A stretch of 64,000 nucleotides of DNA from an uncultured Clostridia bacterium (GTDB lineage: Bacteria > Bacillota > Clostridia > Oscillospirales > Ruminococcaceae), in contig CANQUJ010000007.1 in assembly GCA_947627005.1 (NCBI GenBank), positions 21,797 through 85,796 of the forward strand, read 5' to 3'. Of this stretch, positions 1 through 64,000 are shown in pieces; position 1 is the first letter of the stretch; the number at the start of each line of letters is the position of its first letter. Below the pieces are notes generated by a model, which had not been told where the DNA came from, made no database searches, and saw only the letters and a program-made list of their open reading frames with translations. Both the position numbers and the translations under genes were made by a program.

Positions 1-438
1 GACGTTACCGTCCCCGAAGACAGAATTCACGTTCCCTTCTATGAAAACGCGCATATGCTTCAAAGATCGGATACCGAGCCCGCGGATATCGGCAGCTGGC
101 GCAATAAGAGCACCGGATTCCACTATTCGGACGGCTGGACCAAGGAATATTCGGACGATAACGAGCCCCTCGTCTTCGAGTTCGAGGGCAAGGGCGCCTA
201 TGTGGTATACCCCACCAAGGCCGAAGACTACGGCGTTCTCGTCGCAAACGTATACTTCGACGGCGAGCTTGTTGCGACCAAAGAGTTTGACGAACACCTT
301 GACGGCGGTTGGAGCTGCCCCTACGTCGGAAACCTTTACCGCTCTTTCAGCCCCGGAAAGTTCAGAATAGAATTTACCGCGAAAGAGCCGAACGTCAAGA
401 CGAGCCTCGAGGTTTTGGCGGTGGCCTATACCGACTGA
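1..438 (+). CDS. 3' end of a larger gene (5' end lies outside the window); function unknown, possibly an extracytoplasmic beta-sandwich tail
   Basis: Frame 1 is open from base 1, with no stop before the tracked ATG at 55. It ends at TGA 436-438. I recognise no catalytic motif. Confidence 0.5.
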   Translation, partial: DVTVPEDRIHVPFYENAHMLQRSDTEPADIGSWRNKSTGFHYSDGWTKEYSDDNEPLVFEFEGKGAYVVYPTKAEDYGVLVANVYFDGELVATKEFDEHLDGGWSCPYVGNLYRSFSPGKFRIEFTAKEPNVKTSLEVLAVAYTD

Positions 439-499
439 TCCGAGCGAAAAAATTAAGAAAAAATTAAGAATTTAATCCGAAAAATCCTGCCCCTCCCCC

Positions 500-529
500 T
501 TGACTTTTTTTCGCGGGGGGGGGTACAAT
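500..529 (+). promoter_or_regulatory. Sigma-70-like promoter, TTGACT (500-505) - 18 nt - TACAAT (524-529), with a G9 homopolymer (515-523) inside the spacer
   Basis: The hexamers were read directly. No plus-strand gene lies downstream before the terminator at 637-672. Confidence 0.4.
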
Positions 530-636
530 GATGACATAATAAAAATATTTTTGCCTTTTTTGCAACCTTTCGGCAGGTTTTGACGTCTATATTATTGAGA
601 GCGACGACCCGAAGAAGTGGTTTTTATATAAAAAAT

Positions 637-672
637 CCCGCATAGGCTTTTTGCCCGTGCGGGGTTTTGTTT
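637..672. terminator. Bidirectional intrinsic terminator
   Basis: The stem pairs cccgca (637-642) with tgcggg (658-663). An A-run lies upstream and TTTTGTTT downstream. It sits just after the stop of the minus-strand hydrolase gene. Confidence 0.6.
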
Positions 673-675
673 GCA

Positions 676-1647
676 TCAGTTTTGCCGCTCGATCTGCTGG
701 CCGGTTATAAGCGGATAGCTTACGAGCTCGGAGCCGTCTAAGTTCACCTTGTGCATATCGACGGCGGTTATGCGGCTGTTTTCGTATGTGGTGTAGTAGT
801 AGATACCGGCGTCGACGTTGCAGCATGAGGAGTAGATGGTGTATTCAAACTTGTGCCCGACCCGGCAGCAGCCCTTTTGTTGGGCGACCGAGCCCAAAAT
901 GTGGAAGAACTGGCTTATACTCTCCGACTCCGAATCGCCGCAGACCGAGTTTAGCTTGGTATAGGCGGCTTTGACGAATCGCGAGGCGCTCGAAAGGTCC
1001 CCGGGTATGCCTATGCCGCCCATTCCGCGGCTGTAAGGCTTAAGCTCGAAGCCTTCGGCAAAGCGGCTTACCGCCTCTTCTCGGGTGCAGTTCAAATAAT
1101 TCGCGAGGTTTAAAAGATGGTAGTCGAACGGCGGGTTGTTGGTCAACACGCCGACAGGGTCGTCGTATATTTTAAGCCCCTCTTTGACCGATTCGACGAC
1201 CAAAGACCCCTCTTTGTCCGAAATTATCCAATGGAGAGGAGAGGCCGGAAGCTCGGCGCTGAAGTCGATCTTCGCGAGGTTTATTTTTGAAAGAAGGGCC
1301 TTCGCCTCGGCTATTGTCGCGCATTGAGAAAGGATCCACGGGATAAATTCGAACGGCGCGATATTGTCCTTCCCCTCGGCTTCGGGCTTATAGTCGGCAA
1401 AGGTCGGGAAATTCAGCCCCGCCATAGAAAGCCCCTTTTCGTTGGTGCAGTCGTAGTACAGCGGGTATCCGCCGGCGACATAGGCCATTCCGATGAGCGC
1501 GAAATGGGATCTTATCTCGCCCGCCCTGCGGAATTTAAAGGGGAAGTTTCGCGGGGTAACGGTCACGGTCTCGTTGTAGGAAAATTCGAGATCAAGGTTC
1601 CGGCCGAAGTAGCAGTCGGCGGTTTTAAAAGATATTGCGGTGCACAT
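676..1647 (-). CDS. Choloylglycine hydrolase family Ntn hydrolase (bile salt hydrolase / penicillin V acylase type)
   Basis: 323 aa. The Met-Cys N-terminus (MCTAISF) supplies the Cys2 nucleophile. The FGRNLD motif and length are typical of the family. BSH versus PVA cannot be decided from sequence by eye. Confidence 0.85.
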   Translation of the reverse strand: MCTAISFKTADCYFGRNLDLEFSYNETVTVTPRNFPFKFRRAGEIRSHFALIGMAYVAGGYPLYYDCTNEKGLSMAGLNFPTFADYKPEAEGKDNIAPFEFIPWILSQCATIAEAKALLSKINLAKIDFSAELPASPLHWIISDKEGSLVVESVKEGLKIYDDPVGVLTNNPPFDYHLLNLANYLNCTREEAVSRFAEGFELKPYSRGMGGIGIPGDLSSASRFVKAAYTKLNSVCGDSESESISQFFHILGSVAQQKGCCRVGHKFEYTIYSSCCNVDAGIYYYTTYENSRITAVDMHKVNLDGSELVSYPLITGQQIERQN

Positions 1648-1660
1648 TGTATATTCCTCC

Positions 1661-2338
1661 TCAATAATATTCGTCGTTGGTAAGGTCGCCGTCGCCGAAA
1701 ACCGGTATCTTTTCGCCGAGATATTTCGGCTCGGGCTTTATAAGGGTGGTCGCAAAGTCTTTGCATCGGGCCAAAACCTCGCGGATATCCCGCTTAATCT
1801 GCCCCCGATAGCTTTCAAGGTCGGAATCCACCCCAACGGCCTCGATCCCGAGGCGTTTAGCGATATAAAGCGCGCGGTAGAGGTGGTATTTTTGGGTGAC
1901 GATAACGATCCTGCCCGCCCCGAAAATTTCTTTCGCGCGGTACACGGTCTCGTAGGTCGAAAATCCCGCGTGGTCCATAAATATGTCGTTCGACGGAACG
2001 CCGGCCTCGACCGCGAATTTTTTCATCGTTCCGACTTCGTTATAGTCCTTGCGGCCGTGGTCGCCGCTCATAATGATCTTCGGCGCCGCGCCGAGGTTAT
2101 AAAGCTCGATCCCGCGCAAAAGCCGATCGCGGAGCATATCGGAGGGCGCGCCGGTATCTTTGACCTTGCAGCCGAGGACGACAATGCAATCCGCGCCGAA
2201 ATCCCCGGCCTCGCTCGGCGAGACGATCATATCCGCGACGGAATTTTTTACGTGTGCGTTTATCCCGGCCGCCGCGAAAATCCCCGCCGCGGCGACCCCG
2301 GCGAGCGAAGCTGCGATAATTTTTAGAGATTTTTTCAT
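1661..2338 (-). CDS. SanA/YdcF-like DUF218 membrane-anchored protein
   Basis: 225 aa with an N-terminal TM/signal anchor. The DUF218-type core shows CIVVLGC, MSGDHG and VTQKYHLYRA. Confidence 0.75.
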   Translation of the reverse strand: MKKSLKIIAASLAGVAAAGIFAAAGINAHVKNSVADMIVSPSEAGDFGADCIVVLGCKVKDTGAPSDMLRDRLLRGIELYNLGAAPKIIMSGDHGRKDYNEVGTMKKFAVEAGVPSNDIFMDHAGFSTYETVYRAKEIFGAGRIVIVTQKYHLYRALYIAKRLGIEAVGVDSDLESYRGQIKRDIREVLARCKDFATTLIKPEPKYLGEKIPVFGDGDLTNDEYY

Positions 2339-2430
2339 TTGCGCCTCCGAAAGAATGTTTAAATTATTTTACCATGCCCCGCCCGGGGTGTCAATACACG
2401 GGAGATTAAGATTTTATTAAGAAAGAAGCT

Positions 2431-2458
2431 AAAAGCCGCCGGCTTTTAGTCGGCGGCC
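2431..2458 (-). terminator. Intrinsic terminator of thrS
   Basis: On the minus strand a gccgccg / cggcggc stem is followed by TTTT, 20 nt past the thrS stop. Confidence 0.7.
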
Positions 2459-2477
2459 TTGCATTATCTCTTATTCC

Positions 2478-4241
2478 TCAAACCCTATCCTTGATTTCCT
2501 GCGAGATCTTCGCGACGAAGTCGTCGAGCGGCATCGAGACCGTCTCGGTCGAGTCGAGCTTTCTTATCGAAACGGTGCCCTCTTCGGCCTCTTTCTGGCC
2601 GACGATGACCATATACGGCACCCTGTCGACGACCTGCGCCTCGCGGATCATATACCCGATCTTCTCGTTGCGATCGTCCAGCTCGGTTCTGACTTTCGCC
2701 GCGCGGAGCGCCTCATAGACCTTGTTGCCGTAGTCGGCGCATTTTTCCGAGACGAGCAGCACCTTTGCCTGAACAGGCGCGAGCCAAGTCGGGAACTTTC
2801 CGGCAAACTGCTCGATGAGGTTGCCGATGAATCTTTCGATCGAGCCGAAAACAACGCGGTGGATCATAATCGGGCGCTGTTTTTCGCCGTTTTGGTCGAT
2901 GTATTCAAGGTTGAAGTTAAGCGGCATCTGGAAGTCGAGCTGAATCGTTCCGCACTGCCACGACCTTCCGAGGCAGTCCTCGATGTGGAAGTCGATCTTC
3001 GGCCCGTAGAACGCGCCGTCGCCCTCGTTGATCGTATAGGGCAGGCCGAGCTGCTCGAGCGCGCGGATAAGCCCGTTGGTCGCGGCCTCCCAGTCTTCGT
3101 CCGAGCCCATCGAGTTTTCCGGCCTCGTCGAAAGCTCGATCGCGTATTTAAAGCCGAATTTTTTGTAGACCTCGTCGATGAGGTTCACAACGCCGATGAT
3201 CTCGTCGGTGATCTGGTCGCGGGTCATGAAGATGTGCGCGTCGTCTTGGGTGAAGCATCTTACGCGGAAGAGCCCGTGCAGAGTTCCCTTAAGCTCGTGG
3301 CGGTGGACAAGCCCGAGCTCGCCCATTCTGATGGGGAGATCGCGATAGCTGTGCGGCTGCGATTTATAGACCATAACCCCGCCGGGGCAGTTCATCGGCT
3401 TTACGCAATAGATTTCGTCGTCGATGACGGTGGAATACATATTGTCCTTGTAGTGGTCCCAGTGGCCCGAAGTCTCCCACAGGCGGCGGTTCATTATCAT
3501 CGGGGTCTGGACTTCGACGTAGTGGTCGCGGGTGTGGATTTCGCGCCAATAGTCTATAAGCGCGTTTTTGATAGCCATGCCCTTGGGCAGGAAGAACGGG
3601 AATCCCGGGGCCTCGTCGGCGAGCATAAATAGTCCCATTTCCTTGCCGATGCGGCGGTGGTCGCGCTTTTCGGCCTCTTCGAGCATCTTAAGGTAGTCTT
3701 CAAGCTCCTGCTGGGTCTTAAAGGCAGTGCCTTTGATTCTCGTGAGCATCTTGTTGTCTTTGTTGTTCTTCCAATATGCCCCCGAAACGGCGGTAAGCTT
3801 GAAGGCTTTAAGGCCCTTGGTATAGGTTATATGCGGGCCTACGCACATATCGACGTAGTCGCCCTGCTTATAAAAGCTGATGACCGCGTCGTCCGGAAGG
3901 TCGGAAATATGCTCGACCTTGTAAATTTCCCCGCGCTCCTTCATAAAGGCGACGGCCTCTTCCCTCGGAAGAATGAACGGCTTGATGGGAAGATTTTCCT
4001 TTGTTATCTTCTTCATCTCCGCCTCGATCTTCGCAAGGTCTTCCTCGCCGACCGTCTTGTCGCCAAGGTCTACGTCGTAGTAGAAGCCGGTTTCGTTGGC
4101 CGGGCCATAGGCGAACTTCGCCTCGGGCCAAAGCCTCGATATCGCCTGCGCCATAATGTGGGCGGCCGAATGGCGAAGAACGTGAAGCTCTTCTTCGGGG
4201 GCGCACTCGCCGACCGTTCCGTTTGAATAGATTACTTTCAT
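2478..4241 (-). CDS. thrS: Threonine--tRNA ligase, short form without an obvious N-terminal TGS domain
   Basis: 587 aa. It carries the editing-domain motif LRHSAAHIMAQA, class II core motifs (FRVRCFTQDDAHIF, GAFYGPKIDF) and a C-terminal anticodon-binding region. The SD AGGAGG lies 7 nt upstream. A T-box leader lies further upstream. Confidence 0.97.
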   Translation of the reverse strand: MKVIYSNGTVGECAPEEELHVLRHSAAHIMAQAISRLWPEAKFAYGPANETGFYYDVDLGDKTVGEEDLAKIEAEMKKITKENLPIKPFILPREEAVAFMKERGEIYKVEHISDLPDDAVISFYKQGDYVDMCVGPHITYTKGLKAFKLTAVSGAYWKNNKDNKMLTRIKGTAFKTQQELEDYLKMLEEAEKRDHRRIGKEMGLFMLADEAPGFPFFLPKGMAIKNALIDYWREIHTRDHYVEVQTPMIMNRRLWETSGHWDHYKDNMYSTVIDDEIYCVKPMNCPGGVMVYKSQPHSYRDLPIRMGELGLVHRHELKGTLHGLFRVRCFTQDDAHIFMTRDQITDEIIGVVNLIDEVYKKFGFKYAIELSTRPENSMGSDEDWEAATNGLIRALEQLGLPYTINEGDGAFYGPKIDFHIEDCLGRSWQCGTIQLDFQMPLNFNLEYIDQNGEKQRPIMIHRVVFGSIERFIGNLIEQFAGKFPTWLAPVQAKVLLVSEKCADYGNKVYEALRAAKVRTELDDRNEKIGYMIREAQVVDRVPYMVIVGQKEAEEGTVSIRKLDSTETVSMPLDDFVAKISQEIKDRV

Positions 4242-4266
4242 TGCGATTCCTCCTGTTTATACGGTA

Positions 4267-4551
4267 TTAAATTTTTCTCAAAACATACAGTGTTGTGACG
4301 TCGCCTATATCTATGCCCGCAAGCTCGGCCTGTCTGCCGAACTCATTGTCGGTCTTATCCCATTTGTGATAGTAGGACTTATCGCAGGCTTCGATTTCAA
4401 ATCCGCACTTTATAAACTTTTCTTTCCATGTTTCGCCCGGCTCGTCGTCATAGGGCTTCCACAGCGGCGGGTCCCACGAAGCATAGACCTAATCCCCGCA
4501 GATCATTTTTTCGGGCTCGCGGCTGAACAAGCCGAAAAACAAATCGTTCAT
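4267..4551 (-). pseudogene. 94-codon frame with its own SD, interrupted by an in-frame TAG at codon 21 (4489-4491); unknown product
   Basis: On the minus strand AAAGAGGAGG-N7-ATG (ATG at 4551-4549) starts MNDLFFGLFSREPEKMICGD. TAG follows, then 73 open codons (VYASWDPPLWKPYDDEPGETWKEKFIKCGFEIEACDKSYYHKWDK...LRKI) ending at TAA 4269-4267. The frame is absent from the ORF track because neither piece reaches 60 aa with a Met. Confidence 0.45.
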
Positions 4552-4576
4552 CGCGCGGCCTCCTCTTTGGCGGCGG

Positions 4577-4826
4577 GGAAACAAAAACGCCCCGCAAGCT
4601 TTTGGCTTACGGGGCGACAGAATCGCGGTTCCACCCGAATTTATAACTCGAAACCCTTAACGCGGGATACGGCGCTGATTGGGCGCACTCGGGAAACGGT
4701 GCCCCTTATATGCTTCAAGCAATGCGCATTTTCACCGGACGGCGCTCTCTTATAATTGCCGAAAGCGGGGATTCCCCTCATCGTTTTTGTTTCATAAAGA
4801 ATAACACCCCGCGCGGAAAAAGTCAA
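4577..4826 (-). promoter_or_regulatory. T-box leader (tRNA-sensing transcription attenuator) with its promoter
   Basis: All elements are read on the minus strand. The promoter is TTGACT (4826-4821) -17- TATTCT (4803-4798). Stem-I-like AGAGAG...GGTGAAA elements are present. The conserved T-box sequence ATTCGGGTGGAACCGCG lies at 4640-4624. The terminator hairpin at 4616-4588 is followed by TTTTTGTTT. A candidate Thr specifier ACC lies at 4700-4698 (inference). Confidence 0.8.
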
Positions 4827-5000
4827 GAGGCGCGGCGCTCTTTTTTGATTTTTGAAGATTTTCCCGCAAAAAAGTTCTTGACAGCCGAAAAAAACAGGTA
4901 TAAAATATATCTGTATATTGCATTATTATGCTTATATGATTCTACTCTTATACCTGCAGATAGATTCTGAAATTCAAACAAAAATACTGACGAAAGGAGA

Positions 5001-6569
5001 ATGTCGATGCCATCATTATTGGACATCATACTGCTTTTGGTCGCGGTCGCGGCAGCGGTTATATCCGGAATAGTCTTCTACAAGATCGGATATAACGACA
5101 GAAAGAAAAAAGCAGAAGCTCAGATCGGTTCGGCGGAGCAAGAGGCTGAAAGAATAGTCGAAGAAGCCAAAAAGAACGCCGATTCACTTAAAAAAGAAAA
5201 GCTCATCGAAACCAAGGACGAAATATATAAAGCCCGACAAGAGGCGGAGCGCGAAATAAAAGAGCGCCGCACCGAGGTTTCGAGGCAGGAGCGCAGGATT
5301 CAGCAGAAAGAGGAGGCTTTGGACAAAAAGCTCGACAGCTTGGACCACAAGAACGAGCTTGTTCAGCAAAAGCTTTCACAGGCCGACGAAAAGCTCGCCG
5401 AGGCCGAAAAGGTAAGGCTCGGCCAGATAGAGATGCTCGAAAGAATCTCTCAATTCACCGTCGACCAGGCGAAGGAATACCTTTTAAAACAGCTTGAGGA
5501 CGACCTCGTCCACGAAAAGGCCGTAAAGATCCTCAACTACGAGCAGCAGATCAAGGAAGAATGTGAGGCGAAGGCAAGGCAGCTTATATCTTTGGCGATC
5601 GCGAGATGCGCGGCGGACCAGGTCTCCGAGTCTGCGGTAAGCGTTGTTCCGCTGCCTAACGACGAAATGAAGGGCCGCATTATCGGCCGCGAGGGAAGAA
5701 ATATCCGCGCGCTCGAGCAGCTTACCGGAGTAGACCTTATCATCGACGACACGCCCGAAACCATAACCCTCTCATGCTTCGACCCGGTAAGAAGAGAAGT
5801 CGCGAGGATAGCGCTTGAAAAGCTTATTCAAGACGGCAGAATTCACCCGACGAGAATCGAAGAGATGGTAGATAAGGCGCGGCGCGAAGTCGAGCAGGTT
5901 ATTAAATCCGAGGGCGAACGCGCAATCCTTGAAACCAACGTTCACGGACTTAATCACGAGCTCGTTAAGCTTATCGGCCGGCTTCACTACCGCACAAGCT
6001 ATCGCCAGAACGTTTTGAACCACTCGATCGAGGTTGCGCACCTTGCGGGAATGATGGCCTCGGAACTTGGGGTCGACCCGACTTTGGCGCGCAGAGCCGG
6101 ACTTTTGCACGATATCGGCAAGGCGCTTTCGCACGAGATTGAGGGCTCGCACGTTCAGATCGGCGTTGACGTTTGCAAAAAATATAAGGAATCGCCCGAC
6201 ATTATTCACGCGATTGAAGCCCACCACGGCGACGTCGAGTGCCACAGCGTTATCGCGGCGCTTGTTCAGGCGGCGGACGCTATCTCGGCGGCAAGACCCG
6301 CCGCAAGAAGCGAAAACTTCGAGAATTACATTAAACGGCTTGAAAAACTTGAGGAAATTTGCTCGGGATTCGACGGAGTCGAAAAGTCGTTCGCAATTCA
6401 AGCGGGAAGAGAAGTCAGAATTTTGGTCATTCCCGAAAAGGTCAGCGACGAACAGATGGTTATAGTCGCGAGGGAAATTTCACAAAAGATTGAAGACGAA
6501 ATGGATTACCCCGGACAAATTAAAGTCAACCTTATTCGCGAGTCTCGCGCGGTTGATTATGCAAAATAG
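5001..6569 (+). CDS. rny: Ribonuclease Y
   Basis: 522 aa with an N-terminal TM, a Lys/Glu-rich coiled coil, a KH domain ([15 protein letters not shown]) and an HD domain ([14 protein letters not shown]). The ATG at 5007 has better SD spacing and may be the true start. Confidence 0.95.
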
Positions 6570-6572
6570 AAG

Positions 6573-6606
6573 AATCGGCGGCTCGGTTGAGTCGCCGAAT
6601 TGTTTA
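6573..6606 (+). terminator. Intrinsic terminator after rny
   Basis: The hairpin aatcggcggctc / gagtcgccgaatt is followed by GTTT. Confidence 0.55.
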
Positions 6607-6742
6607 ATATCAACAAAAAAGAAAAAATTCAAAAGTTTTTGAAACAATCTGCCGCGAATGTGACACTATTTCAACAGCGGGAAGCAAAGAAAGCAAAACG
6701 CCGCGAATTTCGCCCTAAATTCAAAATAAAATTGGAAAAGGG

Positions 6743-6771
6743 TTGACAATTCGGTTAATCGGTGTTATAAT
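6743..6771 (+). promoter_or_regulatory. Consensus sigma-70 promoter TTGACA-17-TATAAT with extended -10 TG
   Basis: Hexamers lie at 6743-6748 and 6766-6771. The promoter sits about 90 nt upstream of the surface-protein gene. Confidence 0.7.
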
Positions 6772-6863
6772 GCTCACGTCTTGGATTCCCGAGACAAACC
6801 AAAATTCCTATACCCGTATAGGGATTGAAAACCATATCCTATTTTCTAAGGAGGAAAAACATT

Positions 6864-8570
6864 ATGGCAAAGAAAATTTTGGCAGTCGTTTTGGCTGTCA
6901 TGATGGCCGTCTCTGCAATGGCTATCTCTGTCGCGGCTGATAACCCGACTATTCCGCTGTATAGGACTACCACTACCCATGACAGTACCTACGGCGTAGA
7001 ACTTACCATTCCTGTATTCACCCAGTACGGCTGGGGCACCCAGTACGACGGCATGGAGATCGAGCTTCCGGAAAACCTCGGCGGCGGTCTCGGTGGCGAA
7101 ATTTACAACTACTATGTTATTGTAAACGGCCAGAAGTTCAACCTTAAGCCCAGCTATCCTGTTGGCGTTGTTGATGCCGGCAAAGATACCGAAAAGAAAT
7201 ACGAACTCCCCGCCGGCGTAAATGCTGATGTCGCTGAAACCCACGACCCTAATTCTTGGGGCAACGATAAGGTCGAAACCTACAAGCAGTATATCTACTT
7301 CGGCGCTTTCGTACACGATTACTTCGTAGACACCGACGGCAATGAGCACTTCGCTACTGTTCCGCAGACCCAGACCTTCGGCGCTACCACTTCTATCAAG
7401 ATCGGTATCGAATTCAACGGCGGAACTTGGGATTCCACTTGGAAGCTCGGAAGCGGATTCACTTATAACAATAAGTACGGCCAGCCCGTAAGCCTTCAGG
7501 GCGCTGCTCCCGCTGATATCCTTTCCGCTATGTATCCCACCTGCAGCGCACAGTTCCTCACCTATGATCCCGAGAGCGCTGACGCCGACGATAACGGCTA
7601 TGTAAAAGTCAAGAACTCCGAGACCTATATGACTTACTGGAATCCTGTTAAGACCGGCGGTGAGAACCCCGACGTTTCTTCCACCAAGCAGGTATTCGCT
7701 TCCGGCGACCTCTCTGTTGTTGTCGGTCACGTAACTAACGGCATCTTCGACGGCGATGTTGACGTCGCTCACCCGCTCACTTGGGACCACAGCCTTGCCA
7801 ACAGAGCTATCATCCTCGGCGCAGAGGCCGACTATGCCGACCTCGTTGTAGAGCTTGACAAGCCCCTTAACGGTATTGCCACCTACACCCTTTACGCTCG
7901 TTCGAGAGACAACGGCGTATACCTCTGGAATTACAACGGCTACGACCTCTGGTGGAACTTCGAAGAGGGCAGAACTCTCGTTGACTCCGTTATGATCAAC
8001 GGTGAGCAGAACGAACTTAGATTCAAGGTTCCGCTCGATCTCCTCTACGACGCCGGCGGATACGGCAACTACAACGATGAATTCGTAATCTTCGAGACCA
8101 TCGGACTTTCCAACTCCACCTTCATGAACGATGACTACTTCACTGCTAAGACTGAGAGCGGCGAGGCTGCGTTCATCACTTGGAGCAAGTCCAAGGTTGA
8201 CCCTGTAACCGGCAAGTCTTGGATCAACTACAACGGCAAGCCTGTTAACTACGCTGCCGGCGGTACTGCATTCCCGAACGCGAAGCTTGCCAGCGGTTTG
8301 GACGATCCTAACTACGCTGCTGCTGTCTTCGCCGAGAAGATTTACCTCGAATTCCCGACCACCGAAGACTCCGAGCCCGCTAACGACGACGAGGTTAAGA
8401 CTCCTACCGAGCCCGCCGACGGCGCTAACGATCCCGACTCCGGCGACGATATGAGCGCCGGCGAGACTGACAATACTCCCGCCGAGAAGAACCCCGAGAC
8501 CGGTATCGCTCTCGCGATCGTTCCGATGCTTGTTGCCGCTGCTGCCGCAGTCGTCTCCAAGAAGCACTAA
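6864..8570 (+). CDS. Cell-wall-anchored surface protein with a sortase-type sorting signal (NPETG variant)
   Basis: The SD AAGGAGG lies 8 nt before the ATG at 6864, whereas the tracked start at 6825 has no SD. The signal peptide is MAKKILAVVLAVMMAVSAMAISVAA. An acidic Pro/Thr/Asp linker precedes NPETG (8490-8504), a hydrophobic stretch and a KKH tail. Confidence 0.8.
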   Translation: MAKKILAVVLAVMMAVSAMAISVAADNPTIPLYRTTTTHDSTYGVELTIPVFTQYGWGTQYDGMEIELPENLGGGLGGEIYNYYVIVNGQKFNLKPSYPVGVVDAGKDTEKKYELPAGVNADVAETHDPNSWGNDKVETYKQYIYFGAFVHDYFVDTDGNEHFATVPQTQTFGATTSIKIGIEFNGGTWDSTWKLGSGFTYNNKYGQPVSLQGAAPADILSAMYPTCSAQFLTYDPESADADDNGYVKVKNSETYMTYWNPVKTGGENPDVSSTKQVFASGDLSVVVGHVTNGIFDGDVDVAHPLTWDHSLANRAIILGAEADYADLVVELDKPLNGIATYTLYARSRDNGVYLWNYNGYDLWWNFEEGRTLVDSVMINGEQNELRFKVPLDLLYDAGGYGNYNDEFVIFETIGLSNSTFMNDDYFTAKTESGEAAFITWSKSKVDPVTGKSWINYNGKPVNYAAGGTAFPNAKLASGLDDPNYAAAVFAEKIYLEFPTTEDSEPANDDEVKTPTEPADGANDPDSGDDMSAGETDNTPAEKNPETGIALAIVPMLVAAAAAVVSKKH

Positions 8571-8613
8571 TTTCCTCCTATTAAAGAAGGATAAACCGTT
8601 AAGATAACGGATA

Positions 8614-8651
8614 AAAACCCCGCCGAATGCAGAGTCGGCGGGGGATTTTTT
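8614..8651 (+). terminator. Intrinsic terminator
   Basis: The stem ccccgccga (8618-8626) / tcggcgggg (8635-8643) is followed by a T-run. Confidence 0.8.
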
Positions 8652-8742
8652 CGGCTATTTTGCGCCCGGGGCGCGAGCGAACGCTATATATAGATTTTTT
8701 CCGCGGGTGAGATATTTTTTTGTGAAAATTGTGAGATTTCGC

Positions 8743-8771
8743 TTGACACAAGGCTTTCACTTTGGTATAAT
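8743..8771 (+). promoter_or_regulatory. Consensus sigma-70 promoter TTGACA-17-TATAAT heading the 20-kb ABC locus
   Basis: Hexamers lie at 8743-8748 and 8766-8771. A 5' UTR of about 155 nt precedes the ATG at 8932. Confidence 0.7.
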
Positions 8772-8931
8772 AGACACATCAAGAACCGCAAGCGGGAATT
8801 TAATAGCTATAAACCGAAGCAAATATCTTTTTCAGAGTTGAAGAAACTGTGAAAAATGTATTTGCTTAAAGTCGTTTTGCAGCATTAAAGGGCTAAATTG
8901 TGCAAAATGACCAAAATTTCCGGGAGGCAAC

Positions 8932-9609
8932 ATGGCAGACATTTTAACGGCGAAGAACATCACGCGGGATTTTGTCATCGGCGACGGCAGCGTAGTCAAG
9001 GCCCTGCGCGGGGTGGACATAAACGTAGCCGAGGGCAAGCTTACGATACTTAAAGGGCGATCGGGCTCGGGCAAGACGACTTTGATAAACATTTTGGGCG
9101 CTCTTGACCGGCCGACCTCGGGCGAGGTTATCTTCGACGGAGAAGACATTACGAAGCTTTCGGACCGCAAGCGCGACGAGCTTCGGCGGTATCAGATGGC
9201 GTTTGTTTTTCAAAGCGTAGCGCTGATGAGTTCGATGACGGCGTATGAGAACGTCGATTTCGGGCTTAGGCTGGCGGGGGTCCCGGCAGACAAGCGAAAA
9301 GAGCGGGTCACGAAATGTCTCGAAGAAGTTGGTTTGGCGAAGAGAATCAACCACCGCCCGGGCGAGCTTTCGGGAGGAGAGCAGCAAAGGGTCGCGATAG
9401 CGAGGGCTTTGGCTCACGAGCCGAAGATAATCTTTGCGGACGAACCCACCGCCGAGCTTGATTCGGGAACGAGCCATCATATAGTCGAGCTTTTCAAAAA
9501 GCTCGTATTAGACGAGCAGATGACGATAGTTATGACGACGCACGACGTAAGCCTTCTTGAGATTGCGGACAGGGTTTACACTCTTGAGGACGGTGAGATC
9601 GTTGAATAA
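8932..9609 (+). CDS. ABC transporter ATP-binding protein, MacB/LolD/FtsE type (NBD 1)
   Basis: 225 aa. Motifs present: Walker A GRSGSGKTT, signature LSGGEQQR, Walker B IIFADEPTAELD and H-loop TTHD. Confidence 0.9.
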   Translation: MADILTAKNITRDFVIGDGSVVKALRGVDINVAEGKLTILKGRSGSGKTTLINILGALDRPTSGEVIFDGEDITKLSDRKRDELRRYQMAFVFQSVALMSSMTAYENVDFGLRLAGVPADKRKERVTKCLEEVGLAKRINHRPGELSGGEQQRVAIARALAHEPKIIFADEPTAELDSGTSHHIVELFKKLVLDEQMTIVMTTHDVSLLEIADRVYTLEDGEIVE

Positions 9610-10576
9610 AAAGAAAAAAGCGAAGCTTGAGCACGAAAAAGAGCTTATCGCCGAAAGCGAATACGCGATTGAGTGCGAAAACCTCGTTAAGATATATAAG
9701 ACCGACCAAATCGAGGTCGTGGCGCTTCAGGGGCTTGATTTGCAGGTAAAAAAAGGCGAGCTTGTCGCGATAGTCGGGACTTCGGGAAGCGGAAAATCTA
9801 CGCTTTTGAATATGCTTGGCGGGCTTGATAAGCCCTCTGCCGGAAGCCTTATAGTAAACGGCCGGAACCTTTTGAAGTTTACCGAAGAAGACTATATGAT
9901 CTATAAGCGCAACACCGTCGGGTTCGTATGGCAGAACAACGCGAGAAACCTCGTCCCTTATCTTACGGCGGTGCAGAACGTAGAGCTTCCGATGCTTTTA
10001 CAGGGCAGGAAAGAGCGGCGGCAGAAGGCGCTCGAACTTTTAGAGGCTGTCGGGCTTTCACACAGGATAAACTCGAGGCTCGACCAAATGTCGGGCGGCG
10101 AACAGCAAAGAGCGGCGATAGCTATCTCTCTTGCGAACGACCCGGCAATACTTCTGGCCGACGAGCCGACCGGATCGGTAGACACGAAGACATCGGACCA
10201 GTTATTGCAGGTCTTCAAAGACATCAACAAAAACCGGGGCGTGACCGTTGTTATAGTAACCCACGATCTTCGCCTTGCGAAACAGATAGACCGCGTAGTT
10301 TCCATTCGCGACGGAAGGACCTCGAGCGAGATCATTAAAAAGACTCACGCCGAGATCATGAGGGAATCGAAGGGATGGGACGAAGCGGAAGGAGCCGAAG
10401 CGGCCGAAGAGCAGCAGCCGGAAGAGATTTCGGAAGAGCTGGTGGTTTTGGACAGAACCGGGCGGCTGCAGATCCCGAAGGAATACCTTGAGGCGCTCGA
10501 TATCAAGGGCGGCTCGAAGGTCAAGGCGGACCTTGACGCCGAGAACGAGAGGATCTACATTCACAAGGCTCAATAA
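9602..10576 (+). CDS. ABC transporter ATP-binding protein, MacB type (NBD 2), with an acidic linker and a C-terminal AbrB/SpoVT-like tail
   Basis: Motifs present: Walker A GTSGSGKST, signature MSGGEQQR, Walker B ILLADEPTGSVD and H-loop VTHD. The tail reads LVVLDRTGRLQIPKEYLEALDIKGGSKVKADLDAENERIYI. The start is uncertain: candidates in frame are TTG 9602, GTG 9593 and TTG 9557, with no ATG nearby. The gene overlaps the upstream stop. Confidence 0.85.
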   Translation: MNKKKKAKLEHEKELIAESEYAIECENLVKIYKTDQIEVVALQGLDLQVKKGELVAIVGTSGSGKSTLLNMLGGLDKPSAGSLIVNGRNLLKFTEEDYMIYKRNTVGFVWQNNARNLVPYLTAVQNVELPMLLQGRKERRQKALELLEAVGLSHRINSRLDQMSGGEQQRAAIAISLANDPAILLADEPTGSVDTKTSDQLLQVFKDINKNRGVTVVIVTHDLRLAKQIDRVVSIRDGRTSSEIIKKTHAEIMRESKGWDEAEGAEAAEEQQPEEISEELVVLDRTGRLQIPKEYLEALDIKGGSKVKADLDAENERIYIHKAQ

Positions 10577-10641
10577 TCATCTTTATAACCCTAACGGAGA
10601 AAATATATCGTATTCAAAATATAACGAAAGGTGGATTCACT

Positions 10642-13566
10642 GTGAAAGACAAAATGTTCAGGCGTCTGTTTTCGCTTGTCATAGCATTAGTGATGACGGT
10701 GCCGACATTGGCTGTTGTTTACGCAGACGGCAATACCGAAGAAGCCGCGGAGACCGCGAAGGTAACCTCCGCGCAGTCGCTTGCCGACGAAAACAGGGCC
10801 CGCACCTACGGAACATACCATGACGCTCACGAAAGCGACCCGAGACCGAACGAAGAAGTCGTTATCAACGGAACCGACTACGTTGAGGCTTCGGAAGAGA
10901 CCGGGGCTTACGTCGACACGATCGACGGCAAGACCGCGCTTGTATGGCCGAACGCCTCGGGAAGCGTTTCCTTCGACGTCGAGATCCCCGCGACCGGAGT
11001 GTATTCGCTCATGCTCGATTATTATGCCCTCGCAAGCTCTGCGAGCAACATTCAGTTCGGCATTATGATCGATGGAGAGTACCCGTTCGACACCGCGGAG
11101 AGAGGAGTCGAGCTTTCTAAGGTTTGGGTCAGCGCCGAAAAATCGCTTGCGGTTGCCGAAGACGGAACCGTCGGATTCAGAGTCGACAGCCACGGCAACC
11201 AGATCAGACCTACCCTCGAAGAATCTCTTAGATGGCAGACCGCTTATATCAAAGACAGCGACGGCCTGTTTAACGGCCCTCTCGGGTTCTACTTTACCGC
11301 CGGGGCGCACAGGATCACCCTCGTATCCGAAAAGGCGAGGTTCGCCATCGAAAAGATCACTTTAAACAACCCCGAAGATATCCCTGCGCTTTCGCAGGTA
11401 TCTAACGCCGTCACTACCGACGAATCCAAGGCGGCGCAGACCACCGACGTCTTCATAACCCTTGAAGGCGAGATGCTTTCGAGCGCTTCGGACATCACCC
11501 TTTACCCCACCTACGACCGCTCTACATATCTGACTTCTCCCGTCGGGACCGACCCCTCGAAGATGTCTTACAACACTCTCGGAAAAGAGAACTGGAAGAC
11601 TTCGGGGCAGTATGTTTCGTGGGACTTTGACATGGAAAAGGCCGGCTGGGTAAAGATAGGCATCCGCGCCAAGCAGGACCAGATGAGAGGTCTGTATTCT
11701 AACAGAACCCTTTATATCGACGGCAAGGTGCCCTGCAAAGAGGCCGAGCAGATCAAGTTCTTCTACTCGACCACCTGGAAGTGCGTCACCCCGACCGACG
11801 CCGACGGCAACACCCTTTACTTCTATCTTGAAGCCGGAAAGCACACCTTGACCCTTGAGGCCATGCCCGGCGAGATAGGCGACATTATGCGCCGCCTCGA
11901 CGACGTTGTATACTACCTTAACAGCTACTATCGCCAGATCCTTCAGATCACCGGCCCTTCGCCCGACGAATACAACACCTATATGATCCAGAACCAGATT
12001 CCGGGCATAATCGACGACTTCAAGCTTTATGCGCAGCAGCTTAGAGATATCAAGAACGAAGTCGAGACCCTTGCCGGAACCGCCGGAACCGAGGCCGTAT
12101 CGCTTGAAACCATGGCGAAATTGCTCGACAGGCTTATCAAGCGGCCGGACGATATTCCGACCTGCCTCGGCCAGATCAAGGACAATATTTCTTCGCTTTC
12201 GCAGTGGATGGCAGACTATCGCGGCCAGGCCCTTGAAGTGGACGTTATAGAAATAGCCTCTTCGGATAAGGACTTCAGCCCGATCAAAGAAAACTTCTTG
12301 AAGCAGCTGAAATTCAATTTCCAGACCTTTATCGGCTCGTTCTTTGAAGACTACGACGTTCTTTCGGACGACAACAAGGCCGCCCTTAACGTTTGGGTAT
12401 CCCTCGGACGCGACCAGGCCCAGATAGTCAAAGAGCTCGTTGACTCTTACTTCGTACCCGACACCGGTATCCCGGTAAACATCAACCTTGTTCAGGGCGG
12501 TATCCTCGAATCCACCCTTGCGGGCAAGGGGCCGGACGTTGTCCTCTTCGTCGGGGGCGACCTGCCGATCCAGCTTGCGGCGAGAGACTGCCTTGTTGAT
12601 ATCTCTCAATTCCCCGACTACGACGAAGTAATTAAACGCTTCGCGCCCAACGTTATGACCTTGTACAAATATCAGGGCGGCGCCTACGGCCTGCCGATCG
12701 AGCAAAACTTCTCGATGATGTTTGCAAGGACCGACGTTTTGAACTCCTTCGGATTCGAGAAGGGGCCCGAGAACTGGACCGAGCTCGTAGATATGCTTCC
12801 TACCCTTCAAAGAAGCTATATGGGCGTAGGATTCAACTTCGACGCTTACGGAACATTTATGGTCCAGCGCGGATTGAGCTATTACAACCAAAACAAGACC
12901 AAGACGGTATTCGATACCCAGCCCGCCGTCGAGGCGTTTGAGATGTGGACCAAGTTCTATACCACATACAGCTTCGAGCAGACCTTTGACCAGTTCACCA
13001 GATTCCGCACCGGCGAATATCCGATAGTCATCACCGGCTATACCTTCTATAACCAGCTTTATATGGCCGCGCCCGAAATTCGCGGACTTTGGGAATTCGA
13101 GCTTATCCCCGGAACGGTCAGCGAAAACGGAACCGTCAACCACGCGACCACCTCTTCCTCTACCGGCGCGATAATCTTCTCTAAACTCAATCAAGAGCAG
13201 AGAGAGAACGCCTGGGAGCTTATCAAGTGGTTCACCAGCGCAGAGATTCAGTCGCAATACGGCCGCTCGATAGAAGCGCTTTTGGGCCCGATGGGACGAT
13301 TCGACACCGCCAACTACGAAGCCCTTGAGCAGCTGGCATGGAGCCAGAACGAGCTCGACCTTATCCGCGAGCAGATGATGGACACCGTCGATATAGACAT
13401 TATCCCCGCGACCTACATCGTTACGAGAAACATCACCAACGCATTCAGAGAGACTGTAAACCTTAACACCAACCCGCGCGACACTCTGATTTGGTACAAC
13501 AAGGATATAAACGACGAAATCATCAGAAAATACGAGGAACTCGGCATCGAAGTTCCCAAGGATTAA
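10642..13566 (+). CDS. Giant extracellular solute-binding protein: signal peptide, two CBM-like beta-sandwich modules, a helical spacer and a family-1 sugar SBP domain
   Basis: 974 aa with a GTG start 7 nt after GAAAGGTGG. The N-terminal modules have similar layouts (…GVYSLMLDYYA…HRITLVSE… and …GWVKIGIRAK…HTLTLEAM…). The C-terminal ~430 aa look like a CUT1-type binding protein. Confidence 0.75.
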   Translation: MKDKMFRRLFSLVIALVMTVPTLAVVYADGNTEEAAETAKVTSAQSLADENRARTYGTYHDAHESDPRPNEEVVINGTDYVEASEETGAYVDTIDGKTALVWPNASGSVSFDVEIPATGVYSLMLDYYALASSASNIQFGIMIDGEYPFDTAERGVELSKVWVSAEKSLAVAEDGTVGFRVDSHGNQIRPTLEESLRWQTAYIKDSDGLFNGPLGFYFTAGAHRITLVSEKARFAIEKITLNNPEDIPALSQVSNAVTTDESKAAQTTDVFITLEGEMLSSASDITLYPTYDRSTYLTSPVGTDPSKMSYNTLGKENWKTSGQYVSWDFDMEKAGWVKIGIRAKQDQMRGLYSNRTLYIDGKVPCKEAEQIKFFYSTTWKCVTPTDADGNTLYFYLEAGKHTLTLEAMPGEIGDIMRRLDDVVYYLNSYYRQILQITGPSPDEYNTYMIQNQIPGIIDDFKLYAQQLRDIKNEVETLAGTAGTEAVSLETMAKLLDRLIKRPDDIPTCLGQIKDNISSLSQWMADYRGQALEVDVIEIASSDKDFSPIKENFLKQLKFNFQTFIGSFFEDYDVLSDDNKAALNVWVSLGRDQAQIVKELVDSYFVPDTGIPVNINLVQGGILESTLAGKGPDVVLFVGGDLPIQLAARDCLVDISQFPDYDEVIKRFAPNVMTLYKYQGGAYGLPIEQNFSMMFARTDVLNSFGFEKGPENWTELVDMLPTLQRSYMGVGFNFDAYGTFMVQRGLSYYNQNKTKTVFDTQPAVEAFEMWTKFYTTYSFEQTFDQFTRFRTGEYPIVITGYTFYNQLYMAAPEIRGLWEFELIPGTVSENGTVNHATTSSSTGAIIFSKLNQEQRENAWELIKWFTSAEIQSQYGRSIEALLGPMGRFDTANYEALEQLAWSQNELDLIREQMMDTVDIDIIPATYIVTRNITNAFRETVNLNTNPRDTLIWYNKDINDEIIRKYEELGIEVPKD

Positions 13567-13582
13567 GGAGGGAGGAATTAAA

Positions 13583-14530
13583 ATGGCAAAGGCTAAGGAA
13601 CAAACCGCCGTTAAGCCGATCAACACCGAAAGCAAAGGGGCGTATACCTGGCATCTCATTAAACAGAACAAAGCCTGCTATCTGATGATGCTCCCGTTCT
13701 TCGCTCTCTTCACATTCTTCACGGTTATCCCCGTCGTTATGTCGCTTCCTTTGGGACTTACGAGCTTCAACCTCGTCCAATTCCCGAGATATATCGGTTT
13801 AACAAACTTCTATTCTCTGTTCGTAAACGACGACGTATTTCTTATCGCGATCAAAAACACCCTTATCTTCGCGATATTCACCGGCCCGTTCTCGTACGTT
13901 TTAAGCTTTATCCTCGCTTGGCTTATAAACGAAATGAACCCGGTACTAAAGGTCGTATTCACCTTTATCTTCTACGCTCCGTCGATGACCCCTTCGGCAT
14001 ACGTTATCTGGCAGCTCGTCTTCTCGGGCGACTCTTACGGATACCTCAACTCGGTTCTTATGGACCTCGGCATCATCAACTCGGCGAAACAATGGCTTAC
14101 CGACGTTACATATATGATGACGGTAGTTATTATAGTCCAGCTGTGGATGTCGATGGGCGCGGGCTTCCTTGCGCTTAGAGCGGGATTCCAAGGGATCGAC
14201 ACCGCGCTTTACGAAGCGGGCGCCATCGAAGGCATCCAGAACCGCTTCCAAGAGCTGTTTACAATAACCATCCCGGCGATGGGCCCTTCGCTTCTGTTCG
14301 CCGCCGTTCTCGCGATCTCCGGCGCGTTCACCGTCGGAACGGTAGGGCAGAACCTCTGCGGCCTGCCGTCGACCGGCTACGCGGTGCATACCGTTATGAA
14401 CCACGCGACCGACTACGGCTCGATAAGATATGAAATGGGCTACGCCTCGGCAATATGCTTCGTGCTCTTCGTTGTAATGATCGTAACGAATCAGGTCATC
14501 AGAAAAGTGCTTAGCAAATATTCGGATTAA
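13583..14530 (+). CDS. Sugar ABC transporter permease, MalF/LplB type
   Basis: 315 aa and 6 TM. The EAA-loop region reads ALYEAGAIEGIQNRFQELFTITIP. Confidence 0.9.
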   Translation: MAKAKEQTAVKPINTESKGAYTWHLIKQNKACYLMMLPFFALFTFFTVIPVVMSLPLGLTSFNLVQFPRYIGLTNFYSLFVNDDVFLIAIKNTLIFAIFTGPFSYVLSFILAWLINEMNPVLKVVFTFIFYAPSMTPSAYVIWQLVFSGDSYGYLNSVLMDLGIINSAKQWLTDVTYMMTVVIIVQLWMSMGAGFLALRAGFQGIDTALYEAGAIEGIQNRFQELFTITIPAMGPSLLFAAVLAISGAFTVGTVGQNLCGLPSTGYAVHTVMNHATDYGSIRYEMGYASAICFVLFVVMIVTNQVIRKVLSKYSD

Positions 14531-14545
14531 AGGAGGGGAATATAA

Positions 14546-15520
14546 ATGGCTGAAACCGCTGTAAAGAATCCCGTTATGGATTCGCTCGAAGCCGAGAACG
14601 CGAAGGCGCTTAAAAAGCTCAGAAAACGCCAGAAGAGAAAAGGCGACATTGAAAAAGCGCGAGTAAAAAAGTCCAAGGGCAAGCATATAAACGGCTCGCT
14701 CGCCGGCGATATCGCGATATTCATTCTTCTCTGCCTTTTGGGAATTTTCATGGTCTTCCCGCTGTACTACTCTATCGTTCAGTCGCTGAAGCCTATAAGC
14801 GAGCTCTTCGTATTCCCGCCTAAGCTTTATGTATTGCAGCCCACGGGCGAAAACTTCTCGAACCTCTTTAAAGTAGCGGGGAACCTTTGGGTCCCGTTCT
14901 CGAGATACGTTTTCAACTCCGTATTCGTAACGGTCGTCATCACTATAATGCACGTTTTTGTGGTTTGCTGCTGCGCGTACTGCCTTTCAAAGTGCCGCTT
15001 CCCCGGATACAACTTCTTAAACCAGCTTATAGTTATCTCGATGCTGTTCACCTCTACCGCAACGTGGATCATGCAGTTCGTCATTATGGCTAAGATGGGC
15101 ATGATCAACACCTACTGGGCGCTGATCCTTCCCAACGTAGCGACTTCGATGGGTCTGTACCTTATGAGGCAGAATATGTCGACTATAAACGACGCCGTTA
15201 TCGACGCCGCAAAGGTCGACGGTGCGGGCGCATTCCGCACCTGCTGGCAGGTCGTTATCCCCAACCAAAAGCCCGCCATCGCAACCCTTATAATCTTCGT
15301 GTTCCAAGGCGCATGGAACATTCAGGGCGGCGCTCTGGTTTATAAAGAAGACCTTAAAACCCTGCCCACCATTATGACCCAGCTTGCCGCCTCCGGTATC
15401 GCGAGACAGGGCATCATCTACGCTTCGGCGGTAGTTCTGATGATTCCTCCGCTTGTCATATTCCTCATCGCGCAGAGCAACGTTATGGAAACCATGGCCA
15501 ACTCCGGCATGAAGGATTGA
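14546..15520 (+). CDS. Sugar ABC transporter permease, MalG/LplC type, with a Lys-rich N-terminal extension of about 55 aa
   Basis: 324 aa. The EAA-loop region reads AVIDAAKVDGAGAFRTCWQVVIP. The N-terminus reads MAETAVKNP...KKLRKRQKRKGDIEKARVKKSKGK. Confidence 0.9.
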   Translation: MAETAVKNPVMDSLEAENAKALKKLRKRQKRKGDIEKARVKKSKGKHINGSLAGDIAIFILLCLLGIFMVFPLYYSIVQSLKPISELFVFPPKLYVLQPTGENFSNLFKVAGNLWVPFSRYVFNSVFVTVVITIMHVFVVCCCAYCLSKCRFPGYNFLNQLIVISMLFTSTATWIMQFVIMAKMGMINTYWALILPNVATSMGLYLMRQNMSTINDAVIDAAKVDGAGAFRTCWQVVIPNQKPAIATLIIFVFQGAWNIQGGALVYKEDLKTLPTIMTQLAASGIARQGIIYASAVVLMIPPLVIFLIAQSNVMETMANSGMKD

Positions 15521-15569
15521 TTGGTTTTAGCTTTATGACAGATAAAAATAAACTGAAAGGTGATAAGCG

Positions 15570-17237
15570 GTGATTAAAATGAAAATAAAAAAGCTGTTTT
15601 GTATACCGATCGCCGTTGCGGCCGCGGCCTCTGTAATGATAACTTCGGTCAGCGCGGCAGACCCGTATACAACCTATAACTACGACGCTTGGTGGAACGC
15701 GGTTCCCTCGCAATCGGGCTACGAAGTTATCGACACCGTAGATTCGAGAAGGATCGGGCTTGAAGCTTTGGCAGACCCTTCGAGTGAGTTCTTCATCAGC
15801 GAGACCGAGCCCACCACAATGTCGGATATGAAGGATTTCTTCATCACCGACGACGGCGACATCTACATCTGCGATACCGCCAACAACAGAATCATCAAGA
15901 CGGATATCGACTTTAATCTTCTCGCCTGCTATAAATACTTCCCCGGAAGCACCTCGAAGCATATTATAGTCGACGACCAAGGGAACGAGACGGAAGTCGA
16001 CGCCGACGAGCTTAAATCCCCCTACGGAATATTCGTCGACGAAGACGGGGTTATGTATATCGCGGACAGGGACAATCAGCGCGTTGTAAAATGCGTTGAA
16101 GAGACCAAGACCTCCGCGAGGATACTTACCGAATACTACCGGCCCGAGACCGAGCTTTACGATTCCCAGTCCTTCTATTGCACCAAAGTTACCGTCGACG
16201 CGGCAAAGAACGTATACGTTATCTGCCCGGCGGTAAATAAGGGAGCGATAATGTTCTCCGACTCCGGCTCCTTCGTTGGATACTACGGAACCAACCGAGT
16301 CGAGGTCACGGCCGAGGTCATCAGAAACAAACTGTGGAGAAAGATAGCCTCGGAAGAGCAGATCGCTTCTCTTACCAAGGCGACCCCTGTCGAATACGCC
16401 AACTTCGACATTGACAAGGAAGGGTTCATCTACACCGTAACCGAAGTCGCGAACGTTCAGACCGACGCCGTTAAAAAGCTTAACCCCGCGGGATATAACA
16501 TCCTTGAAAAGACGGCGGACAATAACTCGTTCGGCGACCAGATCTCGATTACATACAACGGAACCACCTACGCCACCCGTTTGACCGACATCGCGATCTC
16601 GGACGACAAGTTTATCAACATTCTCGACTATACCTCGGGAAGGATATTCCAGTATGACGAGCGCTGCAACCAGCTTCTTATATTCGGATTCGACCAGGAA
16701 GAGCAGCGCGGCGGATTCAACAACCCCAACGCGATAGACACTTACGGCGACAAGGTTTACATTCTTGACGGCCGAAACAACGACATTACCGTATTCGGGC
16801 TTACCGAATTCGGAAGATATGTTCACGAGGCCATAGCTCTTCACAACCAGGGCCTTTACGAAGAAGCCTACCAGATCTGGCAAGAGGTTTTAAAACGCGA
16901 CGGCGGCTTCTATATGGCGCTCGTCGGAACCACCAAGGCTCTTTACAATCAAGACAACTATAAAGACGCCATGGAATACGCAAAGCTTTCCTTCTATGCC
17001 AAGGAATACGACAGAGCGTTCGAGGCCAACCGCCAAGAGATGCTTAGAAACAACTTCACCCTTATCGTTTTGATTGTTCTCGCGCTGATAGTCGTTTGGA
17101 TAGTCATAAAGGTACTTAAGAAGAAGGGCAAGATCCCCCAGAAGCTTATCGCAACGGGGGTCGGAAAGATCGCCGACGCCGGCAAGAAGGCCGCCGAAAG
17201 CATTGTTTCAAAAGCAAAGAAAGGGGGCAAAAAATAA
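15570..17237 (+). CDS. Secreted NHL-repeat beta-propeller protein with a TPR-like helical region, a C-terminal TM anchor and a Lys-rich tail
   Basis: 555 aa with a signal peptide. NHL-like blades include GDIYICDTANNRIIK, GVMYIADRDNQRVVK and KVYILDGRNNDITVF. The TM is FTLIVLIVLALIVVWIVI, followed by a KKKGK...KKGGKK tail. Confidence 0.75.
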   Translation: MIKMKIKKLFCIPIAVAAAASVMITSVSAADPYTTYNYDAWWNAVPSQSGYEVIDTVDSRRIGLEALADPSSEFFISETEPTTMSDMKDFFITDDGDIYICDTANNRIIKTDIDFNLLACYKYFPGSTSKHIIVDDQGNETEVDADELKSPYGIFVDEDGVMYIADRDNQRVVKCVEETKTSARILTEYYRPETELYDSQSFYCTKVTVDAAKNVYVICPAVNKGAIMFSDSGSFVGYYGTNRVEVTAEVIRNKLWRKIASEEQIASLTKATPVEYANFDIDKEGFIYTVTEVANVQTDAVKKLNPAGYNILEKTADNNSFGDQISITYNGTTYATRLTDIAISDDKFINILDYTSGRIFQYDERCNQLLIFGFDQEEQRGGFNNPNAIDTYGDKVYILDGRNNDITVFGLTEFGRYVHEAIALHNQGLYEEAYQIWQEVLKRDGGFYMALVGTTKALYNQDNYKDAMEYAKLSFYAKEYDRAFEANRQEMLRNNFTLIVLIVLALIVVWIVIKVLKKKGKIPQKLIATGVGKIADAGKKAAESIVSKAKKGGKK

Positions 17238-17873
17238 ATGCTGTACGACATGAAGCCATGGCAATGGGTCAAGCACGTCATCTTCCACCCGACCGAAGGG
17301 TTTGAAGATATGAGATGGAAAAAGGCGGGCTCGCTTAAAATAGCGTTCTTCATCGTCTTCCTTCTCTTTGCCTCGCAGGTATTCTCTTCAAGATACGGCG
17401 GCTTCGCCTATAATACAAGAGCATACTCCGACGTCTTCAACATAATGCCTATCCTTGTTCAATCGGTTGCATACTACGCGACATGGGTCGTATCAAACTG
17501 GAGTATCTGCACCCTGTTCGACGGCGAAGGAAATATGCGCAGAGTTGCGATATATTCGGCATACGCGCTGGTTCCGTTTATAATCGGAAACTTCCTTTCG
17601 ACCGCTATATCCTATGGGCTTACCCTTGACGAAAGCATTTGGTACACCGCGATATACCAGGTCGGCCTTTGGTGGTCGGTTATACTGATGGTGTTCGGAA
17701 TGAAGGCATGTCATCAATACAACTTTACGATGACAATCGTCAGCATGATCTGCACCGTCGCGGGAATGGTTCTTATACTCGTTCTTCTCGCGCTGGTAAT
17801 GTCGCTGTTCCAGCAGGTATACGTTTTCTTCGCAACCATATACACCGAAATACTCTATCGAGTAAGAAGCTGA
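17238..17873 (+). CDS. Yip1-domain multi-pass membrane protein (YknW-like)
   Basis: 211 aa with 5 predicted TM segments and a Yip1-like layout. Its ATG directly abuts the upstream TAA (17235-17240 TAAATG). Confidence 0.65.
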   Translation: MLYDMKPWQWVKHVIFHPTEGFEDMRWKKAGSLKIAFFIVFLLFASQVFSSRYGGFAYNTRAYSDVFNIMPILVQSVAYYATWVVSNWSICTLFDGEGNMRRVAIYSAYALVPFIIGNFLSTAISYGLTLDESIWYTAIYQVGLWWSVILMVFGMKACHQYNFTMTIVSMICTVAGMVLILVLLALVMSLFQQVYVFFATIYTEILYRVRS

Positions 17874-17895
17874 CAAGGCAGAAAGTGAGTAAAAC

Positions 17896-20469
17896 ATGAA
17901 AAATTTATTTCTGAGATTACTGGCTTGCCTGCTTGTAGCGGCAATGCTCATATCAACGCTTTCGGTTGCGGCGATTGCCGACGCCGACGGCGCCGCGCCG
18001 GAGGATACGACGCAGACCGACGATTCGCAGACCGACGACGCCGCCGAGCCCGCAGAGGGTGAAGCCGAAACCGGCGAAACCGATGAAGCGGCCGAACCCG
18101 CCGAGGGCGAAGAAACCGCTCCGGCAGAGGGCGAAGAGGCCCCCGCCGAGGGCGAAGAGGCTGCTCCGGCCGAGGGTGAAGAAGCCCCGGCAGAGGGCGA
18201 CGAAGAAGCCCCGGCGGAAGAAGAAGTCGACGCGCCGTTAGCAAAGATCACCGACGAAGAGGCCCTTGCAAACTGCCAGATCGCGGCCGAGAACGACAGA
18301 TTCATTCTTTACTACGACGAAGGGCTTGTCGCCGAAAAAGAGGGCGACGACCCGGAGCCGACTATGGAAAGAGTCGGTATCTACGACAAGCAGACCGGGA
18401 TAGTTTATTGGACCAACCCGATCAACGCGATGGCGGACGACGCCACCGACAGAGACAACCTTCGCGAGAACCGCCTTTCAAACCTTGCGTTTAAATACGG
18501 CAACGCGACCGACCTTATTATGTCGTCGGCATTCCTGTTCTCGTATCGCCAGTCGACTTCGCGCGGGAACACCAAGATGGAGCCGACCGACGACGGAATC
18601 AAGATCACTTACAGGCTTCAGACCGCGAGCGCTATCGTTCCGGTATACATCAAGCTTCACGACGACTACTTCGAGGTAGTTGTAAACACCAAAGAGATCA
18701 AGGAAAACAACGGTTATAAAGAGGGCGAAGACGCCGAGGAATCCTCCTCCGACGTAATTATCCTTACCGAGCTCGCGCTTATGCCTTATCTCGGTGCGAC
18801 CGAACCCGGGGAAGAAGGCTATATGCTTATACCCGACGGCTCGGGGGCTCTCATCAACTACAACAACGGCAAGGGAGTTTACGCCGATTACAGCCAGACC
18901 ATTTACGGAAGAGACATCACCCAGGTAAGGGAAGTCGAGCCGGATATGACCGAGCAGGCATATCTTCCGGTTATGGCGACCGTAAACGGAAACAACGGCC
19001 TTGTTATGATCGCCTCGGAAGGCGACACCTTTGCCGCGGCGAACGCCTCGGTCGCATATTCCAAGACCGAGAACTCTTGGTATAACAACTGCTACTTCTC
19101 GTTCACCGTTCGCTCGAACGACAACTACTATATGACCGGCGACTCTTCGGCCATCATCGTATTCGAGAAGGGCGACGGCTCTATCGGGGTCGACAAGTTT
19201 GCGGTAAGATACTACCCCGTCTCTAACGACGAGGGCGAAGTCACCACCGCGCAGATCGCCGACGTTTACAGAAACTACCTCATCGAAGAAAAGGGCCTTA
19301 AGAAAAAAGACTCTGCGAGCGACCCCGCCCTTTATATCGATTTCTACGGCGGAACCCGCAAGTCTAAATCCATCCTCGGAATCCCGATTTCTCTTAAGAC
19401 CGCCTACACCAAGTTCGACGACGCCGCGGATATCGTAAACGCGCTTTCGGACCTCGGGGTCGACAATATGGTCGTAAACTATAACGACTGGTCGGACGAT
19501 TCGATGTCCGCGAAGATCGACACCGGCGACTCGATAGCTTCGGTTCTCGGCGGAAAGGGCGCTTATAAGAAGATGCTCAAGAGCTTTGCGGATAAAGGGG
19601 TCGACTACTACGCTACCGTTTCGGGAATAACCTATAAATCGAACGGCAACGGATTCTGGACCTTATTCAACACCGCTTACAGAGCCTCGAAGTCTTATTC
19701 GAGACAATACTCCTACAATATCGCCTACGGAACGCCCGATTCGGGCGTAGCCCCCGCGCTTTTAAGCCCGCGCTCTCTTCCCAAGCTTTCAGAAAAGGTC
19801 ACCAAAAACCTCGGCAAATATGATCAGGGCGCAGGACTCGGAGTCGTATCGGACACCCTTTGGAGCGACTTCTCTAACAAATACCGCACCAACCGCTGCG
19901 TTACCGCGCAGTACATCATCGACTACTATAAGGCCGCGGCGGAATCGAACGGCAAGGTTATAGCATCTTCGCCGAACGCCTATCTGCTTCCTTATGTGGA
20001 CAGGATCGAAGACGTTCCTCTTCAGTCGAGTCAGTTTAAACTCACCGACCAAGACGTTCCGTTCTATCAGATGGTTCTTCACGGATATGTAGACTACTCT
20101 ACCGAAGCGATCAACGGCGCGCCGGATACGATGGAAACGGTTCTTAAAGCGATAGCCGCAGGTTCAAACATTCACTACGATTTCATTCACGAAGAAACCT
20201 CAAAGCTTGTCAACACCGATTACGTAGACCTCTACTACGCCAACTACGAGGGCTGGATCGACGAGGCCGCCAAGGCATACAAGCTTGTGAACGAAGTCCT
20301 CTCCCCCGCGAAAGACGCTACGATCGCCGATTACAGCGTTGACGGAAAGGTCATCACGACAGAGTATTCTAACGGATACGTCACTGTGGTCGACCTTGAA
20401 GCCGGAAGCGTTACCGCGGGCGGCAAGACCTATAACTACAACGATTATGTAAAAGGAGGTTTGAACTAA
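17896..20469 (+). CDS. Large secreted protein, DUF5696-like, with an N-terminal acidic repeat linker
   Basis: 857 aa. A signal peptide is followed by an (A/E)EPAEGE-type repeat region and then a large globular part of about 740 aa. The DUF5696 assignment comes from memory of the family and its usual ABC/Yip1 neighbourhood and needs an HMM check. Confidence 0.55.
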   Translation: MKNLFLRLLACLLVAAMLISTLSVAAIADADGAAPEDTTQTDDSQTDDAAEPAEGEAETGETDEAAEPAEGEETAPAEGEEAPAEGEEAAPAEGEEAPAEGDEEAPAEEEVDAPLAKITDEEALANCQIAAENDRFILYYDEGLVAEKEGDDPEPTMERVGIYDKQTGIVYWTNPINAMADDATDRDNLRENRLSNLAFKYGNATDLIMSSAFLFSYRQSTSRGNTKMEPTDDGIKITYRLQTASAIVPVYIKLHDDYFEVVVNTKEIKENNGYKEGEDAEESSSDVIILTELALMPYLGATEPGEEGYMLIPDGSGALINYNNGKGVYADYSQTIYGRDITQVREVEPDMTEQAYLPVMATVNGNNGLVMIASEGDTFAAANASVAYSKTENSWYNNCYFSFTVRSNDNYYMTGDSSAIIVFEKGDGSIGVDKFAVRYYPVSNDEGEVTTAQIADVYRNYLIEEKGLKKKDSASDPALYIDFYGGTRKSKSILGIPISLKTAYTKFDDAADIVNALSDLGVDNMVVNYNDWSDDSMSAKIDTGDSIASVLGGKGAYKKMLKSFADKGVDYYATVSGITYKSNGNGFWTLFNTAYRASKSYSRQYSYNIAYGTPDSGVAPALLSPRSLPKLSEKVTKNLGKYDQGAGLGVVSDTLWSDFSNKYRTNRCVTAQYIIDYYKAAAESNGKVIASSPNAYLLPYVDRIEDVPLQSSQFKLTDQDVPFYQMVLHGYVDYSTEAINGAPDTMETVLKAIAAGSNIHYDFIHEETSKLVNTDYVDLYYANYEGWIDEAAKAYKLVNEVLSPAKDATIADYSVDGKVITTEYSNGYVTVVDLEAGSVTAGGKTYNYNDYVKGGLN
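17980..18235 (+). repeat. In-frame degenerate tandem repeats encoding the acidic PAEGEE linker
   Basis: gccgagggcgaaga-type units recur about 8 times. Confidence 0.7.
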
Positions 20470-21480
20470 ATGGCTGAAACAACCAACTCCGCCGAAAAGG
20501 TAGTTAAGGAAGTTAAAGTTAAGGCTAAGCCCGAAAAGCCCGCAAAAGAGCCCAAGGCGCCCAAGCCGCCGAAGGCCCCCAAGGGAATGAGAATAGCCTA
20601 TGAAAAGCGCAAATCGCTTTACGCATACGGCTTCCTCGCAATCTGGATCATCGGAACCATATACTTCTTCCTCAAACCCCTTTTGGTATCTCTGTGGTAT
20701 TCGTTCAACGTCACCGCCGTAGAGCTTGGCCACATGAAAACCACCTTCAACGGCATAGGCAACTACATAAGGGCCTTCCGTGAAGACACCGACTATACCG
20801 AAGCGCTTATCGCGATTTTGGGGCAGACCTTATGGCAGACCCCGCTGATCATCATCTTCTCGATCTTCATCGCGGTAATCCTCAACCAAAAATTCAAAGG
20901 AAGAACCTTTGCCCGCGCGGTATTCTTCCTGCCGGTCATCATCGCCACCGGCCCGGTTATAACCATCATCAACGGCGATATGGATACCTCGGGTTATTCG
21001 GGGGGCGCAGAGCAGTTCTCTACGATGTTTGAAACGGATATGACCGGCGCTCTGCTAAGCTTCCTCGGAGTGTACAACATAAGCGACAAGGTTACGGATA
21101 TGATCTCTACGGTAACATCGAACGTATTCAACCTTGTATGGGATTCGGGTATTCAGATAATCATCTTCCTTTCGGCATTGCAGAATATCCCCTATTCGGC
21201 GAAGGAAGCCGCCTCGATCGAAGGCGCCACCGCATGGGAGTTCTTCTGGAAGATTACCATTCCCTATATCAGCCCGATGATAGTTACCAACCTCATCTAC
21301 ACGATAGTCGACTCCTTCATCGACCCGGCCAACGGCGTTATGAAGCTCGTACTTGCAGAGGCTTCGGACTGGGAACACGGGTATTCGGCCGCGATGGCAT
21401 GGTCATACTTCATAATCGTTATCATCGCGCTCTGCATAGTCCTGCCGATACTCAACAAATTCGTCTACTACGAAGTATAA
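20470..21480 (+). CDS. Sugar ABC transporter permease, MalF type, with a Lys/Pro-rich N-terminal extension
   Basis: 336 aa. The N-terminus reads MAETTNSAEKVVKEVKVKAKPEKPAKEPKAPKPPKAPKG. The EAA-like loop reads AKEAASIEGATAWEFFWKITIP. The ATG abuts the upstream TAA. Confidence 0.85.
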   Translation: MAETTNSAEKVVKEVKVKAKPEKPAKEPKAPKPPKAPKGMRIAYEKRKSLYAYGFLAIWIIGTIYFFLKPLLVSLWYSFNVTAVELGHMKTTFNGIGNYIRAFREDTDYTEALIAILGQTLWQTPLIIIFSIFIAVILNQKFKGRTFARAVFFLPVIIATGPVITIINGDMDTSGYSGGAEQFSTMFETDMTGALLSFLGVYNISDKVTDMISTVTSNVFNLVWDSGIQIIIFLSALQNIPYSAKEAASIEGATAWEFFWKITIPYISPMIVTNLIYTIVDSFIDPANGVMKLVLAEASDWEHGYSAAMAWSYFIIVIIALCIVLPILNKFVYYEV

Positions 21481-21494
21481 AGGGGGGATATTGA

Positions 21495-22604
21495 ATGGCA
21501 ACCGCAAAAGAAGAAAGATTATTTGCAAAAGAGCGTGAAAAAGCTCTTAAAGAAAGGCAGAAGGCTTATAAAGCCGCAAGAAAAGCCGGGACTTTGGACG
21601 AGCGCCAGCTTGCGCCGGAACACCTTGCATATCTTCGCCGCAGGGCGATAGTTTCAAAGGTTTGGCCTATCTTCCGCTTCCTCATTCTGTTCGGCCTCTG
21701 CTTCGTTATTCTCTATCCCTTGATCTACATGTTCTCGACCGCGTTCCGCCCCAATATCCAGATGAACGACCCGTCGGTTATCTGGCTGCCCAAGTCGCTT
21801 ACCATAAGCAATATGGTCGACGTTTGGGAGACGATGGACTTCGGCATGACCCTTTGGAACACGATAAGAGTAAACATCGTCTGCTCCATCTTCTCGGTCG
21901 TAACCTGCGCGCTTACCGGCTACGGTCTCGCAAGATTCAACTTTAAGGGCAAGGGAATCTGCTTCGCGATACTGATCATGCAGATCATCGTTCCGCCGCA
22001 GATCACGGTTATCCCGCTCTATCTCCAGTGGGCGTTCTTTAGGGGCGCCGGGCTTGTAAAGCTTCTCTCCGGAATGGGTCTGACCTCTATCCTCGGCAAG
22101 AATATCGACGCTTCGGGCGAATATGTTTCGCTCATCAACGTTCCGATAGTTATGTACGCTCCCGCGCTGTTTGCGAACGGAATAAAATCCGGACTGTTCA
22201 TATTCATCTTCCGCCAGTTCTTCCGCGGGCTTCCGATCGAGCTTGAAGACGCCGCCTATCTTGACGGCTGCGGCCCCTTCAAAACCTTTATGAGAATAAT
22301 CGTTCCGAACGCCGCCTCTTCGTTCTTGACCGTCTTCCTCTTCTCGATCGTATGGTATTGGAACGACTACTATGTAAGCTCTACATTCTTTACCGACTTC
22401 CACACCGTTGCGCTTCAGCTTCAAAAGCTTTCGAGCACCCTCGACCAGCAGCTGTTCAGCGGCCAGCAGGTCGGCACAAGAAAGAAGATAGTCTGGCTCG
22501 AATCCGGCTGTCTGCTCTCTATCGCGCCTATACTCATTATGTATATCTTCCTTCAGAAATACTTCACCGAAGGCTTGGCGCGTTCCGGCTTGACCGGTAT
22601 GTAA
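21495..22604 (+). CDS. Sugar ABC transporter permease, MalG type, with a basic helical N-terminal extension
   Basis: 369 aa. The EAA-like loop reads LEDAAYLDGCGPFKTFMRIIVP. The N-terminus reads MATAKEERLFAKEREKALKERQKAYKAARKAG. Confidence 0.85.
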   Translation: MATAKEERLFAKEREKALKERQKAYKAARKAGTLDERQLAPEHLAYLRRRAIVSKVWPIFRFLILFGLCFVILYPLIYMFSTAFRPNIQMNDPSVIWLPKSLTISNMVDVWETMDFGMTLWNTIRVNIVCSIFSVVTCALTGYGLARFNFKGKGICFAILIMQIIVPPQITVIPLYLQWAFFRGAGLVKLLSGMGLTSILGKNIDASGEYVSLINVPIVMYAPALFANGIKSGLFIFIFRQFFRGLPIELEDAAYLDGCGPFKTFMRIIVPNAASSFLTVFLFSIVWYWNDYYVSSTFFTDFHTVALQLQKLSSTLDQQLFSGQQVGTRKKIVWLESGCLLSIAPILIMYIFLQKYFTEGLARSGLTGM

Positions 22605-22645
22605 ACCCTTTCGGGCTTACCCGCAAATTTCTTTAAATACTCAAA

Positions 22646-22683
22646 GCCTGCCGTCTTTTGCGGACGGCAGGCGCTTTGTTTAA
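22646..22683 (+). terminator. Intrinsic terminator-like hairpin (possibly partial read-through)
   Basis: The stem gcctgccgtc / gacggcaggc is followed by GCTTTGTTT. Confidence 0.6.
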
Positions 22684-22704
22684 ACGCATGGGAGTGTTGA
22701 AATT

Positions 22705-24270
22705 ATGAAAAGAATATTCGCGATACTCCTGTGCGGGGTTTTGATCCTTTCCGCCTGCGCCGAAAAGCCGGGCGACGAGGGCGAAACTTCGGCGACCGAG
22801 CCCGGGATATCTCTATACACCGAGCCGACGGAGGAGTCTTCGGAGACGACTCCGCAGACTTCGGCGGAGCCCGCGATATCGAGCTATAACGAGATACCGG
22901 CCGCGAAGATCGAGCTTGAGCGGGAGGAATTTGAATCGCTTATCGAGGCCGAGAGCGCCTCTTTAAGCGACGGAGCGCAGATCTCGGACAGCCGCGAGGG
23001 CTATTCCGGCGCGGGGTATGTCTCGTCTTCGCCGAGCGGGGTCGTTATTTTAGAGGCCGAGCCGCTTCCGCGGCAGCACTACAACATAACCATTCGGGCG
23101 GCTTCGGATTCAAAAGTCGGCGGGCGGCTTTATATAAACGGCTACCCGCGCGGGGAATTTGAGCTTTCGGGGAGCGGGGAGTTCGAGGCGTTGAGGTTCG
23201 ACAATATCCTTCTCGGCGAAAGCGCCCAGATAGGGATATCCGACCTTGACGGCCCGGCGGATATAGACTGCGTTCTGATCGAAAGCTCGGAGGAGATATA
23301 TTCCCTTAGCTATGACCCGGACGAAGAGCTTTCAAATCCACAAGCCGACGACAGCGCGAAGGCGCTTTACGGCTATCTTTTAAGCTGCTACGGAAAGAAA
23401 ATAATCAGCGGGCAGATAACCTCGCAGGGGACCGACGCGGAGATTGAAAGCATTTTCCGCGAGACGGGGCGCCGCCCCGCGATACGCTTCGGCGAGCTTA
23501 TGGACTATTCGGCAGGAGAGGATTCGGGGGATATAGAGCTCGCGAAAAAATGGGCGCAGAGCGGCGGAATAGTCGGGTATTCATGGTATTGGACTATAAA
23601 CGGCTCATGCTATAAAGAAAAATCCGGCTTTAACCTCTCAAACGCCGTCACCGACCTTGACATCGCCGCGATGGAGAGCGAAGCCCTTGCGCTTAGATAC
23701 GCCGACGGCGCGGTTTCGGCCGAGACGCTCGCGATAGTCGACGGAATAGACAAGGTTGCGGCAAAACTCTTAGAACTTAAAGACATCGGCGCGGCGGTTT
23801 TGTTCCGCCCACTGCCCGAGGCCGGCAGCGGAATGTTCTGGTGGTCGGCCGAGGACGAGAGCTATCTTTGGCTCTATAACCTCATCTACGAGAGAATGAC
23901 CCTTTATTGGGGGCTTAACAACATTATTTGGGTATGGAACGGCCAGAGCGCCGAGCTTTACCCCGGGGACGACAGGGCGGATATAATCTCTCTCGATATC
24001 TACTATTCCGAGGGGTCGGTCCTGCCGTCGACGAGCGGCGTCAATATGATGCTCGCCGCAAGGGGGATATCCCAAAACAAGATGATCGCGATGAGCGAGT
24101 GCTCTTCGCTGCCCTCGCCCGATTCGGCTTTGGCGGATAACGCCCTTTGGGGCTTTTGCTCGGCCGGGACCGGGGACTATGCATGCGGCGGAAAATTTAT
24201 GTTGCCCGCCGAATGGGTGGCGTTTTATAACAGCGAAACAGTTGTCACGCTGGACGAAATCGAATACTGA
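22705..24270 (+). CDS. Lipoprotein with a CBM-like module and a GH26-like (beta-mannanase family) catalytic domain
   Basis: 521 aa with lipobox LILSAC and a Ser/Thr/Glu linker. The CBM-like segment reads AESASLSDGAQISDSREGYSGAGYV. GH26-like motifs are VLFRPLPEAGSGMFWW (Glu codon 23818-23820) and IAMSECSS (Glu codon 24097-24099). Confidence 0.6.
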   Translation: MKRIFAILLCGVLILSACAEKPGDEGETSATEPGISLYTEPTEESSETTPQTSAEPAISSYNEIPAAKIELEREEFESLIEAESASLSDGAQISDSREGYSGAGYVSSSPSGVVILEAEPLPRQHYNITIRAASDSKVGGRLYINGYPRGEFELSGSGEFEALRFDNILLGESAQIGISDLDGPADIDCVLIESSEEIYSLSYDPDEELSNPQADDSAKALYGYLLSCYGKKIISGQITSQGTDAEIESIFRETGRRPAIRFGELMDYSAGEDSGDIELAKKWAQSGGIVGYSWYWTINGSCYKEKSGFNLSNAVTDLDIAAMESEALALRYADGAVSAETLAIVDGIDKVAAKLLELKDIGAAVLFRPLPEAGSGMFWWSAEDESYLWLYNLIYERMTLYWGLNNIIWVWNGQSAELYPGDDRADIISLDIYYSEGSVLPSTSGVNMMLAARGISQNKMIAMSECSSLPSPDSALADNALWGFCSAGTGDYACGGKFMLPAEWVAFYNSETVVTLDEIEY

Positions 24271-24326
24271 CGGTAGAACGCGGAAAATATATTACTCAAA
24301 GTTTTATAAAATACTTTTCTGCGGTA

Positions 24327-24355
24327 TTGATTTATTCCGCGTTTTTCAATATAAT
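24327..24355 (+). promoter_or_regulatory. Internal promoter TTGATT-17-TATAAT
   Basis: Hexamers lie at 24327-24332 and 24350-24355, 48 nt before the adaptor gene. Confidence 0.55.
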
Positions 24356-24402
24356 ATATCTGTATATTTTCGGCCTTTTTTATTTTTCACGGGAGGATCG
24401 CT

Positions 24403-25449
24403 ATGAAATCTACAAGAACCGTTTTGATCTCGCTTGCCTTAGCGGCGGCGACCGCGCTTAGCGGCTGTTATTTTTTGCCGGAGGAGGAAGAGCTTTTAGA
24501 GGCGCCGGTAGTTAAAGAAAGCGAAGTTTCTTATATCACCACCACTGCCGAGCTTAAAGACATTACCAGCCAAATCCTTACCCCGGGAACAATCGCCTCG
24601 GGTACCGAATATAACGCAAGATTCAGCGAAACGGGCGGAAACATCAAGGCGGTGTATGTTTCGGCGGGGGAGAGCGTAGAAAAAGGCCAGCTTCTTGCCG
24701 AATTTGACACCTATGATTTAGACAAGCAGATCGAGCTTAAAGAGCTTGAGGTATACCGCGAGCAGCTTGAATACGACATCGCCGTTGAAAAACACGAATC
24801 GGAGACTGTTAAGGCGAAGGAGCAGCTCGACGTTCAGCTTGAGCAGAACGAGCTTGACAAGCTTTACGCCGAACGCGAGGCCGCGAAGCTTTATTCCGAA
24901 GTCAGCGGAACGGTTTCTTATGTTTTGACCTGCTCTCCCGGCGACTGGGTAAACCCCGGGGTGACCGTCGTCACGGTTATAGATATCACCGACCTTTATA
25001 TTAAAATCGACCCGGAAAAGGATATCGGCGAATTTTTGATCGGCAGACCGATAACGATTCGCTATAACGGCGAATATTTCGACGGAACGATTATTCGCAA
25101 CAAAAGCGGCCGCCAATGGAGCGAAGAGGCCGCCGGCCCTCTTGTAGACGAAAACGGAGAGGACATTTTGGCCGAAGAATCGGAGGATATAGTCGTCAAA
25201 TTCAACGACATCATTCCCGAAAGCTCGGCGGTCGGGAATATAGCCGACACGCTTTTGATCCTTGACAAGCGCGAGAATGTTATCGTCATCTCGGCGAACC
25301 TCGTCAAAAAAGTCAACGGAGTGGACGTCGTTTATCTTCTTAAGAACAACGAGCGGGTGCAGGTAAACGTCACCAAGGGGCTTCAGAGCGGCTCGATGGT
25401 AGAGATCACCTCGGGCCTTGAACCGGGCGACGAAATAATCATCAGATAG
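24403..25449 (+). CDS. HlyD/MacA-type periplasmic adaptor lipoprotein (YknX-like)
   Basis: 348 aa with lipobox LSGC. A lipoyl-like motif (GESVEKGQLLAEFD), a coiled-coil hairpin and beta-barrel segments are present. Confidence 0.8.
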   Translation: MKSTRTVLISLALAAATALSGCYFLPEEEELLEAPVVKESEVSYITTTAELKDITSQILTPGTIASGTEYNARFSETGGNIKAVYVSAGESVEKGQLLAEFDTYDLDKQIELKELEVYREQLEYDIAVEKHESETVKAKEQLDVQLEQNELDKLYAEREAAKLYSEVSGTVSYVLTCSPGDWVNPGVTVVTVIDITDLYIKIDPEKDIGEFLIGRPITIRYNGEYFDGTIIRNKSGRQWSEEAAGPLVDENGEDILAEESEDIVVKFNDIIPESSAVGNIADTLLILDKRENVIVISANLVKKVNGVDVVYLLKNNERVQVNVTKGLQSGSMVEITSGLEPGDEIIIR

Positions 25450-25473
25450 GCGCGTTATCTCGGAGGACAGACT

Positions 25474-28296
25474 ATGCTTACACTACTTTTCCGCAAAATG
25501 CGCAATACCAAATGGATGGTTATTTGCCTTTTGATCGGGTTTATTATGGCGACTGCGATGACGAGCACGATACCGATATATATGCACGCCTCGCTTCAGC
25601 GAATGCTCGTTAAAGATATGCAGGCGTATCAGGAAGAAACCGGGGAATACCCGGGGGTTTATTCGGTCTCGAAAACCTTTATCGCCGGAACCAACGCCGC
25701 GAGGCAGCACGACATAACCCTTGACGTTTACGCCCGCGCGGTAAATCGGTTCAACAGCCTTATGGTCCCGTATCTTACATATAAGTGCACCGCTTCGGAC
25801 CCTTACCTTTACGTCTCTAACATCGAGACTCAAAGCCTTGCGACCATAAAGCTCGGCGGTATGACCGACATCGGCGATCACGTCAAGATAACATCGGGAA
25901 GAATGTTCAAAGAGGGCAAGAACGAGCAGGGCGTATACGAGGTCATCTGCACCGAGCGCTCGCTTCAGCTTTCGCAGCTCGTAAAAGACCAGGTATACGA
26001 GATCAAGAACGTTTTGGACAGCGATTCGCCCGATTCAATCAAGATCAAGATCGTCGGGACCTTCGGCCCCGCGAACGAGACCGACACTTATTGGTCGGAG
26101 GGGCTTTCAACCTATGACAACACCTTCTTCGCCGACTTCGACACCCTTTTGAACGACATTATCTTTACCGGCGTCGTAAACTTGAACTCGGCCGAAGCGA
26201 GGATAATCATCGACTACCAGAATATGGATATGAACGTCATCGAGCACGTTCAGAACAGCCTCGAGTCGCAGGCCGAGCAATACAGCGAAGAAGCCTGCAC
26301 CTTTAAGGTCCCGGCGCAGGCGGTATTGGAAAGCTATGCCGATAAGGCCGCTTCGCTTAGATATATTCTTCTGATGCTCGACATACCGGTAGTTTTGATG
26401 CTGGTGTTCTATCTGTTTATGGTCTCGCAGCTGAACATCGAGTCGGAGCGAAACGAGATCGCGATGTTAAAATCGCGCGGCGCTTCGTCTTGGCAGATTT
26501 TGCGGATCTACGCCTACGAAACCCTTATTTTGGGCGCAATTTCGGCGCTTGTCGGGCCGTTTGTCGGCCTCGGGCTTTGCAATATCCTCGGCGTTTCCAA
26601 CGGCTTCCTCGAATTCGTAAGGCGGCCCGCCCTTAACGCAAAGCTTTCGCTCGCGCCGTTTGTATACGCGCTGATCGCGGTCGCGGTGTTCTTTATAACC
26701 ACTCTGCTGCCGATTATCCCGGCTTCAAGGGTTTCTATCGTCGCGCATAAACAATCCAAGGCCCACGCGCAGAAAAAGCCCTTCTGGCAAAGGTCCTTCC
26801 TCGATATCGCGTTTATCGTTCTGCCGGTGGTGTGGCTTTGGTGGTATAACCGCCTCAACCAAAACCTTATAATGCAGGGGATAGTCGACACTTCGGCGAC
26901 TATGAACCCGCTTATGTTCGCAAGCTCGACTGTATTTATCCTCGGCGCGGCGCTTTTGTGCGTAAGGCTTTACCCCTATTTCATCCGCCTTATCTATGCG
27001 ATAGGAAGAAAAAGGTGGTCGCCCGCGGCGTATATTTCTTTGAACAATATCGGGCGCTCCTCGACCGGCCGCGAAAAGTTTATAATGATATTCCTGATCT
27101 TGACGGTCGCGCTCGGAATCTTCTCGGCGAACACCGCTCGGGCGATAAACCGCAACACCGAAGAGAGAATACGTTATAATTTGGGCGCAGACGCGGTTAT
27201 CGCCGAGGCATGGAAGACCTCGAGGGTAAGAGTATACGACGAAGAGACCGGGGAGGAGACCTCTACCACCCAATACACCGAGCCGGACTTCTCGAAGTAT
27301 TCCTCTCTGCCCGGGGTGGTTACCGCTACGCCGGTGTTTACCCGCGATTCGGTTCAGATGAGATACGACGAGTCGACCAAGACCGACTGCCGCCTTATGG
27401 CGATAATCCCGTATCAGTTCGCAAAGGTCGCGTGGTTCCGCTCCGATCTTCTTCCGACCCACATCAACCGCTATATAAACGCGCTGAACGAATGTCCGAA
27501 CGGCGCTATCGTCTCGTCCTCCTTCGCCGAAAAATACGAGGGCAAGCTTAAGCCCGGCGACGTTATCGAGGTCAAGTGGGCGAGAAACTCTTGGATAGAG
27601 GCGACGGTTGTCGCGATAGTCGACTATTGGCCCAGCCTTAACCCATACGACAAAAATTCCGCCGGCGAATACCGCGACTTTGTGGTTATGAATTACGACT
27701 ACATTAACGTTATGACCATAAGCGAGCCGTACGAAGTCTGGCTCGACCTTGAGGACAACGCGGATATCTCTAAGCTTTATAACGGCGTAGTAAGCGCCGA
27801 CATTACCGCCACAAGGCTTGACGTAGCCTCGCAGCTTATAATCGCCTCCAAGACCGACGCGGTACTCCAAGGGGTCAACGGCGCGCTCACCCTCGGGTTT
27901 ATAACCATAATGGCGATGTGCTTTATCGGCTTCTTGATCTACTGGATCCTTTCGATAAAGGGCAGAACGCTTCAGTTCGGCATTTTAAGGGCGATGGGAA
28001 TGTCGTTCAGAGAGATTATTTCTATGATAATCTACGAACAAATTCTCGTCTCGGGGGTATCCATCTTCCTCTCGATAATCATCGGCGGCATAGCCTCGGA
28101 TATATTCGTGCCGCTGTTCCAGGTGCTCTATAACGTAACCGAGCAGGTTCCGCCGTTCAGGGTCGTCGCCCAGCGAAGCGACTACTACAAGCTTTACGCC
28201 ATTGTCGCGATAATGCTTTTGGTAGGATTTATCGTCATCGCGCGGCTTATCAAGAAGATAAATATCAACAAGGCCCTTAAGCTCGGCGAAGACTAA
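25474..28296 (+). CDS. ABC transporter permease with two FtsX/MacB-type halves and two large extracytoplasmic domains
   Basis: 940 aa and about 10 TM. Each half is one TM, a ~250-aa loop and a 3-TM FtsX-like bundle. Confidence 0.85.
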   Translation: MLTLLFRKMRNTKWMVICLLIGFIMATAMTSTIPIYMHASLQRMLVKDMQAYQEETGEYPGVYSVSKTFIAGTNAARQHDITLDVYARAVNRFNSLMVPYLTYKCTASDPYLYVSNIETQSLATIKLGGMTDIGDHVKITSGRMFKEGKNEQGVYEVICTERSLQLSQLVKDQVYEIKNVLDSDSPDSIKIKIVGTFGPANETDTYWSEGLSTYDNTFFADFDTLLNDIIFTGVVNLNSAEARIIIDYQNMDMNVIEHVQNSLESQAEQYSEEACTFKVPAQAVLESYADKAASLRYILLMLDIPVVLMLVFYLFMVSQLNIESERNEIAMLKSRGASSWQILRIYAYETLILGAISALVGPFVGLGLCNILGVSNGFLEFVRRPALNAKLSLAPFVYALIAVAVFFITTLLPIIPASRVSIVAHKQSKAHAQKKPFWQRSFLDIAFIVLPVVWLWWYNRLNQNLIMQGIVDTSATMNPLMFASSTVFILGAALLCVRLYPYFIRLIYAIGRKRWSPAAYISLNNIGRSSTGREKFIMIFLILTVALGIFSANTARAINRNTEERIRYNLGADAVIAEAWKTSRVRVYDEETGEETSTTQYTEPDFSKYSSLPGVVTATPVFTRDSVQMRYDESTKTDCRLMAIIPYQFAKVAWFRSDLLPTHINRYINALNECPNGAIVSSSFAEKYEGKLKPGDVIEVKWARNSWIEATVVAIVDYWPSLNPYDKNSAGEYRDFVVMNYDYINVMTISEPYEVWLDLEDNADISKLYNGVVSADITATRLDVASQLIIASKTDAVLQGVNGALTLGFITIMAMCFIGFLIYWILSIKGRTLQFGILRAMGMSFREIISMIIYEQILVSGVSIFLSIIIGGIASDIFVPLFQVLYNVTEQVPPFRVVAQRSDYYKLYAIVAIMLLVGFIVIARLIKKININKALKLGED

Positions 28297-28328
28297 GCCG
28301 AAGCGCGAGGCCGAATCGGAGAGATTTT

Positions 28329-28739
28329 ATGAAAAGCTTTTTCCGCTTTCACCCCGTCGCCTCGGTTATCGCGATAATCGCCGCGTATACCGTTATCCCC
28401 GGCGCGATAGTGGTCTTATCGACCGCCTTATTCGGGGACAGCCCCGCGCTTAATAAGCTTTTGCTGATATATTCTCTTATAATAGAGCTTCTTCTCTGTC
28501 TTTTTGCCGACCGCTTTTTTCTCGCCGTCCTGCCGTTTGTGATATCGGTTTTGGGGGTGCTCGGCTGCGAGGGGGTATACCTTGCCGCGCAGGTCGCGGT
28601 GCAGTCGGGCGGAAGCGGAAAGGCCGCCTTTGCGGCGACCTCTTACGGGGTTATCCTCTTCGGCGCAGAGTTTGTCGGCGTGGCCTTCGGGCTTATCGCC
28701 TACGCGATAGTCGCGCTTATAAAAAGATTCCGGGAATGA
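28329..28739 (+). CDS. Small 4-TM membrane protein, unknown function
   Basis: 136 aa, hydrophobic throughout. It lies 32 nt after the permease gene on the same strand. Confidence 0.5.
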   Translation: MKSFFRFHPVASVIAIIAAYTVIPGAIVVLSTALFGDSPALNKLLLIYSLIIELLLCLFADRFFLAVLPFVISVLGVLGCEGVYLAAQVAVQSGGSGKAAFAATSYGVILFGAEFVGVAFGLIAYAIVALIKRFRE

Positions 28740-28755
28740 TAAATTAAAGGCGCAA

Positions 28756-28971
28756 AGCCCCTCTTCCACAAGAAAACAAACCCGCATAATCTAACTCAAA
28801 GCCGCCAACTTCTGTATTGGCGGCTCTTGCATTACATACAGTAGTGCGTGCGAGCCGCCGCCTTGAATTTGGCGGCTCTGCGCGATTATGCGGCGCTTCG
28901 CGGTGCCCGCCGGGCACCTTTGTTTTCTTATGTCAGAGGGGCTGAATCGCCCCCTCTTAAAACGAGGGGGC
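28756..28971. repeat. Compound palindromic intergenic element (nested inverted repeats, alternative pairings)
   Basis: Outer arms pair 28756-28791 with 28884-28943. Inner hairpins lie at 28801-28824, 28852-28878 and 28901-28918. Competing stems lie at 28935-28957 and 28951-28969. Confidence 0.6.
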
Positions 28972-28988
28972 GCGGTTTATATTTATCT

Positions 28989-30419
28989 TTATTCTTCCTC
29001 TGCGCGCTTGATCTCAAACCAGAAGGTCGAGCCCTTGCCGAGCTCCGACTGCACGCCGAAGCTCATTCCGTGAAGCCGCAGAATCTCTTTTACGATCGAA
29101 AGGCCGAGGCCCGAGCCGGTAACGTCGCGCTTGGTGCGCTCGTCGCGATAGTAGCGGTCGAAGATCATCGGAAGCTTTTCGCGCTCGATGCCTACGCCGA
29201 AGTCTACGACCTCGATTCTGACCACCTTTTCGCGGTTGCGCTGGCGGATTATGATCTTTCGCGAGTCGCCCGAATAGTTCACAGCGTTGTCGATAAAATT
29301 CCGCAGAACCTGCGAAAGCCGCATTTCGTCGCCCTCGCAGATGACGTCGGCGTCGCCGTCGATTTCAAAAGTATAGCCCTCTTTTTCGGACAAAAGCTTA
29401 TACCGCGAGACCGCGCTGTCGATAAAATCGGCGACCGAAAACCGCACGCTGTTAAGTTCTGCGCTGCCGTTCTGAAGCTTAGAAAGCTCTAAAAGATTGC
29501 TTACAAGCTCTGAAAGCCGGTCGCTCTCGTCGATTATGACCGAAAGGTGCTCGGCGCGCTTTTCGGGATTGTCACCCGAAAGGTCGCGAATCATCTCGGC
29601 ATAGGCTTTAATCATCGTAAGCGGGGTGCGAAGGTCGTGCGAGACGTTCGCGATAAGGTCGTTCCTCAAAGAGTCGACTTTAGATATCTCGGAAGCGGCG
29701 TAGTTTAACGCGTCGGCAAGCTCGTTGATCTCGGCGTAGCCGCCGCCCTCGAACCTTGTTCCGTAGTCGCCCGAGGCAAGCCTGTCGGCCGACTTGGTGA
29801 TCTGTTTAAACGGCCGCGAAAGCCGGTTTGAAAGCATCATAGTTATAAACAGCCCGAGGAAGAAGGTCATCACGGTTATGAAGACGAGCTGCTCTTTAAT
29901 GACCTCTACCGCGGGGCCTATCGGCTCGAGCGAGGCGTTGATAAAAAGCATATAGTCGTCATGAAGAAGCCCGCCGTATAGGTATTCGGTGGTGTCGAAC
30001 CGCTCGTTGGTGTTCACCGAGAGAAAATAGCCGTCTTCGCTGTTGTTTACCGCGTTGCGGAATTCCAAAAGGCGTATCCCTTGGTCGCGGGTCAAAACCG
30101 AGTATCCCCCCATAAAGTCCGAAACTATCAAAACCTTTCCGTATCGCTCGGTCACCATTATGGTCATGGTGTTGTCGTATGCAAGATTTTCTACGAGAGT
30201 GGTGCTCGAAAGCGGGTCGTCGTCGTTAAAAGAAGAGGATATTGCCGAGACGATGTTGTGTATCTTCGAGCGGGTAGACATCTGGTAGTATCTGTCAAGA
30301 GTGAACACCTGGAAAAACCAGACCAAAAAGAGTATCGCGCCGGTGAAAAAGGCGAAATATACCCAAATAGTCGACCTTACGGAAAGAACCCGGCGCTTCT
30401 TTTTATCTGATGTCGTCAA
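28989..30419 (-). CDS. Sensor histidine kinase (two TM, extracytoplasmic loop, HAMP, HisKA, HATPase_c)
   Basis: 476 aa. Motifs present: H-box SHDLRTPLT, N-box FIDNAVNY and G-box GSGLGLSIV. Confidence 0.9.
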   Translation of the reverse strand: MTTSDKKKRRVLSVRSTIWVYFAFFTGAILFLVWFFQVFTLDRYYQMSTRSKIHNIVSAISSSFNDDDPLSSTTLVENLAYDNTMTIMVTERYGKVLIVSDFMGGYSVLTRDQGIRLLEFRNAVNNSEDGYFLSVNTNERFDTTEYLYGGLLHDDYMLFINASLEPIGPAVEVIKEQLVFITVMTFFLGLFITMMLSNRLSRPFKQITKSADRLASGDYGTRFEGGGYAEINELADALNYAASEISKVDSLRNDLIANVSHDLRTPLTMIKAYAEMIRDLSGDNPEKRAEHLSVIIDESDRLSELVSNLLELSKLQNGSAELNSVRFSVADFIDSAVSRYKLLSEKEGYTFEIDGDADVICEGDEMRLSQVLRNFIDNAVNYSGDSRKIIIRQRNREKVVRIEVVDFGVGIEREKLPMIFDRYYRDERTKRDVTGSGLGLSIVKEILRLHGMSFGVQSELGKGSTFWFEIKRAEEE

Positions 30420-31077
30420 ATTTATATCCCATTCCTCTCAAGGTAACGATAAGGTCGCGATATGGGCCGAGGCTGTTGCGGAGCATTTTTATATGAGTGT
30501 CGACGGTGCGGTCGTCGCCGTAGAAATCGAAGCCCCAGACTTCTTCGAGAAGCTTCTCGCGAGACATCGCGATGTTCATATTTTTAGCGAGGAAGAAGAG
30601 GATGTCGTATTCCTTCGGGGTCATCTGGGCGCGCTTGCCGTCGATGATGACCTCTCTCGCCGCAAAGTTTATAACCAGCCCCTTATAGGTCAATATATCC
30701 TCGGCGCCGTCGCGGCTTCCGCGCTTGATGACAACCTTTATCCTCGCCATAAGCTCTTTGGGCGAAAAGGGCTTTACGACGTAGTCGTCTATCCCGACCT
30801 CGAATCCGAAGAGCTTGTCGTATTCCTCGCCCCTTGCCGAAAGCATTATGACCGGAATGTTTTTGATTTTCTTGATCTCTTTGCAGGCGGAGTAGCCATC
30901 AAGCTTGGGCATCATAATGTCCATAACAACGCAGTCGAAGTCTTTGTCGGCCCTTACTTTTTCGACGGCCTCCATGCCGTCGGCCGCCTCTTCGACCTCG
31001 TATCCCTCAAAGGTTGCGTATTCCTTTACGACCTCGCGAATCTTCGCCTCGTCGTCTACTATCAAAATCCTTGCCAT
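30403..31077 (-). CDS. OmpR/PhoB-family response regulator
   Basis: 224 aa. The receiver shows ILIVDDE and VVMDIMMPKLDG. The winged-helix shows TVDTHIKMLRNSL. It overlaps the kinase gene by 17 nt. Confidence 0.92.
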   Translation of the reverse strand: MARILIVDDEAKIREVVKEYATFEGYEVEEAADGMEAVEKVRADKDFDCVVMDIMMPKLDGYSACKEIKKIKNIPVIMLSARGEEYDKLFGFEVGIDDYVVKPFSPKELMARIKVVIKRGSRDGAEDILTYKGLVINFAAREVIIDGKRAQMTPKEYDILFFLAKNMNIAMSREKLLEEVWGFDFYGDDRTVDTHIKMLRNSLGPYRDLIVTLRGMGYKFDDIR

Positions 31078-31248
31078 TTAAATCCCTCCGATTCGGTTTC
31101 ATAATGATATTATATAGCAAAATTTCGCGGCAAGTGTGTCCGAATTATGAAATTTTTCGGAATTATTGGCGTATTGCCCCTTAAAGCTGTTGAAAAAACG
31201 CGCGCCGGGTGTTAAAATATAAAAAACAGGTTTTATAGGGGGAGAAAA

Positions 31249-31935
31249 ATGAAGATCGGAATGATAGTCGCGATGGCGAGCGAGATAGAGGCGCTTATAT
31301 TAAAAATCGGCGCGCCTATCGGCGAAGAAAGCTTCGGCGGGCTCGAAGTCAAGTCCTATCGAATCAACGAGAACGAGCTTTATGTAGTCCAAAGCGGGGT
31401 GGGCGAAATCTACGCCGCCTCGGCGACGCAGGCGCTTATAACCAAATACGGCGTCGAGATGATAGTAAACTTCGGAATCTGCGGCGGGCTTTCGGAGGAT
31501 ATGAGCCTTACCCGCGCGGTGGTGGTCGAAAAGGTGGTGCATTACGGCTTCGACCTCTCGGAGATTGACAATGTCGCGGTCGGGCAATACCCCGGCTGCC
31601 AGGATATATATATCCCGGCTTCGGAGAAGCTTGTTTCTGCGGCGATCGAGGCCGAGCCGAGGCTTGCGCGGGTGATTTGCGCCTCGGCCGACGTTTTCGT
31701 CGGCTCGCCGGAGCGAAAGAGAGAGCTCAACCGCCTTTACGGCGCGAAAATCTGCGAGATGGAGGCGGCGGGAATACTTTTGACCGCGAACCGCGCGGGG
31801 GTGCCGGCCCTGCTGATCAAGGCGGTTTCGGACAGCGTTGACGCGGGCGCCGATGAGTTCGAGGCGATGGTATCCGAGGCCGCCGCAAGCTGCGTTAAGG
31901 CGATGATGACGGCGCTTGAAAAGATGCGCATTTAG
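31249..31935 (+). CDS. Nucleoside phosphorylase superfamily protein, MTA/SAH nucleosidase-like
   Basis: 228 aa. Motifs KIGMIVAMASEIE, NFGICGG and CEMEAAG are present. Confidence 0.65.
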   Translation: MKIGMIVAMASEIEALILKIGAPIGEESFGGLEVKSYRINENELYVVQSGVGEIYAASATQALITKYGVEMIVNFGICGGLSEDMSLTRAVVVEKVVHYGFDLSEIDNVAVGQYPGCQDIYIPASEKLVSAAIEAEPRLARVICASADVFVGSPERKRELNRLYGAKICEMEAAGILLTANRAGVPALLIKAVSDSVDAGADEFEAMVSEAAASCVKAMMTALEKMRI

Positions 31936-31990
31936 CGAAAATCAAGAGACGTAAGAACGAAATTTCGGAAAAAGAAAGCGAGGAATTATT

Positions 31991-33562
31991 ATGACAACAT
32001 TCGGCGAGCGATTGAGAAAGGCGCGCAAGCGCAAGGGGCTTTCACAGATGGACGTTTTCGATGCGGTGGGGGTCTCTAACAAGGCGCTTTCAAGATATGA
32101 AAACGGCGACGCCGCTCCGAATCCCGAGACTTTGAAGAGGCTTATCCGCCTATACGACGTTTCGAGCGAATATATCCTCGGCCTTACCGCCGAGATGGGC
32201 CGTTCGGCAGACAATTCGCCCGAGGGCGAGAATCTTATAGATATGACCGACAACCGCGCCAGCGCCGAAAAGCTCATCGCCTTTATTTCGGCCTCGCCGA
32301 CAGCTTTTCACGCGGTAGACAATATCTCGCGAAAGCTTTCAAACGAGGGGTTTACAAAGCTCAACGAATGGGAGAATTGGGACATTGAAAAGGGCGGGAA
32401 GTATTTTATAACGAGAAACGGCTCGGCGGTTTTGGCGTTTAAGGTCGGCGAGGGGGACCCTTCGGGCTTTAACATCTTCGCCGCGCATTGCGACAGCCCA
32501 ACCTTTAAACTTAAGCCGGGCGCCGAGCTTGAGACCATCGACCATTATATCCGGCTCAACACCGAAGTCTACGGCGGCGGGATAATGTCTTCTTGGCTCG
32601 ACAGGCCGCTTTCTATCGCCGGAAGGATTGCCTTTTCGACGCCGAACGGAATCAAGACCCAGCTTATAAACCTTGAAAACACCACGGTGGTGATCCCGAA
32701 CGTCGCAATCCATATGCAAAGACAGATAAACGACGGCTTCACCTTTAACCCGCAGGTGGATACCATACCCCTTTTCGGCAGCGAAAAATCGAAGGGCGGG
32801 CTTATGCGCGCGGTCGCCGAGGCGGCGGGGGTCAAAGAAAAAGACGTTTTGGGGGTCGACCTTTATCTTTATAACAAAACCCCCGGGGCGGTCTGGGGCG
32901 CCGAGGGCGAATATGTCTCTTCGCCGAGGCTTGACGACCTTCAATGCGCCTATGCGGGGCTCTCCGGCTTTTTGGCGGGAGGGAACCGCGATACGGTCTC
33001 GCTTCTTGCGATATTCGACAACGAAGAGGTCGGCAGCAGAACCATTCAGGGCGCGGATTCAGACTTTTTGTTGAGCGCGGTCGAGCGGATATGCGCCGCC
33101 CTCGGAAAGAGCAAGGCGCAGACGCTTCCGAACAGCTTCGCCCTTTCGGCCGACAATGCCCACGCCGTTCACCCGAATCACCCCGAATACGCCGACCCGC
33201 AAAACCGACCGTTTATGAACGGCGGGATAGTTATAAAATTCAACGCCCGCCAGTCTTACGCGACCGACGGGGTCTCCGCCGCGATTTTCAAGAAAATCTG
33301 CGCGGCGGTCGGCGTTCCGGTACAGACCTTCGCGAACCGCTCCGACAAGCCCGGCGGAGGGACCTTGGGCAACATCTCCGCGACAAGGCTCTCTATCCCG
33401 ACAGCCGACATCGGCCTCGCGCAGCTTGCGATGCACTCTTGCTACGAGACCGCCGGTTCGATGGACACCCTTTATCTTGAACGCGCCGCGGCGGAATTTT
33501 TCAGAACCAAGCTTACAAGGCTCGACCTTTCGCCGGACGGCGGCTACGAGCTTGAAGCTTAA
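31991..33562 (+). CDS. XRE-type HTH domain fused in frame to an M18-family (aspartyl) aminopeptidase
   Basis: 523 aa. Residues 1-66 form the HTH (LSQMDVFDAVGVSNKALSRYENG). A linker follows. M18 motifs are AAHCDSPTFKLKP, DNEEVGS, SADNAHAVHPN and MHSCYE. Confidence 0.8.
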   Translation: MTTFGERLRKARKRKGLSQMDVFDAVGVSNKALSRYENGDAAPNPETLKRLIRLYDVSSEYILGLTAEMGRSADNSPEGENLIDMTDNRASAEKLIAFISASPTAFHAVDNISRKLSNEGFTKLNEWENWDIEKGGKYFITRNGSAVLAFKVGEGDPSGFNIFAAHCDSPTFKLKPGAELETIDHYIRLNTEVYGGGIMSSWLDRPLSIAGRIAFSTPNGIKTQLINLENTTVVIPNVAIHMQRQINDGFTFNPQVDTIPLFGSEKSKGGLMRAVAEAAGVKEKDVLGVDLYLYNKTPGAVWGAEGEYVSSPRLDDLQCAYAGLSGFLAGGNRDTVSLLAIFDNEEVGSRTIQGADSDFLLSAVERICAALGKSKAQTLPNSFALSADNAHAVHPNHPEYADPQNRPFMNGGIVIKFNARQSYATDGVSAAIFKKICAAVGVPVQTFANRSDKPGGGTLGNISATRLSIPTADIGLAQLAMHSCYETAGSMDTLYLERAAAEFFRTKLTRLDLSPDGGYELEA

Positions 33563-33581
33563 AATATCCGCAAAAAGCATC

Positions 33582-33610
33582 AAAAAAGAGGGGGAATACC
33601 CCTCTTTTTG
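33582..33610. terminator. Bidirectional terminator between convergent genes
   Basis: The hairpin aaaaaagagggg-gaata-cccctcttttt is present. Confidence 0.75.
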
Positions 33611-33612
33611 CT

Positions 33613-34524
33613 TTATTCCGAAGCTTCCGCCTCTCCGATGTCGAAGGTTGTCGTCCACTTCCCGGTGACTTCGAGGTCTTGGTCGCCCTTCTTTCTTATG
33701 ATAAAGCTTTCGAGGTAAAGGGTGTAGGTCCCGCTCTCCAAAAGCTCCTCCGATTCGGGGAAGAACATCACTTTAAGCTCTTCTCTTTCGGCATTCGGGT
33801 TGACGTATTTCCGCCTGTGAACGACCTTTACCGCATAGTCAAGGCCGCCGTTCGGCCCGCCGGAATAGCAGCTTTCTATGGTGTCGACGGTTTTGTCGGC
33901 GGGGGTATAGCCCTCCGGGATCGCGCCTAAAAGCTCCTCCGGGGTGTGGATCCAGTCCTCCGGCTCTAATCGTTCGCTCGACCACCAAGTCGGCCCGTCT
34001 TCGGGCGGGGCGGCCTCTTCCTCGGTCGATACGGTAAAGAGCGGTTCGCCGCTTTCGCCCGATTCGAGATAGCCCTCAAAGTCGAAGTCCGCGCTCGTCG
34101 GGGCGGAAGCGCCGCCAGAGCTTGTGAAGACGGTTTTTCCCTGCGAATCGCTTAAGGTGTAGCTAAGCGGGATCGCGGTGCAGTCTTTCAAATCGAGCTT
34201 TGATTCCGGGTCGGTCTTTTCGACCTTTATCTCTATCCCGCTCTCGCCGAACCCCGCGAAGCTGACCTTAAAATCGTCCGTCGCGTCGCCGACGTATTCC
34301 TGCCCGGTGATCGTTCCGAACAGGTTTTTAACGTTTATAAGCCCGCCCCCCGCGAAGGCCGCGACCCCTCCGACCGCTGTCAAAGCTATCGCCGCGGCTA
34401 TCGCCATCGGGAATTTTCTATGCTTTTTCGCCGTAAATTCTCTTATCGCGGCGGTTTCTTCTATCGCGCTCTCGTCGATACCGTCGATCGCTTTGCTTAA
34501 AATCTCTTTATTCATAACAAACAC
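33613..34524 (-). CDS. Putative anti-sigma factor / membrane-anchored extracytoplasmic protein
   Basis: 303 aa. A short cytoplasmic N-terminus and a single TM (MAIAAAIALTAVGGVAAF) are present. It overlaps the stop of the upstream ECF sigma gene. The ATG at 34515 is an alternative start. Confidence 0.5.
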   Translation of the reverse strand: MFVMNKEILSKAIDGIDESAIEETAAIREFTAKKHRKFPMAIAAAIALTAVGGVAAFAGGGLINVKNLFGTITGQEYVGDATDDFKVSFAGFGESGIEIKVEKTDPESKLDLKDCTAIPLSYTLSDSQGKTVFTSSGGASAPTSADFDFEGYLESGESGEPLFTVSTEEEAAPPEDGPTWWSSERLEPEDWIHTPEELLGAIPEGYTPADKTVDTIESCYSGGPNGGLDYAVKVVHRRKYVNPNAEREELKVMFFPESEELLESGTYTLYLESFIIRKKGDQDLEVTGKWTTTFDIGEAEASE

Positions 34525-35069
34525 TCCTTTTCAAGATAGGCTTTAAGGCTGAGTCTCACCCGCCTAAGAATCGTCTTTGCGTTTGAAACGCTTATTCCGA
34601 GGTATCCCGCTATGTCTTTTACCGAATCGCAGAAGTAGTATCGCCCGACAAAGGCCTGTCGCCAAGTCGGCGAAAGGGTTTTAAGCCAGTCGTTTATCGC
34701 CCGGGTCAACAGGCCGAGCTCCGTTTCTTTTTCCGGCGTTTTGCCGTCCGAAAGGCAGCCTTCAAGCTCTTCGAGCGAGACGGAATATTCGGCGGAGCCG
34801 CGCTTTCGGCGGGTCTTTTTTCTCAAAGAATCCACAGCGCAGCGCCTCGCCAGCATAGAAAGATAGCTTTTAAGGTTTGCCGGGTTTTGCGGCGGGATCG
34901 AGTTCCACGCCCTTAAAAGCGCATCGTTAAGACATTCTTCGCCGTCCTCAAAGTCGCCTAAAATGTTGTAAGCAGTCTTTTTGATATATCCGCCGTATTT
35001 TTGCTTCGCTTCGGCTATCGCGGCCTCGTCGCGATTTAAAAACAGCTCTACTATCTTCTCGTCTTCCAT
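34512..35069 (-). CDS. ECF-type RNA polymerase sigma-70 factor
   Basis: The start was moved to MEDEKIVELF (ATG 35069-35067), which has the SD AGGAGAA. Region 2 reads EECLNDALLRAW. Region 4 HTH reads SVKDIAGYLGISVSNAKTILRRVR. Confidence 0.85.
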   Translation of the reverse strand: MEDEKIVELFLNRDEAAIAEAKQKYGGYIKKTAYNILGDFEDGEECLNDALLRAWNSIPPQNPANLKSYLSMLARRCAVDSLRKKTRRKRGSAEYSVSLEELEGCLSDGKTPEKETELGLLTRAINDWLKTLSPTWRQAFVGRYYFCDSVKDIAGYLGISVSNAKTILRRVRLSLKAYLEKECLL

Positions 35070-35207
35070 AAAATTCTCCTGTCCTCGTTTTTTCGGGCCC
35101 GACTTATAAATCGTCAAATATCGCAAAAGGTTGCAGGTTGGGGGTATAAACCGGGCGACTTTTTTGGGGGAGCCCAAGCGTGGCGCGTTTTATCTGCAAT
35201 ATGGGAA

Positions 35208-35369
35208 ACGTTGAGGCGCGCAGCTCCTGCCGGAGCTGCGGATAAAAGAGGCGCAAACCCGACGTTGAGGTGCGCGACTGCTCTCGCAGCCGCAGATTGA
35301 AGAGCGGAAAACTCGACGTTTAGGTGCGCAGCTCCTGTCGGAGCTGCGAATCGCAAGGGAAAGCCCTCT
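35208..35369. repeat. Three tandem 54-nt units, each built around a GC hairpin
   Basis: Units start at 35208, 35262 and 35316 (acgttgagg / acgttgagg / acgtttagg). The hairpin is gcgcagctcc-tgyc-ggagctgcg and is degenerate in unit 2. Confidence 0.75.
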
Positions 35370-35674
35370 CTTGCAGGGCTTTCCCTCTTGAAAAAACAGT
35401 TCACAGAACTGTTTTTTCAATTCACCCATTTCGGAGCGCCTTCGTAAGGGGGGTTCGCAGCCTGCGGGCTGCGACAAGGGGCTCCGCCCCCTTGACCCCC
35501 GCCAACCTTTTGAAAAAGGTTGGATCGAAAACTTTTGGCTTGGCGCGGGAATCGGGAAAAAGGCTTGAGCGAAAACTTTAGTTTTATGCTTTGTTTTGCG
35601 CTTCGATTCTTTTCGGTTGATATTTTTGCGAATATGTGGTAAAATAAATAAAAACCTTGCGGAGGAAGCTTTTG

Positions 35675-36706
35675 ATGAAAATCGCGTTTTTCGACGCCAA
35701 GCCCTACGACCTTCCGGCCTTTAAAGCCGAGGGCGAAAAGAACGGCCTTGAATTTATATTCTACGACACCAAGCTTAATATCGACACCGTCGCCCTCGCC
35801 GCCGGCTGTAAGGCGGTCTGCGTTTTCGTAAACGATACCGTCGATTCCTCGGTCATCGACCGACTTTGCGATCTGGGGGTAAAAATCGTCGCCCTGCGCT
35901 GCGCGGGATATAACAACGTCGACCTTGAGCACTGCTTTAAAAAACTCCACGTCGTCCACGTTCCCGCCTATTCGCCCTACGCCGTCGCCGAGCACGCCAT
36001 GGCCCTTCTTCTGACCTCAATCCGAAGGATACACAAGGCGTATATCAGAACGAAGGACTTTAATTTTTCGCTCTCCGGCCTAACCGGCTTCGACCTTCAC
36101 GGAAAGACCGCCGGCATAATCGGGACCGGCAGGATAGGCAGAGTTTTTATAGATATCTGCCGGGGGTTCGGCATGAACGTCATCGCCTACGACAAATTTC
36201 CGGCCGAGGGCGCGGGGATAGACTATGTTTCGCTCGACGAGCTTTTAGAAAGAAGCGACGTCATTTCGCTTCACTGCCCCCTTACCGAAGAGACCCACCA
36301 CCTTATCGACTCTTCGGCGATAGACCGCCTTAAGACCGGCGCGGTTATAATCAACACCTCTCGCGGGGCGCTTATCGACGCGGAAGCCCTTTTAGAGGGC
36401 ATAAAAAAGCGAAAGGTCGGCGCCGCCTGCCTCGACGTCTACGAAGAGGAATCGGACGTGTTTTTCCGCGACTTTTCGGGGCACATAATGTCTGACGACA
36501 CCCTTGCGCGGCTTATTTCAATGCCGAACGTCATAGTGACCTCTCACCAGGCTTTTTTGACCGAAGAGGCGCTTGAAAATATCGCCGAGACCACCGTCGC
36601 GAACATCTTAGACTTAAACGAAAACGGCTATTGCGAAAACGAGCTCTGCTATCGCTGCGGAAAGGTCGAAGACTGTAAAAAAGGCCGCAGCGGGCGCTGC
36701 TTTTAA
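35675..36706 (+). CDS. D-isomer-specific 2-hydroxyacid dehydrogenase (D-lactate dehydrogenase-like) with a Cys-rich C-terminal tail
   Basis: The ATG at 35675 lies 7 nt after GGAGGA. Motifs present: NAD-binding GIIGTGRIGRV, NTSRGALID and TSHQAF. The tail reads CENELCYRCGKVEDCKKGRSGRCF. Confidence 0.85.
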   Translation: MKIAFFDAKPYDLPAFKAEGEKNGLEFIFYDTKLNIDTVALAAGCKAVCVFVNDTVDSSVIDRLCDLGVKIVALRCAGYNNVDLEHCFKKLHVVHVPAYSPYAVAEHAMALLLTSIRRIHKAYIRTKDFNFSLSGLTGFDLHGKTAGIIGTGRIGRVFIDICRGFGMNVIAYDKFPAEGAGIDYVSLDELLERSDVISLHCPLTEETHHLIDSSAIDRLKTGAVIINTSRGALIDAEALLEGIKKRKVGAACLDVYEEESDVFFRDFSGHIMSDDTLARLISMPNVIVTSHQAFLTEEALENIAETTVANILDLNENGYCENELCYRCGKVEDCKKGRSGRCF

Positions 36707-36724
36707 TTCAACGGAGATGATATT

Positions 36725-37852
36725 ATGCCGAAAATTTTCCTTACAGCCGACAATCACCTCGGCCGAAGATACGACAGCCACCCCGCGAGGGAGAAGATCG
36801 CCGAGGCGAGGCTTTTTGCCCTTAAAGATATGATATCTGCCGCCAACGGCGAGGGCTGCCGCTTTTTCGCGATATGCGGCGACCTTTTCGACCGCGTCGA
36901 GGGGATACCCAAAAAGCTTATAAAAGACGTCTGCGCGGCGCTTTCCGACTTTTCGGGGACTGTGCTCGTTCTGCCCGGAAACCACGACTATTACGGCGAG
37001 GGGATTAAGCTTTGGAAGGATTTTGAAGACGAGGCCGCGCCGCTCGGGAACATAGTTCTTTTGAAGGACTGCAAAGAATACCGCTTCGATTCGGAGGACG
37101 GCGAAATAGCGGTATACCCCGCCTGCTGCCGCTCGAAGCACTCGCGCGAGAACGCCCTCGGGTGGATAAAATCCCTCGGCGGGCTTTCGGGCGAGGGGAT
37201 AAAGATAGGAATGGCCCACGGCGCGATAGAGGGGGTCTCTCCGGACGGCGAGGAAAAATATTTCAAGATGACCCTGCGCGAGCTCGAGGATATCCCGGTC
37301 GACCTATGGCTTTTGGGGCACACCCACATTCCCTACCCCGAAAGCCTTTCGGAGGATACATATACTTCCGGGCACAAAATCTTCAACGCCGGGACGCATG
37401 TTCAGACCGACCTCGGCTGCAGCACCGAGGGCTTCGGGTTTATAATCAAGGCCGAAAAGGGCGAAGCCGCGGCGAAAAAATATCGCTCGGGCAACCTCTT
37501 CTTTAAAAGATTATACATCGAATCTTCGCCGGAAAAAAGCCTTTACGACGTGATTTTTGACGAGATCAAAGACTTTGAGCGGGAAAAAAGTTCGATAGAG
37601 ATAAAGCTTCGGGGCAGCGCTTCGAGAGAGGATTATTCCTCGCGGGGCGAAATCTACGACCGAATTTCGGAGGGATTTATGGAATTTTCGGTCGACGACG
37701 GCGAGCTTTACGAGCAGCTTACCGAGCGGTTTATAAAAGACAGCTTCGCCGAAACCTCCCTTCCGGCAAGGCTTTTGACGGCCTTGTTGGACGAGCCCGC
37801 CGAGGCGCAGATGCTCTATGAGCTTATAAAAGAATCGGGTGACGCAAGATGA
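36725..37852 (+). CDS. SbcD/YhaO-like metallophosphoesterase (DNA repair exonuclease family)
   Basis: 375 aa. Motifs present: DNHLG, CGDLFD, GNHDYY and GHTH. Confidence 0.8.
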   Translation: MPKIFLTADNHLGRRYDSHPAREKIAEARLFALKDMISAANGEGCRFFAICGDLFDRVEGIPKKLIKDVCAALSDFSGTVLVLPGNHDYYGEGIKLWKDFEDEAAPLGNIVLLKDCKEYRFDSEDGEIAVYPACCRSKHSRENALGWIKSLGGLSGEGIKIGMAHGAIEGVSPDGEEKYFKMTLRELEDIPVDLWLLGHTHIPYPESLSEDTYTSGHKIFNAGTHVQTDLGCSTEGFGFIIKAEKGEAAAKKYRSGNLFFKRLYIESSPEKSLYDVIFDEIKDFEREKSSIEIKLRGSASREDYSSRGEIYDRISEGFMEFSVDDGELYEQLTERFIKDSFAETSLPARLLTALLDEPAEAQMLYELIKESGDAR

Positions 37853-40143
37853 TTATAAAAAGCGTTGAAAGCAGGCAGTTCGCCGGCCTAAGGGACGTTA
37901 AGCTGAACTTCGGCGGCGGGCTTAACGTTGAATACGGCAAAAACGAGGCCGGAAAGAGCACCGTCATAAATCTTTTATACAGCCTTTTGTTCCGCGAGGC
38001 CGCGCTTGACGACCGGCGGGATAAAGACTTTCGCGCGGCATATTTTCCTGCCGAAAGGAAGAGCGGCGAAAAGGGCGACTATATTGACGGCAGAGTCGAA
38101 TTTTCTTCCGGCGGGCGGGATTACGCCCTTTATAAGCGCTGGGGCAAGGGCGCTTCGGCGCGCTGCGAGCTTGAGACCGAGGGCGGAATAATCTCGGACC
38201 CGGCGAAGATCGCCGAAATTCTTTCGGGCGAGGGCTGCCTTAAATACGGCCGGGGGATATTCGACGGAGTTGTATTCGAGAGCCAAAAGAACCGCGAGCG
38301 GGTATTGAAGGACATTCTCGACCCGAAAAAGAGCGACCTTAAAACCGACCTCTCGGAAACGCTTTCCCGCGCGATTGACGAGACCGGCGGGATATCCGCC
38401 GAAAAGCTTAAAGAAAAAATAAACGAGAAGATAGCCGGCCTCGCCTTCAGGTGGGACGAAGACCGGGACCGCCCCGAGAAAAACAGGGGGATAGACGACC
38501 CTTGGGCGATATCCGCAAAAAACGGCGACTGCGTTTTAAAGGCGTATTACGAGCTTTCGGCGCTTGTTTCGCAGCGCGACGACGTTATAAGATACGAGCG
38601 CGCCGAAGAGCGCGAAGCCGCCGCGAAAGAGGCTTTCGACCGCTTCGCGAGGGTATACCCCGCGCTTCAAAGGCGGGGCGCCGCGGCGGAAAAGGCGGAG
38701 GCCCTTAAAGAAAAGCTTGAAGCCTATAAAAGGGCGCTTAAAAACTGGTCGCCGGCCGAAAAAAAGCTTTCTAAAGCGACAGAGCTTAAAGCGGAGCTCG
38801 ATTCGGCGAGGGCGAAGGAAATCTGCCTTAAAATCGCGGAATACCGAAAAAACAGGGAGGAGCTTTTGAAATCGGCTTCGGATATCGGCGACGACGAAAT
38901 CAAACAGGCGAAAAGGCTTGAAAAAAGCGTCGCCGCGCTTAAGGGCAGGCTTTCGGGAATGAACGTTTCGGCCGAGCTTAGGCTTGCCGAGGGGTATACC
39001 GCCTCGGCGGTTTCGGCGGTAGACGGCCGAAAGCTCGACCTCTCCTCCGAAACGCTGAACGAAGCCGCAGTCATCTCGGTCGACGGAGTTATGAAGCTTT
39101 TGCTCTCGCCCGCCGACGTAGACATAAGAAGCGTTAAGGCCGAACTTAAGCGCCTTTCGCTCGAGCTTTCGGAGCTTCTTAAAAAATACGGCGCGGCCGA
39201 TTCCGACTCTCTTTCGGAGATATACGTCAAAAGCAGAGACGCGAAGCGCGGGGCTGAGGCGGCCCTTTCGGCCGAAAAGGCGCTGCTCTCCGGCCTTGAT
39301 TACGAAGAAATTGAGAGGGCTGCGAAGCCGCAGTCCCGCCGAAAAGACGAGATAGAGCGCGAGCTTTACGATCTTTGCGGCGGCCGCAACCCCGACCAGT
39401 TTATAGGCTCGCTTAAAAGCGGGCTCGAGGGATACGCCCAAAGCTACGGCACGGCCGAGGAGCTTAAAAACCTCTGCGAAAAGGCGGAGAAAGAGCTCGA
39501 GCGCCTTGAATCCGAGCTTGCGGGGCTTAAGGATATCCCGAGCGAATACGAGAAGATACCCGACCCCGAGGCGGAATATAACCGCCTTAACCGCGAATTT
39601 TCGGCCCTTTCGGACGAGCTTCGGGCGCTGGCTTACGTTAAAGACCGCTCTTCGGAAGAGCTTGGCGAGGAGATAGAGAGAAAATCCGCAGCCTTTTCTG
39701 CGAAAAAAGAAGAGCTTAGGCGCTGGCGGCATATTTCTGCGGTTTTGGAGGCAGAGCTTGAAAAGTCGGGCGGGAAGCCGCTCGCGGGGATAGAAAAAAG
39801 CTTCGGCAAAAACCTTTCTATTCTCTCGGAGCAGGCGGAGGTCGTCGGCTTTAGCGGCGAAAGCTCTAAGCTTTACAGCCGGGGCAGCGAGATGAGCGCA
39901 GAAATCCTTTCGGAGGGCACCAAGGACACCGTTTTGCTGGCGTTCAGGCTTGCGGTCATAGACAGCCTATACCCGGAGGGCGGCGGGCTTTGCGTTTTAG
40001 ACGACCCCTTTACCGAGATGGATAAAGAGCGCTGCGAACGCGCCTGCGCGCTTTTAAAGGAATTTTCAAAAAGGCACCAGGTGATCTTTTTCACCTGCGA
40101 CGAAAAATACGAAAAGCTTTTGGGGAAGATCGAGAGGGTATAG
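37849..40143 (+). CDS. SbcC/YhaN-like AAA/SMC-type ATPase
   Basis: 764 aa. Walker A reads GKNEAGKST, followed by a long coiled coil. The C-terminal signature/Walker B region reads SEGTKDTVLLAFRLA and LCVLDDPFTEMD. It overlaps the upstream gene by 4 nt. Confidence 0.8.
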   Translation: MIIKSVESRQFAGLRDVKLNFGGGLNVEYGKNEAGKSTVINLLYSLLFREAALDDRRDKDFRAAYFPAERKSGEKGDYIDGRVEFSSGGRDYALYKRWGKGASARCELETEGGIISDPAKIAEILSGEGCLKYGRGIFDGVVFESQKNRERVLKDILDPKKSDLKTDLSETLSRAIDETGGISAEKLKEKINEKIAGLAFRWDEDRDRPEKNRGIDDPWAISAKNGDCVLKAYYELSALVSQRDDVIRYERAEEREAAAKEAFDRFARVYPALQRRGAAAEKAEALKEKLEAYKRALKNWSPAEKKLSKATELKAELDSARAKEICLKIAEYRKNREELLKSASDIGDDEIKQAKRLEKSVAALKGRLSGMNVSAELRLAEGYTASAVSAVDGRKLDLSSETLNEAAVISVDGVMKLLLSPADVDIRSVKAELKRLSLELSELLKKYGAADSDSLSEIYVKSRDAKRGAEAALSAEKALLSGLDYEEIERAAKPQSRRKDEIERELYDLCGGRNPDQFIGSLKSGLEGYAQSYGTAEELKNLCEKAEKELERLESELAGLKDIPSEYEKIPDPEAEYNRLNREFSALSDELRALAYVKDRSSEELGEEIERKSAAFSAKKEELRRWRHISAVLEAELEKSGGKPLAGIEKSFGKNLSILSEQAEVVGFSGESSKLYSRGSEMSAEILSEGTKDTVLLAFRLAVIDSLYPEGGGLCVLDDPFTEMDKERCERACALLKEFSKRHQVIFFTCDEKYEKLLGKIERV

Positions 40144-40171
40144 AAGCGAAAAGCCTCGAATTTAAATTTAA

Positions 40172-40204
40172 GGGCGGAAACGCGCAGGGCTTCCGCTCTT
40201 TTTG
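40172..40204 (+). terminator. Intrinsic terminator
   Basis: The stem gcggaa (40174-40179) / ttccgc (40191-40196) is followed by a T-run. Confidence 0.6.
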
Positions 40205-40233
40205 TTGACAAAAACGCCGAACGGGGCTATAAT
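40205..40233 (+). promoter_or_regulatory. Consensus promoter TTGACA-17-TATAAT
   Basis: Hexamers lie at 40205-40210 and 40228-40233, upstream of the acyl-CoA ligase / rnf block. Confidence 0.65.
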
Positions 40234-40316
40234 TATTCCGAGTATAAATTTAATGCGGGGCGGCGATTCGGCAACGCCCGCCGCTTCCCGAATATGTCTG
40301 CGAGGTTTGATTACAA

Positions 40317-42056
40317 ATGGCCGATACGGTAAAGGCGCCGTGGCTTAATAACTACGGCAGCGTCCCGAAAACGCTCGAATATTTCGACGGAACTATGTGG
40401 GAGATGGTGGAAGAAGCCGCAAATACCCGCCCGAAGCACACGGCGTACGACTTTATGGGGAAATCCACCACCTACGGAAAATTCAAAGAAAACGTCTACG
40501 ACTGCGCAAGGGCGCTTAGGGCCGCCGGGGTAAAGCCTAACGACAGGGTCACGGTCTGCATGCCCAACTGCCCGCAGGCTGTGGTTATGTTCTATGCGAT
40601 CAACCTTATGGGCGCGGTCTCGAATATGGTCCACCCGCTTTCGAGCGAAAACGAGATAATGTTTTATTTAAACGTATCGAAGAGCGTCTGCGCGCTCACG
40701 CTCGACCAATTCTACCATAAATTCGAGGCGATAAGAGAAAAGACCCCCGCGCTTAAAACTCTTGTAATCACCTCGGTAAAAGACGAATTAAAGCCGCTTT
40801 TAAAGCTGGGCTACGGCCTTACCGAGGGGCGGAAGATCCCCAAGCTTCCGAAGGACGGCGGCTATATAACCTGGAAGAAATTCATCGCCGCGGGGAAGTC
40901 TTATTCCGGCGAATTTGTCTGTCATAAAGACAAAAACGAGCCGGCGACTATCCTTTACAGCGGCGGAACCACCGGCACGACCAAGGGCATTTTGCTCTCT
41001 AATCTTAATTTAAACGCCCTTTCGGCGCAGGTCATCTCGGCCAACCCGATCTACGACAAAGACGATAAAATCCTCTCGGTTATGCCGATATTCCACGGCT
41101 TCGGCCTCGGCGTTTCGATACACACCTTCCTCTCGAATTGCGGCCGCTGCGTTTTGGTTCCGAGGTTTACCCCGAAGACCTACGCGCATGACATCTTGAA
41201 GACGAGGTGCAACTTCATCGCCGGGGTGCCGACCCTTTACGAGGCGCTTTTGCGCCAGCCCGAGATGAAAAACGCCGACTTAAGCTGCCTTAAGGGCGTA
41301 TTTTCGGGGGGCGACACCCTTACGCCCGAACTCAAAAAGCGGTTCGACGCCTTTTTGAAGGACCACGGCGCAAAGATAACAGTCCGCGAGGGCTATGGGA
41401 CCACCGAGTGCGTCACCGCCTCATGCCTTACGCCGCTTCATCTTTATAAAGAGGGCTCGATCGGCCAGCCTTTCGCGGATACATACTACAAAATCGTCGA
41501 GGTCGGGACTAATATCGAGGTCCCCTACGGCGAAGAGGGCGAAATCTGCATCTCCGGGCCGACAGTTATGCTCGGATATCTCGACAACCCGGAGGAGACC
41601 GCGAACACCCTGCGGGTTCACGGCGACGGAAGAACATGGCTTCATACCGGCGACCTCGGGGTTATGGACGAGGACGGCTTTATCTATTTTAGGCAACGGA
41701 TCAAGAGAATGATAATAACCTCGGGGTATAACGTATATCCCTCTCAGCTCGAAAACGTTCTCGAGGGGTGCGAGGCCGTCCGCCTTGCCTGCGTTATCGG
41801 GGTCCCCGACCCGTATAAAATGCAGAAAATAAAAGTCTTCGCGGTATTAAAAGACGGTTTTGAGCCCAACGACGACACCCGCGAGCTTATAAAAGCATAT
41901 TGCAGAAAGAACATCGCAAGATACGCCATGCCCTACGAGATCGAGTTCCGCGACGAGCTTCCGACCACGCTGGTCGGGAAGGTCGCTTATAGGGTCTTGG
42001 AAGAGGAAGAGGCCGCCAAGCGCGGGGAAAAGCCCGCCGCGGCGATTGCGAAATAA
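40317..42056 (+). CDS. AMP-dependent synthetase/ligase (long-chain fatty acid--CoA ligase-like)
   Basis: 579 aa. Motifs present: LYSGGTTGTTKG, GYGTTE and TGDLG. Confidence 0.85.
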   Translation: MADTVKAPWLNNYGSVPKTLEYFDGTMWEMVEEAANTRPKHTAYDFMGKSTTYGKFKENVYDCARALRAAGVKPNDRVTVCMPNCPQAVVMFYAINLMGAVSNMVHPLSSENEIMFYLNVSKSVCALTLDQFYHKFEAIREKTPALKTLVITSVKDELKPLLKLGYGLTEGRKIPKLPKDGGYITWKKFIAAGKSYSGEFVCHKDKNEPATILYSGGTTGTTKGILLSNLNLNALSAQVISANPIYDKDDKILSVMPIFHGFGLGVSIHTFLSNCGRCVLVPRFTPKTYAHDILKTRCNFIAGVPTLYEALLRQPEMKNADLSCLKGVFSGGDTLTPELKKRFDAFLKDHGAKITVREGYGTTECVTASCLTPLHLYKEGSIGQPFADTYYKIVEVGTNIEVPYGEEGEICISGPTVMLGYLDNPEETANTLRVHGDGRTWLHTGDLGVMDEDGFIYFRQRIKRMIITSGYNVYPSQLENVLEGCEAVRLACVIGVPDPYKMQKIKVFAVLKDGFEPNDDTRELIKAYCRKNIARYAMPYEIEFRDELPTTLVGKVAYRVLEEEEAAKRGEKPAAAIAK

Positions 42057-42075
42057 ACCGAACGGAGGTAACGCT

Positions 42076-43407
42076 ATGCCCCTTAAAACATTCAAAGGCG
42101 GGGTTCACCCGAAGGACAAAAAAGAGCTTTCGGAGGGCGCCCAAATCGTCAGACTTGAGGCGAAAGGCGAGCTTACATATCTGATGAACCAGCATATCGG
42201 CGCGCCCGCAAAGCCGATCGTAAACGTCGGAGACAGGGTCCTTTTAGGGCAGACTATCGCCGAGGCGGGCGGGTTTGTTTCGGCCTCGGTCTCGGCTTCG
42301 GTCTCGGGCGTGGTAAAATCAATCGGCCCTAAGGTCACCCGCTCGGGCGACGAAGCGATCGCGATAACCGTCGAGAACGACAACGAATACGAGGCCGTCG
42401 AGGGTTTCGGCGAGCCGAGAGACTACGACAAGATGTCAAAAGAGGATATCCGAGCAGCGATAAAGGCCGCCGGGATAGTCGGAATGGGCGGGGCGGGGTT
42501 CCCGACCGCCGTTAAATGCACCGTCAAAGACGACTCTAAAATCGAATACGTAATCTGCAACGGCGCGGAATGTGAGCCCTATATAACCTGCGACTATCGG
42601 CTTATGCTCGAACGCCCGGAGGACGCGGTTTTGGGAATGAAGATAGTCTTAAAGCTGTTCGAAAACGCCTCGGGGGTATTCGGGATCGAAAACAACAAGC
42701 CGCTCGGGATAGAATCGCTTAGAAAGGCGACCGAAGGATCGGAGAGAATGAGCGTTCTCCCGCTTAAGAAAAAATACCCGCAGGGCGGCGAAAGAATGTT
42801 GATAAGCGCCGTCACCGGCAGAAAGATAAACTCTAAAATGCTCCCGGCGGACGCCGGCTGCGTGGTTCTTAATTATTCCACCCTTATCGCGATAGCCGAG
42901 GCGGTTACAAAGAATATCCCGCTCGTAAGAAGGGTGGTAACCGTCACCGGCGAAGCGATTAAAACCCCCTCGAATTTCGACGTCCCCATCGGTATCTCTT
43001 CAAAAGAGCTCATCGAGGCGGCGGGCGGGTTTACCGAAGATCCCGAAAAACTTATCTTCGGCGGCCCGATGATGGGCGCGGCGGTTTATTCGGACGATCT
43101 CCCGATCACCAAAGACTCTTCTTGCATCCTCGCCCTTTCAAAAGACGAGACCGCGGGGCTTGAGCCCTCCGAATGTATCCGCTGCGGAAAGTGCCTATAC
43201 GCCTGCCCGGAGCACCTTATGCCTATACGGCTTAAAAATTCGGCCGACGCCGGGGATTATAAAGACTTCGAGGCCGCCCACGGGCTTGAGTGCATAGGCT
43301 GCGGCTGCTGCACATACGTCTGCCCCGCGAAGAGAAGGCTTTCGCAGACTATAACCATGGCGAAGAGATATGTCCTCGCCGAAAAGAAGAAAGGAGCGGC
43401 AAAATGA
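42076..43407 (+). CDS. rnfC: Rnf electron transport complex subunit C
   Basis: It starts at MPLKTFKGGVHP after the SD GGAGG. GMGGAGFPT is present. Two 4Fe-4S motifs are CIRCGKCLYACP and CIGCGCCTYVCP. Confidence 0.93.
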   Translation: MPLKTFKGGVHPKDKKELSEGAQIVRLEAKGELTYLMNQHIGAPAKPIVNVGDRVLLGQTIAEAGGFVSASVSASVSGVVKSIGPKVTRSGDEAIAITVENDNEYEAVEGFGEPRDYDKMSKEDIRAAIKAAGIVGMGGAGFPTAVKCTVKDDSKIEYVICNGAECEPYITCDYRLMLERPEDAVLGMKIVLKLFENASGVFGIENNKPLGIESLRKATEGSERMSVLPLKKKYPQGGERMLISAVTGRKINSKMLPADAGCVVLNYSTLIAIAEAVTKNIPLVRRVVTVTGEAIKTPSNFDVPIGISSKELIEAAGGFTEDPEKLIFGGPMMGAAVYSDDLPITKDSSCILALSKDETAGLEPSECIRCGKCLYACPEHLMPIRLKNSADAGDYKDFEAAHGLECIGCGCCTYVCPAKRRLSQTITMAKRYVLAEKKKGAAK

Positions 43408-44354
43408 GCAAGCTTAACGTTTCGATATCGCCTCATATCCGCTCGAAAGAGACGACGACCTCTATTATGTTAGACGTCATAATCGCGCTGCTGCCCTCGG
43501 TCGCGGTCGGAATATACGTCTTCGGGCTTAGGGCGCTTATGGTCACCGCGCTTTCGGTCATAAGCTGCGTAGCCTCGGAATTTTTATACGAAAAGCTTTT
43601 AAAGAAGCCGATAACGATAAAAGACCTCTCCGCCGTGGTCACCGGCCTGATTTTGGCGGTAAACCTTTATTCGACCGCGCCCTGGTGGCTTCCGATTCTG
43701 GGCGGCGCGTTCGCGATAATAGTCGTTAAAATGCTCTACGGCGGAATCGGGCAAAACTTTATGAACCCCGCCCTCGCCGCAAGATGCTTTTTGCTGCTGT
43801 CATTCTCGCGGATAATGACCGACTACCCCGCGCTCGACGGAGTATCAAGCCCGACCCCGCTCGTTTTGGCGAAGCAGGGCACAGTCGTTCCGATAAGCGA
43901 CCTTTTGCTCGGAACCCACTCCGGCACGATAGGAGAGACTTCGGCGATCGCCATACTTATCGGCGCGGCGTATCTTTGCATAAAAGGCGTTATAAAGCCG
44001 CGCGAGCCCCTTTCGGTGATACTTTCGACCGGCGTTTTCGTAACCCTCTTCAGCTTGATACAGGGCAACCCGATAACCCTTAACTACCTCGCGGTACAGA
44101 TGCTCGGCGGAGGAATGTTGTTGGGCGCGGTCTTTATGGCTTCCGACTATGCGACCACCCCGGTAACCCCTTGGGGGCAGGTGGTCTTCGGCTGCTGCGT
44201 AGGGTTTATAACCGCGCTTATCCGCTGCGTCGGCAATGGGGTCGAGGGCGTTTCATACGCCATCATAATCTCGAATCTTCTGACCCCGATAATCGAAAAA
44301 ATAACCGCTCCGAGGCCCTTCGGACTTAGAAAGGAGCGTGCGAAAAATGATTAA
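43404..44354 (+). CDS. rnfD: Rnf complex subunit D
   Basis: The ATGA start overlaps the rnfC stop. The protein is a polytopic NqrB/RnfD-like membrane protein. Confidence 0.9.
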   Translation: MSKLNVSISPHIRSKETTTSIMLDVIIALLPSVAVGIYVFGLRALMVTALSVISCVASEFLYEKLLKKPITIKDLSAVVTGLILAVNLYSTAPWWLPILGGAFAIIVVKMLYGGIGQNFMNPALAARCFLLLSFSRIMTDYPALDGVSSPTPLVLAKQGTVVPISDLLLGTHSGTIGETSAIAILIGAAYLCIKGVIKPREPLSVILSTGVFVTLFSLIQGNPITLNYLAVQMLGGGMLLGAVFMASDYATTPVTPWGQVVFGCCVGFITALIRCVGNGVEGVSYAIIISNLLTPIIEKITAPRPFGLRKERAKND

Positions 44355-44931
44355 AAAAATCATCAAAGACGCTTTGGCGCTCGTCGCGATAACCGTCGTC
44401 GCCGGGGTCTGCCTTTCCTTCGTCCACGAGCTTACCGAGCCGACCATCGAGGCCGCCGAAGCCGAAGAGCGCACCGCCTCCTACCGCGAGGTGTTCCCCG
44501 AGGCCGCCGATTTTATAAGCCCGGAAGAAGCCTTAAGCGGCGCGACCTCGATCGACGGCGTTACGATAGGCGAGGCGCTGTTCGCCGTCGACTCGGACGG
44601 AAATGTCATCGGCTGCGTGATTTCCTCCACCTCCGCCAACGGCTACGTCGGAAACGTCACCCTTTCGGTCGGTGTTGACCTTGAAAACACCGTCACCGGA
44701 ATGAAGGTCACCTCGATGTCGGAAAGCCCGGGCTTCGGCTCGCACTGCCAGGACGAGGACTTTCAGGCGCAGTTTAAGGGCGTTTCGGGCGAGGTCACAT
44801 ACGTCTCGGACGGGAAGACCCAACCGAACGAAATTGATATGATAAGCGGCGCGACCTTTACCACGCGGGCCGTGACCGAAGCCGTAAACGGCGCGCTCGA
44901 ATCCGCGCGCAGCCTTTTGGGAGGTGAGTGA
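44347..44931 (+). CDS. rnfG: Rnf complex subunit G (FMN-binding)
   Basis: An N-terminal TM is present. The flavinylation-type motif reads ISGATFTTRAV. Confidence 0.9.
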   Translation: MIKKIIKDALALVAITVVAGVCLSFVHELTEPTIEAAEAEERTASYREVFPEAADFISPEEALSGATSIDGVTIGEALFAVDSDGNVIGCVISSTSANGYVGNVTLSVGVDLENTVTGMKVTSMSESPGFGSHCQDEDFQAQFKGVSGEVTYVSDGKTQPNEIDMISGATFTTRAVTEAVNGALESARSLLGGE

Positions 44932-44932
44932 G

Positions 44933-45622
44933 ATGAAGCAAAACACCCCGATAGAGCGCCTTTATAACGGCGTATTAAAAGAAAACCCGACCTTTGTTTT
45001 AATGCTCGGAATGTGCCCCACCCTCGCGGTTACAACGAGCGCGATAAACGGCGTCGGCATGGGGCTTTCGACCTGCGCGGTTCTGATGATGTCAAACCTC
45101 ATCATCTCGCTTTTAAGAAAGTTTATTCCCGACCGCGTCCGCATGCCGGCCTATATCGTAGTCGTCGCAAGCTTCGTTACGATAGTCGAGCTTTTGATGC
45201 AGGCGTACGTCCGCCCGCTTTATACCGCCCTCGGGCTTTATATCCCGCTTATAGTCGTAAACTGCATCATCCTCGGCAGGGCGGAAAGCTACGCCTCTAA
45301 AAACCCGCCTATAGCCTCTTTCTTCGACGGCCTCGGAATGGGCCTCGGGTTCACCCTTGCGCTTACGATAATCGGCGCGATAAGAGAGCTTTTGGGCGCG
45401 GGCGAGGTCTTCGGGATAAGGATTATGCCCGAAGCCTTCGAGCCGGTCTCGATAATGGTAATGGCCCCGGGGGCGTTCTTCGTCCTCGCGATTCTGACCG
45501 CCCTTCAAAACAAGTTCAAGGCCCCTTCGGCGACCAACAAGGGCGACAAATTCTGCTCCGGAAACTGCGCCGCATGCGCCGATAAAACCTGTGAAATAGG
45601 AGAAAGGAGCGCCGAAAAATGA
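44933..45622 (+). CDS. rnfE: Rnf complex subunit E, with a Cys-rich C-terminal tail
   Basis: The NqrD/RnfE-like sequence reads NPTFVLMLGMCPTLAVT. The tail reads FCSGNCAACADKTCEIG. GTG 44924 is an alternative start. Confidence 0.9.
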   Translation: MKQNTPIERLYNGVLKENPTFVLMLGMCPTLAVTTSAINGVGMGLSTCAVLMMSNLIISLLRKFIPDRVRMPAYIVVVASFVTIVELLMQAYVRPLYTALGLYIPLIVVNCIILGRAESYASKNPPIASFFDGLGMGLGFTLALTIIGAIRELLGAGEVFGIRIMPEAFEPVSIMVMAPGAFFVLAILTALQNKFKAPSATNKGDKFCSGNCAACADKTCEIGERSAEK

Positions 45623-46203
45623 GCTTTTTGTCTACTCTGTTTTTGGGGATAATCTCTGCGGCGCTTGTAAATAACGTAGTATTGAGCCGCTTTTTGGGGC
45701 TTTGCCCCTTCTTGGGGGTCTCTAAAAAGACCTCTACCGCCCTCGGAATGGGCGCGGCGGTTATCGCCGTAATAACCCTTTCCTCGGCGATAACCTATTT
45801 TATCGACCACTTGATTCTTCGCGACAAGCTCGTGTATCTTCGCACCATCGTCTTTATCCTCATAATCGCGGCGCTGGTACAGTCGGTCGAGATAATTCTT
45901 AAAAAGAAGATCCCCTCGCTCTATAAAGCCCTCGGGGTCTATCTTCCGCTGATAACCACCAACTGCGCCGTCCTCGGCGTCGCGATAGATTCGGCCCAGC
46001 AGAACAAGACCTTTGCCGACACGATGATATATTCGGTCGGAACCGCGGTCGGGTTTTTGATCGCGATAGTTTTGATGGCGGGCATCCGCGAAAGAATCGA
46101 GCACAACGACATTCCCGAGAATTTTAAGGGCATGCCGATAGTTTTGGTGACCGCGGGGCTGATGGCGATAGCCTTCTTCGGCTTCAAGGGCACGATCGGA
46201 TAA
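45619..46203 (+). CDS. rnfA: Rnf complex subunit A
   Basis: 194 aa, NqrE/RnfA-like (LGLCPFLGVS). The ATGA start overlaps the upstream stop. Confidence 0.9.
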   Translation: MSFLSTLFLGIISAALVNNVVLSRFLGLCPFLGVSKKTSTALGMGAAVIAVITLSSAITYFIDHLILRDKLVYLRTIVFILIIAALVQSVEIILKKKIPSLYKALGVYLPLITTNCAVLGVAIDSAQQNKTFADTMIYSVGTAVGFLIAIVLMAGIRERIEHNDIPENFKGMPIVLVTAGLMAIAFFGFKGTIG

Positions 46204-46216
46204 GGGGGGTGCGGAA

Positions 46217-47026
46217 ATGTTCTATGCGATAGTTACCGCCGCGCTTGTCATCGGCGTGATAAGCGTTATAATCGGGATACTCCTCGGATTCCTTTCGGTG
46301 AAATTTAAGGTCGAGAGCGACCCGCGCGAGGCCGAAGTCCGCGACTGTTTGGCTGGCTCGAACTGCGGCGGCTGCGGCTATGCCGGCTGCGACGCTTACG
46401 CCCACGCGATAGTTATAGAGGGCGCTGCGCCCAACCTCTGCCCCTCGGCCAACACCGCGAAGATCGGCGAAATAATGGGGGTCTGCGTTCTTGAAAAGGC
46501 AAGAAGCGTCGCCGTCGTAAAGTGCTCCGGCGACTGCTCGAACACCCAAGACAACTATCTTTACGGCGACGAGCGGGATTGCAGGGTGGCCTATCTCGCC
46601 CCGGGGCACGGCGCGAAAAAGTGCGCCTACGGCTGCTGCGGCCTTGGGACTTGCGCCTCGGTCTGCCCCTTCGACGCAATAAGAATAGTCAACGGCCTCG
46701 CAAAAATAGACCGCTCGAAGTGTCAGGCCTGCGGCCGGTGCGTTTCGGTCTGCCCGAACAAGCTTATAGAGATAATCCCAGAGTCCGCGCCGTATATCGT
46801 TCTGTGCTCCTCAAAATCAAAGGGCAAAGACGTCAAGGCGGCCTGCTCGGTCGGCTGCATAGGCTGCGGAATGTGTATGCGCGTTTGCGAGAGCGGCGCG
46901 ATAACCTTAGAGAACAACCTTGCCAAGATCGACTACTCAAAGTGTATCGGCTGCGGAAAGTGCGCCGAAAAATGCCCCTGCAAAATCATCAGAAGCCCCC
47001 AAAAGGCCGAAACCGAAGCCGTATGA
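46217..47026 (+). CDS. rnfB: Rnf complex subunit B (polyferredoxin)
   Basis: An N-terminal TM is present. The motif NCGGCGYAGCDAYA and several CxxCxxCxxxCP clusters are present. Confidence 0.9.
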   Translation: MFYAIVTAALVIGVISVIIGILLGFLSVKFKVESDPREAEVRDCLAGSNCGGCGYAGCDAYAHAIVIEGAAPNLCPSANTAKIGEIMGVCVLEKARSVAVVKCSGDCSNTQDNYLYGDERDCRVAYLAPGHGAKKCAYGCCGLGTCASVCPFDAIRIVNGLAKIDRSKCQACGRCVSVCPNKLIEIIPESAPYIVLCSSKSKGKDVKAACSVGCIGCGMCMRVCESGAITLENNLAKIDYSKCIGCGKCAEKCPCKIIRSPQKAETEAV

Positions 47027-47997
47027 GGCGGCTTTTGGCGGCGATGGCCGCTTCGGCGGTTTTGCTCTGCGGCTGTTCGCCCGCGCCGAAAAAATATTCC
47101 GCCGTATATACCGACGTTTTCGACACCGCGACCGAATTTGCCGCCTATTGCGATTCGCGCGAAGAGTTCGACTTATACGCCGAAGCGCTTCACGACGAGC
47201 TTTTGCGGCTTCATAAGATCTTCGACATCTACGACGAATACGACGGCCTTTTTAACGCGGCCTCTTTGAATAAAACCAAATCCGGCGGCTGCCCGAGCGA
47301 GCTTATCGAGCTTACTAAGAGCGCCGTCGATTGGTACGACCTTTCGGGCGGAAAGCTTAATATCGCGCTCGGAAGCGTTCTTTCGCTTTGGCACGACTCC
47401 CGCGAAAGCGGGATTCCCCCGGCTATGGAAGACCTTAAGCCCTTGGCGGAGCACTGCGATATCGACGATATTTCCGTCGAGGGGGATATAATTTCGATTA
47501 AAGACCCGCAGCTTTCGCTCGATTTCGGGGCGCTTGCAAAGGGCTATGCCGCCGAAAAGGCCGCAGAGCTTTTAGAAAGCGTCGGCTGCGCGGATTTCGT
47601 TCTTTCGGTCGGCGGGAACGTGGTCGCCCGGGGCGAAAAGCCGGGCGGAAGCTGGGAGATAGGGATCTCAAGCCCGGACGGCGGGATTCTGACCACAGTC
47701 AAAGTGTCGGACGAAGCGGTGGTCACGAGCGGGGATTATCAGCGATATTTCGAGTATGAAGGCGTTCGGTATCACCACATCATCGACCCGCAGACCCTTA
47801 TGCCCGCGAACCTTTGGCGCTCGGTGACGGTTATCTGTAAAAGCTCGGCCGACGCCGACGCCCTTTCAACCGCGCTTTTTTGCCTTGACGAGCAGAGCGG
47901 AAGGATCCTCGCCGAAAATTTCGGCGCCGAGGCGCTGTGGGTATCTTCAAAAGGCGAGGTCATAAGGACCGAGGGGTTTGAAGACTATGAAAAATAA
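47023..47997 (+). CDS. apbE: FAD:protein FMN transferase (ApbE family) lipoprotein
   Basis: The true start is MRRLLAAMAASAVLLCGCS at 47023, where ATGA overlaps the rnfB stop. The tracked 46522 start runs through rnfB in another frame. Confidence 0.85.
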   Translation: MRRLLAAMAASAVLLCGCSPAPKKYSAVYTDVFDTATEFAAYCDSREEFDLYAEALHDELLRLHKIFDIYDEYDGLFNAASLNKTKSGGCPSELIELTKSAVDWYDLSGGKLNIALGSVLSLWHDSRESGIPPAMEDLKPLAEHCDIDDISVEGDIISIKDPQLSLDFGALAKGYAAEKAAELLESVGCADFVLSVGGNVVARGEKPGGSWEIGISSPDGGILTTVKVSDEAVVTSGDYQRYFEYEGVRYHHIIDPQTLMPANLWRSVTVICKSSADADALSTALFCLDEQSGRILAENFGAEALWVSSKGEVIRTEGFEDYEK

Positions 47998-48343
47998 GCT
48001 TTTAAAAAACGACTTTGCACTTATTGCGGCGATATTTGTGATCGCGCTGGCGGCGGCGGTCTTCGGCCGGGCGATCGGCAGGGCCGGCGATACGGTAGAG
48101 GTAAGGGTAAAAGGCGAGGTCTATGCGATCCTGCCGCTCGACAAACCCGCCGAGCTCGATATAGGCGGGCTTTGCGTTTTAAAGACCGAAAACGGCGAGG
48201 CTTGGATAGAAAGCGCGGTCTGCAAAAACCAGATCTGCGTTAAACATCGGTCGGTAAGCCGGGTCGGCGAGGCGATAGTCTGTCTGCCGAGCGGAGTGAC
48301 CGTCAAAATAACCGGCGAGGGCGGGGCGGATATAGTCATATGA
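47987..48343 (+). CDS. NusG domain II-like membrane-anchored protein
   Basis: About 118 aa with an N-terminal TM followed by a small beta domain (VEVRVKGEVYAILPLD...VKITGEG). Confidence 0.6.
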   Translation: MKNKLLKNDFALIAAIFVIALAAAVFGRAIGRAGDTVEVRVKGEVYAILPLDKPAELDIGGLCVLKTENGEAWIESAVCKNQICVKHRSVSRVGEAIVCLPSGVTVKITGEGGADIVI

Positions 48344-48861
48344 AAAAAGAAAAAACTTCCGCGGCCGAAAAAATCGCCCTTTTGGGGCTTTTGACCGCCC
48401 TTTGCTTCGGGCTTTCTTATATCGAATTTCTGATACCCTTTTCGGCGCTCGGAATCCCCGGGATAAAGCTGGGGCTTGCGAATATATGCGTCACCGCCGC
48501 GCTTTACGCTATCGGGACGAAAGAGGCCGCCGCGATAAATCTTATAAGAATAATTTTAAGCTGGCTTATTTTCGGAAGCTTTACCGGACTTATATACAGC
48601 CTTGCGGGCAGCGCGCTTAGTTTTGCGGGCTCGGTCGCGCTAAAAAAGTCGGCGCGGTTTTCGCCGATAGGCGTTTCGGCCGCGGCCGGCGCTCTTCACA
48701 ATATCGGCCAGCTTGCCGCAGCGATGATATTGACAGACGCCTCGGCTTTGATGTATTATATACCGGTACTCATTATTTGCGGGCTTTTCGCGGGGGCGAT
48801 AAACGGCTTTATCGTTTCGGCGATACTTTCCCGCGTCGGCGTAAATTATAAAGGAGAATAA
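48340..48861 (+). CDS. Gx transporter family membrane protein (heptaprenyl diphosphate synthase component I-like)
   Basis: 173 aa and 5 TM. The sequence IPGIKLGLANI is present. The ATGA start overlaps the upstream stop. Confidence 0.65.
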   Translation: MKKEKTSAAEKIALLGLLTALCFGLSYIEFLIPFSALGIPGIKLGLANICVTAALYAIGTKEAAAINLIRIILSWLIFGSFTGLIYSLAGSALSFAGSVALKKSARFSPIGVSAAAGALHNIGQLAAAMILTDASALMYYIPVLIICGLFAGAINGFIVSAILSRVGVNYKGE

Positions 48862-48862
48862 A

Positions 48863-49396
48863 ATGACCGCTAATCTTAAAAAATTCTGCGTCTCGGCGAT
48901 GCTTCTTGCGATAGGGCTGGTTCTTCCCGGAATCACCATGCGGATCCCCGAGATAGGCAATATGCTCTGCCCGATGCACATTCCGGTTCTTTTGTGCGGA
49001 ATCATCTGCGGCTGGAAATACGGCCTCGCCGTCGGGGCGATAACCCCTCTTTTAAGAAGCCTCATCTTCGCGATGCCGCCGCTCTATCCCAACGCGATAG
49101 GCATGGCGTTCGAGCTTGCGGCCTACGGCTGCTCGATAGCTTTGATATTTTCTTTGTTCAAAAAGAAAAACATCGCCGCGATATACGCCTCGCTTATATC
49201 CGCGATGATAATCGGAAGGCTTGTTTGGGGAGTCGCGAGAACGGTTATGCTCGGCGTTGCCGGGACCGGATTCAGCTTCGAGATATTCATCACAAGCGGA
49301 TTTGTCGAAGCCGTCCCCGGGATAATCGTCCAGCTTATATTGATACCGGTTCTCGTCTCGGCGCTTTTGCGCGCAAAGCTTTTGCCGATAAAGTGA
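48863..49396 (+). CDS. ECF-transporter S-component-like membrane protein; substrate unknown
   Basis: 177 aa and 5-6 TM. It lies 1 nt after the upstream stop. Confidence 0.55.
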   Translation: MTANLKKFCVSAMLLAIGLVLPGITMRIPEIGNMLCPMHIPVLLCGIICGWKYGLAVGAITPLLRSLIFAMPPLYPNAIGMAFELAAYGCSIALIFSLFKKKNIAAIYASLISAMIIGRLVWGVARTVMLGVAGTGFSFEIFITSGFVEAVPGIIVQLILIPVLVSALLRAKLLPIK

Positions 49397-49407
49397 GATA
49401 TGCATAA

Positions 49408-49444
49408 GAAAAAGGCTTCCCGCAGCGGGGAGCCTTTCTTTTTA
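49408..49444. terminator. Bidirectional terminator between convergent operons
   Basis: The stem ggcttccc / ggggagcc (49414-49435) is flanked by an A-run and a T-run. Confidence 0.75.
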
Positions 49445-49453
49445 TTTCGGTTT

Positions 49454-51208
49454 TTATTTCAGTTTCACCGTTATCTCTCTCATATCCTCCGGCAGGTCTT
49501 TTTCCTCGGTAAGGTCGAGGACGGGTTCGCCGTCGAAGCCGAAGTGCACGCGCCGAATTCCGGACGAGCGCGGGCCGTCGACCCCCGGGCGGGCGTGGTA
49601 GGTGTTCCAGACGTCGCCGTATTCGTCGACTACATAGGCGTTGTGCCCCGGGCCGTATTCGCCTGGCGCTATAAGCGAGTGCATCAGCGGGTAGTTGCCC
49701 TTTTTCCAGACTTTCGGGTTCAAAAGGTCGTCGCCCCGGTTCGCGGTCATCATACCTACGCAGTAGGTCGAGTCGACCAGCGCCGAGCTGAACGTAAGAT
49801 AAATCTTGTCTTCGCGAATCAGCGCAAACGGCCCCTCGTCGACGAGGGTGTGGTTGTTCTGCCAGCCGTATTCCGGCAGCGTCAGCAAAACAGGGTCGCT
49901 GATAAGCCGCCATGGCTCGTTTTTGTCGATCTCCGCGATATATACCCACGCGCCGAGGTCGATCGGGTTGAACTGCCGCTGGCTCCAGGCGACGTATTGC
50001 CGCCCGCCGTCTTCAAACGTGGTCATATCAAGGGTGATCCCCTTGTCGTAAAGCGGCGAGCCGTCTTTTTTAAGGACGCGTTTCGGCGCCTCCCATGAGT
50101 TTTTGTCGTCAAGCTCGCCGCCGTCTTTTAAGACCATAACGTGCGACTGCTCGTCGCCGAACTCCTTCGGAGTGCAGGCGTGGAAGATATATTCCTTTCC
50201 GGCGACGTTGTGAAACTCCGGCGCCCAAAGAAGCCCGCCGACATGCGGATAGGTGGTCGAATCGAGAATGAGCTTTTCTGGGGCGGAAACAAGCCCGGGA
50301 ATGGTCTTTGCGCGGCGGACAAATATCGTGTGGTTGCCGTCGGCGTCGTTGGTCGCGATAAAGTAGTAGTCGCCCTTATAGAAATAAACGCAGGGGTCGG
50401 CGCGGTTTTCGGCGATCGGGAAGTCGTAGTGGTCGAGGTGTATCCTGCCTTTTGCTTCGCCGTTCTGCGGCTTTTGCCAGTCGACCCGCTTTTTGTGGGT
50501 CGAGCCGTCGGAGTATTTGACCGTCACCCTGAAATCTTCAAGCTCGCTTTCGGCAACCTCTTTTTCATATTCGAGCGAGACCGCGACCGGCGTCAAAAGC
50601 TTTTTAAGGGCGTAGTCGGCGCATTTTTCGTCGACCTCGAACGCCTTTTCGTCGTATGCGCCCTCGATCTCGGTCTTCTCATATGCAAAATGGCCGTCGA
50701 GCGAGCAGCCGCAGCCGCTTCCGCCGAGCTCTTTGACGTCGTCGGTCGGCTCGGTCAAAGACTTCAGCTTTCTGCGATACACCCTTCCGCCGACCGAAAA
50801 TTTCGCGACCAAACCCTTGCAGTTCGGGCAGATTTTGAGCATAACGTCGTCAAGGTAGTCGTCGGCAAGCTTTAAAAGCCCGAGCTCGGCATAGTGGACG
50901 AGATCCTCGGTCTCGAAAACAACCGCGCACCCGCGCGAGCTTTCGTCCGGCTCGCCGTTCGCCTCGGTTCTTATCGCGATGACCTTAAACCCGCCCTCGG
51001 TCGGCAGAACAAAGGGCTTTTTTAGGCTTTTCGGGAAGAGCCGACCGCTCTCGGGGTCCTGCGTCGCTTTAACGAACAAAACGCCGTAGTTGTGGTTCAG
51101 CGGGCGGAATTTTCCGCCGCTTTCGTAGCCGAGGTGCATGCTTAGGCCGAGGCGGGGCGCATATTCGGCCTCGGAGATCGGCCTGCGGGTATAACAGACG
51201 AATTTCAT
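49454..51208 (-). CDS. GH43-family glycoside hydrolase with an N-terminal accessory domain
   Basis: 584 aa. Five-bladed-propeller motifs are ADPCVYFYKGDYYFIATND, LWAPEFH and VDEGPFALIREDKIYLTFS. No signal peptide is seen. Confidence 0.8.
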   Translation of the reverse strand: MKFVCYTRRPISEAEYAPRLGLSMHLGYESGGKFRPLNHNYGVLFVKATQDPESGRLFPKSLKKPFVLPTEGGFKVIAIRTEANGEPDESSRGCAVVFETEDLVHYAELGLLKLADDYLDDVMLKICPNCKGLVAKFSVGGRVYRRKLKSLTEPTDDVKELGGSGCGCSLDGHFAYEKTEIEGAYDEKAFEVDEKCADYALKKLLTPVAVSLEYEKEVAESELEDFRVTVKYSDGSTHKKRVDWQKPQNGEAKGRIHLDHYDFPIAENRADPCVYFYKGDYYFIATNDADGNHTIFVRRAKTIPGLVSAPEKLILDSTTYPHVGGLLWAPEFHNVAGKEYIFHACTPKEFGDEQSHVMVLKDGGELDDKNSWEAPKRVLKKDGSPLYDKGITLDMTTFEDGGRQYVAWSQRQFNPIDLGAWVYIAEIDKNEPWRLISDPVLLTLPEYGWQNNHTLVDEGPFALIREDKIYLTFSSALVDSTYCVGMMTANRGDDLLNPKVWKKGNYPLMHSLIAPGEYGPGHNAYVVDEYGDVWNTYHARPGVDGPRSSGIRRVHFGFDGEPVLDLTEEKDLPEDMREITVKLK

Positions 51209-51268
51209 ATCGGTGCTCCTTTCATAAAAACCGCCCCCGCGCTTTGCGGAGGCGGCAGGTTTTATCTA

Positions 51269-52807
51269 TCAGCCTTGACTTTCAAGCTTTTCGAGATACG
51301 CGTCTATCTTCGCGTTAAGCTCTTCGACTCGGTATTCCAAAGCCTCGCCGTTGTCTTCTTTAAGCTTTGCCCAAGACATATCGGTGTTGCTGCGAACGAT
51401 AGAGTCGCCCATAAAGCCGTTCGCGATGGAGTCAAGCTCGGTTCCGAGGTTGAAGGTCGGGTCTATAAGAACGTGCTCCTCGGCGATCCTTCTGGTCTCT
51501 TTGCTCATATCGAGCATCTCGTCGGTCCAGAGGTATACGTTGCGAAGCTGGTTTTCGTCGATCTGCTGAACGATCGGGTCTATAAACTTGAATCTCATGC
51601 AGGCCGCAAGAAGAGCCGCTCCTTCGGGGTTGGTCGCGCCTTGGACTATACCGAGAGCGCTGTCGAGGCCGTCGAAGGTGGTCCAGTTATAGTAGATGCC
51701 GTCGCCCTGTTCGTCTCTCGGCAAGGGGGCGAACATAAACTCGGTGGTGTCTCCCCAAGTCTCGGCCATTTCCTCCGGCGGAACTCTGAAGAAACTTTCG
51801 CCGATGATGTAGAAGAGGCAGAGGCCGTCTTTAACTCCGGCGCCCCAAGGGTCGTTATCCCCTCTAAGGTCCCAACGTTCGCCGTTTGCGCCGCGATAGT
51901 TGAGGTCGTTCTTGTTGATCTCATAGAGATACTGCATTCCTCTTTCGATGGCGGGGCTGTCTATATTAAGCCAGTAGCCGTCTTCGGCGGTGTGCATCAA
52001 GAAATGCTCGCCGGAGGATTTTAGAAACATAGAGGTGTATGCGTAGCCGTCGAGGGCGTAGCGGTTGGCGTCGGGGTCGGTAAACTCGAGGCACATATCG
52101 TAGAAGGTTTCCCAAGTCCACATATCGTTATAGTAGAGCTCGGCGGGGTCGTCGAAGCCCCAATCCTCTAAAATTCGCCTGTTATAGGGGACAACGTCGG
52201 CCGGGGCGGTTTTGATGCAGATCTGGTAGTGGTGGTCGCCGAAGGCGAAGAGCTCTGCAAGGTCTTTCATCGGGGCCCAAAGCGGGTCGTCGTAGTCGAT
52301 CCACGGGTCGCAGGGCTGGATCATATCTTTAAGGCAGTTGTTCGGGAAGAACGCGCAGGCGTTGGTTCCGCCCGGCATAACGTCGGGGCAGTCGTTCGCC
52401 AAAATAAGCTGGGCGAGCCTGTCGTGGTGCTCGGGGTATGTAGTCTCTACCCACTTAAGGGATCCGCCGTATTTTTCTCTAAAGGTGTAGAAGCCGGTGT
52501 TTACGATCTGGTCGCTGTCGTAGTTCTGGAACGGGTCGCCCCAAGAGAACCACTTGACTTCGGTTCCGGCGCCGGGGGCAACTTCGGCCTCGGGCAGGCG
52601 GATTCCGGCGGCGGCGAGGATTGCCACGGAGTCTTCGGTTGAAAGAGTGAGTTCGATGGGCTTGCGCTTTCTTCCGCCGCAGCCCACGAGCGCGGTTATC
52701 ATTATAAGCGTAAGCAGAATCGCGAGGACGCGCTTTGTTCCCATGCCGAAGCGGGAAACGGCGGCCTGCGAATCGGATTGAGAGGCAAATGCCATGATCC
52801 TTTTCAT
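51269..52807 (-). CDS. Extracellular solute-binding lipoprotein (sugar ABC type)
   Basis: 512 aa. The SD GGAGGA lies 6 nt before the ATG at 52807. The lipobox is LVGCGG. There is no cognate permease in the window. Confidence 0.8.
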   Translation of the reverse strand: MKRIMAFASQSDSQAAVSRFGMGTKRVLAILLTLIMITALVGCGGRKRKPIELTLSTEDSVAILAAAGIRLPEAEVAPGAGTEVKWFSWGDPFQNYDSDQIVNTGFYTFREKYGGSLKWVETTYPEHHDRLAQLILANDCPDVMPGGTNACAFFPNNCLKDMIQPCDPWIDYDDPLWAPMKDLAELFAFGDHHYQICIKTAPADVVPYNRRILEDWGFDDPAELYYNDMWTWETFYDMCLEFTDPDANRYALDGYAYTSMFLKSSGEHFLMHTAEDGYWLNIDSPAIERGMQYLYEINKNDLNYRGANGERWDLRGDNDPWGAGVKDGLCLFYIIGESFFRVPPEEMAETWGDTTEFMFAPLPRDEQGDGIYYNWTTFDGLDSALGIVQGATNPEGAALLAACMRFKFIDPIVQQIDENQLRNVYLWTDEMLDMSKETRRIAEEHVLIDPTFNLGTELDSIANGFMGDSIVRSNTDMSWAKLKEDNGEALEYRVEELNAKIDAYLEKLESQG

Positions 52808-53034
52808 AATGTTCCTCCAAATGACGTAGTAAGTAGTATATTCATTTTAGCACGGCGATTTCGGTGTTTCAAGAGTAAATATTAACATATTTTCATCTTT
52901 TGATTTGGCAAACTTGCTTATTTTGCGGGTTTTAGCAAATTAAAATTGATGTATTGTCATCACATATTCGCATATTAAAAGGAAGGGAGGGGGCGATGAA
53001 TTTTAGCAGGCAACCACTTTACTGTGCGTAGAAG

Positions 53035-53832
53035 CGAGATATATTCCCGCCCGCCACGAACTCACGTAAAAGGAATTCGCTTCGCTCATACTATTTTCAG
53101 TCACCCCACCCCCGCTCCCCGCCCCTCGAGGGGCGGGGAATTCGACACACAGGCGGTCGTGTGAAAAGGGATTCGGCTGCGGCGGGGGTATTTTGCGACT
53201 CTTAAATTACATTTGGGCATATGATTTCCCGCCCGCCGTCCCGCATAAAAAGGAATTCGCTTCGCTCATACTATTTTAGACGCCCACCCCCTGCCCCCTC
53301 CCGCAGGGAGGGGGTTAGGCGCACCGGGTTTATGCCCAAAAACGAGATATATTCCCGCCCGCCACGACCTCACGTAAAAGGAATTCGCTTCGCTCATACT
53401 ATTTTCAGTCACCCCACCCCCGCAAAGCTTTGAGCAAAAGTATAAGTTTCCTGCCGCCCCCGCCCCTTGAGGGGAGGGGGCGCGAGCGAAGCGAGAGGGG
53501 TGGGGTGCTCAAGGCGCGAAAGCAACCTTAACACAGCGACGGACTTGGTATGTGCGCCGAATGGCGCATGGCCGCGCCGTTTCCCTCTGTTGCGGTCAGA
53601 AGCAAAAGTCCTTCTACGAAGGCGCGGCTACCGTCAGCGTTTCAAGGGGAGAGTCCAGAGAGGGGGAAATCGCAATCCCCATCTCTGGTGTGTCTTTTCG
53701 CTTCACTTTTCTGCCCGAACAGAAAAGTGAAGGAGTCCCGCCCCTCGAGGGGCGGGGTGAGGGGGTGGGGTGACTAAAAATAGCACGAGGCGAAGCAGAG
53801 TTCCTTTTACGGCGGGAAGCCGGCGGGCGGGA
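53035..53832. repeat. Dispersed ~80-bp repeat family (3 direct copies, 1 full inverted and 1 partial inverted), each copy next to a GC-rich palindrome
   Basis: Direct copies lie at 53035-53113, 53225-53291 and 53343-53423. The core is ttcccgcccgcc...aaaaggaattcgcttcgctcatactatttt...accccaccccc. The inverted copy lies at 53761-53832 and the partial inverted copy at 53482-53507. Palindromes lie at 53117-53138, 53294-53314, 53457-53480 and 53737-53757. Confidence 0.8.
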
Positions 53833-53931
53833 AACACATTTTTAATTTAACGCAAAGAAAATGAGGGCAAAAACGCTTTCGCAGCTAATTCCTTTTAAGC
53901 GGGTTGCTGCTTTCGTCTCTCCCCTGCTCCC

Positions 53932-54747
53932 TCATGTCACCCTCAAAGTTATCGAGACAATCTCCGGGCGGTTGTTTATTCTGAACGGAACAAGGCTGTT
54001 GCCGAGTCCGCGGCTTATGATAGTCGCTCTGTCGCCGAAACGGTGTATCCCCTCGTAGTATTCGGGGAAGAAATATTGGTCCGGCGCAATGACCCCGCCC
54101 AAAATCGGCAGCCTAATCTGCCCGCCGTGGGCGTGGCCGCAAAGGGCAAGGTCCGCACCGGCCGAGGCGTAGGACTCCGCGTATTGCGGGCGGTGGATCA
54201 GCAAAAGGTTGAAGAGCGAATCGTCGACAAGCCCCGATAGGCTCTCGGGCGAGAAATATTGCGAGTCGAACAGGCCGATTATGTTGATCTCTTCGCCCTC
54301 GCGGGTGATTTTTTCGGCCCTGCCGTCCAAAACCTTGACCCCGATTTGAGAAAGCGACGAAATCGTCTCGAGATATTCTTCGGTCGGAAGGCGCTCCTCG
54401 TGGTTTCCGGTGACATAGTATACCGGCGCGACCGAGCAAAGCGTCTCCATAAGCGACATCGCGGCCGAAACGTTAGAATCCCGCGAGTCGACAAGGTCGC
54501 CGGTCACGGCTATGATGTCCGGCCGCTCGGCGCTCACCTTTTTAATAATAGAGGAATACGACCTCGGCAGGGTCTTGACGTGGATATCCGAAAGGTGGCA
54601 GATCTTAAAGCCGTCGAAACTTTCGGCTATTTTTTCCGAGGAAAATTCGTAGTTCGTGACGGTCACGGCCTCGTTTTCAAAGGTAAGATAGGCCGCTGCG
54701 GCCGCCGCAACGCATGCGCAGATACATATCGCGGATTTTCTTTTCAT
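53932..54747 (-). CDS. Calcineurin-like metallophosphoesterase (YkuE-like), membrane/signal anchored
   Basis: The start was moved to MKRKSAICICA (ATG 54747-54745), which has the SD AAGGAG. Motifs present: HLSDIH, TGDLVD, GNHE and GHAHGGQ. Confidence 0.8.
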   Translation of the reverse strand: MKRKSAICICACVAAAAAAYLTFENEAVTVTNYEFSSEKIAESFDGFKICHLSDIHVKTLPRSYSSIIKKVSAERPDIIAVTGDLVDSRDSNVSAAMSLMETLCSVAPVYYVTGNHEERLPTEEYLETISSLSQIGVKVLDGRAEKITREGEEINIIGLFDSQYFSPESLSGLVDDSLFNLLLIHRPQYAESYASAGADLALCGHAHGGQIRLPILGGVIAPDQYFFPEYYEGIHRFGDRATIISRGLGNSLVPFRINNRPEIVSITLRVT

Positions 54748-55054
54748 GGCAAAGCTCCTTCTTTCGCGCGCTTTTGCGGCGAAGCCCAAAACCGCTTCGC
54801 GGTTTTTCCGCCGCCCCCCGCGGGGGCGGCGCGGCGCGCTCCGCGCGCCCGGGCTTCGCCCTCTGTGCGGATATTTTATCACTTTTTCCCGATCGAGTCA
54901 ACCGAGCCGCAATCAAGATATCCGAAGCTGCCTTTCGCCTTCCCCGCCCTTTTTTCTCAAATTCTATTGACTTTTTTTGCGGACGAGACTATAATATACA
55001 AGAATGTCAATTCTTTTCCGAATTTGATGTCAAATTTATTTAGGAGGATTTAAA

Positions 55055-57445
55055 GTGCGACGCATTAAAAAACCCGTATTCTTTATCGTAGTCGTGTTTA
55101 TCGCCGTTTTCGCCTTTTTGACCTTTAACGGCGTCTCGACTTATTACGGCGATATAAAAACGAGCCACATCAAGGGCGTCGACGATATCCGCTGGGGTAT
55201 AGATATCTCGGGCGGCGTTGACGTAACCTTTGCCCCGCCGGAGGGGGTCACCGCCACCGAGGAGCAGATGGACGCCGCAAAGGCCGCCATCGAAGTCAGA
55301 CTCGTAAATCTCGGCATCACCGACTACGAGCTTTATGTAGACTACTCTAACTACGACATTATCGTAAGATTCCCGTGGCAGGCCGGCGAAGAGGACTTCG
55401 ACCCGGAGGCCGCGGTGCGCGAGCTCGGCGAGACCGCAGAGCTTACCTTCCGCGAAGGATATGAGACCGACGAATACGGCCACTGGACCGGCACGACGGC
55501 CGACAATATCATCGTCTCGGGCGACCACGTCGTCTCCGCATACGTCGGAATGTATGAAGAAGAGGGGCAGCAGAAATTCTGCGTAAACCTCGAATTTGAC
55601 GAACAGGGGACTAAGGACTTCGGCGACGCGACTTCCCGCCTCGCCCCGAGCCAAGGAATAATCTCGATCTGGATGGACGAAACCGTCATCTCCTACCCGA
55701 CGGTTCAGTCCGCGATCACCACCGGACAGGCCCAGATCACCGGAAGCGGCGCAAACGGCTTCACTTATACCGAAGCCAAGGCTTTGGCGGACAAGATCTC
55801 TGCCGGCGCTCTTCCTTATAAAATGGTAACCTCTAACTTCTCCACCATTTCGCCTACTCTCGGCGCCGGCGCAAGAAACGCCATGCTGATCGCCGGGGTC
55901 ATCGCGTTCGCAATAATCTGCGTATATATGATCTGCGTATACAGGCTGCCCGGCGTTGTCGCCTCGATCGCCCTGTTCGGCCAGGTGGTCGGGACTATCG
56001 CATGCATCACCGGCTTCTTCGGCAGCATACCGAGCTTCACGCTGACTCTCCCCGGTATCGCGGGTATCATTCTTGCAGTAGGTATGGGAGTCGACGCGAA
56101 CGTCGTCACGTTTGAAAGAGTAAAAGAAGAGCTTAGAAACGGCAAGGGCCTTATGAGCGCCCTCGAGCTCGGCTATTCCCGCGCTTGGTCGGCAATATTC
56201 GACGGCAACATAACCGTCGTCTTCGTCGCCGTGATCCTTATGGGCGCGTTCGGGCCGCCGGACAGCTTGTTCGCCAAGGCGATGAGCTGGCTCTACTTCC
56301 TCTTCCCGACCACTATCGAAGGGACCATCTACTCCTTCGGATACACCCTTTTGGTCGGCGTTATCCTTAACTTCATCTTCGGCGTCGGCGCGACAAGGCT
56401 TATGCTCGCCTCTCTCGCCAAATTCAAAGCTTTCAGAAACGAAAAGCTCTACTGCGCCAACCTCGAGGCCAAGCCCAAAAAGCTCAAAGTATTCAACAAG
56501 AGAAAGATCTTCTATACCGTCTCTCTCGCCGTCGTCGTTCTTTCGCTGGTATTCACCTTTATCGTCGGAATGAACGTAGCTATCGAGTTTAAGGGCGGAA
56601 CGATCATCACCTACTCCTACACCGGCTCGGTCGACGAAAACGCCGTCGCCTCTGCCGCGCAGGAAATAACCGGTCAGCAGTGCAACGCCACCCTCGGCGA
56701 AAGCCTTGCAGACGGCGCAACTACCGTCGCGCTCTCCTTCCCGTCTTCAAGCGGCTTGACTGCCGACGCCCAGAGCGAGCTCACCGATTCTCTTAAAGAG
56801 CGCTTCCCCGGCGCCGCGCTTGAGATTTACAGTTCTCAAGACGTCGACCCGTCGACCGGCTCCGGCTTCTTCGGAAAGTGCATAGTCGCGGTAATCTTCT
56901 CGGCGATTGTCATGATAATCTATATCGGCTTCCGCTTCAGCGGAAAGTTCGGCAAGGCCAAGCGCTATTCCGCCGAAATAAGCGGACTTGCCCTCGGCTG
57001 CTGCTCGGTCGTCGCGCTGGTCCACGATATGTTCTTCGTATACGCCTGCTGCCTGCTGTTCAGATTCGACATTGATTCAAACTTTATGGCGGTGCTCTTA
57101 ACTATCCTCGGCTATTCGATCAACGCAACTATCATCATCTACGACCGTATCCGCGAGAATCGCAGACTTTACGGCGACGAAAAGACCTTTGCCGAGCTCA
57201 CCGATATGAGCGTATCGCAGTCTTTCGGCCGTTCCCTCCATACCACCGCGACGACGGTCATCGCGATGGCGACGATCTGCATTGTCGCGATAGTCGCGGG
57301 CGTGGAATCTATACTGACCTTCGCCTTCCCGCTGGTCATCGGCCTTCTTGCCGGCGTATACAGCTCTAACTGCATAGCGCCTACCCTTTGGGCAGTATGG
57401 CAGACCGCGATAGAAAAGAGAAAAGCGAAGAAATCCGCAAAGTAA
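55055..57445 (+). CDS. secDF: Fused protein translocase subunit SecDF
   Basis: 796 aa with a GTG start after AGGAGGA. The SecD-like half (GIDISGGVDV) is followed by the SecF-like half (IEFKGGTIITYSY). About 12 TM. Confidence 0.9.
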   Translation: MRRIKKPVFFIVVVFIAVFAFLTFNGVSTYYGDIKTSHIKGVDDIRWGIDISGGVDVTFAPPEGVTATEEQMDAAKAAIEVRLVNLGITDYELYVDYSNYDIIVRFPWQAGEEDFDPEAAVRELGETAELTFREGYETDEYGHWTGTTADNIIVSGDHVVSAYVGMYEEEGQQKFCVNLEFDEQGTKDFGDATSRLAPSQGIISIWMDETVISYPTVQSAITTGQAQITGSGANGFTYTEAKALADKISAGALPYKMVTSNFSTISPTLGAGARNAMLIAGVIAFAIICVYMICVYRLPGVVASIALFGQVVGTIACITGFFGSIPSFTLTLPGIAGIILAVGMGVDANVVTFERVKEELRNGKGLMSALELGYSRAWSAIFDGNITVVFVAVILMGAFGPPDSLFAKAMSWLYFLFPTTIEGTIYSFGYTLLVGVILNFIFGVGATRLMLASLAKFKAFRNEKLYCANLEAKPKKLKVFNKRKIFYTVSLAVVVLSLVFTFIVGMNVAIEFKGGTIITYSYTGSVDENAVASAAQEITGQQCNATLGESLADGATTVALSFPSSSGLTADAQSELTDSLKERFPGAALEIYSSQDVDPSTGSGFFGKCIVAVIFSAIVMIIYIGFRFSGKFGKAKRYSAEISGLALGCCSVVALVHDMFFVYACCLLFRFDIDSNFMAVLLTILGYSINATIIIYDRIRENRRLYGDEKTFAELTDMSVSQSFGRSLHTTATTVIAMATICIVAIVAGVESILTFAFPLVIGLLAGVYSSNCIAPTLWAVWQTAIEKRKAKKSAK

Positions 57446-57564
57446 TTTAAAGATTTGCCCCCGAGGTAACTCGGGGGCTGCTTTATGCGATTTTGCCATT
57501 TTCGCCTTGACATTTTCTCTTTTTTGCATAATAATATAAAAAAGTCTTATCGGAGGAACGCGAC

Positions 57565-58755
57565 ATGAACTATAAAATATCTGATAAATTCAAAAACCTT
57601 AAGCCCTCGGCGATCCGCGAGATTTTTAAAAGCCTCGGCGCGCCGGGCGCGATTTCTTTCGCCGCCGGCAACCCTAATCCGGACAGTTTTCCGGTCTCGG
57701 ATATGAGGCGGATAGCCGACGAAATTTTCTCGAACGAATCGGTGGCCGCGCTTCAATACGGCATCACCGAGGGCTATACCCCGCTCAGAAAGCTCGTATC
57801 CGAGCGCTTGAAAAGGGTATATAACATCGGCGGGCCCGAAGACGACCTTATCATCGTGACCGGCGGGCAGCAGGGGATAGAGCTTACCTGTAAGGTTATG
57901 TGCAACGAGGGCGACGTCGTTTTGTGCGAAGACCCGAGCTTTATCGGCGCGCTGAACGCCTTCCGCTCGCTCGGCGCAAAGCTTGTCGGCGTGCCCCTCG
58001 AGGAAGACGGCATAGACCTTGCCGCGCTCGAGGCCGCGCTTAAGGCCAACCCCCGCGCAAAATTCCTCTATACTATACCCACCTTCCAAAACCCCGCCGG
58101 AATCACCACCTCGCTTGAAAAGCGCCGCGCGGTTTTGGCCCTCGCGAAAAAATACGACATCTTAATTCTCGAAGACAACCCCTACGGCGACCTTCGCTTT
58201 ACCGGCGAAGACGTCCCGACATATAAGAGCATGGACGACGAGGGGCGGGTGCTCTATTGCGGCTCGTTCTCTAAGGTCCTCTCGGCCGGAATGAGAATCG
58301 GCTTTTTGTGCGCCGACAAAGATATCATCTCTAAAATAGTCGTCGCGAAGCAGGTCGAGGACGTTCACACAAACAATTTCTTCCAGATGATCTGCGCGAA
58401 ATACATCGAGCAATGCGACCTTGAGGCCCACATCGCCGAAATTCGCGAGATGTACCGCAAAAAGGCGGGGCTGATGATCTCGGCTCTCGAAAAATATATG
58501 CCCGAGGGCGTAAGCTTCACTCGCCCCGAGGGCGGTATCTTCCTTTGGTGCTCTCTGCCCGAGGGGCTTTCGCTCGACGAGTTCGTCGCCCGGGCAGGAG
58601 AGAAGAATGTATTCGTAGTCCCCGGAACCGCCTTCAGCCCCGACCCCGAGGCCCCGAACCACTCGTTCAGACTCAACTACTCTATGCCCACCGACGAAGA
58701 GATCGACCGGGGAATAAAGATCTTGGCCGACATCGCCCGGGACATGATAGATTGA
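57565..58755 (+). CDS. PLP-dependent aminotransferase, class I/II
   Basis: 396 aa. The motifs KPSAIREIF, FAAGNPNPDSFP and the PLP-lysine context SFSKVLSAGMRIG are present. Confidence 0.85.
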   Translation: MNYKISDKFKNLKPSAIREIFKSLGAPGAISFAAGNPNPDSFPVSDMRRIADEIFSNESVAALQYGITEGYTPLRKLVSERLKRVYNIGGPEDDLIIVTGGQQGIELTCKVMCNEGDVVLCEDPSFIGALNAFRSLGAKLVGVPLEEDGIDLAALEAALKANPRAKFLYTIPTFQNPAGITTSLEKRRAVLALAKKYDILILEDNPYGDLRFTGEDVPTYKSMDDEGRVLYCGSFSKVLSAGMRIGFLCADKDIISKIVVAKQVEDVHTNNFFQMICAKYIEQCDLEAHIAEIREMYRKKAGLMISALEKYMPEGVSFTRPEGGIFLWCSLPEGLSLDEFVARAGEKNVFVVPGTAFSPDPEAPNHSFRLNYSMPTDEEIDRGIKILADIARDMID

Positions 58756-58762
58756 CAGATAT

Positions 58763-58815
58763 CGGACTTTCTATCCTTTTATCTTCCGATTTCCGACCTC
58801 TGCTTTCTGTCTTCT
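58763..58815. repeat. Left arm of a 53-bp imperfect inverted repeat
   Basis: The arm reads cggactttctatccttttatcttccgatttccgacctctgctttctgtcttct. By hand alignment 44 of 53 positions match the reverse complement of 60591-60643. Confidence 0.7.
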
Positions 58816-58903
58816 ACATTGACTTCTTCAAAAAACGGTAGTATAATATATCTCTCGAAATCGCAAATTTCGCGGCTCGCCGCTTTATAAAGGAGGAATA
58901 ACC

Positions 58904-59770
58904 TTGCACAATTCTCTGTCGGAGCGCTACGGCGCGGCTTTCGGCGTTATGAAGACCAAAAACCACCTTTATCTTATCGGCCTCGGGGCGCTTGCGGCCG
59001 TTCTAACTATGGCCTCGTTCCATTCGATAGCCGCAATCGTCTTGTCTGTCGCGGTCATACCGGTGACTCTCTGCTTGATGGCGGGGCTCTGCTCGGCATA
59101 TCTTAAGGCGATTCGCGGAAAAGACATCTCCATAACCGACCTTTTCGCCGCCTTTGAAGATTTCGACTCGTTTAAGCGGGTCGCGGGCGGCCTTTTGTGG
59201 CAGGCCCTCTGGCTGTTCATCTGGTCCTATCTCCCCTTTATCGCGCTTATGTTTTCCTCCGGCTTTGTGTTCACCTTTTTGTCGGTGATGTTCCGGCACC
59301 CCGCAGCGTTTATGATACTCTGGCTGCTGTTCTGCGGCGTCCTCTGTATCGCGATGACGGTCATGCTTATATACAAAAGCCTCGAATACTGCTTCGCGCC
59401 CTATATACTTATGACCCGGACGGAGGTTAAGCCCACCGCCGCGATAAAAGAATCGAGCAGAATGACCAAGGGGATTCGCGGAAAGATGTTTTTGGCGGCG
59501 TTTTTGCCGACCGCCGCGTTCTATATCGCGATTATCGTTTTAAGCGTTTTGTCGCTCATACCCGTTTTGGGGCTTATTTTCGCATTTTTGATGTTTCTTC
59601 TGACCGCCGTGTTTTTCATCGAATTTCCGATCTTCGGCGGGCTGGTTTTCGCCGGGTTCTATGACGAAGCCGTCCGCGCCGCCGCTCCGCCGACCGATAC
59701 GCCTGCCCCCGATATAAGCGAGCAGAGCGTCGAAGCTTCCGCGCCGCCCCAAGTCGGCGGGATCTGCTAA
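58904..59770 (+). CDS. Multi-pass membrane protein (DUF975-like)
   Basis: 288 aa with a TTG start after AAGGAGGA. It has 5-6 TM and a Pro/Ala-rich tail. The family call is tentative. Confidence 0.5.
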   Translation: MHNSLSERYGAAFGVMKTKNHLYLIGLGALAAVLTMASFHSIAAIVLSVAVIPVTLCLMAGLCSAYLKAIRGKDISITDLFAAFEDFDSFKRVAGGLLWQALWLFIWSYLPFIALMFSSGFVFTFLSVMFRHPAAFMILWLLFCGVLCIAMTVMLIYKSLEYCFAPYILMTRTEVKPTAAIKESSRMTKGIRGKMFLAAFLPTAAFYIAIIVLSVLSLIPVLGLIFAFLMFLLTAVFFIEFPIFGGLVFAGFYDEAVRAAAPPTDTPAPDISEQSVEASAPPQVGGIC

Positions 59771-59912
59771 AATCATCAAACCCAAAGCCCGAACGCCGCG
59801 AAAACAGGGGAGGACGGTTAAGTCCCCCGGTTTTACCGCGGCTTAGGAAATAGAGACGAACAAGCCTAAAATCGGCTTGCCTCAACCGTATCAGCAAAGG
59901 AGATAATTTAAA

Positions 59913-60578
59913 ATGAAAAGATTTATCGCTTTGATCCTCGCCCTCGCGCTTGCGCTTTCGCTTTGCGCCTGCGGCGACGAAGGGGTCAGAACCCCCAACG
60001 AGCCGGAGGAGAACACCGCCGAGCCCGCCGAGGCCGCGCCGGAAGAAGAGCCCGCCAAAGAGGAGCCCCCGATCGAGATCCCGAGATTTTTAGAGCCCGA
60101 CGATATGCCCGAGGCGAGCTTCCCCGAATTTACCGACGAAAGCCTTGCCATCGAGGTAGACGGCGAAAGCTATAACCTCGGCTGGCTTTACGAGCACAAT
60201 ATCCACGACTGGATAGAGGCGGGCATAAGCTTCGACCAGGTAAACGACGTTTCGCCGAAGCTTCTCGGCCTCGACTATACCGACGAAGCCTTCGAGGCGA
60301 TTAAGAAAAAGGTATCAGACTTTACAGAGATCACCATGTTAAACGCCTCGGCAGAGCCTTCGGCCGTCGCCGGAAGCATAGTGGTCACCAAGGGCGACGA
60401 AGAGACCACCTATGATTTGGCTTGGCTTTCAAGCAACAACGCCACCGCCTATACCGAGGCCGGCATCGGCGCGGAGGTAGTCGCGCAGTATCTCGAATCC
60501 CTTAAGGCCGACTTCTGGTATACCAAGGAATACCGCTGGATCGAAGAGGTCTATAACCGCCTCGTAAACGGATTCTGA
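59913..60578 (+). CDS. Lipoprotein with an acidic linker and two internal repeats; unknown function
   Basis: 221 aa with lipobox LSLCAC. The repeated segments are SYNLGWLYEHNIHDWIEAGISFDQV and TYDLAWLSSNNATAYTEAGIGAEVV. Confidence 0.6.
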   Translation: MKRFIALILALALALSLCACGDEGVRTPNEPEENTAEPAEAAPEEEPAKEEPPIEIPRFLEPDDMPEASFPEFTDESLAIEVDGESYNLGWLYEHNIHDWIEAGISFDQVNDVSPKLLGLDYTDEAFEAIKKKVSDFTEITMLNASAEPSAVAGSIVVTKGDEETTYDLAWLSSNNATAYTEAGIGAEVVAQYLESLKADFWYTKEYRWIEEVYNRLVNGF

Positions 60579-60590
60579 GCCTTAGAAAAC

Positions 60591-60643
60591 AGAGAACAGA
60601 GAACAGAGGGCAGAAATCGGAGGTTAAGAGGATAGAAAGTCCG
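60591..60643. repeat. Right arm of the 53-bp inverted repeat
   Basis: The arm reads agagaacagagaacagagggcagaaatcggaggttaagaggatagaaagtccg. Confidence 0.7.
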
Positions 60644-60704
60644 AAAATCTCACAAAGCCCCAAAAACAATTTCTGTTCCCCGACTATCTGATTTCTGTCA
60701 ATCT

Positions 60705-60733
60705 AAAAAAGCAGCCGTTCGGGCTGCTTTTTT
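60705..60733. terminator. Bidirectional intrinsic terminator
   Basis: The hairpin aaaaaa-gcagcc-gttcg-ggctgc-tttttt is present. Confidence 0.8.
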
Positions 60734-60774
60734 AGGGCTTTTTCCAAATTTTCAAAAAAATAAAGCGAAAGCCC

Positions 60775-60803
60775 TTGACAAGCGTGATTTTGCGTGATAG
60801 AAT
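60775..60803 (+). promoter_or_regulatory. Promoter TTGACA-17-TAGAAT with extended -10 TG, for rpmG-secE-nusG
   Basis: Hexamers lie at 60775-60780 and 60798-60803. A leader of about 200 nt follows. Confidence 0.65.
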
Positions 60804-61009
60804 AGCTTTACCTCTTTGTGGGGTCTTTTTTTGGTGCACTTTTTTCGCCCGCCCCCGCAAAACTCCTTGATATATCGGGGTCGGGGCTTTCTCGCGGCGG
60901 TCAGTTGCCGCGCGCCTGCTTCGGAGGGAGGCAATAATACCGCCGAGCGCGGTACAGACTGCGCTTTCAGTTGCCCGCGAAAGCGTAAATTTTGTCAGGA
61001 GGTGCCGAA

Positions 61010-61159
61010 ATGAGGGTTAAAATCACATTGGCCTGCACAGAATGCAAGCAAAGAAACTACTGCACAAAGAAGAACAAGAAAAACGATCCCGACAGGCTTG
61101 AGATGAACAAATACTGCAAGTTCTGCCGCAAGCACACTCTCCACAGAGAGACCAAGTAA
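61010..61159 (+). CDS. rpmG: 50S ribosomal protein L33 (zinc-ribbon form)
   Basis: 49 aa, [49 protein letters not shown]. The SD AGGAGG lies 7 nt upstream. It is too short for the ORF track. Confidence 0.93.
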
Positions 61160-61176
61160 AAGAGAGGGAGAGTTAA

Positions 61177-61407
61177 ATGGCTAAAGATCAGAAAAAACCC
61201 AACATCTTCGTGCGCATCGGCCGCGCCGTAGCAAAGTTCTTCAGAGACTCCGTAAGCGAAGTCAAGAAGGTCGTATGGCCGAGCAAAAAGCAGGTGCTTA
61301 ACAACACCGCGGTCGTTCTCGCCGTCTGCATAATCTGCGGCGCGGCGCTGTTCGGAATAGATTCCGCGTTCGCGTTTCTCGTCAAGCTTCTTGTCGGGGC
61401 GCTTTAA
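61177..61407 (+). CDS. secE: Preprotein translocase subunit SecE
   Basis: 76 aa. The motif EVKKVVWPSKKQ is followed by a single TM. The gene order is conserved. Confidence 0.9.
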   Translation: MAKDQKKPNIFVRIGRAVAKFFRDSVSEVKKVVWPSKKQVLNNTAVVLAVCIICGAALFGIDSAFAFLVKLLVGAL

Positions 61408-61458
61408 GAACCGACCGCAGCAGGCTTTTTAATCAAGGCATGAAAGGAAGAAAGCTAT

Positions 61459-61998
61459 ATGGATACGGAATTGACGGCTAAGTGGTATGTAGTTCACACT
61501 TATTCCGGCTACGAAAACAAAGTTGCCCAGAATATCGAAAAGGTTGTTGAAAACCGCAAGCTTCAGGATACCATTCAGCAGGTCCGCGTGCCGGTCGAAA
61601 CCATCGAACAGACCGACGCGAACGGAAACAAAAAAGAAGCCGAATCAAAGCTTTTTCCGAGCTATGTATTGGTCAAGATGGTCATGACCGACGAAAGTTG
61701 GTATATCGTCCGCAACACCCGCGGAGTTACCGGCTTTGTCGGCCCGGGGTCTAAGCCGGTTCCTCTTTCGGACAAAGAGGTCGCGGCCCTGGGGGTAGAC
61801 GTCAGAAAGGTTCAGACAAGCGTAAACTTCAAGGCCGGGGACGAAGTCACCGTTTTGGGCGGCCCGTTCGACGGCTGGGTAGGAACCGTTCGCGCTATAA
61901 ATCTTGACGAACAGACGGTCGATATCGTCGTTTCGATGTTCGGCCGCGAAACTCCGGCGACCTTGCCTGTCTCGCAGGTCAAAAAGGTCGAAGAGTAA
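61459..61998 (+). CDS. nusG: Transcription termination/antitermination factor NusG
   Basis: 179 aa. The NGN domain reads KWYVVHTYSGYENKV. The KOW domain reads GDEVTVLGGPFDGWVGTV. Confidence 0.95.
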   Translation: MDTELTAKWYVVHTYSGYENKVAQNIEKVVENRKLQDTIQQVRVPVETIEQTDANGNKKEAESKLFPSYVLVKMVMTDESWYIVRNTRGVTGFVGPGSKPVPLSDKEVAALGVDVRKVQTSVNFKAGDEVTVLGGPFDGWVGTVRAINLDEQTVDIVVSMFGRETPATLPVSQVKKVEE

Positions 61999-62081
61999 AT
62001 TCGCGCCCAAGCGCGATTAAGTGGGAGAGTCGGAATCCATTTTAAACGGCTCGCCGTCACCACAAATTTGGAGGTTAAATT

Positions 62082-62507
62082 ATGGCACAGAAAGTAACAG
62101 GCATCATTAAGTTACAGATCCCCGCGGGCAAAGCCACACCCGCGCCGCCGGTAGGTCCCGCCTTGGGCCAGCATGGCGTTAATATCGTGGCCTTTACCAA
62201 AGACTTCAACGAGAGAACCAAAAACGACATGGGTCTTATAATCCCCGTAGTAATCACAGTCTACGCCGACCGTTCGTTCACCTTCATCACCAAAACCCCT
62301 CCGGCCGCAGTTCTCATCAAAAAGGCCTGCGGAATCGAGTCGGGCTCCGGCGTTCCGAACAAGACTAAAGTCGCGACCATAACCAAAGATCAGGTCAGAG
62401 CCATCGCCGAGCAGAAGCTGCCCGACCTTAACGCCGGCTCGGTCGAGGCCGCCATGTCTATGATCGCGGGAACCGCGCGCTCGATGGGCGTTACCGTCGT
62501 CGACTGA
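62082..62507 (+). CDS. rplK: 50S ribosomal protein L11
   Basis: 141 aa. The sequence [25 protein letters not shown] is present. Confidence 0.97.
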
Positions 62508-62603
62508 TAAAACTTATAAGCAATCGGGCAAAAGCCCGATCAGTGGGAGGATATTCCTTTTCCGCTTACCACATCGAATGATTATAAAGGAGATTATACT
62601 ATA

Positions 62604-63299
62604 ATGAAACACGGTAAGAAATATACCGACAGCTTAAAAGCCGTCGACAAAACAAAATTCTACGATTCGCTCGAAGCCTGCGAGCTTGCGGCCGCTAACG
62701 CCAAGGCCAAGTTCGACGAGACCATCGAGGTCCATATCCGACTCGGGGTCGACTCTCGCCACGCAGACCAGCAGGTCCGCGGCGCGGTAGTTTTGCCGAA
62801 CGGAACCGGCAAGACCGTTCGCACCCTCGTCTTCTGCAAAGAAGACAAATACGACGCCGCCAAAGAGGCCGGCGCGGATTACGTCGGCGGGCTCGACTAC
62901 GTCGACAAGATTCTCAAAGAAAACTGGATGGACTTTGACGTCGTCATCGCCTCGCCCGATATGATGGGCGTGGTCGGCCGACTCGGTAAGGTCCTCGGCC
63001 CCCGCGGATTGATGCCTAACCCCAAGGCCGGAACCGTCGCGCCAGACGTTGCAAAGGCGGTCACCGAAGCCAAGGCCGGTAAGATCGAATACAGGCTCGA
63101 CAAGACCAACATTATCCACTGCCCGATCGGCAAGGCTTCGTTCGGGAAAGAAAAGCTCGCCGAGAACTACGAGACTTTGGTCGAAGCGGTAGTAAAGGCC
63201 AAGCCCGCCGCCGCAAAGGGCCAATACCTCAAGTCGATCGTCGTTTCCTCGACCATGGGCGTGGGCATAAAATGCAACACTGCCAAGTACGGGGTCTGA
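62604..63299 (+). CDS. rplA: 50S ribosomal protein L1
   Basis: 231 aa. The sequences [14 protein letters not shown] and [14 protein letters not shown] are present. Confidence 0.97.
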
Positions 63300-63317
63300 T
63301 TCAACGAAAAGATATTT

Positions 63318-63348
63318 GCGCTCGACTAAGCTCGGGCGCTTTTTCTTT
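63318..63348 (+). terminator. Terminator/attenuator after rplA
   Basis: The stem gcgctcga / tcgggcgc is followed by TTTTTCTTT. Confidence 0.6.
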
Positions 63349-63368
63349 AAAAAATTCGCTTCTCCCCC

Positions 63369-63397
63369 TTGACAAAAGGGCGGAGGGGTGATATAAT
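63369..63397 (+). promoter_or_regulatory. Consensus promoter TTGACA-17-TATAAT for rplJ
   Basis: Hexamers lie at 63369-63374 and 63392-63397. Confidence 0.7.
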
Positions 63398-63540
63398 CGC
63401 TCTTGCACCGATCTTAAGACAGCAGGCGACGGTAAGTCCTGCCGAGGAAAGGAATAACATGAATTTCCATGTCCCTTTTCTCTATGAAAAGGGATTTTAA
63501 TTTCGGGGCTAAATTATCACACGGGTGGTGAAACAAAAAT
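63398..63540 (+). promoter_or_regulatory. Probable ribosomal protein L10 leader (autoregulatory 5' UTR)
   Basis: A structured UTR of about 140 nt lies between the promoter and the rplJ ATG, in the conserved position in Firmicutes. It has not been verified by a covariance model. Confidence 0.45.
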
Positions 63541-64000
63541 ATGCCGAACGAAAACACTCTTAACCAAAAGAAACAGAAGGTAGAGGAAATCACCGAACTT
63601 TTGAAGAGCTCCGCAGCGGGCGTTCTCGTCAACTACTCCGGCATCTCGGTAGAGGACGACACCAAGCTTCGCAAAGAGCTTCGCGAGGCCGGGGTCAAAT
63701 ACGCGGTAGAAAAGAATACCCTTCTTCGCTTCGCGATGCAGAACGCCGGGCTCGATAAGCTGACCGAAGTTCTTTCGGGCGCTACCGCCATCGCCGTTTC
63801 TGACGACGAGACCGCGGCCGCGAGGATCCTCGGAAAATACGCCGAAGATCACGAAAACTTTACCCTTAAGGCCGGCTTCATCGGAACCGAGATCTATGAC
63901 GCCGAGGGCGTTAAAGCTCTCTCCAAGATCCCCTCGAAGGAAACCCTTCTCGCGCAGCTCGTCGGATCCCTCCAGGGCCCGATGCAAAAGCTCGCCGCAA
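63541..64000 (+). CDS. rplJ: 50S ribosomal protein L10 (3' end outside the window)
   Basis: The sequence MPNENTLNQKKQKVEEITELLKSSAAGVLVNYSGISVEDDTKLRKELREAGVKYAVEKNT... is open to the window edge. Confidence 0.92.
   Translation, partial: MPNENTLNQKKQKVEEITELLKSSAAGVLVNYSGISVEDDTKLRKELREAGVKYAVEKNTLLRFAMQNAGLDKLTEVLSGATAIAVSDDETAAARILGKYAEDHENFTLKAGFIGTEIYDAEGVKALSKIPSKETLLAQLVGSLQGPMQKLAA

Follow-up and report, generated by a model that had tools for sequence, protein, structure and literature searches.

Fourteen genes on one strand

We analysed a 64,000-nucleotide stretch of DNA from an uncultured Clostridia bacterium (hereafter, the window), in which 14 open reading frames lie on the forward strand between positions 8932 and 28739 (Table 1). 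An earlier note on this DNA had listed these frames with their coordinates, and both were confirmed by a check of the frames and by an independent gene call on a contig 98–100% identical to this one, which gave the same genes, down to the 8 nt that genes 1 and 2 share. The intergenic junctions range from −8 to +132 nt, also as described in the note, and a Pfam profile search of all 14 proteins, which it had proposed as a check, found its domain assignments to be correct. Its treatment of the 14 genes as a single conserved unit did not hold: by comparative genomics the ~20 kb resolve into linked units, with the conserved operon stopping after gene 10 and with the GH26 gene and gene 14 being clade-specific. 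The account given here draws on the anatomy of the locus, orthology, linkage statistics and folds.

Table 1. Features of the locus, with positions in the window
Feature	Position	Strand	Description and basis
Promoter	8743..8771	+	Perfect extended −10 sigma-70 promoter, TTGACA-N14-TGG-TATAAT; 12/12 match
Gene 1	8932..9609	+	a-type ABC ATPase, 225 aa, no extra domain; ABC_tran, E 3e-34
Gene 2	9602..10576	+	b-type ABC ATPase, 324 aa; ABC_tran, E 9e-32
Gene 3	10642..13566	+	Giant binding protein, 974 aa; SBP_bac_8/1 at residues 607-873 only
Gene 4	13583..14530	+	Permease F1, MalF/UgpA-like; BPD_transp_1, UgpA-like
Gene 5	14546..15520	+	Permease G1, MalG/UgpE-like; BPD_transp_1, UgpE-like, E 2e-27
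Gene 6	15570..17237	+	NHL beta-propeller protein, signal peptide and C-terminal membrane anchor; Pfam NHL
Gene 7	17238..17873	+	Yip1-family polytopic membrane protein; Yip1, E 1e-15
Gene 8	17896..20469	+	DUF5696 protein; PF18952, E 5e-147
Gene 9	20470..21480	+	Permease F2; BPD_transp_1; start abuts DUF5696 stop
Gene 10	21495..22604	+	Permease G2; BPD_transp_1
Hairpin	22646..22672	+	Terminator-like, 11-bp stem, 8 G-C pairs; 3' of gene 10
Gene 11	22705..24270	+	GH26 lipoprotein, lipobox LSAC; Glyco_hydro_26, E 6e-30
Weaker promoter-like site	24327..24355	+	10/12 match, upstream of gene 12 (adaptor)
Gene 12	24403..25449	+	Lipoprotein membrane-fusion adaptor, HlyD/MacA/YknX-like; HlyD_D23; lipobox LSGC
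Gene 13	25474..28296	+	Fused double-FtsX type VII permease; two FtsX stretches (Pfam)
Gene 14	28329..28739	+	136-aa protein, three hydrophobic segments; no Pfam match

The number of perfect promoter sites of this type expected by chance in the window is 0, and in 69 related loci the first operon gene is preceded, within 520 nt, by an equally perfect site. At the other end, the 111 nt around the hairpin (22600-22710) have a folding energy of −37.5 kcal/mol (z = −4.0), and a comparable hairpin lies 3' of the G2 orthologue in 69 of 82 loci. Judged by these signals, genes 1–10 are one operon, bounded by the perfect promoter and the terminator, and the GH26 gene and the adaptor–permease pair lie outside it. 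The best promoter match 5' of the adaptor gene reaches only 8 to 11 of 12 positions across 84 loci. Since a hairpin follows gene 10 and a separate, weaker site precedes gene 12, a single transcript of 14 genes is unlikely; the earlier statement that all 14 follow one consensus promoter is right as to position and the 12/12 site, but not as to a transcription unit. The same perfect promoter class also occurs just upstream of rplJ in one locus (L005) and of adhE in another (L035).

Gene 11 was found on the forward strand only in the window's clade, and at one locus (L003) two other genes lie between GH26 and G2; from its distribution, gene 11 is a clade-specific insertion. Relatives of gene 14 were confined to L001 and L021 (36% identity in the latter), and this gene is probably not part of the system.

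A conserved core of probable importer genes

Genes 3–10 form an eight-gene core (the giant binding protein, permease pair 1, the NHL propeller, Yip1, DUF5696 and permease pair 2) whose order is identical in 85/85 comparable Oscillospiraceae/Ruminococcus loci. Each core neighbour is present in all evaluable cases (gene 3, 76/76; gene 4, 77/77; gene 5, 78/78; gene 6, 80/80; gene 9, 84/84; gene 10, 81/81), with the exception of Yip1 (81/82). The system was found in all of the ~80 species sampled; its neighbours include housekeeping genes (RNase Y, ribosomal protein genes, dpaA and homoserine dehydrogenase), and just upstream of the operon lies the gene of a sortase-anchored surface protein that we read as highly expressed.

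The binding protein is predicted to begin with a signal peptide or anchor without a lipobox, followed by a ~600-aa extension with CBM35-like modules and then, at the C-terminus, a CUT1-type binding domain. CBM_35 was detected in 7 of 16 orthologues, and Lin1841 (5ysb) is the nearest solved structure. EAA loops, at which an ATPase docks, are intact in all four permeases: YEAGAIEG in gene 4 (conservation at least 95%), and DAAKVDGAG, KEAASIEGAT and EDAAYLDGCG, likewise conserved, in genes 5, 9 and 10. The two pairs share 21–24% identity, and the scanned ORFs of the window did not include a MalK/MsmX-type ATPase. Pfam scans bear out the composition given in the earlier note, two MalFG pairs with one giant binding protein and no such ATPase. 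In Firmicutes, CUT1 importers commonly rely on a shared ATPase of the MsmX type whose gene lies elsewhere.

The core resembles CUT1 importers (MalEFGK2, UgpBAEC) in its MalF/UgpA- and MalG/UgpE-like permeases with EAA loops, in its family-1 binding domain and, in a Paenibacillus copy, in a MalK-type ATPase, which in such importers is often encoded elsewhere. It differs from them in having two non-identical permease pairs for a single binding protein, in the long CBM-bearing extension and missing lipid anchor of that protein, in three obligatory extras (the NHL propeller, Yip1 and the glycosidase-like DUF5696 protein) and in an operon without a MalK-type gene.

The NHL protein has hydrophobic segments at residues 9–27 and 498–516, and the Yip1 start codon abuts its stop codon. 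Yip1 is kept with the NHL/DUF5696/MalFG core in nearly all loci and accompanies it even without a pump gene within 10 kb, and in Paenibacillus NHL and Yip1 are one fused protein. These three observations speak against Yip1 as a scattered, YknW-like part of the pump and, by gene linkage, place it in the importer core.

Gene 8 is predicted to carry an N-terminal helix as a membrane tether and then an acidic disordered linker. Its AlphaFold2 model (pTM 0.75) was compared with solved structures using Foldseek, with 5opq (E 4e-27) and 5wzq (E 1e-21) as best matches, and DUF5696 models as a (beta/alpha)8 glycosidase fold like that of GH129, GH101 and GH31. With these families (E 4e-27 to 1e-10; for GH129, the alpha-N-acetylgalactosaminidase NagBb and the 3,6-anhydro-D-galactosidase ZgGH129) it shares three parts, the barrel with a beta domain N-terminal and a beta sandwich C-terminal to it. 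The structural alignments show only 12–14% identity, and a sequence comparison with solved glycosidases gave no match. Three barrel aspartates invariant among orthologues (D658, D718 and D720) are putative catalytic residues. Unlike those enzymes, DUF5696 is tethered to the membrane, and its gene is translationally coupled to that of a permease.

The module, including the giant binding protein, also occurs in Butyrivibrio fibrisolvens (pNP243, beside GH43) and on a plasmid of Paenibacillus cellulosilyticus, with no MacB-type genes within 10 kb; in the Paenibacillus copy the MalK-type ATPase gene precedes that of the binding protein. The core likewise lacks nearby pump genes in a large Ruminococcus callidus-like clade. 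GH67 is also among the system's neighbours, and the named cultured hosts are all plant-fibre degraders. The earlier note knew of no characterised system of this composition, and our search of the literature found no published characterisation.

A candidate type VII pump

Both ATPases score best against LolD/MacB/FtsE/DevA models. For gene 1, in which Walker A, Walker B and the H-loop are intact, LolD, DevA and FtsE score highest, with DevA, a glycolipid-exporter ATPase, as second-best family. Gene 2 scores best against LolD and MacB, mycobacterial OppD/DppD scoring equally with LolD, and extends into an acidic linker, ending in an AbrB/MazE-like domain (weak MazE_antitoxin match at residues 298–330). 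The adaptor, which matches MacA weakly, lies directly 5' of the FtsX permease in 75/76 loci. The AlphaFold2 model of gene 13 shows 10 transmembrane helices and, outside the cytoplasm, two domains of ~220 aa each, and the protein models as YbbP-like (best Foldseek match E. coli YbbP, 9ge6_A, E 1e-19, then BceB, MacB and LolC/E). In the window, the pump genes are followed by convergent genes for a histidine kinase and a response regulator.

In Paenibacillus, one operon has the order ATPase a, adaptor, FtsX permease, ATPase b and sugar-type binding protein, with identities of 52% to gene 1, 25% to gene 12, 30% to gene 13 (full length) and 58% to gene 2 (full length, including the AbrB/MazE-like tail). 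In Streptomyces and Kitasatospora, homologues of both ATPases flank large FtsX permeases (49–50% identity to gene 1; 46% to gene 2, with the same tail motif). By this orthology genes 1 and 2 are an old a/b pair. Among 82 Oscillospiraceae adaptor–permease loci, one has an ABC ATPase gene within 10 kb (30% identity) and 81 have none. Given that their homologues flank fused FtsX permeases in Paenibacillus and Streptomycetaceae, genes 1 and 2 are probably the cognate motors of the adaptor and the YbbP-like permease, a claim that we hold as part of the joint explanation below. The dispersed YknWXYZ/MacAB-like pump of the earlier note therefore keeps three of its four parts (ATPases, adaptor and double-FtsX permease) and loses Yip1.

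Gene 13 encodes a permease of the E. coli YbbP kind, a single chain with 10 helices, a double FtsX unit and two domains outside the cytoplasm. YbbAP-TesA sets a precedent in which a hydrolase on the extracytoplasmic side is coupled to a type VII transporter; any partner hydrolase here is putative. YbbA is one homodimeric ATPase whose gene adjoins that of YbbP; here there are two ATPases, one with an AbrB/MazE tail, encoded ~15 kb away in another operon, and an additional adaptor lipoprotein. The four-component Bacillus transporter YknWXYZ, as outlined in PMC4887032 (citing Yamada et al., 2012), is encoded by a four-gene operon, with one ATPase (YknY) and a single 4-helix FtsX protein, YknZ, that dimerises. 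It too is a Gram-positive system with an adaptor, a MacB/LolD-like ATPase, an FtsX-type permease and a Yip1-family protein nearby; here, however, the permease is fused, the ATPases are two and Yip1 goes with the importer core. MacAB-TolC, Spr0693-0695 and DevBCA share the adaptor, LolD/MacB/DevA-group ATPases and a permease of the FtsX type whose extracytoplasmic core domain is MacB-like, and differ from our locus in its fused asymmetric permease, heterodimeric ATPase pair, split genes and lack of an outer-membrane partner. Adjacent overlapping genes for two different ATPases, here a likely heterodimer, recall OppD and OppF of Opp/Dpp systems, as do the scores of gene 2, but there are no Opp-type permeases or peptide-binding protein, and the ATPase homologues sit in FtsX-permease operons.

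Linkage of pump and importer

The linkage is not confined to this genome. In 37 of 67 species the ATPase pair is found 3' of the perfect promoter and 5' of the binding-protein gene, mostly with the FtsX permease outside the downstream flank. The adaptor–permease pair adjoins the core on its 3' side in at least two separate lineages (two subclades of the permease tree) and also in a common human-gut lineage. This gives comparative support to the link between pump and MalFG/binding-protein genes drawn in the earlier note, and the gene neighbourhoods suggest that pump and importer cooperate at the cell surface. In many genomes the adaptor–permease pair is free-standing among housekeeping genes; within Oscillospiraceae the ATPase pair was never found beside such a pair, and in the clade without an ATPase pair next to the core, a location for it elsewhere in the genome was not found.

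The explanation we favour, and take to be moderately probable as a whole (both machines, their interleaving and their proposed roles), is that two ABC machines are present with interleaved genes: an importer core (Machine 1) and a MacB-like pump (Machine 2). In Oscillospiraceae the ATPase genes would have been cut from the permease and moved to the head of the importer operon, under the perfect promoter, and the adaptor–permease pair, now without an ATPase gene, would have repeatedly settled just behind the operon terminator. A less likely reading, still to be taken seriously, is that the a/b ATPases took the MalK-type slot and drive the MalFG pairs, alone or besides the pump. The position of the ATPase genes exactly 5' of the binding-protein gene, inside the promoter–terminator unit and away from the permease, fits this reading, as do the lack of a MalK-type gene among the scanned ORFs and, in gene 2, the OppD/DppD scores and a C-terminal domain, which importer ATPases often have; with all four EAA loops intact, four ATPase docking sites need filling. 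Yet in two phyla the homologues of both ATPases are part of FtsX-permease operons, the core on the same Paenibacillus plasmid has its own MalK-type ATPase, shared MsmX-type ATPases are common, and we know of no ATPase that serves both type I and type VII membrane domains.

Since the core occurs without a nearby pump and adaptor–permease pairs can be free-standing, the machines could be functionally independent, and their adjacency in only two lineages could be drift. The pump would then be a YknXYZ/MacAB-like exporter or an antimicrobial-peptide resistance system, brought next to an unrelated importer by rearrangement and hitch-hiking on a strong promoter. The terminator and separate weak promoter between the systems are in keeping with this, as are the kinase and regulator genes after the pump, although these are not conserved beside the pump. 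We consider it unlikely: ATPase genes that moved into another transporter's operon and were kept there across 37 species are hard to explain without joint use, the adaptor–permease pair has joined the core more than once, and the Paenibacillus pump operon ends with a sugar-type binding protein. More doubtful still is a role in envelope housekeeping, that is, recycling or remodelling of the cell's own surface glycopolymers or glycolipids, or DevBCA-like export, and not use of dietary glycans. Presence in all species sampled among housekeeping genes, a promoter class shared with rplJ and adhE, the DevA likeness of gene 1 and the surface protein gene upstream speak for it; however, BPD_transp_1 permeases with a binding protein are, to our knowledge, importers in all characterised cases, and the CBM35-like modules, the GH26, GH43 and GH67 neighbours and the fibre-degrading hosts point to plant glycans.

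If two interleaved machines are indeed present, Machine 1 would be a highly expressed cell-surface device that holds a glycan or oligosaccharide, perhaps of plant type, at the membrane and trims it, the products entering through two channels. The membrane-anchored NHL propeller would work with Yip1; the tethered DUF5696 protein, with its retaining-glycosidase-like barrel, would be translationally coupled to permease pair 2; and GH26 would be an additional enzyme in the window's clade. The permease pairs may draw on a MalK/MsmX-type ATPase whose gene lies elsewhere, or genes 1 and 2 may drive them in addition. Machine 2 would be a four-part type VII (MacB/YbbP-like) mechanotransducer, made of the a/b heterodimer, the 10-helix double-FtsX permease and the lipoprotein adaptor, that may act on or with the importer's extracytoplasmic parts. 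As the earlier note proposed, it might do mechanical work on the propeller, DUF5696 or GH26 proteins. The likely function of the whole is glycan capture, trimming and import coupled to this mechanotransducer, and the core, as judged from its conservation and hosts, is a strongly conserved, unstudied sugar-uptake module of fibre-degrading gut bacteria.

Composition of the locus and its transcription unit

Open reading frame calls and Pfam scans recovered the 14 plus-strand genes, the junctions and the domain content that had earlier been read from the sequence by eye, and the same gene calls were obtained on a metagenomic contig that is 98-100% identical. Genes 1 and 2 encode two ABC ATPases (a and b) whose frames overlap by 8 nt, and they are followed by a 974-aa protein (gene 3) in which the binding-protein domain is confined to residues 607-873. 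Four BPD_transp_1 permeases (F1, G1, F2, and G2; genes 4, 5, 9, and 10), an NHL protein (gene 6), a Yip1 protein (gene 7), and a DUF5696 protein (gene 8; E 5e-147) were identified by Pfam, and the rest of the locus comprises a GH26 protein (gene 11), an HlyD-type adaptor (gene 12), a 940-aa double-FtsX permease (gene 13), and a 136-aa protein matching no family (gene 14). Hereafter, genes 3-10 are referred to as the core, and the ATPases, adaptor, and double-FtsX permease as the pump. The closest named relatives are uncultured Oscillospiraceae and Clostridia of animal guts; in tblastn comparisons of loci, gene 14 was found only in the closest relatives, and a plus-strand GH26 gene was restricted to the clade of the window.

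The earlier note had placed all 14 genes behind one promoter. The promoter is real, matching the consensus at 12 of 12 positions with an extended -10 where none would be expected by chance, and a perfect TTGACA-N14/15-TGnTATAAT promoter lies at most 520 nt 5' of the first operon gene in 69 related loci, with ATPase a in first place in 37 of them and the binding protein in the other 32. The proposed extent of the transcription unit fared less well: a terminator-like hairpin is found 3' of G2 in 69/82 loci, also where the adaptor-permease pair follows, and the best promoter match upstream of the adaptor gene reaches only 8-11 of 12 positions. Because the hairpin follows G2 and the adaptor gene has this imperfect match, the sequence evidence indicates that the conserved operon is genes 1-10, with the GH26 gene and genes 12-14 as separate units, although read-through is possible. 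Perfect extended -10 sites number 124 in the 2.85 Mb of fetched comparison loci (L001-L089), compared to approximately 0.04 expected, and the 55 sites besides the 69 of the operon include ones just 5' of rplJ (L005) and adhE (L035). As sites also precede these two genes, this exact consensus class plausibly marks highly expressed genes in these bacteria, and the core, given its perfect promoter, is probably expressed at a high level.

A riboswitch in the leader of approximately 160 nt was considered and rejected, as leader similarity is only lineage-deep and no leader RNA or riboswitch family was found by Rfam in the whole window. The same search, across positions 1-64000, returned no family at gathering score, despite the presence of a threonyl-tRNA synthetase gene; in Firmicutes, such genes are often preceded by a T-box leader. 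In the Ruminococcus clade (L005, L023-L037, and L050), a AAACGTTT palindrome, for example cgTAAACGTTTtc, is conserved approximately 5-15 nt 5' of the -35 hexamer and resembles the catabolite-responsive element half-consensus. The window's clade lacks this palindrome 5' of the -35 and has tttttGTGAAAAtTGTG in its place.

Two further proteins encoded in the window were recorded. Upstream of the locus lies the gene for a 581-aa protein with a signal peptide and no Pfam family, whose C-terminus (an NPETG motif, a hydrophobic segment, and KKH) corresponds to a sortase-type wall anchor. Flanked by its own perfect consensus promoter and a bidirectional terminator, it probably encodes a major surface protein. 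Upstream genes without a Pfam match are also present in comparison loci L003 and L004. Downstream of the locus, a 523-aa protein joins an N-terminal HTH_3 (XRE-type) domain to a full M18 aminopeptidase domain (E 4e-123), a fusion that is uncommon.

Coordinates of features in the window and in comparison loci (L171-L172, Paenibacillus plasmid; L173-L174, Streptomyces/Kitasatospora)
Feature	Sequence	Position	Strand	Remark
Threonyl-tRNA synthetase gene	Window	2478-4241	-	
Perfect promoters	Window	6743-6771, 8743-8771, 63369-63397		Exact extended -10 consensus; first two precede the 581-aa protein and gene 1
581-aa protein	Window	6825-8570	+	
Bidirectional terminator	Window	8618-8643		
Gene 1 (ATPase a)	Window	8932-9609	+	
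Gene 2 (ATPase b)	Window	9602-10576	+	
AbrB/MazE-like tail	Window	10430-10576	+	Gene 2 residues ~277-324
Terminator-like hairpin	Window	22646-22672		Folding energy of the surrounding 111 nt, -37.5 kcal/mol (z = -4.0)
HAMP/HisKA histidine kinase	Window	28989-30419	-	
OmpR-type regulator	Window	30403-31077	-	
HTH_3-M18 protein	Window	31991-33562	+	
NHL-Yip1 fusion	L171 (NZ_CP054609.1)	7644-9803		719 aa
AbrB/MazE-tailed ATPase b	L172	12908-13783		
Binding protein of pump operon	L172	13789-15351		520 aa
AbrB/MazE-tailed ATPase b	L173	8908-9873		
Two consecutive 900-1100-aa proteins	L173	2875-8911		Between the ATPases
Two consecutive 900-1100-aa proteins	L174	2383-8693		Between the ATPases

An eight-gene core is conserved also where no pump gene lies nearby

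To follow the core across genomes, a DUF5696 alignment was scanned against one genome per species and matched at least 575 stretches, the best 79 of which are all from Oscillospiraceae or Ruminococcus, among them R. albus AR67 and R. callidus ATCC 27760. The 14 window proteins were run by tblastn against the DUF5696-matching loci and other fetched loci. Genes 3-10 are colinear in 85/85 loci, and the members are almost invariably present (binding protein 76/76, F1 77/77, G1 78/78, NHL 80/80, Yip1 81/82, F2 84/84, and G2 81/81), while the genes flanking the core vary from lineage to lineage.

Annotated plasmids were additionally searched at the protein level for the core outside Oscillospiraceae and Ruminococcus. 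Butyrivibrio fibrisolvens pNP243 carries the order GH43, giant binding protein, F, G, NHL, YIP1, DUF5696, F, G, and a Paenibacillus cellulosilyticus plasmid carries UgpC, giant binding protein, F, G, an NHL-YIP1 fusion, DUF5696, F, G. The core proteins of both are 24-47% identical to those of the window, with the binding protein aligned over its entire length, and the ATPase of the Paenibacillus core is of the MalK type (ABC_tran, OB_MalK, and TOBE_2 by Pfam). No adaptor, FtsX permease, or LolD-type ATPase was found within 10 kb of the core in pNP243 or the Paenibacillus plasmid. Taken together, these comparisons indicate that the core is much older than the family Oscillospiraceae.

The Paenibacillus fusion, in which Pfam places NHL repeats ahead of a Yip1 domain, provides Rosetta-stone evidence that genes 6 and 7 of the window act as one unit. 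Since the core occurs without a nearby pump and its NHL and Yip1 parts can be fused, Yip1 is a core component and acts together with the propeller. It had been suggested that Yip1 is a displaced equivalent of YknW; this is ruled out by its linkage to the NHL/DUF5696/MalFG core in 81/82 loci and by the fusion, and the Paenibacillus pump operon has no Yip1 gene.

Surface parts of the locus

The binding protein carries no lipobox in its signal peptide or anchor. Its binding domain matches SBP_bac_8 (E 6e-21), SBP_bac_1, and Lin1841 (5ysb; E 2e-16), and per-orthologue Pfam scans revealed CBM35-like modules in the extension of 7/16 orthologues (best E 3.5e-7). The NHL protein has a signal peptide plus a C-terminal anchor, and the GH26 protein and the adaptor are lipoproteins. 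The EAA loops of the four permeases are at least 95% conserved (91 sequences) and are similar in Butyrivibrio and Paenibacillus.

The DUF5696 family comprises approximately 4,100 clusters at 50% identity. In the AlphaFold2 model of gene 8 (pLDDT 69.6, pTM 0.75), an N-terminal helix and a disordered acidic linker precede a beta domain, a (beta/alpha)8 barrel, and a beta sandwich, a predicted three-part architecture like that of the GH129/GH101/GH31 group. Foldseek matched 5opq (E 4e-27), 5wzq (E 1e-21), 5a55 (E 4e-13), and YicI (E 3e-10); the fold matches rank GH129, then GH101, GH36, GH31, and GH97. Barrel residues D658, D718, and D720 are invariant; a profile search of DUF5696 against solved structures gave no significant match to any solved glycosidase and no alignment usable for matching them to the GH129 catalytic residues. 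In the window, L003, L005, L047, L088, L089, and L171, the stop codon of DUF5696 directly adjoins the start of F2 or overlaps it.

The proposed pump: an old ATPase pair and an adaptor-permease pair encoded apart from it

Both ATPases retain intact Walker A, Walker B, catalytic Glu, and H-loop motifs and are mutually 41% identical. They score best against LolD, MacB, FtsE, and DevA models and against MJ0796, LolD, YtrE, and YbbA; gene 2 additionally carries an acidic linker plus a C-terminal AbrB/MazE-like segment. The pair lies 5' of the core in 37/67 species. A large R. callidus-like clade lacks it at this position, as do a few members of the other clade; the gene 2 homologues listed (at least 120 matches) are all at least 80% identical and thus uninformative on where the pair lies in the clade that lacks it there.

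Running gene 13 by tblastn against plasmids identified a pump operon on the Paenibacillus plasmid, 153 kb away from its core copy, consisting of an ATPase (243 aa), an adaptor, a double-FtsX permease with MacB_PCD (971 aa), an ATPase (291 aa), and a family-1 binding protein. Its first ATPase shares 52% identity with gene 1 and 41% with gene 2. The second matches gene 2 at 58% identity along the whole chain, including the AbrB-like tail, and gene 1 at 42%; the permease of this operon aligns with gene 13 from end to end at 30% identity. On Streptomyces and Kitasatospora plasmids, like a-type and b-type ATPases surround large FtsX permeases. Because the homologues in Paenibacillus and Streptomycetaceae flank such permeases, the comparison argues that genes 1 and 2 are an old a/b pair dedicated to fused FtsX permeases.

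The tail of ATPase b contains an AbrB/MazE-like swapped-hairpin motif (GRLQIPKEYLEALDIK...) that is conserved from Clostridia to Streptomycetaceae. AbrB/MazE-like domains normally dimerise, so the tail may serve to join two b subunits or have a regulatory role; we know of no described role of such a tail on an ABC ATPase. In Paenibacillus, the pump operon is closed by a family-1 (sugar-type) lipoprotein binding protein that begins 5 nt past ATPase b. It is unusual for an operon of the MacB-like kind to include a binding protein, and this is a hint that the pump family has a role related to carbohydrates; the protein showed no specific similarity to the core binding proteins. The actinomycete operons (L173 and L174) have no annotated adaptor: both proteins between the ATPases are FtsX-like permeases in L173, and L174 encodes one FtsX-like permease and a distantly FtsX-like hypothetical protein. 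An LPMO gene lies near the L173 pump operon.

Pfam found HlyD_D23 and Biotin_lipoyl_2 in gene 12, with weak matches to MacA, and precomputed annotation of its orthologues contains weak or faint YknX_C/BSH_YknX matches. Gene 13 contains two FtsX stretches by Pfam, and its homologues contain MacB_PCD; a comparison with the PDB gave no match at the sequence level. AlphaFold2 modelled it (pLDDT 74.9) with ten helices plus two domains outside the cytoplasm, at residues 62-278 and 574-784; among known structures, this model is closest to E. coli YbbP (E 1e-19), followed by BceB, MacB, and LolC/E. A BceAB-type peptide-sensing pump under a kinase and regulator was ruled out, as gene 13 has two extracytoplasmic domains and resembles YbbP most, and two-component genes are not conserved beside it. 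In the window, a histidine kinase gene and an OmpR-type regulator gene converge on the 3' end of the pump; this pair is kept in the near-identical locus L001 and is not beside the pump in other lineages.

Within 82 permease-centred loci, the adaptor gene lies directly 5' of the permease in 75/76, and an ABC ATPase occurs within 10 kb in only one of the 82, at 30% identity. The core is directly 5' of the pair in 28/46 evaluable loci, a number inflated by resampling of one common human-gut lineage, and elsewhere the pair is solitary among housekeeping genes. When mapped onto a tree of the four permeases, loci in which the pair adjoins the core fall into two separate subclades, and the ATPases and their candidate membrane partners are all found together in only two deep lineages. 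The scattered four-part MacB-type system originally described is therefore retained for three of its four parts, in that the ATPases, adaptor, and FtsX permease belong together, while Yip1 belongs to the core.

Discussion

The core resembles a CUT1 importer in having two BPD_transp_1 subunits with EAA loops, twice over (genes 4/5 and 9/10; Pfam and NCBIfam), and a family-1 solute-binding protein (gene 3). As had been noted before, no MalK-type ATPase (MalK/MsmX/UgpC-type with OB/TOBE) is encoded among the scanned window ORFs, the remaining ones being housekeeping genes, and it is possibly encoded elsewhere in the genome. Unlike CUT1 importers, the core has a duplicated permease pair, a giant binding protein, and three obligatory extra proteins. 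Compared to the four-component YknWXYZ transporter (PMC4887032), the locus shares an HlyD/MacA-type adaptor (gene 12). However, its Yip1 follows the core, also where a pump gene is absent within 10 kb; a fused 10-helix double-FtsX chain (gene 13) stands in place of a single 4-helix dimerising YknZ; and two different ATPases lie approximately 15 kb off in place of one adjacent YknY. Gene 13 shows the FtsX fold of the type VII superfamily (MacB/LolCDE/FtsEX/YbbAP), each repeat carrying an extracytoplasmic domain between its first two helices, and genes 1 and 2 match, by sequence, the cognate LolD/MacB-group ATPases of such systems. A literature search found no paper mentioning DUF5696 or the core gene set, and we view the locus as known kinds of system in an unusual, testable composite organisation.

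We propose that the core is a highly expressed cell-surface device that would capture, trim, and import a plant-type glycan or oligosaccharides, a substrate suggested by the CBM35-like modules, the GH26/GH43/GH67 neighbours, and the fibre-degrading hosts. In this scheme, the binding protein would supply F1G1, F2G2 would operate in a coupled manner with DUF5696, and NHL-Yip1 would serve as a membrane scaffold. By analogy with Paenibacillus, the permease pairs are most likely powered by a MalK/MsmX-type ATPase encoded elsewhere. Less probably, genes 1 and 2 would power the MalFG-type pairs, instead or in addition; that they drive these pairs only is suggested by operon position, the conserved EAA loops, and OppD-like scores, and is disfavoured by the operons of Paenibacillus and Streptomycetaceae, in which FtsX permeases are flanked by both ATPases. 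We therefore favor assigning them to the pump, which would be a type VII mechanotransducer working with the importer, as its motor genes moved into the importer operon and its membrane genes repeatedly settled behind that operon. There is a precedent, YbbAP-TesA, in which a type VII system serves a hydrolase (PMC12646458).

A more far-reaching version, which we consider rather unlikely, joins the core and the split type VII pump in one physical supercomplex. Expressed from the importer's own promoter, the a/b pair would drive mechanical work by the YbbP-like permease and adaptor on the surface parts of the importer, with the ATPases perhaps also docking on the MalFG pairs; the pump would feed or strip a glycan chain at the NHL-Yip1/DUF5696 station, or load the unanchored giant binding protein. 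If true, it would be a first, either for the coupling of a type VII mechanotransducer with a type I importer or for ATPases common to both ABC architectures.

As an ABC importer, the core is unusual in its two permease pairs per binding protein, in the translational coupling of an enzyme-like protein with a permease, and in its NHL-Yip1 unit. The comparisons also define a family of type VII ABC systems that is old, spans two phyla, and uses a dedicated, probably heterodimeric, a/b ATPase pair with an AbrB-like tail on one partner, and the wiring of pump motor genes into an importer operon offers a natural experiment and a testable case for cooperating ABC architectures. Among the hosts of the core are Ruminococcus albus, R. 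callidus, Butyrivibrio fibrisolvens, and Paenibacillus cellulosilyticus, which rank as major degraders of fibre in rumen, gut, and soil, and the substrate of the core, once known, would close a gap in our understanding of glycan uptake by Gram-positive fibre degraders.
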